Positions 1 through 64,000 of a stretch of 64,000 nucleotides of DNA are shown in pieces (the first letter of the stretch is position 1; each line of letters opens with the position of its first letter). The DNA comes from Haliotis cracherodii (lineage: Eukaryota), in assembly GCF_022045235.1 (NCBI RefSeq), contig NW_027266275.1, forward strand, positions 11,408,001 through 11,472,000, read 5' to 3'. Made by a program: the position numbers and the translations under genes. The notes beneath the pieces were generated by a model that was given only the letters and a program-made list of their open reading frames with translations, ran no database searches and had not been told where the DNA came from.

Positions 1-14364: not shown

Positions 14365-14569
14365 TCTTTATACTGGCAGTTGGTTGTCCAGATCACCGCA
14401 TTCCGTCGTGCACCGCATAGGTATATAAACTGGAGGTCGTGGGTTCGAATCCCCGATTCCCCGATCAGGACTATTTCCATGTTCGTGAGTGTTACCTCCA
14501 GCTTTTGCCCTCCTACACGAAGCTGACAATCGATGTTACAACTGTAGTTCTGTTTCATAAATAAAAAGA

Positions 14570-15300
14570 CAAAACCATTTTCATATCAATCATAAGAAAT
14601 CTGTTGTACGATGCAGACTGTCATAAGCATGTTTATGAATTACTATCAAATAGGGATGATACCAGGTATCCGCCAAAAGGTGAGTGTATTCTGCTCCACC
14701 GGTGGCATCCGTCACAAACACATACAATGGCACGTCAAATATTCAACTAAAAGAGGAAGTCAATATAGTTACATGTGTCAGACACCATTTTGGTCACTGA
14801 TGCGTTAAATTTGGAAACGTCCTCTATATCTCTACCATAAGACATTTGAAAGCTTTAACTGAGACCTTAAAGTTTATAACCTTGCCTTTTGAGCAAGAGT
14901 CATATAAAGCTCTTTGAAGTATTCGTAGAAAGAGCTTGCTCGATTGTGCCTCATGCGCTGTGAATTGTAGACACCCAAGGATGGATCTGCTGGTGTTTTG
15001 CTCGACATATAGGGTAAGTTGTCTTATGTAAAGTGGAAGTCATCGGTCTTAACAAAAAGTCTTGTGGATATGTTTTGTTATTCTGAATCTAAATATGAAA
15101 CGGATGAGTCGGTTTCACTGGTGCCCTTCACTTTCCTGCTTTGGTCGGTAAATCAGTGGAAAGTGGCTATTTGACCAATATTGAACTACTAGTATATCAG
15201 AGCATCGATATACCTGAAGCTTAAGTTAAACGTCTTGTTTTGGTTAGCCAATCTGCGCAGGAATTCCGAATCGTGTACATAAAGAAACAGGTAAGTGCCT
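14570..15300 (-). mobile_element. Decayed Penelope-like retroelement RT 3' half plus 3' UTR
   Basis: Hand translation: YLFLYVHDSEFLRRL..KTFNLSFRYIDAL (YIDD decayed) .. SETDSSVSYLD .. TRLFVKTDDFHF*DNLPYMSS..PSLGVYNSQ..HNRASSF, with stops and frameshifts. Matches the LYDKRDDF/RYARACS-type RT C-terminus of invertebrate PLEs (clade not assigned). Confidence 0.75.
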
Positions 15301-16839
15301 ACATTAGAGATGCCTCATTCTTGCCTAAATGTCTTACCCCCAAATTTCACACAGATGTGGTATATGAGGAAGCCAAGCATTTCACATATTGTTTCTCAGA
15401 TGATTTTTGCTTTCATTTTCGACAATTTGTGTTGACCTGAACCTTTGAAAACAGAGAAGTAACTGTGCCTGCAGTCACCATGTTTATCTTGCTTTTAGGC
15501 TTTGGAATCATAGAAAAGAACCAAGTTCTGTTATGTCAAGGCATTTGCTGTTTCCTCTTTGTATACCACTATCCCACAATACAAACATAATGAAAACTTT
15601 ATTCCTTTATCCAACGGGCAGTAACTAAACGAGGTGACCGCAGAGATAGTATCCTATCAGGACATTTTGTCAAAAATGATGAAACTCTCCAGCAACACAC
15701 CTGCATTGACAGCAACATATGTACAGTTACTGTAAACTCCGCAGTCAGGTCTATTCCAGCTATAACAAGACGGCCTGTATATTCTCAAGTCTGGACCAGA
15801 CATACAAGTAGTTGTAAGTAAGAGAAACTACACACACCGTCCGTGTACGATGAAACACACACGCAGCCTGATCACACTGTTTCCATTCATTCCCAATGTA
15901 GACATCACCCCGAGAAAGCATCCTCCGCATACGGACGTACCCAAAAAACTATGTTGCACTTTCAGGAATACAAATATGTAAAGTTTCAATGATTTAGCTA
16001 CTACGAGTCACCAGATGATAAGTATTCTTGTAAACCGTGCAGACTATATGGGTTCTGTGAAAGAAATTCTTAAGACAGCACACAAAACATATCGGTCATC
16101 CATGATTGTCAATGATCTATTCATTAAATCTTTACCACAGTGACTATTTTTCCTTTTACGCCCAATGGAATCTGTTTTTGAAGGTAGTCGAGGCTGATTA
16201 GCCTCTGGCGTTGACTATCATTTTCTTTTAATATCTGTAACAGCGACAGCTAGTGACTGCGATTCATATACATTGGTTTAAAAAATATGTTATTAAGCTT
16301 TTGGTGTTGTGGGTATTTTACCCATGCATTTTAAAATCATTGGGTATCAGTAATTCTATCTGGGTATTCAAATTTCTGTTACCCACTAGTTTTTACACAT
16401 GTGGATATTTAAGTTAAATATTTAAAAACACTATTCATCTAGGCCCTGCAAACTGGTTTCGTGTGGGTTCGAGAGCTTTATAGGACTAAAAAATACCACG
16501 ATACTTCCCCAAGAAAGTGTGATGGCAAATGATCATGATGTAACTGTCATCGTCGAATTTGGCAAGGTTGACGGAATGCCCGTTTATAATTTCAAAATAG
16601 GTTGCTGATTTGCTAATTGAATACGCAGGGTTACTTCACAATATTTTGATGATACGCACAAGTTTTATTTTTGTAGCGTATCTGTAATGTTCGTTGCGTA
16701 TTTGATACGCTTGGATTTTATTTTACTGCGTATTTCTGCATTTCTGATGCGTATTTTACGCTGATACGCAGCTTATCTGGAGCTCTTTGGCTCTGATCAA
16801 TGTTTCATAATAATAAATTCCCTGATAAGGCTCCTACCT

Positions 16840-17790
16840 TATAACATGAGTCAGAGAGACATGGCCAACAAGAGGACGTTGCAACTATTCAATCAACAAT
16901 GTCAGCGTCGTGTGCGCGAGGCATCGGCGGGACACTTAAGACACCAGCCTGTTGTACCAAATTTCAACCAAAGATTGGTCCAACTGAGCTAGCGTTACCG
17001 GCTTGATCTGGTCCTCTCTGGTCTGGAGAAACATTCAGCCATGGCAGTACAATAAGGTTATTCTGCCTTAAATATTAAATTACAACACGTGCAACATGTT
17101 GGCGTTACGTCCCTGCATTTGCACAAAGGGTGAACCATGACCTTGAACGATGTCGTTCCGGTAGCGTACGCTGTTGAAATTGCCATTGACAATGATGTCT
17201 TCTCACGGGACTTGTGATGCCACCCCTTTCCATTACACTTCAACCCCAAACTGACGAAGTTGGGCGTTGTTAGCGCAGGTAAAAGGTTCTCCTATACCCA
17301 TTTAGAGCCTTGCACGACCACCAGATTTGTCCAGATGGGCCCTGGATTCATCTGTGAACAGTCCCAGTCTTGTCTTCTGAACCTCCGATGCTGGCTACAT
17401 CAAACTAGGTGACGACGGTGACGTGGAAGACAAAATAGGCATATCGGTGGACGTGTGGGCTCGATGTTTTGCTCCCTTATATGGCTGCGTGCGGTTTTGC
17501 CACTATCTGGTCTCAATCCAGGAATTGTCCGAGCTGTTAATGTGGTAGTTTTGTATCGTTTTCGTAGATGCACTAAGCGAATATGGTTGTCTTGTTGCCA
17601 TGACAACTCACGTGAACGACCGGTCTGTGGCAAGTCGTAAGTGTTGCCCCGCTGTAGATAACATCTCCAAAGAGATAATATTGTGTTTCGATGAAAATGA
17701 AAATGTTTGGCAACTTCGTTTTGCCTCATTCCTGTCTGCAGCATGCCCACGGCGCGTAGATGTTGATTTTCATGACATTGCATGAGCATT
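16840..17790 (-). mobile_element. Decayed Tc1/mariner transposase
   Basis: HTH region RAVGMLQTGMRQNEVAKHF..GRSR..QQDNHIR, then LFTDESR, VWGGI-like, DNAR.HTAR-like and WPCLS-like remnants with frameshifts. Confidence 0.85.
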
Positions 17791-18067
17791 ATTCAAAGCA
17801 AAAAGGTTTTCTATGAGCATCTGAGTAGTTATTGTGTGCTGTTCGCATTACACAAACTCATGCGGGAGTATCATGCTACCAACACGCCTTCTGTAATTTG
17901 AAAATAAATATTGATTCTTATGAAAAACGACTATGATATATCTCCCGTTGTACAAAACGAGGACACCCTTTCCTTATTCATAAGATATCTCTGCCAACAA
18001 CAGAGTCAGTTACTTTTCCGACTTTATCTTGAGCATGTGCTCATGAAACACTATCAAACAGTGATGA

Positions 18068-18232
18068 GGGGCGGTTGGGTAGCCTAGTGGTTAAAGCGTT
18101 TGCTCGTCACGCCGAAGACCCGGGTTCGATTCCCGACATGGGTACATTGTGTGAAGCCCATTTCTGGTGTCCCCCGCCGTGATATTGCTGGAATATTGCT
18201 AAAAGCGGCGTAAAACCATACTCACTCACTCA
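18068..18232 (+). mobile_element. SINE family 1, tRNA-derived, about 170 bp with (ACTC)n tail
   Basis: A box TAGCCTAGTGG, B box GGTTCGATTCC; imperfect TSD tcaaa(c/t)agtgat. Confidence 0.85.
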
Positions 18233-18610
18233 AATAGTGATAATACCAGGTGTTCGCGATAAGGTAAGCGCATCCTGCCCCAGTCGCACCCGTCGCAAAC
18301 ACACGCAAGGCAAGTCAACTGTTCACCTAAAACATCACGGGAACATACGGTACAGGGAATTGCATCGAACATCATTCTTGTCACTGATGCTTCAAATTTG
18401 AAAATGTCCTTCACATGTCTACCATAAAACTGTTTGAAACTTTATTGAGGCCTTGAATGTTGTAACAGTGCCCAAACAACTTCTGAGCAAGAGTTGTATG
18501 ACGCGGCTTGAAATCGTGATAGAAAGAACATGATCGATTGTCCCTCACAAGTTGTGAAATGTAGACACCAAAGGTTGGAGTAAGTAAAGGAATGGTGCAT
18601 CAGTTGGGAT
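18233..18610 (-). mobile_element. Second relic of the same PLE-like family (continues at 17800-18065 across a SINE)
   Basis: Shares caggtgttcgcga..aggtaagcg and the GVYISQL/ACSF region with 14570-15300. Confidence 0.6.
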
Positions 18611-19789
18611 GTCTGGTTAGAATAGATCCTTAGTAACACACGCTTGTACTAAGAGGAGATTTAATACATCTGTGGTCAGACTTGGTGATTTGTTTGGTTA
18701 GGTGTCTATATAATCCGACGGCATGAGACGTCCCTCATACCATCAATCAAAGGTTTCTCGCGTTTTACAGGCCACTGTCATATAAATGGACTGTTGCTGT
18801 CTATTAAAATGCTGGCATTTAAGAATTGATTTCAATGTTGTTTGCGTACAACTCCCAAAACGCTCAAAAGAATATATTGAAGTCAATTATCATGAATAAC
18901 TACGTCAACAATTATCATAATAACTTAACAGACTGCTTATTGTATCATTAACACAAATAATTGTAGCCAGAAATACGAATTGTTCGAAATATTGCGACAC
19001 AAGCCACGTCCATCCTTTTATCAATCAATCAGGAAACAGTATACCGTTACTGGGCGTAAACATGTGGACATAAACCCAACAGAATGGCTTGGTTACTCAG
19101 TCAGTGCTATGGAATCATGTGGAATTTATTGGGCGTTAAAAAAAGAAACACCCCAAACCAAGAAAGCATGACGATAGGTCTTCAGCAACCCATGCTCGCT
19201 GACGTGGTTGATGCATGTGATCGTATCCCAATTGCGTGGATCGATGCTCATGATGTCAATCACTGGATTGTCTGGTCCAGACTTGATTATTTACAGACCG
19301 CCGTCATTTGGTTGGAATATTTCTAAGTGCGGCGTTAAACAACAAACACACAAACAAACAAAACGTCAAGTGTGATCTATATCTCTAAAACTAGTCACAC
19401 CAACAAAGTGAAGCCAGGCAAATCAAACAGAACTTTTGGTTTGATAATGCACAACGTGAGTAGTCAATTCCTATACTGCATAATACTTCTGTTTAATCTT
19501 ATTTTGACACATTGCGTAATACTCTAATACCGTGGATGTGATATGATACACTTTGGTCTATAGCCTACCCGCAGGTCTGATAGGTGTTCACTGTGCCCAT
19601 GGACAGTGCGTAATACTTAGGGTTAGGCATCCCGTGCAGGCACTAGAGCGATGGGTATGTGCTAGCTGTTTCACATGTCAGGTCCTGGGTTCAGGAATAG
19701 CAGGTATCTAGACTTGATGTATTTATATGCCGCTGGCTAGTGTGGAAAGATATTAATAGTAGAATCTGATAAATTCTCAAAGTTGTGTC

Positions 19790-19995
19790 CTCCTTCAAAT
19801 GATGACCTCATGCTTCCTCCTTCAAATAATATTCTCAGGTTTACTCCTTCGAATGATAATCTCTTGTTTCCTCTTTCCAATGATGACCCCATGCTTCCTC
19901 CTTAAAATAATGTTCTCATGTTTCCTCCTTCGAATGATAATCTCATGTTTCCTCCTTCGAATGATAATCTCATGTTTCCTCCTTCAAATGATGAT
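19790..19995. repeat. 27-bp minisatellite tttcctccttcgaatgataatctcatg, about 7-8 copies
   Basis: Direct inspection. Confidence 0.9.
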
Positions 19996-21556
19996 ATCAC
20001 ACACCTACAGTAGATATCAAATCGTGTTATTTCACATATAAGAAGTTTAAAATATCGGCGTATCTGTTAAAACATATAAGACATTATTGTTTTTAGATGA
20101 TGTTGCGTTATTCAACTTTAAATAACTTTGTCGACCATGAATGTTACTTTTTTCAAGATATTTCACAATCAACCTGTCTGGATGTTTTTTCAAGCAGGAT
20201 TACGAACAGATGCCGTTGCAAAGCGAATATTTTGCCCTGAAACCTGCAATGTCTTGTGACTATGTAGTATCCAAGAGAGATCACTGCAGTTCCATAAAAG
20301 AACCGATTTGGGTTTGTTGCAACTTCATCACATATAGCAACGTCGTTAGAAATAAACATCATTTTAGGTTTGTGTGTACGCTGCATTCTTACCTTCGAAT
20401 ATCTAACACAAGTTGATAGGTATTCGTGATTCTAAGTACCAACACCACGCAATGATATGTTTTATCACAAATCTCCCTGCTTGTATTTCATGTAAAACAT
20501 TTAAAAAAGCACCCAGTACAAAGACCTTGGACCAATGTACTTTCGTTTTTGCTGTTTTTGATACGGCCATCAATAGTACCATATTCACATTAATTAACCT
20601 TTGTTATTAAAACGCATGTTGATAATCCTTAAATGTGGACAAGAATGCTTAAGCACAATTGATTTTGATTAAACTACGCCATGGACCTCGGTCATACACA
20701 CTATAACCACCATACACGACAGTTTAAGAAATTTGGTCCGTTTATTATAATAGCAGTAAATGACGGCCGAGCTTTGTCCACGCTATAGTATGTACACATC
20801 TGACCTGCTTGAAGAGGAGTTATAAGTTAACGCTGCGTGGGCGACCCGGAGGTCTACTTGCCTCCACGTGATGCTAGTGAAACTGGTTAGAGTAATGCTT
20901 GCAGGGAGACATGCTCAGATCCATGACACTATAATATATCCGATTGCTGACACACAGCCCTCAACGGAATACATCAACCAGTTGGAGTTCTTGACAATTC
21001 AAACTGAGAGTAAACCATCCTTGATTTTTTTTGCACCTTCAAATATGACAGTAGAAGTTCTGGCTGATGACTAAGCGGATGATAAACATGTAAGCACCGA
21101 ATACAAGTCTGTAAAAATCTTAACATGACCGTTTAAAAAAGGAACTTTCAACCGCACTGTGAATCAGATATTTTCTTATATCTGCGCATATTTTATGTAA
21201 TGCATTCTCCGCATAACCACAAAGAAAAGCAATCACGATTCTTTGTAGTAGAGTTGATAATGTTCTGTTTCCATAGAAACAGTTTGTTTTACTGTGCCAT
21301 TTGCCCTTTTTACAAAAGAGACACGTACGCTTTATGTGTATTTTGTTAACACCTGAGAACAGGCGCTCGCTATTCCTGTTTTCCCATGATTTACAGCGTG
21401 TTGGAGATTGTCATCAAACGATTCGCATGGCAGGAGTATTACTGGGTGCGTCGTTGGGCAACTAACCAACACATGCCTTTTTAAGCAAATTGCGTGTGTA
21501 GCGGGTGCTACCGGTGGAACAGGACACCTTTGCGCAAACACCTGATGACATAACTA

Positions 21557-21912
21557 GTGAGGTGAGGTGAAATGGGGTTTAACGTCGCGTCCAATATCAT
21601 TGCACTTATATAGCGACGTGCATGCACGTGTGTGTGTGTTTGTGTGGCTGCTTGTACTACGTAGTCCGGACTGATGCTGATTTATAGTGCTACCTCACTG
21701 AGATACCATGCCGCAGTTTAACATGAATACCCCACTCAGACACTGTATACTGACTCCGAGCCAACCAGTCCTTGTTTTAGCCCCTTAATGCCGAGCGCTA
21801 GACAGGGTAACAACAAGTACCATCTTTGAACGTCTTTTGGTATGACGCGGCCGGAACCCCGAACCTTCCGCTCTCCGGGTGGACGCTCTACCACTAGACC
21901 ACGGAGGCGGTC
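21557..21912 (-). mobile_element. SINE family 4, tRNA head plus cgtcataccaaaagacg core; other copies 12357-12555 +, 25790-26045 +, 34433-34771 -, 46196-46551 -, 56247-56500 +, 62325-62625 -
   Basis: A box TGGTCTAGTGG, tRNA-like head, (CTCAC/CTCAT)n tail, multiple aligned copies. Confidence 0.82.
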
Positions 21913-22527
21913 GGTGACATGACTGATTTTCAGGGATCTATTTATATAGGCTTCATCAGTTGTCTATTTTGCATTTGACGCCTAATGGAATCTGTTTCGG
22001 AGAATAATCGAGGCAGATTATTACCTGACATTGACGATTTAGAAAAGTATATATTTTATGCATTTCTTCAGGGTCCTTGGCATACGTGTTTGTTTATGTT
22101 TGAACGTTTGTAATGTTGGGGTATGATTCGGGTCGTTTGACGAGCACAGATATGAATAGTAATTTCATTAGTTAATTCATGATAATTTAATATACTTATT
22201 AACACACATTGCATTGCATAACACTGTCTATTGCAAGTTTAGTATTGGCGAGTAGGAATCACGTTGTTATAAAGAATTTGTTTCATAAAGTAACCATATT
22301 CACTATATCGAGACAGCATTAAAAACATTGATTCTCTTCAGTTTACACCATCGATCTTTTGAATATGCAATGTTGTTTCTGATACGATTGGCACCTGAGC
22401 TCGGTATGAAACACGATGAAAGTTACAAACAACATATTGTAATTTCTTTAAGGCAGATCCATACGCCTTTGAGAATGCCAATCGAATGCTAGTGCGGTGG
22501 AACTAGTGTAAAACTCGTCTCCGCAAA

Positions 22528-23025
22528 GTTACAAATAATTTTACGAATAATATTACATATAATGATACAATTAATGTCACAAACAATGTTACGAATAATG
22601 ATACAATTAATGTCACAAAAAATGTTACAAATAATGTCACAAATAATGTTATAAATAATGTCACAAATAATGTTACAAATAATGTCACAAATAATGTAAC
22701 AAATATGTTTCATATAATTTTACAAATAAGTTTACGAATAATGCTACAAATAATTTTACGAATAATGTTGCAAAAAATGTCAAATAATGTTACAAATAAT
22801 TTTACGAATAATGTTACATATAATGATACAATTAATTTCACAAATATTGTTACGAATAATGTTACAAATAATGTCAAATAATGTCACTAATAATGTTACA
22901 AATAATGTCACTAATAATGTTACAAATATGTTTCATATAATCTTACAAATAAGTTAACGAATAATGTTACAAATAATTTTACGAATAATGTTACAAATAA
23001 TGTTACAAATATGTTTCAAATAATG
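22528..23025. repeat. 12-bp minisatellite acaaataatgt(t/c)
   Basis: Direct inspection. Confidence 0.92.
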
Positions 23026-23269
23026 TGCCATGTTTCATGTGGTCTGCTATGTGCAGGAAACAATGCTTCCTATCAATGAAAAGCGTCACAAGTGTAATAA
23101 TGATAATTAAATGTTCACTTTATATGCCAAATCGTCTCTAAGTCTCCGTTGCAGTTCACACAAATGTTCATACGAACCACATGTGTAACATCTTGAGTAA
23201 TTTCAGCCCGCTGAACTGATATATCTATTTACACGAGTTCATATCTCTTCATAGACTTCAGATGGGTTG

Positions 23270-23548
23270 GGGGGCACGGGTGGCCCAGTCGTATAAGGCG
23301 CCGCGACTCGCTGTGCAGAGTTGCGTCCCTTGGGCACGCCTGAAACCTATGATTGCGGGTTCGAACCCCGGTTCGCCACGATTATGTTTCTAGGTTTGTC
23401 AGCACCATATCCGTGCTCGTGGGTTTCACCGAAGTGGTAAACGTCTGAGACCTGCATCACTTGTGTCTCTCACATTAAGTTGACAGTGCCGTGATACAAC
23501 TGGAATAATGTTTAAAGCGGCTTTTAACCCAACTCACTCACTCACTCA
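23270..23548 (+). mobile_element. SINE family 2 copy
   Basis: Full-length alignment. Confidence 0.85.
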
Positions 23549-24414
23549 TATTGGTTGGTGTTTTTTCACTTGTAATTGTTCGAGGATATCATCAGCTTCT
23601 TAAATATATAACGTCCATGTCAGAAAATGATCAGTCTCGTTCAACTGAAAACCGAAAAACATGTACATTCCATTGGGCGGGTAAAACAAAACAGTGATGA
23701 AAAACATATGAAGAATCGCTAAAAATCAGTGACACCAGGTATTCGCGAAAAGGGTAAGCATGTCCTGTTGTAACGGTAGCACCCGGCAATCACACATGTT
23801 TTACGTTATGCTGGCCGAAAGCGTTTTTAACTCAGGGTTGATTGATTTCATCCTTTTCTGCTGTCATCTCACAGGACATTGATTTCATTGTTTCGGTTGG
23901 GTTGATAATCTACCCCCGAGGCGATGACAAACATCCCACTAGTGTGATCTCAACATGGGTGTGGGGTAATTACGGGTATTTGTGACATCAAGAGAAATTG
24001 ACATGGTCCTGAAAAGTTCATCAGATTCCCCTGTGGAGAAGTGTCTATGAGACTGTAAAGATGAGTTGAAACTGAGCATGTACTTTATATAAGATTTGTA
24101 TTACATTTCACCGACAGTAATTGTTCATCAAACCCATAAGTATTTACACATTGTCACAAAATCAATCACTCTGAATCATATTGCCGCATAACAAACATAA
24201 CGTTCCCTATAGTTTTGTCGGTAGACTCTCACACTGTTAATGTAGTTGATATACACTGATACCCGTACATGATGTAAATACGCTGCTGCGACGGTTTGGC
24301 AGTTATAAGGTATAAGGTATGAGGAAGGCCACCACACTGACAATTATAGGCTGGTTAAGTGTTTTAATTGAGTTAGCTGGTCTTCCTCCAGCAAATCTTT
24401 CAACTGGTTTTGTG

Positions 24415-24960
24415 GTAGACATGTGAAGGATACTTCCAAATTTGAAGCATCACTGACAAAGATGATGTCCGATGTCATTCCCTATTTTGACTTGTACCAT
24501 ATATTTCCGTGTTTTTTAGGTGAACAATTGACTTGCCTTGCATGTGTTTGTAACGGGTGTATCCCATGGAACAGGGTACGCTCACCCTTTCGCTAACACC
24601 TGGTATCATCGCTATTTGATAGTGATTCATGAACACATGCAAATGATACAGTCGGAATCGTAGTTGACTCTGTTTTTGGCAACGATTCCCTTTGAATATG
24701 GAAGGGGTTTTCTCGTTTTTATGTACAACGGAAGATATATCGACCGAGCAGCTTCTTAAGAGTATAAGTATTCATTCTGAAATTATATAATACGTGTTTG
24801 TTGGTAGCATGATACTCGCGTATGCGGTTTTATAATGTGAACGGTACACAATGACTACTCAAATGCTCATAAAAACCCTTTTGTTTAACCGACATTTCTT
24901 ATAAATATGGAAAGGGGTTTGTCGCTTTTATTGTATATATATAAAAAAAACCATTACTCG
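24415..24960 (+). mobile_element. PLE-like 3' UTR relic (copy at 54950-55420)
   Basis: gcatgtgtttgtaacggg..gctcaccctttcgc..acacctggtatcatc..gaatatggaagggg motif shared with the other relics. Confidence 0.6.
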
Positions 24961-26565
24961 TTGTGTGTCCATGACCTGATAAAGGGACATGGAGAACCTT
25001 CGACAGTTTGTGTAAAGAGAACTGTCAATCCATACATTGCGTGTCTCTGAGAACATCCAGCGTCTAAAAGCCAATGAAATACCTTTTAATTAATAATCAG
25101 GTCTAATCTAGGATTCGAACTCGCAGTCTTTGGGCAATGGAATTTCGGCGATACACCTCTTCACAGGGAATTGGTGACCAATATGCATTACGAGATTTCT
25201 GACGTACAGAACGTGGAAGAAGTACGTCATTCATATGAACCGTTATGTGTTGGTCAGCTGTACTTGGCGTGGGAACAAACGAAGCCTTGTCTTTTACCCA
25301 ATAATGTACATGGTAGCCCAATAGAGATCGTTTCTATTGACATCTCATTAATCAAGACAGATGTTGATTTGCACCACGTTCCTCAAGGGTGATCCTTTGA
25401 TTGACAGCTGTGCTTCAACACTTCCGCGTTTGTCTATTGATAAATATGTACATACGCTGTATAAATGATAGTATCCGGGTTTAAATCGCTTCATGGTTGT
25501 AACATCTATTTTCCTTCCAAATACCAGTGGCATCTGTTGAAATACGTCTCGGCATTTAAAAAGCGAGATTAATAGTTTATCACGAGTGTTAAATCTTGTA
25601 AGAATGATTTTTGTATCAACATAAATAACACAATTGTGCCGAACATACACAAACCTATAAGTGATGAAACTCTGTATGTGAATATTATACAAGCAAATAT
25701 AGGTATGATGTTTTTAGGATCCGTACTTTAAAATGATGTCACGTTGTAACTTGACATTAACATTAAAACCGTGAATATATGAAGCATCAGACAGCGTCAG
25801 TGGTCTGGTGGTAGAGCGTTCGCCCGGAGAGCGGAAGGTCGGAGTTTCGATACCCGGCCGCGTCATACAAAAAGGCGGTAGAAGATGGTATTTGTTGCTA
25901 CCCTGCTTGGCGCACGGAATTAATCGACTAAAACAAGGACTGGTCGGCTGTGTTTGAGTGGGGTAATTCATGTTAAACTGCAGTATGGTATCTTAGTGGG
26001 CTAGCGCGATAAAGTCGGCATTAGTAGGGACTTGTACTAGTAGCCACACACAAGAGTCAGTAACTTGTTCAAAGAGAGGATTGTACGAACACTTCACGAG
26101 TTCATTCTTCATTCAGTCAAAGTCCTTGTTGCAGTTGGTTCCATAGCGTTACGGAAGAAAACGTGTAAGTTCTCTGACCAAATGATTTCAATCTGGTTGC
26201 AGGGATTTTAAGCAGAGGTTTATTGTCAGAGCGGAGAGATCTGGAAGGTGTATTTGCATTGGATTTAGAACATTCATTTGTCTCCAGTTGTTCATTTATA
26301 TTTTGATTCGTGTTTGCTGTTTAGGGCCGCACTCAGCTATATTCCAGCTATATGACGGCGGTCTGGAAATAATCGAGTCTGTACAGACAATCCGGTGATT
26401 GATATCACGAGCGTCGTTCCAGGCAATCGGAATAAGATGACATGCATCAACTAAGTCAGCGAACCTGACCACCCGACCCCGTTAGTCGTCTCTTAGGACA
26501 AACATTGGTTGCTGAAGACCACTGATCATGTATTAGGTGTTCGACTAAAGTTTTACTTAGCTGCA

Positions 26566-26833
26566 GCCCCGTGAAGATTCCAGGGAAGAATAGGTCTTCA
26601 GCAACCCATGCTTGCCGTAAGAGGCGACTATGCTTGTCGTAAAAGGCGACTAACGGGATTGGGTTGTCAGGTTCGCTGACTTGGTTGATGCATGTCATTG
26701 ATCCCAAATGCGAGGATCGATGCTCATGATATCAATCACTGGATTGTCTGGTCAAGACTCGATTATTTACAGACCGCTGTCATATAGCTGGAATATTGCT
26801 GAGTGCGGCGTTAAACAACAAACCAACCAACCA
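26566..26833 (+). mobile_element. SINE-like family 3, GACCCGTGAAGATCC...(CAAA/CCAA)n; other copies 11431-11632 +, 12835-13060 +, 19174-19362 +, 26312-26522 -, 31012-31255 +, 54025-54180 -, 54636-54710 -, 56735-56950 -
   Basis: 11-bp TSD acttagctgca; 3' end gctggaatattgct..gcggcgttaaa shared with families 1 and 2. Confidence 0.82.
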
Positions 26834-27239
26834 ACTTAGCTGCAATTCTACTTTCAAACCAGGCCATATCATTCAATATGGAAAAAGAATGCTTGGGTTT
26901 CATAGGCGATATGTCGCTAGATGGAGGCTTTCCAGGACGACGCACGGATGCACTCACATACACACACCTGACAACAGTCTGCTATTCTAACAACGAACTC
27001 ACAAGTGGAGATCACATTCCTTGGAGGTTGAGTACATTTCCTGAGTAGCTAAGACCTGATGAAGATGTTCAGAAATTGTGTTATTGCGCGAAATGAAATT
27101 GCAAATTGATGCTGTTTGCAATGATCCCGCTTTAAATCGTAAGACATTCGCAGACATTATATTGTGAGTCGTTGAGAGAGTGAGTGACAGAACGAATAAG
27201 CATATTGTTTATTTGGTAATTAGGCCGTAGACCCTTGTA

Positions 27240-28135
27240 CATTTCATACATAAACAGTTCCATATTTCTGAGAGGCATTACTAATAGTTACAAGAAAGTA
27301 AGTCGTATAGTCAAAGATTCCTTGACATATGTTGCTAAATTCATAAGGATAAGGAGAACTGCTATCTACTAGTTTCTTATAGGAGCAGAATGTTTGATTT
27401 TCATAGCAGTTTCTTACTGTAGTATTTTATCAGAAACATCCTGGATATTACACTCACGCAAACGTTTCTTGAATACTCTCAAAATGAGATTTATATCACC
27501 ACTGTTCTGGGATAGCCAGACATCACCAAAACCGAAACTGAAGAGTAAATATCAAAGACAGTTTGACCATGTTTTCACACCGGCTTCATTCAACGTTTTC
27601 ATTAAAAGATATACTATCTAGGATATTCACTATCACCCATACACAAACGTTTACATCAATATTTAATACATTTAAAATGATAATCTACATACAGTTGTCT
27701 TTTACTATATTCTGCTAAAATAGCACTTCTAGAAACATATTGACTTACTCCCAACACATATTTACAGAGGTTAGCATAAAACGATTCTAAAACTGGGTAT
27801 TGCTGACAACACCACACCTCTACCCCATACAATATAATAGGCTATATTGTAGTGCCAAGCAGTTCAAATAAAATAGTTACAGGCATCAGTGGGAATTTAT
27901 ATTATGACATTGATATGAAACAAAGCTAATAATCAATGTGTCTATACACTTTGACCAGGACAGTCGATTAGATTGCAGAACACCTGGGTAATTGCTGTAT
28001 GTACATGTCACTGTTTTTGGAACGTCACTCATAAACCATTTTTATAATGCCTTAGTGTACCCCCATTTCTGAATACCATTTCTTCTGTTTTATCCAAATT
28101 AACCTGTAGACCCCATTTTTTTCAAGAATGGTAAA
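27240..28135 (-). mobile_element. Decayed LINE ORF2 3' region (CR1/L2-superfamily-like); partial copy 39631-40235
   Basis: GLQVNL(D/H)KTE.., PIILYGVEVW and LCKYVLGVSQYVSRSAILAE motifs of the post-RT region. Confidence 0.7.
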
Positions 28136-28184
28136 TTTTCTTGGTAGCTCCAAAACACTATCATCAATCAAGCATAAATAAGGA

Positions 28185-29070
28185 CTGGTACAATCGAGCA
28201 TGCTCCTTCCACCGGGATTTCGGGATGCGACACTTGTACAGAAGTTGTTTGATCACGGTTACAACATTCAAGTCCTCAGTAAAGCTTTCAAAACGTTATA
28301 TGGTAGATAGTTGGATAACATCAGCATCAGTGACAAGAAGAAATCAACGTTATCAATATCCACTGCCATGTGGCACATTAGAATTTGTTTGTTCATGTAG
28401 TAGTGAATATTAACTATAAAATGAGTCCCATAAAGCCTTAAGAAGAGCTTGGCACGTGCACTAAACGTGAAATTAACCTACAAAATAATTTATAGCCCAC
28501 ATTTTTGAACTCCGTAACTGTGCATGCTCAAAATCTAAAAAACATGTAGCAAGGGAAGTAACTCTGGCCAAATATCATTTACGGAAACACTTTTCTTGAC
28601 AAGTATCTCTCACATAAGTATAGAAACTTTTATTCGTGTAACTTAAGGAGTTTCTGAGAAAACCTGTACCCATTTCACGCAGTTTGCAGAAGGTTGAAAA
28701 GCATGGGGCAAGGGCTTTAACTTCCAATTTGCGAACTCATTAAAGATCAGTGCGTAAAATTTTATTTGTCTTACTAAAATAGTTTAGGAGAGAATTTGTC
28801 CCCTTTGTGAAGCGGACGGAAAGACGGAAATACGGAGGGACGGACCGACGAACTTCGTTTCTGTATCCCGTCCCACTTCGTAGCGGGGTGATGTCCGAAG
28901 CAATTCCCTATTTATATTTCTACCATATGTTCACGGGTTTTTCAGTTTAAAAATTGACCTTTGCTCGTGCTTGTGACGGCTGCCATCGACGGGGTAGGAT
29001 ATGCTCACCTGTTCGCGAGCAATTGGTATCATCCAAAAATAACGGTGATTCAAGGAAGCATTCTCACTGC
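28185..29070 (+). mobile_element. PLE-like relic downstream of A1, interrupted by a HINE-like element (equivalents at 40285-41260 and 57280-57540)
   Basis: YNRACSFHRDFGMRH and QKLFDHGYNIQVLSKAFKTLYGR in adjacent frames. Confidence 0.65.
28500..28892. mobile_element. Non-autonomous Helentron/HINE-like element (copies 40600-40992 and truncated 57165-57275)
   Basis: Degenerate (GGAC)n tract followed by a terminal hairpin atcccc(g)..cttcgtgg..gggggata and an A-run. Confidence 0.5.
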
Positions 29071-29156
29071 ACATTTTCGATTCATTCCCCTCACACGCCA
29101 TCCAGAGACGAAAGCACTACATCTGACAAACCCTTCCATCAATAATCACTCCCAGA

Positions 29157-30805
29157 CTATGTAAGGATAAATGTCTTGATTTCCCTTTTACAAGTAACAA
29201 GAACTGAGTCATGTTTGTCAATGCAGAGACTCAATGGCTGGTTGATGCCATCCTTTGATGTGAGGACATCGCTGACATATTCCCCTGTCTCGCTTAGTTG
29301 TATCATCGTCTCGGCGTCGTTGTCTACAAACATGATATCTCCTTTTTTGGTGGTTGAGATACCAGCAGGAATACTGAGAGCTTTGGCTCCGGTAGGGGCG
29401 TATCTCCAAACAACATCCCCATCTGACGTCACACATGTCACAGACTTCTTCGCCCAGTCAGACACGAGAATGTTGCCCTTGTTGTTGACACACATATAGG
29501 CCGGGTAGGTAAACAGTGTCTCATTGTTGTGTGTAGTGACTGACCTAAGCACGTTTCCTGCCATGTCAAGGATATCAACACAGGCGCTACCACCTGCTGC
29601 CAGAGATGAAGGACTCAGAACAGCGAGACTGTAGTACATCGTGCGTGTTGTGATGGTTGCGAGCAGCACCAGGTCAGGGGTCACTTCTACTGTTACAATA
29701 TGGCGGGATGCAGGGACAACAACCATCACCTGCTTCTCCTTCAACTGCGTTACTCCCCATGGAGAGACATCCAGGGTGAGTCTACTTTGACATGCTTGAT
29801 TGTTTCTCGTGAAGAAAGATTTTACACACATGTTGGTGTAGTCTGTAACAACAATTGTCTGCATCCCATCTACATTAAGTTCTGTGATGCCAGGCATACT
29901 AGGTACCCCCTGGTCATCCTCTGGGGTCGCATCAAGTGTGTGGAACAACACAGGTGAACACTTCAGACGAGGTCCATCTCGATATCTGACGTCAATCTTC
30001 CCCAGCTGTAGGTCATCTAGGATGTGCTGGACGTTGTCAGTGTCAGGTGTAAACCTGATGTCATCTATTCTCCGTGTGTCTGCTGTGTCTGTGTCCCTGA
30101 CGTCCCCCAACTCTACAGCACCCGACTCCCAGGCCTGATATGCGTCATACAGGTCCATCTCACAGTCCGATACCAAGGCCTGGTCAATGAACTCACAATG
30201 TTGTCTGTACATCTGCATCTCAATCTCTTCAAGCTTTACATCAGCTTCGGTCTGAATGATGTGTCTTTCTGTTATTTCATCTAATTCATCTAACAGCTTC
30301 TGTTCCTTCTGTCTGATGTACTCTATGGCCTTATGAGTTATACGATTAACCTGCTCTTTTGCTGCCACTTTGTCGTCTTTAATTTTATTTATTTCGAATT
30401 TATGTCTCTCTATTCTATTGCTTTTGCCATGACATTTTGTCCGAAAGATGTCACTTCGCAAAGTTAACTCCGATTTCATTCTTGCCACTTGTGAATTGAT
30501 TGTGACGACATACTCACATTTCCTGTGGTAGACCACACAGCAGGACTGACACAGTGACTTGTTACAGTCTTTACAGATATATTTGACTTGCTCATCCTTG
30601 TGTTCTTGACACATGACCTTTCGTCTCTTCATCACCTTGATATCTCCAGACAGGTCACACAGTACGTGATCACGAGATGAGGGACAAGCACGATGCATCT
30701 TGACACACCTTTCACAGAGAGTAACTTCACAGTCTGGACACCAGGAGATCGCTGGAGTTGTCTCCCCTAGCTGGCCACATAATGTGCAACATTTAGCACC
30801 TGTGT
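29157..30805 (-). CDS. TRIM-NHL gene A1, coding exon 2 (B-box1, B-box2, coiled coil, six NHL blades; no filamin domain)
   Basis: Acceptor ttctttTACAG|AC fits phase 1. CTLC..WCPDC..LCERC..H and CQEH..CKDC..LCQSC..HRKC B-boxes, coiled coil, NHL repeats (YPAYMCVNNKGNILVSD), TAG at 29157. Confidence 0.92.
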
Positions 30806-31463
30806 CTGTAAAAGAAACAATTGGGCATAATTTCTACACATATATGAATGTAAATAGAAAAACCTTCATCTGGAATTCGATCTCACTTTCACAGAACTTA
30901 GAAGTACATCAACCATATAAAATGTGGTTGTACCTAGCGTGAGGGAACAAACGAGGCTTATCAGTGTTAGCCATTATTGGTAGTCCAATAGATATCGTTA
31001 CTTGGCGTGGGGACCCGTGAAGATCCAGGGTAGCATAATAGGTCCTAACCCAGGCTTGTCGTAAGAGGTGACTAAGGGGATCTGGTGGTCAGACTTGCTG
31101 ATTAGCTTGATGCATGTCATTGCATCCCAATTGCGTGGATTGATGCTCATGATATCACTCACTGGATTGTGTGGTACAGACTCGATTAATTACAGACCGT
31201 CGTCATACAGCTGGAATATTGCTGAGTGTGGCGTTAAACAGCAAAAACAAACCCCCAAATGGACGTGGGAAAACATGAAGACTTGCGTACGCAGTTAGTG
31301 ATGACAATACCAATAACATGTATCTAACATAGTAACTGTATTTTCATTCTTTAACAAATACATCCATATAACACATGTACACAAAAGCTAAAACAAGAAC
31401 GATGTTGTTGCATTGTGGAGTTCGCATCCTTAAAACTTATGTTAAATTGCGGGTGTGTCTAAC

Positions 31464-31645
31464 CTTCAAAAATATTTTCTGCTTGTGTGTCAATCAGCCC
31501 CTGTATAATGATGCTGGGTTTGACCTGCCCCTCCCGCTCCTCCCTGGCCTGCTGGGGTCGGGGACCTTGGTATCTTGTCGACAAAAGACACAGGGGATTG
31601 TCTTGGACCGAACAGCATGTGGTCTGGTTTGGATGTAAGCAGTGT
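31464..31645 (-). pseudogene. Decayed 3' half of an A3-type RING exon inside the A1 intron
   Basis: Reads YIQTRPHAVRSKTIPCVFCRQDTKVPDPSRP-(1-nt deletion)-EEREGQVKPSIIIQGLIDTQAENIFE, then G|GTTAGACACACCC, like the A3 donor G|GTAAGACACACCC. Confidence 0.85.
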
Positions 31646-31833
31646 ATGCCTTTGCATGTGTTTGTGTCGGGTGCCACCGGTGCGGCTCACCTTTTCGCGA
31701 ACACCTGGTATCATCACTATGTAATGGTAATTCATAAACTCATGCTCACGATATAGCCAGAATCGTACAATCGACTGTGTTTTCGGCAGAGATTCCTTAT
31801 GTATATGGAAAGGATTTTGTTGCTTGCATTTAC

Positions 31834-32131
31834 CTTCAGTAGAAGGTCGAGCTTGTGTGTCAATCAGCCCCTGTATAATGATGCTGGGTTTGATCTGCCC
31901 CGCCCACTCCTTCACTGGCCGGCTGGGATTGGGGGCCTTGGTATCTTGTCGACAGCAGGGACAGGGGATCGTCTTGGACTGTACAGCATCTGGTCTGATT
32001 TGGATGTATCCTGTGACACATTTCCTGCAGAATGTGTGATCACACCTCAGTGTACAGGGGTCTGTGTACAGCTCCTGGCAGATCACACAGTTGAGAAATT
32101 CCGTCACTTTCTCAGCTCGTGACGTCGCCAT
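31834..32131 (-). CDS. TRIM-NHL gene A1, coding exon 1 (C3HC4 RING); joins 29157-30805 to give 648 aa
   Basis: MATSRAEKVTEFLNCVICQELYTDPCTLRCDHTFCRKC...CPCCRQ. Acceptor ttttacag|ATG, donor GAAG|GTAAAT, 298 nt, phase 1. Confidence 0.9.
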
Positions 32132-33049
32132 CTGTAAAACAAAACATGACAATATGAGATCTGGCAGAATCACTTTTTACATTTTCAGGAGATCCTTTAG
32201 TTGCTCAGCTCGAAATATAACAATGACAATTAAAAGCTAATACGATTTTAGCATTTAACTCTCGATTTATTTGGAAACATTTATTTACAGATTAATATTG
32301 TACACCTAAAATAACAGTATAAAACTCCTGGAAGTATGGTGTGAGAGTTTCCAGTAGAAAACCATGAAGGGAGATACACTGTACACGTATGTACATAGCT
32401 GCTGCTGAAACATTAACATACTTGCACCGTGTGTTTAAAATTGATAACCAGTACCTATGCAAGATAGGTGTACACACAAAGTGTACCTAAATAGAGAAAT
32501 TGATAGCAGTGTATATTGTTGTAGAGACGGTAGAGACGGTGTTGCGCTGCTTATATCACATTCCAGCCATTATTCCAATTAGAGGAGGCGCCGAAATGGC
32601 CATCCAGGTAGTGTATGTGTGGACTACATTGTTTCAACAGAACGTCCAATTATTGTTAAAAGCTACATATTAAATCTTGCCAACACAGTCCAATGTCCCT
32701 GAGTAACAGACAATGCTCGCACTGTCACGATACAAGGGAGGTAACTGTGAAGGTTAGTGTCGGGGGCAAAGATACATGCTTTTATTGCGGCAATATTTCA
32801 TGAAGGACGAACAACTTCGTTCACCTGAAATAATAAACTAAAATGTGTTAGACAGCTGTAAAACTAACTCAAAACAGTAAGACAGTTAAACAGTAAGACA
32901 TAAAGTGTATGAACATACTTTGTGTCTCAGAATACGAAACAGAATCTCGCTCTACAAGTCCTTTTGTCGGTTTCTTTAAGTATAAAGGGTCATGAATGAG
33001 CTTGTTCACAAGACAAAATAAGTATTTAAAACACAAACCGTATACAAGT

Positions 33050-33320
33050 TGATACTGTATGTTGCTAGTTGACGAATTTAATAATCCTTTATCATGTGCA
33101 CTGTCAGCTTCAATTTATTTCCTTGAAGTCTTGAAATAACCAACTCCTGCAGAGATACACACCTGTGTCCACCTGCCGCTTTCGCATAACATACAAGGGA
33201 GGTAACTGCAAAACCTCGACTTGCGGTGATTGGTAAAGTATCAGTGCTGATGACCACGTAGGTCCTTGGATCGAATCAGGGCCGATTGCCATAGGCGGGT
33301 GCGATATCGACACATTGCAA
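33050..33320 (-). promoter_or_regulatory. Conserved upstream block, candidate promoter or non-coding exon 1 of the TRIM genes (homologs 39190-39470, 44810-45080, 51000-51280, 60560-60830)
   Basis: Every ATG is directly preceded by a splice acceptor, so a non-coding exon is expected upstream. This block (CTT(C/T)CG..ACAAGGGAGG(T/C)AACT) is conserved across A and B types. Confidence 0.45.
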
Positions 33321-34150
33321 TATTTAAGAAATAAACGACGAGTCGGTGTTGTTTGTCATACAATAAATACTGCAAGGAGAAAAAATAAACGAGGGATTAT
33401 GTCGTTTATTCCTGGTATATTCTCTCTGCATTGTTTCATGCTGTAGATTGTCACCAAATGACTTCTTTCACTTCAGGCCCAGGGCCCTTTGCATACATGT
33501 ATGTTTGTGTTAGAACGCTTTATAATCCTGTAGTGTGATTAGGGTTGAGGGACGAACACACATATTTATAGTAATTATGTTTGTCAACTGATTAGAATTG
33601 ATTAATAATTTTAATACGTTTAATCATGCTCCCTATTGCAAAAAACGTTGTGTGAAAGGACGTGTCTGGATATGTATTTCAACGGTGAAGTATAGGTTAA
33701 GTAATTTTCTTATTAAAACAGTTCACCACATTCACTATATCGGAAAGGAATAGTTAAAACACTGTTCGGTTTCTTCAGATTTACTGTCCATATTTCTATA
33801 TACATCTTGCATCTTATATTATTGGTAGTGGCGCTCGGTATGTTGTGTAAGCAGTTTTCAAATCACTGAAGCATAAACAAGGGCTGCACCTTGTACAGTT
33901 AACCTCCTGCATTCAATAATATATTCGGAGGTCTATATATTAATGTGTTTTCTTCCCAAGTTGTAGGTCATCTAGGATTTTACAGCGCTCTAATCCCTAT
34001 TGCAGTTATATCATGATGAGTCAGCTTGATGTGGAGTGTAAACACAAAGTGAAGCAGGTCTTAGACGTTTACCGTGGTGATGCCAAACAAAGTTAGATGA
34101 TCTGAGAGGTGAGGACTTCAACATGTCATTAGTCCATTCTGTTCTCCCTA

Positions 34151-34415
34151 GGGGGCACGGGTGGCCCAGTCGTCTAAGGCGCCGCGATTCGCTGTGCAGA
34201 GTTGCGTCCCTTGGGTACGCCAGAAACCTATGATTGTGGGTTCGAATCCCGGTTCGCTCCGATTATGTTTCTAGGTTTGTCAGTACCATACCCGTGCTCG
34301 TGGGTAAACGTCTGACACCTGCATCACTTGGGGCTTTCCTCCCACATTACGCTGACACGCCGTGATATAACTGGAATACTGTTAAAAGCGGCGTTAAACC
34401 CAACTCACTCACTCA
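34151..34415 (+). mobile_element. SINE family 2 copy (duplicated at 45919-46181; absent at the homologous site near 62310)
   Basis: 12-bp TSD ctgttctcccta. Confidence 0.88.
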
Positions 34416-35076
34416 CTGTTCTCCCTAAATTGTGAGATGAGATGAAATGGGGTTAAACGTCGCGTCCACGATCATTGCACTACATAGCGAAGTGCGTGCA
34501 CGTATGTGTGTGTGTGGGGCTGCTTGAATGTACTAGTCTGGACTAATGTCGATTTCATAGTGCTATCTCACTGAGGTACCATGCTGCATTCCACTCCAAC
34601 ACCCCACTCCAACACAGCCTATTGACTCCGAGCCAACTGTCATATCTTTAGCCCCTAAAAGTAGAGCGTCAGGCAGGGTAACATCAAGTACCATCTTTTC
34701 ACGTCTTTTGGCAGGACCCCGGACCTTCCGCTCTCTTAGCAGTCGCTCTACCACTAGACCACGGAGGCGGTTCTCCCTATTTGGCCTGAGCTACCTACTT
34801 GTATATGTCAGTAGAACAGTTCTCGTTTTGTATCCATCTGATGAAGTGGTAAATCGTTTTGGGGCAGATATCTTAGATTGGTATTCGTTTTATATTAACT
34901 GGATTACAGCAGAAGTCCAACACCGCCATTGTGGACACCTTCAACTGTGCCGTAAATACATGTGTCCTGTAGAACAAATTGACAAAACGTGTAGCCATCC
35001 TAACACAGCACTGCAACAGCAATTGATGTACACCAACTATCACATACAAGTGGTTAAGTGATTTCCATGATTCAGA

Positions 35077-35258
35077 GGGGCAGTAGGATAGCCTAGTGGT
35101 TAAACCGTTCTCTCGTCAGACCGAAGACCCGGGTTCGATTGCCGACATGGGTACAATGTGTGAAGCCAATTTCTGGTGTCCCCCGCCTTGATATTGCTGG
35201 AATATTGCTTAAAGCGGCGTAAACCATACTCACTCATTCACTGACTGACTCACTCACT
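35077..35258 (+). mobile_element. SINE family 1 copy (same insertion duplicated at 46862-47044 and 62937-63115)
   Basis: A/B boxes; TSD tccatgattc(a/t)ga present in all three units. Confidence 0.85.
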
Positions 35259-35836
35259 CCATGATTCTGATACCTGTACAAGTGGATCTGGTGTTGATTT
35301 CACAATCCCTATGCTTTCATCTGTCTACAAGAACATCTCTAAATATATATGAATCAAAACTGACAAACACAACAGCAAATTATTGATAGGAAATGTAAAC
35401 ATTTAATACTCATCATATATTTAATATATTATCTCAAATCTTACATGTAAACATGAGCTTCGCATGACAGAAATCCACTCACAGTAATGATTTCAGCTTC
35501 GAAAATGAATTGATAATTGCAAAATATTTTATTGTTACAAGTGATTTGGGCCTAATGCCCATGAGAGGCTGTTTCCTGGCTCGGAGAAGGGACGCAACTC
35601 TTCACAGCACACAGGAATGCCTCCTACCACTTGGTCACCCGTGTCTACTCTTATTCGTTTGCCGTTCAAGTTCCATATGGTGTCATGCAGGCCGCCCATA
35701 TGCAGCTGAGACATGACAATGTGCATCTTAATACATGTTGTCCTTCCCCGTCATCCCCTCCCTTTCATCCTTACACATCATCCCGAGATGTGAGAACTCA
35801 CTCCGACAAACCCCTTCATCGATATACATTCACATA

Positions 35837-37479
35837 CTATGTGAAAACAAATGTCTTGATTTCCCCTCCACCAGTTACAAGAACTGAGTCATGTTTGTCA
35901 ATGCACAGACTAATTGGCTGATTGATGCCATCCTGAGATGTGAGGACATCGCTGACATATTCCCCTGTCTCGGTTAGCTGTATAATAGTCACGGCGATCT
36001 TGTCTACAAACATGATATCTCCTGTGTTGGTTGTTAAGATACCAGTAGGCTTTCTGAGTGCTCTATCTCCGGTAGGGGCGTATCTCCACACGACATCCCC
36101 ATCTGAAGTCAAACATGTGACAGACTTCTTGCAGCAGTCAGACACGAGTATGTTGCCCTTGTTGTTGACACACATATAGGCGGGGTAGGCAAAGAGTGTC
36201 TCGTTGTTGTGTGTAGTGACTGACCTCAGCACTTGTCCTGTCATGTCCAGGATATCAAGACAGTCCCAAGTACCTGCTGCCAGAGATGAAGGACCCAGAA
36301 CAGCGAGACTGGCGTAGCCCTTGCTTGTTGTGATGGTTGAGTTCAGTACCAGGTCTTGGGACACCTCTACTGTTAGAATCTTTCGTGAGCCAGGGACAGC
36401 AACTATCACCTCTTTATCCGTCAACCGTGTTAGGCCAAATGGAGAGTCATCCAGGGGAAGTTTACTTTGAGATGGTTGATCGTTTCTGTTGTAGAAAGAT
36501 TTCACACACTTGTTGGTGTAGTCCGTAACAACAATTGTCTGTATGCCATCTACATAAAGTGCTGTGACACCAGGCATTCTAGGTATCCCTTCGTCATCCT
36601 CTGAGGTCGCATCAAGTGTGTGGAACAACACTGGTGAACACTTCAGTCCATCTCCATATGTGACGTCAATCTCCCCCAGCTGTAGGTCATCTAGGATGTG
36701 CTGGACGTTGTCAGTGTCAGGTGTAAACCTGATGTCATCTATTCTGTGTGTGTCTGCTGTGTCTGTGTCCCTGACGTCCCCCAACTCTACAGCACCCGAT
36801 TCCCAGGCCTGATACGCTTCATACAGGTCCATCTCACAGTCCGATACCAAGGCCTGGTCAATGAACTCACAATGTTGTCTGTACATCTGCATCTCAATCT
36901 CTTCAAGCTTTACATCAGCATGAGTCTGAATGACTTGTTTGTCTGTTATTTCATCCACTTCATCCAACAGCTTTTGTTCCTTCAGCCTGATGTGCTGTAT
37001 CATTTTATTGGCGTAAAGATGGATTTGTTCTTTAGTGGCCAATTTCTTTTCTTTTATTTGATCTAATCTCAACGTATGTCTCTCTATCCTTTTACCTTTG
37101 CCATGATATTTAGTCTGCAAGATATTTCTTTTCATAGTCAACTGTGACTTCATTCTTTCTACTTGTGAATTGATTGTGACGACAGAGTCACATTTCCTGT
37201 GGTAGACCACGCAGCATGACTGACACAGTGACTTGTTACAGTCTTTACAGATATATTTGACTTTCTTGTGCTTGTGCTCTTGACACATGATCTTGCGTCT
37301 CTGTTTAACCTTTACCTCCCCAGACAGGTCGCATAGTTCATGGTCACGAGATAAGGGACTAGCACGATGAATCTTGACACATCTTCCACAGAGGTTAACT
37401 TCACAGTCCGGACACCAGAAGGTCCCTGGAGTTGTCTCCCCTAGCTGCCCACATAACGTGCAGCACTTTGTAGTAGTGT
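35837..37479 (-). CDS. TRIM-NHL gene B1, coding exon 2 (B-box1/2, coiled coil, NHL propeller)
   Basis: Acceptor ttcattctCAG|AC; uninterrupted frame to TAG; paralog of A1 exon 2. Confidence 0.92.
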
Positions 37480-37619
37480 CTGAGAATGAAAATAACATCT
37501 TTTTGACAACGTGTCCATAAACCTATACATAAAAACAAATTGCACAATGACTTTTATATACAATTATATTTTTTAATGCATACATACATTTTCTGGCGCT
37601 AAACGTAACTCATTGATAA

Positions 37620-38000
37620 TATCTTTGTAAAATCTGGCGGTTAAACATTTCAGCAAGAGGTAGGCATGCCCATGGTACCAATTGTTTGCTCAGAAGTTGA
37701 TCAAGGTTACAACATTCAAGGCCTTAATAAAGCTTTCAAAAGGTGTTGAAAAAGATATGTGGAGGACATTTCCCAATTTGATTTGACTTATGTTGCCATG
37801 TTTTTTCATTTGAACAATTAACTTGCCTTTGCATGTGTTTGTGTCGGGTGCCACCGGTGCGGCTCACCTTTTCGCGAACACCTGGTATCATCACTATGTA
37901 ATGGTGATTCATAAACACATGCTGATGATATAGACGGAATCGTACAATCGACTCTGCTTTTGGCAGAGATTCCTAATGAATATGGAAAGGGTTTTGTCGC
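37620..38000 (+). mobile_element. PLE-like RT end and 3' UTR relic filling most of the B1 intron, antisense to the gene (also 49410-49800; shorter pieces 31648-31825 and 43407-43585)
   Basis: AQKL..QGYNIQGLNKAFKR translation plus the ctcaccttttcgcgaacacctggtatcatc motif. Confidence 0.7.
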
Positions 38001-38010
38001 TTGTATTTAC

Positions 38011-38308
38011 CTTCAGCAGAAGGTCCAGCTTGTGTGTCAATCAGCCCCTGTATAATGATGCTGGGTTTGATCTGCCCCGCCCACTCCTCCACTGGCCTGC
38101 TAGGGTCGGGGACCTTGGTATCTTGTCGACAGCAGGGACAGGGGATCGTCTTGGACTGTACAGCATCTGGTCTCGTTTGGATGTATCCTGTGACACATTT
38201 CCTGCAGAATGTGTGATCACACCTCAGTGTACAAGGGTCTTTGTACAGTTCCTGGCAGATCACACAGGTGAGGAATTCCATCACTTTTTCAGCCCGCGAC
38301 GTCGCCAT
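38011..38308 (-). CDS. TRIM-NHL gene B1, coding exon 1 (RING); joins 35837-37479 to give 646 aa
   Basis: Same 298-nt RING exon, cag|ATG start, GAAG|GTAAAT donor. Confidence 0.9.
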
Positions 38309-41300
38309 CTGTAAAACAGGACATGATAGTATGAGATCACTGTCACAATCAAGATCACTCTTCAGGACATCTTTCAGTTAGATGAATAAGTGATACTTTG
38401 TTTCTTATTTAATTTTTAAATTTAAGCATGTGAAAGAAAGTTTTTAACGTTATTTCGCATTTAACTGATGATTATATTGGGACATTTTTACTTAATGATT
38501 GATATGTTGTACTTAAAATACATTTAGAAACTACTGAATGCTGTGAGAATTTTCAAAATCATACCTTGAAGAAAAATAACTGCAGGTGAAGCATATATCT
38601 TACATACTGGCACTGTTGATTTAAAATTGATTACCAATTACGTGTGCAACATGAACACAAAGGTAAGGGTACACAAAACAGAGAATTGACATAGGGAATA
38701 TCACTGTAGTTATCACAGTAGAGGGCACTTGACATGGTCAGGCTGGGAGTGTATGTAAAGACTTATGTAGGTTTGGCAGTGTCGGCATTGCTTCAAATTA
38801 TTTCTAACAGCTATATTTTAAAACATACCCACATCGTCCTGTATGAGGGACTATTGATCCATCTCTATGTGCCTGGTTTATATACACGCCCCCTCAATGT
38901 CACAGTACAAGGAAGGAAATTGTGTAGGTCAGTGTGTCGGGGTCAAAGTTTAATGTTTTTTTATTTTTTTCAGTATTCATATCGACGAAGGACTTGGTTT
39001 ACCTGAATTGATACACACAGACTTTTGTAACTAACGTATAACAGCAGAAGTAAGATAAATGTAAGATACAAGGCGTTTCAGGATACGAAACGCGATCTTT
39101 CTCTACAAGTCATACTTTCAGTTTCTCTGACATTAGTTTTAAGTTCCCTGACTGTGTGTGTTCACAACACAAACTCAATATTTACGAAATACAAACCGTA
39201 TACAAGTTGATTGTGTCTGATGCTAGTAGATGAATAGATACTTCTTCATCATATGGATCCTGTTGGCTTTGCTTAGAATCCCGGAAACCTTGAAATAACA
39301 CCTCCCGTCGAGGTAGGCAGTTGTGTCTATCTGACTCTTCCGTATGACGTACAAGGGAGGCAACTACGAAACCTCGACAAGTGGTGACTGGGCAGAGCTG
39401 ACGACAACGTAGTTTCCCGGATCCAATCTAGTATGACGGACATAGCCAGGCGAGATGTCCACACACCTCAAGGTACATACTTATTGTACTTATTATATAT
39501 AGTGTAGTTGTAAAGTCCTATCGTGTCAAAAACATTTGTTTTAGCACAAGGACACGTGCCGATGTTTTGTCCTATCTTTAAGTATAGAAAGCAAAGTGAC
39601 TTGTTGGTGAGTGAGCGTTTTGGCCACATGAAGAGCAAATTATCAAAGACAGTTTCCCCATGTTTCCACACCGGCTTCATCCAACGTTTTCATTAAAAGA
39701 TAATACTATCTAGGATATTTACTATCATCAATACACAAAAGCTTAAATCAATGTTCAACACATTTAAAATGATAATCTACATACAGTTGTCTTCTACTAC
39801 ATTTTGCTAAAATAGCACTTCTAGAAACATATTTACTTACCCCCAACACATATTTACAGAGATTAGCACAAAACGATTCTAATACTTGGTATTGCTGAAA
39901 ACACCACACCTCTACCCCATACAATATAATAGGCTATATTTTAGTGTCAAGCAGTTCAAATAAAATAGTTACAGGCATCAGTGGGAATTTATATCATAAC
40001 ATTGATATGAAACAAAGCTGATAATCAATGTGTCTATGCACTTTGACCAGGACAATCGATTATAATGCAGAACACCTGTGTAATTGCTGTAAGTACATGT
40101 CACTGTTTTTGGAACGTCACTCATAAACCATTTTTATAATGCCTTAGTGTATCCTCAGGTCTGAATACGATTACTTCTGTTTTATGCAAATTAACCTGTA
40201 GTCCCAATTTTTCACAAAAGCTGTCAGGAACGTTAACTTTTTTTGGTAGCCCCAAAACACTATCATCAATCAAGCATAAATAAAGTACAATCGAGCATGC
40301 TCCTTCCGACAAGATTTCGGGATGTGACACTTGAAAAGTTGTTTGATCACGGTTACAACATTCAAGTCTTCAGTAAAGCTTTCAAAACGTTATATGGTAG
40401 ATATTTGGATAACATCAGCATCAGTAACAAGAAATCAACGTTATCAATATCCACTGCCATGGGGCACATGTTTGTTCATGTAGAAGTGAATATAAACTAA
40501 AAAAAAAGAGTCCTATAAAGCCTTAAGAAGAGTTTTGCACGTGCACTAGGGTCACTTTATGAAAAAATAATTAAACGTGAAATTAATACATACAAAATAA
40601 TTTAAAGCACAAATTCTCGAACAAAATCTAAAAACATGTAGCAAGGGAAGTAACTCTGGCAAAATATCATTTACGGGACCACTTTTTTTGACAAGTATCT
40701 ATCACATAAGTATGGAAACTTTCACTCGTGTAACTTAAGGAGTTTCTGGGAAAACCCATTTCCCGCAGTTTGCACTAGATTGAAAAGCATGGAGCAAGGG
40801 CTTTAACTTCCATTATGCGAACTCATTAAAGATCAGTGCGTAAAATGTTATTTCTCTAACTTAAATCGATTAAGAGAGAATTTGTCCCCTTTGTGAAGCG
40901 GACGGAAGGACGGAAATACGATGGAACGGACGGAAGGACGCACGAACTCCGTTTCCTTATCCCCGTCTTACTTAGTGGCGGGGGATAAAAATAATGTTCG
41001 ATGCAATGCCCTATTTAGATTTCTACCAGTTCCCGCGTTTTTCAGTTGAAACATTTGACATTTGCTCGTGCTTGTGACGGCTGCCACCGATGGGGCACGA
41101 TACGCTTATCTGTTCGCGAGCAATTGGTATCATCCCAATAGTAACGGTGATTCATGGAAGCATACTCATAATATAGTCGGAATCGTACACTATTAATCGA
41201 CTCTACTTTTGACAGAGATTTCTTATGAATGTGGAAAGGGTTTTGTCACATTTTATCTTTAGACATAAGAATGTGCATCCTTTTACAATGAACTATTATT

Positions 41301-41386
41301 CTCACTGCACATTTTCACCCTCACACGCCACCCAGAGACGAAAGAACTAAATCTGACGAACCCTTCCATCAATATTCACTCCCATA

Positions 41387-43029
41387 CTATGTAAGGATAA
41401 ATGTTTTGATTTCCCTTCCACAAGTAACAAGAACTGAGTCATGTTTGTTAATGCAGAGACTCAATGGCTGGCTGATGCCATCCTGTGATGTGATAACATC
41501 GCTGACATATTCCCCTGTCTCGCTTAGTAGTATAATAGCCTCGGTCAGCTGGTCTATAAGCATGATATCTCCAGTGTTGGTTGTAAAGATACCAGAAGGT
41601 TGATGGTGTGCCCTATCTCCGGTAGACGGGTATCTCCACACGGCTTTCCCCTCTGACGTAAAACATGTCACAGACTTCTTCTTCCAATCAGACACGAGTA
41701 TGTTGCCCTTGGTGTTAACACTCATGTAGGACGGGAAGGCAAACAGTGTCTCCTTGTTGTGTGTAGTGACTGACCTCAGCACGTGTCCCGCCATGTCCAT
41801 GATATCAACACATGTTATACTACCTGCTGCCAGGGATGTAGGACTCAGAACAGAGAGACTGGAGTACTTCTTTCTTGTTGTTATTGTCGAGAGCAGCACC
41901 AGGTCAGGGGTCACTTCTACTGTTACAATCTGACTGGAGCCAGGGACAGCAACCATCACCTGGTTCTCCTTCAACTGTGTTACACCACGTGGAGAGTTAT
42001 CCAGGGGAAGTCTACTTTGACATGCTTGATTGTTTCTCGTGAAGAAAGATTTCACACATTTGTTGGTGTTGTCTGTAACAACAATTGTCTGCATCCCATC
42101 TACATTAAGTTCTGTGACGCCAGTGATAAAAGGTATCTCCTCGTCATTCAATGAGGTCGCATCAAGTGTGTGGAACAACACTGGTGAACACTTCAGGCCA
42201 TTTCCATATGTGACGTCAATCTCCCCAAGCTGTAGGTCATCTAGGATGTGCTGGACGTTGTCAATGTCAGGTGTAAACCTGATTTCATCTATTCTCCGTG
42301 TGTCTGCTGTGTTTGTGTCCCTGACATCCCCCAACTCTACAGCTCCCGACTCCCAGGCCTGATACGCGTCATACAGGTCCATCTCACAGTCCGATACCAA
42401 GGCCTGGTCAATGAACTGACAATGTTGTCTGTACATCTGCATCTCAATCTCGTCAAGCTTTACATCAGCATGAGTCTGAATGATGTGTTTTTCTGTTATT
42501 TCATCTAATTCATCTAACAGCTTCTTTTCCTTCTGTCGGATGTACTCTATGGCCTTATGAGCTATCAGATTAACCTGCTCTTTTACTGCAACTTTGTCGT
42601 CTTTCATGTTATCTATTTTGAATTGATGTCTCTCTATTCTATTTCGTTTGCCATGACATTTTGTCCGTAAGATGTCACTTCGCAATGCTAACTCTGATTT
42701 CATTCTTGCCACTTGTGAATTGATTGTGACGATAGACTCACATTTCCTGTGGTAGACCACACAGCAGGACTGACACAGTGACTTGTTGCAGTCTTTACAG
42801 AGATATTTGACATGCTCATCCTTGTAATCTTGACACATGACCTTTCGTCTCTTCATCACCTTGATATCTCCAGACAGGTCACACAGTTCGTGGTCACGAG
42901 ATGAGGGACTAACCCGATGCATTTTGACACACCTTTCACAGAGAGTAACTTCACAGTCTGAACACCAGGAGATCGCTGGAGTTGTCTCCCCTAGCTGTCC
43001 ACATAATGTGCAACATTTAGCACCTGTGT
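41387..43029 (-). CDS. TRIM-NHL gene A2, coding exon 2
   Basis: Acceptor TACAG|AC; intact frame; B-box2 reads CQDY instead of CQEH. Confidence 0.91.
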
Positions 43030-43222
43030 CTGTAAAAGAAACAATTGGGCATAATTTGTACAAATATATGAATGTAAATACAAACACCATCATTGCATGT
43101 TATTCGTACATGATACTACATACAATCTGGAATTCGAACACAAAAGCTAAAACAAGTACGATGTTGTTGCATTGTGGAGTTCGCATCCTTAAAACTTCTA
43201 TTAAATTGCGTGTGTGTCTAAC

Positions 43223-43404
43223 CTTCAAAAATATTTTCTGCTTCTGTGTCAATCAGCCCCTGTATAATGATGCTGGGTTTGACCTGCCCCTCCCGCTCCT
43301 CCCTGGCCTGCTGGGGTCGGGGACCTTGGTATCTTGTCGACAAAAGACACAGGGGATTGTCTTGGACCGAACAGCATGTGGTCTGGTTTGGATGTAAGCA
43401 GTGT
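43223..43404 (-). pseudogene. Decayed 3' half of an A3-type RING exon inside the A2 intron
   Basis: Near-identical to the 31464-31645 relic. Confidence 0.85.
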
Positions 43405-43592
43405 ATGCCTTTGCATGTGTTTGTGTCGGGTGCCACCGGTGCGGCTCACCTTTTCGCGAACACCTGATATCATCACTATGTAATGGTAATTCATAAACTC
43501 ATGCTCATGATATAGGCAGAATCGTACAATCGACTGTGTTTTCGGCAGAGATTCCTTATGTATATTGGAAGGATTTTGTTGCTTGCATTTAC

Positions 43593-43890
43593 CTTCAGCA
43601 GAAGGTCCAGCTTGTGTGTCAATCAGCCCCTGTATAATGATGCTGGGTTTGATCTGCCCTGCCCACTCCTCCACTGGCCGGCTGTGATGGGGGGCCTTGG
43701 TATCTTGTCGACAGCAGGGACAGGGGATCCTCTTGGACTGTACAGCATATGGTCTGATTTGGATGTATCCTGTGACACATTTCCTGCAGAATGTGTGATC
43801 ACACCTCAGTGTACAGGGGTCTGTGTACAGCTCCTGGCAGATCACACAGGTGAGAAATTCCGTCACTTTCTCAGCTCGTGACGTCGCCAT
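43593..43890 (-). CDS. TRIM-NHL gene A2, coding exon 1 (RING); joins 41387-43029 to give 646 aa
   Basis: 298-nt RING exon with the same splice sites as A1. Confidence 0.9.
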
Positions 43891-46800
43891 CTGTAAAACA
43901 AAACATGACAATATGAGATCTGGCTGAATCACTTTTTACATTTTCAGGAGATCCTTTAGTTGCTCAGCTCGAAATATAACAATGACAATTAAAAGCTAAT
44001 ACGATTTTAGCATTTAACTCTCGATTTATTTGGAAACATTTATTTACAGATTAATATTGTACACCTAAAATAACAGTATAAAACTACTAGAAGTATGGTG
44101 TGAGAGTTTCCAGTAGAAAACCATGAAGGGAGATACACTGTACACGTATGTACATAGCTGCTGCTGAAACATTAACATACTTGCACTGTGTGTTTAAAAC
44201 TGATAACCAGTACCTATGCAAGATAGGTGTACACACAAAGTGTACCTAAATAGATAAATTGATAGCAGTGTATATTGTTGTAGAGACGGTAGAGACGGTG
44301 TTGCGCTGCTTATATCACATTCCAGCCATTATTTCAATTAGAGGAGGCGCCGAAATGGCCATCCAGGTAGTGTATGTATGGACTACATTGTTTCAACAGA
44401 ATGTCCAATTATTGTTAAAAGCTACATATTAAATCTTGCCAACACAGTCAAATGTCCCTGAGTAACAGACAATGCTCGCACTGTCACGATACAAGGGAGG
44501 TAACTGTGAAGATCAGTGTCGGGGGCAAAGATACATGCTTTTATTGCGGCAATATTTCATGAAGGACGAACAACTTCGTTCGCCTGAAATAATAAACTAA
44601 AATGTGTTAGACAGCTGTAAAACTAACTCAAAACAGTAAGACAGTTAAACAGTAAGACATAAAGTGTATGAACATACTTTGTGTCTCAGAATACGAAACA
44701 GAATCTCGCTCTACAAGTCCTTTTGTCGGTTTCTTTAAGTATAAAGGGTCATGAATGAGCTTGTTCACAAGACAAAATAAGTATTTAAGACACAAACCGT
44801 ATACAAGTTGATACTGTATGTTGCTGGTTGACGAATTTAATAATCCTTTATCATGTGCACTGTCAGCTTCAATTTATTTCCTTGAAGTCTTGAAATAACC
44901 AACTCCTGCAGAGATACACACCTGTGTCTACCTGCCGCTTCCGCGTAACATACAAGGGAGGTAACTGCAAAACCTCGACTTGCGGTGATTGGTAAAGTAT
45001 CAGTGCTGATGACCACGTAGGTCCTTGGATCGAATCAGGGCCGATTGCCATAGGCGGGAGCGATATCGACACATTGCAATATTTAAGAAATAAACGACGA
45101 GTCGGTGTTGTTTGTCATACAATAAACACTGCAAGGAGAAAAAATAAACGAGGGATTATGTCGTTTATTCCTGGTTTATTCTCTCTGCATTGTTTCATGC
45201 TGGAGATTGTCACCAAATGACTTCTTTCACTTCAGACCCAGGGCCCTTTGCATACATGTATGTTTGTGTTAGAACGCTTTATAATCCTGTAGTGTGATTA
45301 GGGTTGAGGGACGGACACACATATTTATAGTAATTATGTTTGTCAACTGATTAGAATTGATTAATAATTAATAAAAAAGTACGTTTATTCATGCTCCCTA
45401 CTGCAAAAACGTTGTGTGAAAGGACGTGTCTGGATATGTATTTCAACGGTGAAGTACAGGTTAAGTAATTTTCTTATTAAAACAGTTCACCACATTCACT
45501 ATATCGGAAAGGAATAGTTAAAACACTGTTCGGTTTCTTCAGATTTACTGTCCATATTTCTATATACATCTTGCATCTTATATTATTGGTAGTGGCGCTC
45601 GGTATGTTGTGTAAGCAGTTTTCAAATCACTGAAGCATAAACAAGGGCTGACCCTTGTACAGTAAACATCCTGCATTCAATAATATAATCAGATGTCTAT
45701 ATATTAATGTGTTTTCTTCCCAAGTTGTAGGTCATCTAGGATTTTACAGCGCTCTAATCCCTATTGCAGTTATATCATGATGAGTCAGCTTGACGTGGAT
45801 TGTAAACACAAAGTGAAGCAGGTCTTAGACGTTTACCGTGGTGCTGCCAAACAAATTAAGTTAGATGATCTGAGGGGTGAGGACTTCAACATATTATTAG
45901 TCCATTCTGTTCTCCCTAGGGGGCACGGGTGGCCCAGTCGTCTAAGGCGCCGCGATTCGCTGTGCAGAGTTGCGTCCCATGGGCACGCCAGAAACCTATG
46001 ATTGTGGGTTCGAATCCCGGTTCGCCCCGATTATGTTTCTAGGTTTGTCAGTACCATATCCGTGCTCGTGGGTAAACGTCTTAGACCTGCATCACTTCGG
46101 GCTTTCCTCCCACATTAAGCTGACACGCCGTGATATAACTGGAATACTGTTAAAAGCGGCGTTAAACCCAACTCACTCACTGTGCTTCCTAAATGGTGAG
46201 ATGAGATGAAATGGGGTTAAACGTCGCGTCCAAGATCATTGCACTACATAGCGAAGTGCGTGCACGTATGTATGTGTGTGGCTGCTTGAATGTACTAGTC
46301 TGGACTAATGCCGATTTCATAGTGCTATCTCACTGAGGTGCCATGCTGCATTTAACATGAACGCCTCACTCCAACACAGCCTATTGACTCCGAGCCAACT
46401 GTCATATTTTTAGCCCCTACAAGTAGAGCGCCAGGCAGGGTAACATCAAGTACCATCTTTTCACGTCCTTTGGTATGACTCGGTTGGGGATCAAACCCCG
46501 GACCTTCCGCTCTCTTAGCAGTCGCTCTACCCCTAAACCACGGAGGCGGTTCTCCCTATTTGACCTCAGCTACCTACTTGTGTATGCCTGTAGAACAGGC
46601 CTCGTTTTGTATCCATCTGTTGAAGTGGTAAATCGGTTTGGGGCAGATATCGTAGACTAGTATTCGTTTCCTATTAACTGGATTACAGCAGAAGTCCAAC
46701 ACCGCCGTTGTGGACACCTTCGACTGTGCCGTAAATACATGTATCCTGTATCGCGGGAACAAATTGACAAAACGTGTAGCCATCCTAACACAGCACTGCA

Positions 46801-47614
46801 ACAACAATGGATGTACACCAACTATCACATACAAGTGGTTAAGTGATTTCCATGATTCAGAGGGGCGGTCGGGTAGCCTAGTGGTTAAAGCGTTCTCTCG
46901 TCACGCCGCAGGCCCGGGTTCGATTGCCGACATGGGTACGATGTGTGAAGCCAATTTCTGGTGTCCCCCGCCTTGATATTGCTGGAATATTTCTATTTAA
47001 AAGCGGCGTAAAACCAGACTCACTCATTCATTCACTCACTCACTCCATGATTCAGATACATGTAAAGTGGATTTCGTCTACATTTGACAATCCATATGCT
47101 ATTATCTGTCTACAAGAACGTCTCTAAATATATATGAATCAAAACGAAAAAACACAACAGCAAATTATTGATAGGAAATGTAAACATTTAATTTTCCTCA
47201 TATATTTAATATATTATCTCAACTCTTACATGTAAACATGACCTTCGAATAACAGAAACCCTCCCACAGTAATGATTTAAGCTTCGAAAATGAATTGATA
47301 ATTGCAAAACATTAGTGATTAGGGCCTTATGCCCATGGGAAACTGTTTCCTGGCTCGGAGAAGGGACGCAACTCTTCACAGCAAACAGTAATGCTTCCTA
47401 CCATTTGGTCGATCACTCGTGTCTACTCTTATTCGTATGTCGTTCAAGTTCCATATGGTTTCACGCAGGCCGCCCATATGTAGCTGAGACATAACAATGT
47501 GCATCTTGATACATGTTGTTCTCCCCCGTCATCCCCTCGCTTTCATCCTTACACATCATCCCGAGATGAGAGAACTCAATCCGACAAAGCCCTTCATCGA
47601 TATACATTCACATA

Positions 47615-49257
47615 CTATGTGAAGACAAATGTCTTGATTTCCCCTCCACCAGTTACAAGAACAGAGTCATGTTTGTCAATGCACAGACTAATTGGCTGAT
47701 TGATGCCATCCTGAGATGTGAGGACATCGCTGACATATTCCCCTGTCTCGGTTAGCTGTATAATAGTCACGGCGATCTTGTCTACAAACATGATATCTCC
47801 TGTGTTGGTTGTTAAGATACCAGTAGGCTTACGGAGAGCCTTATCTCCGGTAGGGGCGTATCTCCACACAACATCCCCATCTGACGTCAAACATGTGACA
47901 GACTTCTTGCAGCAGTCAGACACGAGTATGTTGCCCTTGTTGTTAACACACATATAGGCGGGGTAGGCAAACAGTGTCTCGTTGTTGTGTGTAGCGACTG
48001 ACCTCAGCACTTGTCCTGTCATGTCCAGGATATCAAGACAGTCCCAAGTACCTGCTGCCAGAGATGAAGGACCCAGAACAGCGAGACTGGCGTAGCCCTT
48101 GCTTGTTGTGATGGTTGAGTTCAGTACAAGGTCCGGGAACACCTCTACTGTTAGAATCTTCTGTGAGCCAGGGACAGCAACTATCACCTCTTTCTCTGTC
48201 AACCGTGTTAGGCCAAATGGAGAGTCATCCAGGGGAAGTCTACTTTGACATGGTTGATCGTTTCTGTTGTAGAAAGATTTCACACACTTGTTGGTGTAGT
48301 CTGTAACAACAATTGTCTGTATGCCATCTACATAAAGTGCTGTGACACCAGGCATTCTAGGTATCCCTTCGTCATCCTCTGAGGTCGCATCAAGTGTGTG
48401 GGACAACACTGGTGAACACTTCAGTCCATCTCCATATGTGACGTCAATCTCCCCCAGCTGTAGGTCATCTAGGATGTGCTGGACGTTGTCAGTGTCAGGT
48501 GTGAACCTGATGTCATCTATTCTCCGTGTGTCTGCTGTGTCTGTGTCCCTGACATCCCCCAACTCTACAGCTCCCGACTCCCAGGCCTGATACGCTTCAT
48601 ACAGGTCCATCTCACAGTCCGATACCAAGGCCTGGTCAATGAATTCACAATGTTGTCTGTACATCTGCATCTCAATCTCTTCAAGCTTTACATCAGCATG
48701 AGTCTGAATGACTTGTTTGTCTGTTATTTCATCCACTTCATCCAACAGCTTTTGTTCCTTCAGCCTGATGTGCTGTATCATTTTATTGGCGTAAAGATGG
48801 ATTTGTTCTTTAGTGGCCAATTTATTGTCTTTTATTTGATCTAATTTCAACGTATGTCTCTCTGTCCTTTTACCTTTGCCATGATATTTAGTCTGCAAGA
48901 TATTTCTTTTCAGAGTCAACTCTGACTTCATGTTTTCTACTTGTGAATTGATTGTGACGACAGAGTCACATTTCCTGTGGTAGACCACGCAGCATGACTG
49001 ACACAGTGACTTGTTACAGTCTTTACAGATATATTTGACTTTCTTTTGCTTGTGCTCTTGACACATGATCTTGCGTCTCTGCTTAACCTTTACCTCCCCA
49101 GACAGGTCGCATAGTTCATGGTCACGAGATAAGGGACTAGCACGATGAATCTTGACACATCTTCCACAGAGGTTAACTTCACAGTCCGGACACCAGAAGG
49201 TCCCTGGAGTTGTCTCCCCTAGCTGCCCACATAACGTGCAGCACCTGGTAGTAATGT
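47615..49257 (-). CDS. TRIM-NHL gene B2, coding exon 2
   Basis: Acceptor ttgttctCAG|AC; intact frame; nearly identical to B1. Confidence 0.92.
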
Positions 49258-49809
49258 CTGAGAACAAAAATGAAAATGAATGGAAATATTTTTGACAACG
49301 TGTACATACATAAACCTATACATAAAATAACATATTGCACAATGACTTGTATATATAATTATATTTTTAAATGCACACATACATTTTCTGGCGCTGAACG
49401 TAACTCATTGATAATATCTTTGTAAAATTTGGCGGTAAGACATTTCAGCAAGAGGTACGCATGCCCATGGTACCAATTGTTTGCTCAGAAGTTGTTTGAT
49501 CAAGGTTACGACATTCAAGGCCTCAATAAAGCTTTCAAATAGTGTTGCAGTAGATATGTGGAGGACATTTCCCAATTTGATTTGACTTATGTTGCCATGT
49601 TTTATCATTTGAACAATTAACTTGCCTTTGCATGTGTTTGTGTCGGGTGCCACCGGTGCGGCTCACCTTTTCGCGAACACCTGGTATCATCACAATGTAA
49701 TGGTGATTCATAAACACACGCTGGTGATATAGTCGGAATCGTACAATCGACTCTGTTTTTGGCAGAGATTCCTTATGAATATGGAAAGGGTTTTGTCGCT
49801 TGAATTTAC

Positions 49810-50107
49810 CTTCAGTAGAAGGTCCAGCTTGTGTGTCAATCAGCCCCTGTATAATGATGCTGGGTTTGATCTGCCCCGCCCACTCCTCCACTGGTCGGCT
49901 GGGGTGGGGGACCTTGGTATCTTGTCGACAGCAGGGACAGGGGATCGTCTTGGACTGTACAGCATCTGGTCTCGTTTGGATGTATCCTGTGACACATTTC
50001 CTGCAGAATGTGTGATCACACCTCAGTGTACAGGGGTCTGTGTATAGTTCCTGGCAGATCACACAGGTGAGGAATTCCATCACTTTTTCAGCCCGCGACG
50101 TCGCCAT
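49810..50107 (-). CDS. TRIM-NHL gene B2, coding exon 1 (RING); joins 47615-49257 to give 646 aa
   Basis: 298-nt RING exon, cag|ATG, GAAG|GTAAAT. Confidence 0.9.
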
Positions 50108-53100
50108 CTGTAAAACAGGACATAATAGTATGAGATCACTGTCATAATCAAGATCACTCAGGAAATGTTTCAGTTAGATGAATAAGTGATGTTTTGTTTC
50201 TTTTTTAACTTTTAAATTAAATCATGTGAAAGAAAGTTTAGAACGTTATTTCGCATTCAAGTTATGATTATATTGGGACACTGTGACTTAATGATTGATA
50301 TGTTGTCCTTAAAATACTATTTAGAAACTACTGAATTCCGTGAGAGTTTCCAAAATCTTACCATGAAGAAAGAAAACTGTAGATGGAGCATATATCTTAC
50401 ATACTGGCACTATTGATTTAAAATTGATTACCAATTACGTATGCAACATGAACACAAAGGTAAGGGTACACAAAATAGAGAATTGACATCAGGGAATATT
50501 ACTGTAGTTACCACAGTAGAGGGCACTTGACATGGTCAGACTGGGAGTGTATGTAAAGACTTATGTAGGTGTGGCAGTGTCGGCATTGCTTCAACAGAGT
50601 ATCACATTTTTTCTAAAAGCTATATTTTAAAACATACACACATCGTCCTGTATGAGGGATTATTGATCCATCTCTATTTGCCTGGTTTATATACACGCCC
50701 CCTCACTGTCACAGTACAAGGAAGGAAACTGAAAGTCAGTGTGTCGGGTCAAAGATTAATGTTTTTATATTTTCAGTATTTCATATCGACGAAGGACTTG
50801 GTTTACCTGAATTGATACACACAGACTGTTGTAACTAACGTATAACGGTAGAAGTAAGATAAATGTAAGATACAATGTGTTTCAGCATACGAAACACGAT
50901 CTTTCTCTACAAGTCATACTTTCAGTTTCTCTGACACTAGTTTTAAGTTCCCTGAATGTGTGTGTTCACCACACAAACTTAATATTTAAGAATTACAAAC
51001 CGTATACAAGTTGATTGTGTCAGATACTAGTAGATGAATAGATACTTCTTCATCATATGGATCCTGTCGGCTTTACTTATTATCCAGTAAACACCTTGAA
51101 ATAACACCTCCCATCGAGGTATGCAGTTGTGTCTATCTGAAACTTCCGTATGACATACAAGGGAGGCAACTACGAAACCTCGACAAGTGGTGACTGGGCA
51201 GAGCTGACGACAGCGTAGTTTCCCGGATCGATTCTACTAAGACGGACATAGCTAGGCGAGATGTCCACACATCCCAAGATACACACTTCTTGTACTCATT
51301 AAATATAGTGTAGTTGTAAAGTCCTATCGTGTCACAAGCATTTGTTTTAACACAAAGACGTGTTCCGATGTTTACGTGTTTTCCTTTCTTGGTGTATAGA
51401 AAGCAGAGTGACTTATTGGTGAGTGAGCGTTTGGGCCACATGTGTATGCATCTGATGTATGGTGATCTAAATACTATAAACATGTTATTTAGATATGCAT
51501 TATAAGCAATGTCAAACTATTGGTGATACGGATCATATATGTATTGAACTATTTGTGATCACCTACTTACAGTTTATAAATTGAATAAACGAGTGGTACA
51601 GACTTGGATTTGTTTGATTGATTACAGATTGATTTCATTCGGTGATTTGTTCAAGTAAGTGAGTTAGAGAGTTGGGTATAACGCTGTCTGCAACAGTATG
51701 TAAGTTATGTCACGCCGTTTCAGCCGGACATCTGTTTCAACCTAATTATATCTGTTTTCAAACTTCTACCTTCGTCTTCAAATCATCTGTAATGAGGAGA
51801 AAATCCAAAACGATACCGTTACTATCGTCATCATTATCTAGTTAAGGAATATAACAAAATAGATCGCCTCAAGGTAATACTATATTCGTCCACTTTACAG
51901 CTCATGAATAATGCATATCTCAAAATGTTTTATCATGCCGAATAATGCATATCTTAAAATATATGACCAATTCATGATTAACCTTTCTGGTCAATTCCCA
52001 TCAAACAGATAATGTTTAATGCTTCTCCTTTTCGATGTCGAATAAACAATTATAATATGTGCCTTTATGTTAACCAAACAATATCTGTATTTCAGTAAAA
52101 GCCACTGAATCTCACTATAGGAATGCATTGTCACAATAATACCGGCTGTAAAACTATCATGGATATGGGTAAGCCCAGCACTGGTTCGCGTCAGCTGAAC
52201 GTCATTGGCTTTGAGCCTTAATTTGAGGTAATAACTTATTCAATATACACACAAAGTATATAATTGATAATGTGCCGTTTAATACAATGTATGGATCAAC
52301 AATGTGGGAGTGAGGTGAGTGGTTTTTAGCCGCTTAGAGAAGATCGAGAGAGTAAAAACGACAGCAAATGAAAGTGTTATATGGGAATAAAACAGCTACC
52401 TGGCTCTTGAACACGCCGAACAACAATTGGAGGTACACGGCAAAGCTGTATATCTACAGCATGAACACACATGATAGAGCCATATTCATGAACAAGTATC
52501 GTCACGGTATGGCTGAAATATCGCCGATGTGACGTAAACTCACTCACTCACTCACTCACTCATGAACAAGTGAAATGGCCATACGAGAAACGTGTTGTCT
52601 GATATTGACATTTCCATTTTTGATTGCCATAATTAAAGAGACAGAAACAAACACTGACGCGAAAGTACACTGTACATTCAACTGCGCCTAATTTCTAATG
52701 CTACCCTTGTATGATATGGGTATAGCCATTACAGCAAGGTCGTTCAGTCCTGGCAGTGGGGATAGTCAGAAATCGTAAAGGCCTCAATTAGTTTAGCAGG
52801 TTTGCATTGATTGACAAAAGTATTATCTATTTGAGAAAACCTATTCAGACCTACATCTGGTAGCATTACTTTCATACATGTGGTGGCGGAAGGTCTAGCG
52901 GTTTCAAGCTCCGTCGGTGACGTGCAGTATTACCTCCCATTATCGTTTCAGGATTTTGGAGATCATTGTCATCCAGTTATTGCGTACAGTTACAAACAAC
53001 ATGTAACGTGTGCATATACTCAGGAACAAAAACATTAACCACTGAACAGTATTACATTTCCTTGTCGTGTCAGGATTTGGAGATCGTTGGATCGAGTCCT

Positions 53101-54759
53101 AATGTGTGATAAACGAAAGATGTTTTTAACATAAACCTGACAAGACAAAAGTTAAGTTCATTTACTATTATGATGTAAATAAACCTGAATCTGGCGTATG
53201 TTCCCAAAACGGAGATTTATAATCAAACAGAACCCGGATCAGGAGATCAGAATGGGGATCGGTGTATCAGTCTCAAGTGTACAATGATTGTGCTAAAATA
53301 CAGCCAGATGTTAGAATGACTAAAGGTTGACGGTTGTGCTGAAACGTCCATGTGTCAGCCATGTCAGATTACATTCATGGGTCATCAGATGCTTGTACAT
53401 TACATCGGTAGTAAGTGATGGCCAGAGGTACAAACTGACAGAAGCCCATATGTACAGATCGCCAGCCAAGTATGTAAACGAAACGACAATTCATCAGTGG
53501 AAAGTTCAGACAAGGCACCCTCTTACTTCCTACACTTTTATCACTGGACAACATTTAATATCAAAACTCTCGCGAGACAATGATGTATATGAATCAACGA
53601 AATCAAACTATGACCTATAATCTATTCCGTCTGAACAATCGATCCACATTCATGGTTATTTCGAATATTGACAAAACACATGAATACCTTTGTTGGCTCG
53701 AACACCTCCACTGCTTGTCGTCATGTTAAACGTGCCCAAAATGCAGCAACAAGAACATTCCAGTGATAACAAGATTTGCAGGGACTCTCAAGTTGTAGGG
53801 AAGTGGATGCATTCGGCGACTTTGACATTTATGTACCACTTTTAGCAATATGTTAGCCACATTACGGAAGTAGGCACCAGAAATAGGCCTCTGACATTGT
53901 TCGCAGGAATAGGATCAAATCCGGGTCTACGGCGTGGCGAATCAAAGCTTTAATCCAGGCTACATCTTATTTGCAGTAGATTTAGAACAGTCCTTTGTCT
54001 CCATTTGATGGTTTATATTTTGATTTTGGTATCCTGTTCAGCACCACACTCAGCAATATTCCAGCTATATGACGGCGGTCTGTAAATAATCGAGTCTGGA
54101 CCAGACAATCCAGTGACTGATATCATGAGCATCGATCCACGCAATTAGGATCAATGACATGCATCAACCAAGTCAGCAAGCATGGAGTGCTTAAGATGAT
54201 GTTCGACTTAAGTTTTAGTTAGACGCAATTCTATTTTCAAGCCATGTCATTCAGTATGAGAAAAATAGTGGTTTTCAGAGGCGATTTGTAGCTAGATGGA
54301 AGAATACTTTGACGACGCGGGCATGCACGCACATACACGTAGTCATAACCCAACACAAGTCTGTTATTCTAAGAACGAATTTTCTGAGTAGCACAGATCG
54401 TGATGAAAATGTTTGGAAAGGGTATTACAGTACGAAATGTAATAATATTACAAATTAATGTTGTCTGCAATGATTGCTCGAAGCACATTCGCAGTTAGAA
54501 TATTGTGAGTGGTTGAAAGTGAGTGACAGAGAGCGTAAGTGAATGGATGACTTTTAGGCCTCTTTTATTGATATTACAGTCATAATATGGAGTGGTACAC
54601 TAGGAATACGCTTCACACATTGCACCAATGTTGGGTACGACAAGCATAGTCTCCTTTTACGGCAAGCGTGGGTTGCTGAAGACCTATTCTACTCCGGATC
54701 TTCACGGGTCGATACACATTAGGAAGAGAATCTATAGATGTAAACTTCTTTATTATGAG

Positions 54760-54800
54760 GAACACAACGTTTCGGAGTATATGCTTACTCCTTCATCAGG
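54760..54800 (-). ncRNA. Minimal hammerhead ribozyme motif (PLE pLTR type)
   Basis: CTGATGA-A-GGAGTA-agcata-TACTCC-GAAACGTTG: intact core, perfect 6-bp stem II, palindromic AACGTT in place of stem III. Confidence 0.65.
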
Positions 54801-57683
54801 TTACACTGTCGCTCTGTTTGTATAGTTGAAATACACTGGCACCCGTACATGATGTTAATACACCATCGCGATGGTTTGATAGTTAAAATGTAAATTATGT
54901 TGGGTGGATGAGGCTCGCCAATTGTTACCACATACAAATATAGGCTGGTTTAGTGTCATTCCCTATTTTGACCTGTACCACATGCATCCGTGTCGTTTCA
55001 GGTGAACAATTGACTTGCCTTGCATGTGTTTGTAACGGGTATATCCCGTGGAACAGGGTACGCTGACCCTTTCGCGAACACCTGGTATCATCGCTACTTG
55101 ATAGTGATTCATGAACACACGCGAATGATATAGTCGGAATTGTAATTGACTCAGTTTTTGGCAACGATTCCTTTTGAATATGGAAAGGGTTTTCTCGTTT
55201 TTTGTGTACAACGGAAGATATATCGACCGAGCAGTTTCTCATGTGTATCAGTATTCATTCTGAAATTAGATAACAAGTGTTTGTTGGTAGCATGACACTC
55301 ACGAATGTGTTTTTAATGTTGGCAGTACACATTGAATGCTCAGATGCTCATAAACCCTTTTGATAAACCAACATTTCTTATGAATATGGAAAAGAGGTTG
55401 TCGCTTTTATTGTATATATGTGAAGAACATTACCCGTTGTGTGTCCATGACCTGATGAAGGGACATGGGGAACCTTCGACAGTTTGTGTAAAGAGAACTG
55501 TCAATCTATACATTGCGTGTCTCCGAGAACATCCAGCGTCTAAAAGCCAATGAAATACCTTTTAATTAATAATCATGCCTAATCGAGGATTCGAGCTCAC
55601 GGTCTTTGAGCAATAGGATTCGGCGATACACCTCTTCACAGTGAATTGGGGGCCAATATGCATTACGAGATTTCTGACGTACAGAACGTGGAAGAAGTTC
55701 GTCATTCATATGAACCGTTATGTGTTGGTCAGCTGTACTTGGCGTAAGAACAAACGAAGCCTTTTCATTAGTGTACATGGTAGCCCAATGGAGATCGTTA
55801 CTATTGACATATCATTAATCAAGACAGATGTTGATTTGCACCACGTTCCTCATTGAGATCCTTTGATTGACAGCTGACACTTCCTCGTTTGTCTATTGAT
55901 AAATATGTACATACGCTGTATAAATGATGGTATCCTGGTTTAAATCGCTTCATGGTTTTAACACCCATTTCCCTTCCAAATACCAGTGGCATCTGTTGAA
56001 ATGCGTCTCGGCATTTAAAAAACGAGATTAATAGTTTATCACGAGTGATAATATTGTAAGAATGATTTTATTATCAACATAAATAACACAAATGTGCCGA
56101 ACATACACAAACCTATATGTGATGAAACTCTGTATGTGAATATTATAGAAACAAATATAGGAATGATGTATATAGGATCCGTACTTGAAAGCGATATCAC
56201 GTTGTAACTTGACATTAACATTGAAACCGTGAATATATGAAGCATCAGACAGCGTCAGTGGTCTGGTGGTAGAGCGTTCGCCCGGAGAGCGGAAGGTCGG
56301 AGTTTCGATACCCGGCTGCGTCATACAAAAGGCGGTAGAAGATGGTATTTGTTGCTACCCTGCTTGGCGCTCGGCATTAATCGACTAAAACAAGGACTGG
56401 TCGGTTGTGTTTGAGTGGGGTATTCATGTTAAACTGCCGCATGGTATCTCAGTGGGCTAGCGCGATAAAGTCGGCATTAGTCGGGACTAGTACTAGCAGC
56501 CACACACAAGAGTCAGTAACTTGTTCAAAGAGAGGATTGTACAAACACTTTATGAGTTCATTCTTCATTCAGTCAAAGTTCTTGTTGCAGTTGGTTCCAT
56601 AGCCTTACGGAAGAAAACGTGTAAGTTCTCTGACCAAATGATTTCAATCTGGTTGCAGGGAGAGATCTGGAAGGTGTATTTGAATTGGATTTAGAAAATT
56701 CATTTGTCTCTAGTTGTTCATTTATATTTTGATTCGTGTTTCCTGTTTAGAGCTGCACTCGGCAATATTCCAGCTATATGACGGCGGTCTGGACATAATC
56801 GAGTCTGTGCCAGACAATCCGGTGATTGATATCATGAGCGTCGATCCAGGCAATCGGGATAAGATGACATGCATCAACTAAGTCAGCGAACCTGACCACC
56901 CGACCCCGTTAGCCGTCTCTTACGACAAACATGGGTTGCTGAAGACCACTGACCATGTATTAGGTGTTCAACTAAAGCCTTAGTCAGACGCAATACTACT
57001 TTCAAACCATATCATTCAATATGGAAAAAGAATGCTTGGGTTTCATAGGCGATAGATGGAGGCTTTCCAGGACGACGCACGGATGCACTCACTCACATAC
57101 ACACACCTAACAACAGTCTGCTCTTCTAGCAACGAACTCACAAGCATGCTCCTTCCACCAGGATTGTCCCCTTTGTGAAGCGGACGGAAGGACGGAAATA
57201 CGGAGGGACAGACGGACGAACGGACGAACTCCGTTTCTGTATCCCCCGTCCCACTTCGTGGCGGGGGATAAAAATTATGTCCGATGCAATGCCCTATTTA
57301 GATTTCTACCAGTTCCCGCGTTTTTCAGTTGAAACATTTGACATTTGCTCGTGCTTGTGACGGATGCCACCGATGGGGCAGAATACGCTCACCTGTTCGC
57401 GAGCAATTGGTATCATCCCAATATAACGGTGATTCATGGAAGCATACTCATAATATCGTCAGAATCGAACAATATTAATCGACTCTACTTTTGACAGAAA
57501 TTCCTTATGAATATGGAAAGGGGGTTGTCACATTTTATCATTAGACATAAGAATGTGCATCTTTTTACAATGAACTATTATTCTCACTGCACATTTACAA
57601 TTTATTCCCTATCACCCTCACACGCCATCCAGAGACGAAAGAACTAAATCTGACAAAGCCTTCCATCGATATTCACTCCCATG

Positions 57684-59332
57684 CTATATAAGAATAAATG
57701 TTTTGATTTCCCTTCCACAAGTAACAAGAACTGAGTCATATTTGTTAATGCAGAGACTCAATGGCTGGCTCATGCCATCCTGTGATGTGATGACATCGCT
57801 GACATATTCCCCTGTCTCGCTTAGTTGTATAATAGCCTCGGCCAGCTGGTCTATAAACATGACATCTCCAGTGTTGGTTGTAAAGATACCAGAAGGCTGA
57901 TGGAGTGCCATATCTCCCGTGGGGGCGTATCTCCACACGACGTCCCCATCTGACGTCAAACATGTCACAGACTTCTTCTTCCAATCAGACACGAGTATGT
58001 TGCCCTTGGTGTTAACACTCATGTAGGACGGTAAGGTAAACAGTGTCTCCTTGTTGTGTGTAGTGACTGACCTCAGCACGTGTCCCCCCATGTCCAGGAT
58101 ATCAACACCGCCCCAACCACCTGCTGCTAGAGAAGAAGGACTCAGAACAGCGAGACTGTAGTACCCCTTGCTTGTTGTGATGGTTGAGAGCAGCACCAGG
58201 TCAGGGGTCACTTCTACTGTTACAATATGACGGGATGCGGGGACAGCAACCATCACCTGCTTCTCCTTCAACTGTGTAACACCCCATGGAGAGTCATCCA
58301 GGGTGAGTCTACTTTGACATGATCGATTGTTTCTCGTGAAGAAAGATTTCACACACGTGTTGGTGTAGTCTGTAACAACAATTGTCTGCATCCCATCTAC
58401 ATTAAGTTCTCTGACGCCAGGCATACCAGGTATCCCCTCGTCATCCTCTGAGGTCGCATCAAGTGTATGGAACAACACTGGTGAACACTTCAGACCAGGT
58501 CCATCTCCATATCTCAGGTCAATCTTCCCCAGCTGTAGGTCATCTAGGATGTGCTGGACGTTGTCAGTGTCAGGTGTAAACCTGATGTCATCTATTCTGT
58601 GTGTGTCTGCTGTGTCTGTGTCCCTGACATCCCCCAACTCTACAGCCCCCGACTCCCAGGCCTGATACGCGTCATACAGGTCCATCTCACAGTCCGATAT
58701 CAAGACCTGGTCAATGAACTCACAATGTTGTTTGTACATCTGCATCTCAATCTCGTCAAGCTTTACATCAGCATGAGTCTGAATGATATGTTTTTCTGTT
58801 ATTTCATTTAATTCATCTAACAACTTATTTTCCTTCTGTCGGATGTACTCTATGGCCTTATTGGCTATAAGATTAACCTGCTCTCTTACTGCCACTTTGT
58901 CGTCTTTAATTTTATCTATTTTGAATTGATGTCTCTCTATTCTATTGCCTTTGCTGTCACATTTTGTCCGTAAGATGTCACATCGCAAAGCTAATTCCGA
59001 TTTCATTCTTGCCACTTGTGAATTGATTGTGACGACAGACTCACATTTCCTGTGGTAGACCACACAGCAGGACTGACACAGTGTCATGTTGCAGTCTTTA
59101 CAGAGATATTTGACTTGCTCATCCTTGTGTTCTTGACACATGACCTTTCGTCTCTTCATCACCTTGATATCTCCAGACAGGTCACACGGTACGTGGTCAC
59201 GAGATGAGGGACTAGCACGATGCATCTTGACACACCTTTCACAGAGAGTAACTTCACAGTCTGGACACCAGGAGATCGCTGGAGTTGTCTCCCCTAGCTG
59301 GTCACATAATGTGCAACATTTAGCACCTGTGT
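57684..59332 (-). CDS. TRIM-NHL gene A3, coding exon 2
   Basis: Acceptor ttccttcaCAG|AC; intact frame to TAG. Confidence 0.92.
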
Positions 59333-59866
59333 CTGTGAAGGAAAAATCTATTGTACACTTATTTCAATGTAAATACAAACATCTTCCATTGCACCTTAAA
59401 ACGTACATGACACCACATATAATCAGGCCCGATCTGTAATTCGAACTCACTATCATGGGAGTTGGGTGATACAACAATAGCAGGGAATTGTACGAGTTGG
59501 CTAATGTACCCCAACATGCATGACGTACAGAGCGCAGACGTACGTCATTCATATGAACTGATATGTATTGGTTGGCTGTACTTGGCCTGGGGAACAAACG
59601 AAGCCTATGAGTGGTAGCCATCGTTGTAGAAGGTAGTCCAATAGACATCGATACTTGGCGTGGGAATAAATTGAGCCTTGTGTAGTAAGTAGTGAGTACG
59701 ACAATGACACGCTTTATGACATACATCTAAAATAGTAACTGTAATTTCATTCGCCAACAAATACATCCATATAACATATGTACACAGAAGCTTAGACACA
59801 TACGTTGTGGTGGCACTATGAAGTTCCTATCCTTAAAACTGCTCTGAGGTTGTGGGTGTGTCTTAC

Positions 59867-60164
59867 CTTCAGTAGTAGCTCCAGCTTGTGTGTCAATCAG
59901 CCCCTGTATAATGATGCTGGGCTTGATCTGCCCTGCCCACTCCTCCACAGGCCGGCTGGGGTGGGGAACCCTGGTATATTGTCGACAGAAGGCACAGGGG
60001 ATCGTCTTGGACTGTACAGCATCTGGTCTGGTTTGGATGTATTCAGTGACACATTTCCTGCAAAATGTGTGATCACACCTCAGTGTACAAGGGTCTGTGT
60101 ACAGTTCCTGGCAGATCACACAGGTGAGGAATTCCATCACTGTCTCGGCCTGTGACGTCGCCAT
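59867..60164 (-). CDS. TRIM-NHL gene A3, coding exon 1 (RING, CAFCRQ variant); joins 57684-59332 to give 648 aa
   Basis: 298-nt exon, cag|ATG, donor GAAG|GTAAGA. Confidence 0.9.
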
Positions 60165-63100
60165 CTGTAAAACAAAAAAAGGAGGATTGTATGAGATCTG
60201 GCTGAATCACTTTTTACACTTTCAGGAGATCCTTTAGTAGTTATTTAAGCTTGAAATATGAGTATGACAGTGAAAACCTAATACATGTTTACATACATAA
60301 CTACAGATTGATATTTTGCATAATAGTAAAAAACTGTGGTGTGAGAGTTTCCAGTAAAAAAATATGAAGGAAGATACACTGTCGCACATAGCTGCTGAGG
60401 TAACATTAACATACCGGCACTGTGTGTTTAAAATTGATAACCAGTACCTGTACAAGGTAGGTATACCCGCAAGGTGTACCCAAACAGTGAAATTGACAGC
60501 AGTGTATATTGAGGTATCCCGGTAGAGACGTGTAACGCTGCAGGTTTATACTGTATAATGCTAGTTGACGAATATAATCCTTTATCGTGTGCACTGTCAG
60601 CTTCACCTACTGTCCTGGAGGTCTTGAAATAACCAACTCCCGCCGAGGTACACACCTGGGTCTACCTGCCTCTTCCGCATAACATACAAGGGAGGTAACT
60701 GTGAAACCTCCACTTGCGGTGATTGATAAAGTATCAGTGCTGACGACAACGTAGGTTTTTGGATCGAATGAAGGGTGATTGCCATAGGTGGGTGAGATAT
60801 CGACACATTGCAATATTCAAAAAATAAACGACGAGGGGGAGTTATTTGTCGTACAATAAAACACTACAGGGCGAAAAATAAACCACGAGGGACAGCATAG
60901 TTTATTCGTGGTTTATTCTCTCTGCACTGGTTCAAGCTTGCTTGTGTCATTAAATGGCTTTTATTACTTCAGACCCAGGGCCCTTAGCATACATGTATAT
61001 TTGTGTTTGAACGTTTTATAATCATGTAATGTGATTATGGTTGAGGGACGAACACACATATTAATAGTAATCTAGTTAGTCAACTGATAAGAATTCATTA
61101 ATCATGTTTAGCGCGCTTAATCATGCTACCTATTGCAAAAAGGGTCTGGATATGTATTTCAACGGTGAAGTATAGGTTAAGTAATTTTCTTATTAAAACA
61201 GTTCACCACAATCACTATTGCGGAAAGGAATAGGGTTAAAACACTGTTGAGTGTCCTCAGATTCACTGTCCATAATTCTATATACATCTTGCATCTTATA
61301 TGATTGGAAGGCGAGCTCGGTATGTTATAAGCTGTCAATTCACTGAAGCATGAGCAAGAGATGCACCAGAAACATTAATATTTCACAAAAACAAATACTC
61401 GTGCTCGTGAGTTGCACCAAAGTAGTACATGTGCTAGACCTGCATCCAGCTGAACATATACGTGTATAAGGATATAAGCATCTTTTAAAGTTATGGTATA
61501 CAAGCTGTATATGTGCATTGTGACTCAGAGTAGAATGACTTCCTTCTTTTGTGTTGGGTGGATGATCTTCACCAAAAGCGATGACATAAATTACACCACT
61601 GCAAATTAACATGGATCTATTATATTTACAGGCATATATGACATGAGGTGAAATTGACAAGGCCAGTTCCCACATCTACCTGTATCCATGAAGGTATATA
61701 GATGAAACCATGAGCTGAACATGTATTTATACAAGATTGGTCCTGCTGTCATTATCGTCGCATTCACGGAAAATTAATGTTCATCAAAGCCAAAGTATTT
61801 CCAAATTTCTCGAAAACGAATGGCTGTCCATGTTGTTTCGGTTTTGCCAAACTAATGCTCCCTCAAAGTAATAATGGACGTCAATTTACACAACTTATCA
61901 CTGAAAGAAGTCTTGTTGATTTGGTGTTCATCGGCATTTCAGGGGATCTTCTGTCACGAATAAATTAAAATTATATTCCTCTCCATCCTGTACCTAGAGA
62001 CATTGGGTTTAGAAGCACATTATATTGTAAATAATGCATCGTTAAACAAAGTCAAAGTGTGTTTTAGAAAAAAACTTCGTTACTCAGTAGCCTATATTCA
62101 TCAAGTGAACGAGTGGGTGAGGTGGATTTGACAGTGCTCTAAACACTATTGCAGTTATATCATGATGTGACAGCTTGATGTGTGGTGAAAACACAAAGTG
62201 AAGCAGGTCTTAGACGTTTACCATGGATGAGGTATGGTTTTGACAAACCAAGTTAGCTGATCGGAGAGATACATGATGTAAGGACTTCAACTTGTTATTG
62301 GTCTACTCTGTTCTCCCTTAACGGTGAGATGAGATGAAATGGGGTTTAACGTCGCGTCCAAGATTATTGCACAACATGCACAAATGTGTGTGTGTGTGGC
62401 TGCTTGTACTGGTCTGGACTTATGTCGATTTCATAGTGCTATCTCACTGCTGCAGTTTAACATGAACACCCCACTCCAAAACTCCCCACTCCAACACAGT
62501 CTACTTTCTGAAAGTCGAGCGCCAGGCAGGGTAACAACAAGTACAGTCTTTTCACGTCTTTTGGATCAAACCCCGGACCTTCCGCTCTCTTAACAGTCGC
62601 TCTACCACTAGACCACGGAGGCGGTTCTCCCTATTTGACCTCAGCTACCTACTTGTGTATGTCTGTAGAACAGTTCTCGTTTTGTATCCATCTGATGAAG
62701 TGGTAAATCGATTTGGGGCAGATAGCTTTGATTGGTATTCGTTTCCTATTAACTGGATTACAGCAGAAGTCCAACACAGCCATTGTGGACACCTTCAACT
62801 GTGCCGTAAATACATGTATGCTGTATCGCGGGAACGAAATGACAAAACGTGTAGCCATCCTAACACAGCACTGCAACAGCAATCGATGTACACCAACTAT
62901 CACATATAAGTGGTTAAGTGATTTCCATGATTCAGAGGGGCAGTAGGGTAGCCTAGTGATTAAAGCTTTCTCTCGTCACGCCGAAGACCCGGGTTCGATT
63001 GCCGACATGGGTACAATGCGTGAAGCCAATTTCTGGTGTCCCCCGCCATGATATTGCTGGAATATTGCTATACACGGCGTAAAACAATACTCACTCACTT

Positions 63101-63195
63101 TCTCACTCACTCACTCCATGATTCAGACACATGTACAAGTGGATCTGGTGTTCATTTGAAATCTTTGTGCTATTATCTGTCTACAAGAAAATGAA

Positions 63196-63261
<66 letters not shown>

Positions 63262-63729
63262 TCAAAACTGACAAACACAACAGCAAATTATTGATAGAAA
63301 TGTAAACATTTAATACCCATCACATATTTAAAATATCATCTCAACTCTTACATGTAAACATGACCTTCGCATAACAGTATTGATTTAAGCTTCGAAAATG
63401 AATTGATAATTGCAAAACATTTTATTGTTACAAGTGATTTGGGCCTTATACCCATGAGAAGCTGTTTCCTGGCTCGGAGAAGGAACGCAACTCTTCACAG
63501 CACACAGGAATGCTTCCTACCACTGGGCCAACCGTGTCTACGCTTATTTGTATGTCGTTCAAGTTCCATATGGTGTCACACAGGCCGCCCATATGCAGCT
63601 GAGACATAACAATGTGCATCTTAATACATGTTGTTCTCCCCCGTCATCCCCTCCCTTTCATCCTTACACATCATCCCGAGATGTGATAACTCAATCCGAC
63701 AATGCCCTTCATCAATATACATTCACATA

Positions 63730-64000
63730 CTATGTGAAAATAAATGTCTTGATTTCCCCGCCACCAGTTACAAGAACTGAGTCATGTTTGTCAATGCACA
63801 GACTAATTGGCTGATTGATGCCATCCTGTGATGTGAGGACATCGCTGACATATTCCCCTGTCTCGGTTAGCTGTATAATAGTCACGGCGATGTTGTCTAC
63901 AAACATGATATCTCCTGTGTTGGTTGTTAAGATACCAGTAGGTTTACGGAGAGCCCTATCTCCGGTAGAGGCGTATCTTCACACAACATCCCCATCTGAC
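63730..64000 (-). pseudogene. 3' end of TRIM-NHL gene B3 (runs off the window) with an in-frame premature TGA
   Basis: Near-identical to the B1/B2 C-terminus, but GDVV-TGA-RY at 63979-63981 where paralogs have TGG (Trp). Confidence 0.8.

What the first reader, a model, noticed from the sequence alone, without database searches (positions are those of the whole stretch)
29157..64000. Alternating A/B TRIM-NHL array: variable A propellers paired with near-invariant B genes (candidate sensor plus partner E3 system)
Seen: six filamin-less RING-BB-CC-NHL genes in strict A-B-A-B-A-B order. B1, B2 and the visible part of B3 differ by only a few NHL residues. A1/A2/A3 differ repeatedly at the same loop positions: PSMPG/PFITG/PGMPG, DYTNM/DNTNK/DYTNT, SPWG/SPRG/SPWG, RTMYYS/RKKYSS/SKGYYS, GGSAC/GSITC/GGWGG, TYPAY/AFPSY/TLPSY, SIPAG/HQPSG, DNDAE/DQLTE/DQLAE. 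The strands between them are conserved. Known: residues around xPxG and just after the strand-b Asp form the top face that binds RNA or protein in Brat, LIN-41/TRIM71 and TRIM32, and TRIM coiled coils dimerise. Inference: a diversifying innate-immune recognition locus, possibly variable A plus constant B heterodimers. A1 and A2 diverged far more than B1 and B2 although both pairs arose in the same 12-kb duplication.
Basis: partly seen in the sequence, partly recalled or inferred. Interest (0 to 1): 0.82.

Follow-up and report, generated by a model that had tools for sequence, protein, structure and literature searches.

The report
Abalone TRIM-NHL tandem array, mosaic paralogs
This stretch of the black abalone genome holds a tandem family of RING/B-box/coiled-coil/NHL ubiquitin-ligase genes that differ mainly on one face of their propeller and swap pieces by gene conversion, but nothing supports the proposed "variable sensor plus constant partner" pairing.

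Summary
The window is Haliotis cracherodii chromosome sequence. It holds five intact two-exon RING–B-box–B-box–coiled-coil–NHL genes (A1, B1, A2, B2, A3). "B3" is a 5'-truncated NHL fragment with an in-frame TGA. The quoted loop motifs are correct. They lie on the predicted top-face loops of the propeller (variable 37/73 codons there against 38/191 elsewhere, p=1.6e-6).

The key argument, that A diverged faster than B after one duplication, fails:
- A1–A2 silent divergence is also about 2.7 times that of B1–B2.
- A1's last blades are a tract 96–97% identical to a gene 75 kb away (p≤0.0005), and A2 and A4 are mosaics too.
- A3 and A4 have their own red-abalone orthologues with near-identical top loops.
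- B1/B2 are simply young duplicates.

Two of the four B-type copies are broken, and the alternation stops just outside the window. A and B differ most in the coiled coil. A:B pairing is therefore unsupported.

Top-loop ω is about 0.9. A site test gives a suggestive class with ω≈2 (p=0.0015, or 0.026 with finer partitions).

Best reading: a birth-and-death, gene-converting TRIM-NHL repertoire. The scan noted a similar array 740 kb away in this genome (s1-831982).

The parts
29157..30805 (-). A1 exon 2 (B-box1, B-box2, coiled coil, linker, NHL propeller; includes the stop codon)
   Evidence: ORF and splice acceptor. NCBI protein P0004 is 648 aa.
29160..29650 (-). G9-type conversion tract inside A1 (NHL blades 3-6). 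The 5' boundary is approximate.
   Evidence: In sliding windows this tract is 96-97% identical to G9 and 76-78% to A2. The max-chi2 breakpoint lies at alignment column 392-409, p<=0.0005. In the NHL2 segment tree A1 groups with G9/P0007 at 97/93 support.
31834..32131 (-). A1 exon 1 (RING, from the ATG to the GAAG|GT donor)
   Evidence: Pfam RING hits on the homologous exons of A2 and B2.
31481..31637 (-). Partial second copy of the RING exon inside the A1 intron. The same relic lies in A2 at 43240-43396 and in A4 beyond the window.
Evidence: tblastn and blastn.
35837..37479 (-). B1 exon 2
   Evidence: A spliced contig in run X2 joins 37479 to 38011.
38011..38308 (-). B1 exon 1 (RING)
39197..39235 (-). 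3' end of a non-coding 5' exon of B1. Its upstream limit is not determined. Homologous pieces lie at about 33003-33077 (A1) and 44762-44836 (A2).
   Evidence: Joint 38308->39197 with GT..AG ends on the minus strand in run X2; blastn.
41387..43029 (-). A2 exon 2
   Evidence: 100% match to NCBI P0001. A 484-nt contig with 1 mismatch lies across its 3' end in run X1.
43593..43890 (-). A2 exon 1 (RING)
47615..49257 (-). B2 exon 2
49810..50107 (-). B2 exon 1 (RING)
57684..59332 (-). A3 exon 2
   Evidence: NCBI P0003. The orthologue is H. rufescens P0005.
59867..60164 (-). A3 exon 1 (RING)
63733..64000 (-). psiB3: the 3' part of a B-type NHL exon. It runs to 64523 beyond the window, where it meets the 3' flank of A4. 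An in-frame TGA lies at 63979-63981.
31379..39630 (.). Young duplicated block holding A exon 1, the A-B spacer and the whole B gene. It pairs with 43138-51442 at 94.4% identity; sub-blocks range from 92% to 99%.
   Evidence: Self-blast; feature-wise and 500-bp identities.

Best explanation
The region is one end of a tandem array of at least 12 filamin-less TRIM-NHL E3-ligase genes and gene fragments in the black abalone. The array belongs to a family with hundreds of copies in this genome and evolves by birth and death plus patchy gene conversion.

A two-gene unit (A-type plus B-type) was copied at least twice. The older copy is A3/psiB3. The recent copy produced A1/B1 and A2/B2. That copying creates the A-B-A-B pattern.

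B1 and B2 look invariant because they are young duplicates under ordinary purifying selection. The A genes look variable because their NHL exons are older lineages and mosaics. A1 took blades 3-6 from a G9-type gene, A2 mixes A3- and A4-type tracts, and A4 ends B-like.

Paralogues differ mostly in the d-a and b-c loops of the propeller's top face. That is the surface used for RNA or protein binding in Brat, TRIM71 and other TRIM-NHL proteins. Each lineage keeps its own top face between abalone species.

Inferred, not shown: each paralogue is a homodimeric E3 ligase with its own target specificity, so the array is a repertoire of specificities, possibly for innate defence.
For: Gene models and domains. 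The NHL fold has pLDDT above 90 and 24 strands. The best Foldseek hits are the TRIM2/3 NHL domains (E 4e-15, TM 0.8).

Family size: 538 first-look candidates, 82 scored matches, with many clusters on C12, C2, C37 and C56.

Array continuation and broken copies.

Heterogeneous age of the 12-kb unit. Silent-site excess in A.

Mosaicism:
- sliding windows;
- max-chi2 triplets, p<=0.0005 for A1, A2, A3 and A4, and not significant for B1;
- discordant segment trees;
- dS between types of 1-2.8 in the coiled coil, against 0.08-0.25 in the linker and 0.24-0.5 in the NHL.

Top-face concentration and omega.

Orthologue stability: top loops differ at 7/208 positions against 22/434 in strands for orthologue pairs. 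In paralogue pairs the top loops are 4-5.5 times more likely to differ.

Transcription: a spliced B1 junction and an A2 3'-end contig in likely RNA runs.
Against: - The target and the biological role are unknown, and no immune induction was tested.
- The runs laid were only guessed to be RNA, and their contigs are short.
- The site-model test is my own implementation with fixed, scaled nucleotide-tree branch lengths. Residual recombination inflates such tests, and the signal drops to p=0.026 with seven partitions.
- Orthology with H. rufescens rests on protein trees only, because no DNA or synteny was available.
- The direction of conversion (A1 from G9 or the reverse) is not established.
Confidence: 0.75

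Rival explanations
1. One reading: the A genes are fast-diversifying sensors and the B genes a constant partner E3. The two act as A:B coiled-coil heterodimers in an innate-immune recognition locus.
For: A-B adjacency is repeated three times in the window. A-A differences concentrate on the top face. N:S is higher in A1-A2 than in B1-B2 (NHL OR 3.4, p=0.009). There are signs of transcription for both B1 and A2, in different runs.
Against: - psiB3 and G8 are broken B copies, and psiB3 sits between the intact genes A3 and A4.
- The alternation ends outside the window.
- Among the top hits to A2, which are the only H. rufescens proteins read here, none is an intact B-type protein. The H. rufescens A4 orthologue only carries a B-like C-terminus.
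- A and B have identical domain sets with intact RINGs, and all genes are head to tail.
- The coiled coil is the most diverged segment between A and B (dS 0.99, dN 0.24).
- The A top faces are stable between species.
- B invariance is explained by the young age of the duplicates (dS 0.06).
Confidence: 0.07
2. There is no adaptive diversification. The top-face loops are simply the least constrained part of the fold. Paralogue differences there are neutral drift, shuffled by conversion in a redundant, partly decaying gene family.
For: Top-loop omega is 0.90, not different from 1 (LRT 0.35). The pairwise confidence intervals span 1, and tract-restricted omega is 0.57. The M2a signal weakens with finer partitions. 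Pseudogenes are present in the array.
Against: - In orthologue pairs the top loops are not more variable than strands (7/208 against 22/434). A3's 62 comparable top-loop residues are identical in H. rufescens, so the loops are constrained within lineages.
- M2a is preferred over M1a in the NHL but not in the control region.
- Bottom loops are less variable than top loops.
Confidence: 0.2
3. Assembly artefact: the A1/B1 and A2/B2 units are divergent haplotypes of one locus that were placed in tandem.
For: Parts of the two units are 98-99% identical. Immune-type gene clusters are often structurally heterozygous in molluscs (general knowledge).
Against: Overall identity is 94%, falling to 84-90% in A exon 2. 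That is far above ordinary heterozygosity. The units have different intron lengths (1028 against 563 nt). NCBI annotates them as separate genes on a chromosome-scale contig.
Confidence: 0.03

Closest known systems
TRIM2/TRIM3 (class VII TRIM-NHL E3 ligases)
   Same: The order RING-B-box-coiled coil-NHL. The NHL model superposes best on the TRIM2/TRIM3 NHL crystal structures (E about 4e-15, TM about 0.8). NCBI names the genes 'TRIM2-like' and 'TRIM3-like'.
   Different: There is no filamin/Ig domain between the coiled coil and the NHL. Two B-box-like zinc modules are present. Only about 20% identity in the NHL. Hundreds of tandem copies, in place of one or two conserved neuronal genes.
Filamin-less TRIM-NHL proteins: TRIM32 / Drosophila Thin (Abba), Brat, Mei-P26
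   Same: The NHL follows the coiled coil directly. These structures are among the Foldseek hits (6xg7, 7nyq, 4zlr, 1q7f). In Brat the NHL domain is the RNA-binding domain (PMC4015489). That the RNA lies on the top face is from my own knowledge of the solved complexes, and it is the face that varies here.
   Different: Those are single-copy, deeply conserved developmental regulators. Here the top face differs from paralogue to paralogue. No RNA binding has been shown for these abalone proteins.
Diversified multigene TRIM families with B30.2/SPRY domains (primate TRIM5/TRIM22, teleost finTRIM)
   Same: This is what the array works like. Tandem arrays evolve by birth and death, the RBCC scaffold is conserved, and variation concentrates in surface loops of the C-terminal recognition domain with signs of positive selection (own knowledge of those families; for this locus).
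   Different: The recognition domain here is an NHL propeller, not B30.2. Antiviral function and induction are untested. Much of the variation is moved around as conversion tracts.
   Same: Adjacent genes of two types, repeated as a unit.
   Different: The orientation is head to tail. Both types have the same domains. The partner type is broken in two of its four copies. Pairing is not kept along the array.

Membership tests
TRIM (RBCC) family | N-terminal RING finger with C3HC4 zinc ligands | tested here: met
   zf-RING_UBOX and zf-C3HC4 score above the curated cut-offs on the exon 1 of A2 and B2. The Cys and His ligands are conserved in all five genes.
TRIM (RBCC) family | B-box zinc finger(s) after the RING | tested here: met
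   PF00643 and PF22586 score above cut-off in A2 and B2 exon 2. The zinc-ligand columns are invariant across 97 homologues.
TRIM (RBCC) family | Long coiled coil after the B-boxes | tested here: met
   The AF2 model has a continuous helix at residues 202-311, with block-mean pLDDT rising to about 90 over residues 230-280. Dimerisation itself was not tested.
TRIM-NHL subfamily | C-terminal six-bladed NHL beta-propeller | tested here: met
   Pfam NHL scores 29-31 bits against a cut-off of 20. The model has 24 strands with pLDDT above 90. Foldseek hits the TRIM2/3/71, Brat, Thin and Mei-P26 NHL domains.
Class VII TRIM (TRIM2/3/71 type) | Filamin/Ig domain between the coiled coil and the NHL | tested here: not met
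   No Pfam filamin hit. Residues 326-379 are a low-confidence linker without a folded domain.
TRIM-NHL subfamily | E3 ubiquitin-ligase activity; RNA or protein binding on the NHL top face | not testable with these tools
   Inferred from the domains only.
   psiB3 is truncated and carries a stop. G8 is a B-type copy with a TGA. After A4 the order is G7, G8, G9, G10, G11.
   Complex prediction was not run. Its controls (unrelated proteins) cannot separate A:B from A:A for paralogous coiled coils. The coiled coil is the most diverged A/B segment.
Diversifying multigene TRIM repertoire (TRIM5/finTRIM-like behaviour) | Positive selection focused on recognition-domain surface loops | tested here: inconclusive
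   Top-loop omega is 0.90. M2a over M1a gives p=0.0015 with 3 partitions and p=0.026 with 7. Five of the 7 best sites are in top loops, and the control region gives LRT 0. Tract-restricted omega is 0.57.
Diversifying multigene TRIM repertoire (TRIM5/finTRIM-like behaviour) | Induction by infection / restriction activity | not tested
   Only contig-level presence in likely RNA runs was seen.

The most novel reading that the evidence does not exclude
Abalone use the NHL propeller the way vertebrates use the B30.2 domain of TRIM5 or finTRIM. Hundreds of tandem TRIM-NHL genes would form a germline repertoire of intracellular recognition specificities. New top faces would be assembled by moving loop-bearing conversion tracts between neighbours and then frozen in each lineage. 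Anciently diverged coiled coils would keep each specificity as a separate homodimer.
Probability: 0.25. Interest if true: 0.65.

Novelty: new variant of a known kind. Interest (0 to 1): 0.4.

Why it matters
Black abalone collapsed from an infectious disease, and little is known about how gastropods recognise intracellular pathogens. If this NHL-based TRIM repertoire has paralogue-specific but species-stable binding faces, it offers candidates for such recognition. It would also be a parallel to the vertebrate TRIM5/finTRIM arrays built on a different fold. For the scan itself, the lesson is methodological. In tandem families, 'variable versus invariant neighbours' can come from the age of the duplicates and from conversion tracts. 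It needs silent-site and mosaic checks before it is read as selection.

Tried and rejected
No H. rufescens DNA or synteny could be fetched, so cross-species work used proteins only.
I did not reconstruct ancestors by other means. The planned per-branch counting of changes was replaced by likelihood models that sum over ancestors.
- Complex prediction was not run. I do not claim binding, and its unrelated-protein controls cannot separate A:B from A:A.
- The large representative protein search was not needed.
- Literature searches for a published account of TRIM-NHL expansion or selection in molluscs found only general mentions. Ten TRIM genes are among the OsHV-1 resistance candidates in oyster (PMC9437489). 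An Aplysia immunome study counts 22 TRIMs (PMC9334734). The black-abalone papers checked do not mention TRIM genes.
- The 'NPFHIHKESLPK' ORF continuation after exon 1 looked like a gene relic. It is a dispersed repeat that occurs in many places in the window.
- ORFs at 9180-9854 and 10068-10598 have no Pfam match.
Exons were searched by reference, and the AF2 job used the database protein P0001 with its homologues. Joined CDSs were used only inside scripts, for dN/dS.
Full report
**What is there.** The window is Haliotis cracherodii (black abalone), contig C12:11408001-11472000. Between 29 and 64 kb all genes lie on the minus strand.

Each gene has the following parts:
- a 298-nt exon that encodes the RING and ends GAAG|GTAA;
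- a phase-1 intron of 531-1028 nt;
- one large exon that starts after a CAG acceptor and encodes two B-box-type zinc modules, a long helix, a linker and the NHL repeats.

The joined models are open and give 648, 646, 646, 646 and 648 aa for A1, B1, A2, B2 and A3. These lengths equal those of the NCBI proteins for the species (P0004, P0006, P0001, P0003).

Pfam confirms RING, B-box and NHL and finds no filamin domain. An AF2 model of A2 built on 97 homologues has a 110-residue helix and a 24-strand propeller with pLDDT above 90. Its best structural matches are the NHL domains of TRIM2/3, Thin, TRIM71, Mei-P26 and Brat.

In likely RNA runs, one contig joins 37479 to 38011, which is exactly the B1 intron. 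Another joins 38308 to 39197, which indicates a 5' non-coding exon. A 484-nt contig with one mismatch covers the 3' end of A2. The runs are only guessed to be RNA and the contigs are short. I therefore take this as a sign of transcription and splicing, not as a measure of co-expression.

**Check of the observation.** The eight motif triplets are all correct. B1 and B2 differ at 9 of 264 NHL residues.

'B3' is not a gene. B-type homology ends sharply at 64523 in window numbering, where the 3' flank of another A-type gene (A4, 64996-66633) begins. Only exon-2 residues 283-546 remain. The part inside the window has TGG>TGA at 63979-63981.

Beyond A4 the array continues with G7, G8, G9, G10 and G11 (to about 124 kb in window numbering). 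G8 is a fourth B-type copy, 94-99% identical to B1 in 180-nt sliding windows, but with a TGA at the fifth codon of the aligned exon-2 frame. The alternation therefore reflects repeated copying of a two-gene unit. It is not a rule of the array.

The genome holds at least 538 first-look candidates of this exon type, in many clusters.

**Why A looks variable and B constant.** The two 12-kb units are not uniformly diverged:

| Segment | Identity between the two units |
|---|---|
| A exon 1 and the 2 kb upstream | 97-99% |
| B gene | 97.3% |
| B intron and upstream | 92-94% |
| Downstream of A | 89-93% |
| A exon 2 | 89.9% |
| NHL blades 3-5 within A exon 2 | 83.6% |

Synonymous divergence follows the same pattern. 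Exon-2 dS is 0.157 for A1-A2 and 0.060 for B1-B2 (OR 2.8, p=0.00014). In the NHL the values are 0.205 and 0.076. The A excess is therefore not only at the amino-acid level.

Sliding windows show that A1 is A-type up to about residue 390 of exon 2. After that it is 96-97% identical to G9, a gene 75 kb away, and only 76-78% identical to A2. A2 alternates between A3-like and A4-like tracts, and A4 ends B-like. Max-chi2 tests on triplets give p<=0.0005 for each of these. B1/B2/G8 gives no signal (p=0.20).

Segment trees agree. A1 sits in the A clade for the N-terminal part and the first blades, and with G9 and H. rufescens P0007 for the last blades (97/93).

Between types, dS is 1-2.8 in the coiled coil, 0.4-0.7 in the B-boxes, 0.08-0.25 in the linker and 0.24-0.5 in the NHL. 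The 3' half of the exon has therefore been exchanged repeatedly among array members. The coiled coil defines the types and is anciently diverged.

A3 pairs with H. rufescens P0005, A4 with P0002 and G9 with P0007, so these lineages predate the split of the two species. B1 and B2 are simply young.

**Is the top face diversifying?** I assigned the 24 DSSP strands to blades and labelled the d-a and b-c loops as top and the a-b and c-d loops as bottom.
- Among A1-A3, 37 of 73 top-loop codons vary, against 38 of 191 others (OR 4.1, p=1.6e-6). For the bottom loops the count is 11 of 37.
- Pairwise NG86 omega in top loops is 0.9-1.5, with bootstrap intervals that span 1. For strands it is 0.3-0.6.
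- When only the closest tracts are compared, so that old divergence imported by conversion is not counted, top-loop omega is 0.57 (CI 0.33-1.05).
- A fixed-class codon likelihood on nine intact genes with three recombination partitions gives omega 0.90 for top loops (not different from 1). It gives 0.54 for strands and 0.39 for bottom loops, both significantly below 1.
- A site mixture test prefers M2a over M1a in the NHL (LRT 12.97, p=0.0015). In it 16% of sites have omega 2.2, and 5 of the 7 sites with posterior above 0.8 are in top loops (A2 residues 400, 420, 504, 549, 575).
- With seven partitions the LRT falls to 7.3 (p=0.026). The B-box/coiled-coil/linker control gives LRT 0.

These are my own implementations with scaled nucleotide-tree branch lengths, and recombination inflates such tests. 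I therefore call the signal suggestive.

Against simple lack of constraint, top loops in orthologue pairs are not more variable than strands (7/208 against 22/434). A3's 62 comparable top-loop residues are identical in H. rufescens. In paralogue pairs the top loops are 4-5.5 times more likely to differ, and the contrast is significant (p=0.001-0.007). The pattern is divergence of the binding face between paralogues, followed by conservation within each lineage.

**The pairing hypothesis.**
- A and B have the same domains, including intact RING ligands, so no division of labour is visible.
- All genes are head to tail. Homologous pieces of the B1 5' exon lie upstream of A1 and A2, so each gene probably has its own 5' exon.
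- Two of the four B-type copies are broken, and one of them lies between two intact A genes.
- Among the top hits to A2, no H. rufescens protein is an intact B-type. This is weak evidence, because only annotated proteins were seen.
- The coiled coil is where A and B differ most (dN 0.24, dS about 1). That is what one expects if paralogues are kept apart as homodimers, although it proves nothing about binding.

I did not run the complex predictor, because its controls cannot distinguish A:B from A:A. I give the sensor-plus-partner reading about 7%.

**Comparison with what is known, and novelty.** By domains and fold these are TRIM-NHL proteins. They lack the filamin domain of TRIM2/3/71 and so resemble the TRIM32/Thin/Brat arrangement. 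In behaviour they resemble the multigene TRIM families with B30.2 domains (TRIM5, finTRIM): a constant RBCC scaffold, tandem turnover and variation on recognition-domain loops.

The papers I could search mention TRIM genes in mollusc immunity only in passing (PMC9437489, PMC9334734). None describes NHL top-face divergence or conversion mosaics. An earlier follow-up in this scan reported a similar array 740 kb away in the same genome (s1-831982). Another note on this window reported the intronic RING-exon relics (s1-843362), which I also see in A1, A2 and A4.

I class the finding as a new variant of a known kind, of moderate interest. The real features, a mosaic repertoire with species-stable and paralogue-specific top faces, are worth a targeted study.

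**Limits.** No expression levels were obtained, and no binding test was made.

Noticed in passing
window 31481-31637 and 43240-43396; also 67356-67529 in window numbering (L031): The introns of A1, A2 and A4 each hold a partial second copy (about 158 nt) of the RING exon. It is 91% identical to B1's exon 1, and the A1 copy's flank also aligns to the start of A3's intron. A1's intron also has a 465-nt insertion that A2 lacks.
   Followed up: partly
exon-2 residues about 181-262 of every array gene, e.g. window 42240-42490 in A2: The linker between the coiled coil and the NHL is kept nearly identical at the nucleotide level among paralogues that are saturated in the neighbouring coiled coil (dS 0.08-0.25 against 1-2.8). 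RNA-run contigs pile up there (depth 170-730). It may act as a shared homology anchor for exchange of NHL modules. Selection on the sequence itself is not excluded.
   Followed up: partly
window 37700-38010, with copies near 14.6, 18.0-18.5, 24.5, 41.1, 55.0 and 57.4 kb: A dispersed repeat of about 150-300 bp sits just downstream of the RING exon in the introns and at many other places. It creates the false ORF continuation 'NPFHIHKESLPK...' and the high contig depth seen there.
   Followed up: partly
window 24473-26550 vs 54954-56977: The far downstream flanks of A1 and A3 are 91-94% identical. A2's flank is cut at 39629 by the upstream region of B1. This marks the edge of the recent 12-kb duplication.
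   Followed up: no
L033/L036, window numbering 91254-92879 (G8): This is a B-type copy 43 kb from B2, 94-99% identical to B1 in sliding windows. It reads TGATGC where B1 has TGTGGG, which puts a TGA in B-box 1. It is either a very young pseudogene or is kept similar by conversion.
   Followed up: partly
H. rufescens proteins P0007, P0010, P0033: These three annotated proteins share an identical NHL half but have different N-terminal halves. They are either gene models chimeric across the conserved linker or real module sharing between neighbouring genes.
   Followed up: no
window 7889-9120; 19783-19999; 22528-23026: Satellite-like tandem repeats: a 45-bp unit (26 copies, with a 358-bp higher order), a 27/81-bp unit, and a 12-bp unit GTTACAAATAAT (42 copies). 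ORFs at 9180-9854 and 10068-10598 have no Pfam match.
   Followed up: no

Follow-up and report, generated by a model that had tools for sequence, protein, structure and literature searches.

TRIM-NHL proteins, such as TRIM2, TRIM3, TRIM32, TRIM71, wech and lin-41, contain a RING domain, two B-boxes and NHL repeats, and the abalone proteins described here have the same composition. The available text of PMC9334734 gives a count of 22 TRIM genes for Aplysia. Recombination and exon shuffling have been reported for the ftr and btr TRIM expansions of fish (available text of PMC3137616), and a few RING residues can turn TRIM ligase activity on or off (available text of PMC11992055). When repair synthesis copies past the end of homology, termination occurs with base addition or microhomology, as the accessible part of a 2016 study describes (PMC5104497). 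A search of the literature outside subscription papers returned no paper on this abalone TRIM family or locus.

The window is the whole stretch of 64,000 nucleotides of Haliotis cracherodii DNA that was analysed (G000:C12:11408001-11472000), and positions without a contig prefix refer to it. From 29 kb onward it carries TRIM genes on the minus strand, each with a first coding exon for the RING domain and a second coding exon for two B-boxes and NHL repeats. Followed along its transcription, the array in the window and a further 98 kb of the contig runs G, F, E, D, B4, C, A4, a truncated B3, A3, B2, A2, B1 and A1, and more TRIM copies lie on the contig at 10.9-11.2, 12.2-12.5 and 13.4-13.5 Mb. 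B3 is a 5'-truncated remnant retaining only the last 795 nt of exon 2 (window 63730-64000 plus G000:C12:11472001-11472523), about 470 nt downstream of the A4 stop codon. B4 (G000:C12:11499251-11500880) has stops in the exon-2 frame that gives the family N-terminal sequence and is probably a pseudogene. A tandem duplication of 8.3 kb (31379-39630 and 43138-51442) is 94% identical overall, with an uneven distribution of 98% around the A1 and A2 RING exons and 90% in the second exons. Elsewhere in the window, a minus-strand exon at 5281-5652 encodes the N-terminal coiled coil of cGMP-dependent protein kinase (PF16808, 36.8 bits, cut-off 35), and a minus-strand helix-turn-helix fragment at 17400-17792 (HTH_28, E 7e-4, below cut-off) is probably a relic of what we take to be a Tc1/mariner transposase.

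The best protein match of the A1 product is a 100% identical H. cracherodii entry, 'tripartite motif-containing protein 3-like'. Profile searches of A1 detect a C3HC4 RING (PF00097, 32.7 bits, cut-off 21; PF13445, 36.5, cut-off 25.2), a B-box (PF00643, 27.8, cut-off 24.1), a first B-box slightly below its cut-off (PF22586, 26.5, cut-off 27) and, over the whole exon-2 product, NHL repeats (PF01436, 33.3, cut-off 20), and a coiled coil is assumed from its position behind the B-boxes. By this composition A1 is a TRIM-NHL protein, with a predicted function as a ubiquitin ligase. The best 120 of 159 protein matches to the family are all from Haliotis, suggesting that these genes are a lineage-specific expansion. 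Two H. rufescens members, P0029 (PF17039/PF00852) and P0117 (PF00076), have extra annotated N-terminal domains, either true fusions or gene-model errors.

The original prediction described a CPCC RING exon in A1 followed by about 185 nt of B intron, a relic reading CVFCRQ and an A3-like intron. All of these elements are present, and the layout recurs in A2 (Table 1) and in a third, previously unmentioned gene outside the window, A4 (G000:C12:11475277-11476063).

Table 1. Features of the A1 junction and related genes (window positions; a slash marks the exon-intron boundary)
Feature	Position	Strand	Remarks
A1 RING exon (first coding), 298 nt, ATG 32131	31834..32131	-	phase-1 donor G/GTAAAT, CPCCRQ; used by RefSeq model XP_071106916.1
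B-type intron start, 187 nt; a dispersed repeat in truncated form	31647..31833	-	92-93% identical to B1, B2 and B4 intron starts
Two extra bases, TA, at the non-homologous junction	31645..31646	-	possibly templated
Relic 3' half of RING exon (= exon nt 117-298)	31464..31644	-	1-nt deletion, CVFCRQ; donor G/GTTAGA
Remainder of A-type intron	30806..31463	-	first 200 nt about 78% identical to A3 intron; unrelated dispersed repeat at 31047-31251
A1 exon 2, coding for two B-boxes, a linker and NHL repeats	29157..30805	-	A-type; D-like converted blades towards the 3' end
A/C-type upstream flank of A1	32132..33890	-	acceptor-like TTTTACAG directly before ATG
A2, layout as in A1	43223..43890	-	RING exon 43890-43593, B intron piece 43592-43406, relic 43403-43223
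A2 second coding exon	41387..43029	-	A-type
B1 RING exon and intron start	37824..38308	-	donor-lineage sequence
B2 RING exon and intron start	49623..50107	-	donor-lineage sequence
A3, A-type gene without insertion	57684..60164	-	CAFC, donor G/GTAAGA; represents the earlier layout

The relic ends in G/GTTAGACACACCC, and its 1-nt deletion, between 31544 and 31543, is common to all three relics; A3 reads CAFCRQ in its RING and has the donor G/GTAAGACACACCC. A 28-mer across the junction has exactly three matches in the genome, which are identical and lie in A1, A2 and A4, and its reversed control has none. Among 30 loci examined, a second RING half-exon is found only in these three genes. An assembly artefact is ruled out by the three copies being about 4% different around an identical junction. 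At the junction, B sequence ending in AAAGGCA is followed by TA and then by exon nt 117, and the extra TA may have been templated from TACACTG, which recurs at exon nt 77-83. Further into the A1 intron, the dispersed repeat at 31047-31251 shows very high contig depth in four RNA runs from other organisms; it is absent from A2, where about 510 nt is deleted.

Beyond the relic the sequence is that of an A gene. The relic donor and the 200 nt behind it align with the A3 intron (43 differences in 199 aligned nt in A1; blastn 75%, E 9e-34) and with no B intron, indicating that the relic sits in an A-type context. The relic body has 12 mismatches to E, 14 to D and 19 to A3; its grouping with A3 is rejected (p-AU 0.011), and it groups weakly with E (86/75). 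The expectation that the relic groups with A3 is thus borne out by the donor and intron and not by the exon body. A1 and A4 differ at 7 of 183 positions in the relic, 8 of 200 in the next stretch of intron and 16 of 426 upstream, so the relic is changing as fast as the sequence around it. Between A3 and the relic-side intron there are 43-45 differences in 199 positions (22%), compared with 6-9% between the insert and B, indicating that A3 split off before the event; the same divergence rejects A3 as a revertant that lost the insert. Upstream of the RING exon, long blocks of the A1 flank are 73-83% identical to A3 and 80% identical to gene C, and identity to B is 68-70% over the main block of about 570-610 nt and 66-79% in shorter patches.

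In a tree with 10 genome-wide copies of the repeat, the intron pieces of A1, A2 and A4 and those of B1, B2 and B4 form one clade (99/98), and a 9-nt deletion is common to both sets. This clade and this deletion reject independent insertions of the repeat into A and B. The insert differs from B at 11-17 positions in 174-188 nt (6-9%). Since B retains a longer repeat and the A copies stop at the junction, the direction of transfer is from B to A. The A genes form a clade in the exon-2 tree (100/100), and grouping of A1, A2 and A4 with A3 is rejected for nt 117-277 of the RING exon (p-AU 0.003). In agreement with these results, the proposal of a single B-to-A transfer before the duplications stands, and the RING exons do not fall with A3 in this segment.

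The B signal inside the exon is thin. Eight sites in nt 117-298 separate B from the relics, and the B state is present at seven of them in A1 and A2 and at five in A4. A1, A2 and A4 have five fixed differences from B, four at nt 12-29 and one at nt 135, and sites 120 and 122 are also non-B in A4; in the A1 exon, nt 1-29 are not B-like and nt 120-298 are mostly B-like. A Fisher test on B-like sites was set aside because the 5' sites had been chosen by outcome. The RING trees comprise 23-26 rows, including 11 of the 20 far loci among L009-L030, and three of the four bootstraps had not settled. Grouping of A1, A2 and A4 with B is rejected for nt 1-135 (p-AU 0.013) and is not rejected for the RING core (0.30), nt 117-277 (0.37) or nt 1-277 (0.17); this monophyly is not recovered in the trees of the RING core or nt 117-277, in which F and the far copy L009 fall in the same group. 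Grouping with A3 is rejected for nt 1-135, the RING core and nt 117-277 (p-AU 0.003-0.006) and is not rejected for nt 1-277 (0.125). The rejection of B at nt 1-135 together with the B-like sites downstream suggests that the left junction is inside the exon, from nt 30 to about nt 119; there is no informative site between these bounds. The relic starts at nt 117, and a B tract beginning at this same point is compatible with the data.

Compared with the earlier state inferred from the relic, the RING differs only at codons 41, 58 and 59 (A41G, A58P and F59C), and neither the zinc ligands nor the Arg that follows the last Cys has changed. This Arg is present in both the CPCC and CAFC variants and presumably corresponds to the linchpin residue discussed in the available text of PMC11992055. 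The predicted net change in the protein is about three RING residues and the linker tail, and the residue effects described in PMC11992055 make a functional effect of such changes possible. CPCC is also found in C, F, G, L009 and L022, and sister genes differ in their CxxC type; with both variants spread across the family, the use of CPCC and CAFC as B and A markers is rejected. The last CxxC could be read by pattern in 81 of 126 proteins, mostly 90% cluster representatives whose subfamily make-up differs by species. Among these, CAFC accounts for 41 of the 57 proteins from H. cracherodii and H. rufescens and for 2 of the 24 from H. rubra and H. asinina, 19 of which have CPxC, so CAFC is unlikely to be just the original type.

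RING amino-acid identity averages 92% among 18 H. cracherodii paralogues, and that of the coiled coil, B-box and propeller 54-67%. Divergence of the RING exon at four-fold sites is 6.5-22% between six subfamilies, measured over about 27-31 RING sites for each pair; it is below that of the propeller in 15 of 15 pairs and below that of the B-box and coiled coil in 14 of 15. This low silent-site divergence suggests repeated conversion of the RING exon. Throughout the TRIM arrays (window 29157-64000 and L009-L040), paralogues resemble each other much more closely in the RING exon than elsewhere in the gene, silent sites included. Windows in nt 1201-1500 of A1 exon 2 are 93-96% identical to D and 77-87% identical to the other A genes, and one A4 propeller window is 93% identical to B1. 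The A1 blades at 29157-29605 (exon-2 nt 1201-1650) share 91-96% identity with gene D, which lies about 76 kb away, and are less similar to other A genes. The A1 and A4 propellers are thus mosaics, with conversion tracts in the substrate-binding part.

These observations bear on the view, put forward in the original prediction, that a whole B RING exon replaced the A exon, changing the catalytic module while the A propeller was kept. The 3' half of the exon, the donor and the intron start are indeed B-like, and as nt 30-116 have no site separating A1, A2 and A4 from B, the RING codons could all be B-derived. Against this, the 5' end of the exon is not B, the relic is only half an exon, the RINGs are very alike across the family and keep their zinc ligands and the Arg behind the last Cys, and the propellers are mosaic, so that this view can hardly hold. 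A broader proposal is that the array keeps two functionally different RING alleles, CPCC and CAFC, which would be dealt among variable substrate-binding bodies by frequent conversion, that most paralogues in H. cracherodii and H. rufescens have come to carry CAFC, and that the locus is the dated scar of one exchange, possibly rescuing a decaying gene. This proposal is doubtful.

The net layout in A1, A2 and A4 can be read as nt 1-116 of the A exon, B-like nt 117-298 together with 187 nt of the B intron, the bases TA, nt 117-298 of the former A exon and finally the A intron. About 370 bp have thus been inserted at exon nt 116/117; one junction of the insert is homologous, and the other is non-homologous and has two added bases. 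The shared insertion probably resulted from B-templated break repair in an A gene followed by end-joining. The ancestral A gene would have been broken within its RING exon, and a neighbouring B gene would have served as the repair template, with synthesis running on beyond the homologous stretch; the copied tract would then have been end-joined to the other broken end, leaving the old half-exon behind. As the new B-derived donor would restore a whole in-frame exon, the old half-exon would become intronic and decay, and later tandem duplication would give the three copies. The layout is observed directly, and from it we infer the break, the invasion and their single-step order.

The same layout could be reached in two steps from an A-B-A array, if an unequal crossover in the RING exon made a gene with an A flank and a B body, and a non-homologous deletion from B intron position +187 into the RING exon of the next A gene then joined it to the body of that gene. 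B genes are located directly upstream of A genes in the array, and non-homologous deletions do occur here, with B3 having lost its 5' half and A2 part of its intron. In addition, the near part of the A1 flank resembles C (80%) more than A3 (73%), and the relic body is closer to E and D than to A3. However, two events are needed, the intermediate is absent from the 12 local RING exons examined, and A-type sequence makes up the far flank, the relic-side intron and exon 2 alike. This route is therefore regarded as unlikely. It is less likely still that the RING exon of the A gene had already been damaged, with a frameshift and a weak GTTAGA donor, and that the B copy revived a dying gene. The relics share six private changes in the last 21 exon nt together with the donor change, in a stretch where eight working A, B and D exons barely differ, and the insert gained only 1-3 changes on the same stem. 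Yet the six private changes of the relics in nt 117-277 are within the range of 0-10 seen in 23 comparison exons, and exon 2 is open in A1, A2 and A4, which argues against a long dead phase.

A1 is predicted to splice from 31834 to 30805, giving a TRIM protein of 648 aa, and the RefSeq models of A1, A2 and A4, themselves predictions, use the new donor and join STE or SAE to DTGAK. A CT..AC joint at 30805-31834 is present in three of four RNA runs of other organisms, in 1, 3 and 1 contigs, and is missing from X16. Because these runs were aligned at 85% and the joint may stem from any A or B paralogue, it supports the intron rather than a specific paralogue. Productive use of the relic donor is rejected, since it is in phase 2 (A1 and A2) or phase 0 (A4) relative to a phase-1 acceptor and lies downstream of a stop at codon 214 or 152. 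There is no pyrimidine-rich acceptor directly before the relic, and no relic-donor joint is found among the 15 of 50 joints listed for the RNA runs of other organisms. A strong-looking cryptic donor, AAG/GTGAGC, is present in the repeat at 31691 (also at 43450, 37868 and 49667), 143 nt past the true donor; it is in phase 0 in A1, A2 and B, and in phase 1 with an open frame in A4 owing to a 14-nt deletion. Read-through into the intron at 31490-32131 and 43249-43890 gives a RING-only open frame of 213 aa in A1 and A2; this frame is 151 aa in A4 and 190 aa in B2 and is probably due to chance.

In P0003 of H. rufescens, a B-type tail (ARPSTE) is joined to an A-type exon 2, the latter 90% identical to A4, and P0007 matches A3. 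P0003 groups with A2 instead of A4 in the B-box/coiled-coil tree. The combination of tail and exon 2 in P0003 suggests that the event likely predates the split of H. cracherodii and H. rufescens, a dating that rests on protein sequence.

The repeat at the start of the B intron has 5853 first-look candidates genome-wide, and its end beside the B donor is fairly constant. In longer copies there is a decayed open frame with similarity to the B introns as well; in the longer copy L077 this frame is 173 aa long and matches the B introns by tblastn. The repeat is read as the antisense 3' end of a decayed retroelement, possibly a Penelope-like element (PLE). Its open frames have no match in Pfam or PDB, and no full-length element is found among 37 copies with 1.5-kb flanks. 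The Atlas similarity of the repeat frame to clusters with PF26215 in 18-54% of their members is 0.88, below 0.9, and serves only as a lead. Rfam detects no ribozyme in 24000-64000, the only hit being a chance mir-297 match on an AT repeat. A motif in the repeat looks like the C-terminus of a PLE reverse transcriptase (RT). This reading fits the Naiad elements of molluscs, which the available text of PMC8557442 describes as having a C-terminal RT and no hammerhead. The label 'PLE relic' given earlier to the repeat is therefore best kept as a plausible lead.

The locus provides a clean natural example of what would be paralogue-templated repair ending in end-joining and rebuilding a working exon, and shows a RING exon that is homogenised while the B-box, coiled coil and propeller diverge and recombine. 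The process is a known one, with no new mechanism and no new domain combination, and its weight would rise should the two RING variants, CPCC and CAFC, prove unlike in activity or in their use of E2 enzymes. As for exon shuffling, the 5' exon end is not B-like and the RING differs at about three codons, which is not the move of a whole exon with a different module. The fish ftr and btr proteins have RBCC-B30.2 architecture, with a true domain replacement in the cyclophilin case (available text of PMC3137616), whereas the abalone proteins have an NHL C-terminus and half of the RING was replaced by a near-identical half. A close likeness is to the system in the accessible part of PMC5104497, in which, likewise, the single homologous junction cannot be positioned precisely, copying continues beyond the homology and extra bases stand at the second junction. 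That system relies on reporters in mouse ES cells, where the donor is a sister chromatid and the tracts are kilobases long, whereas the abalone locus would represent a germ-line event between mollusc paralogues, with a tract of about 370 bp that was fixed and later duplicated.
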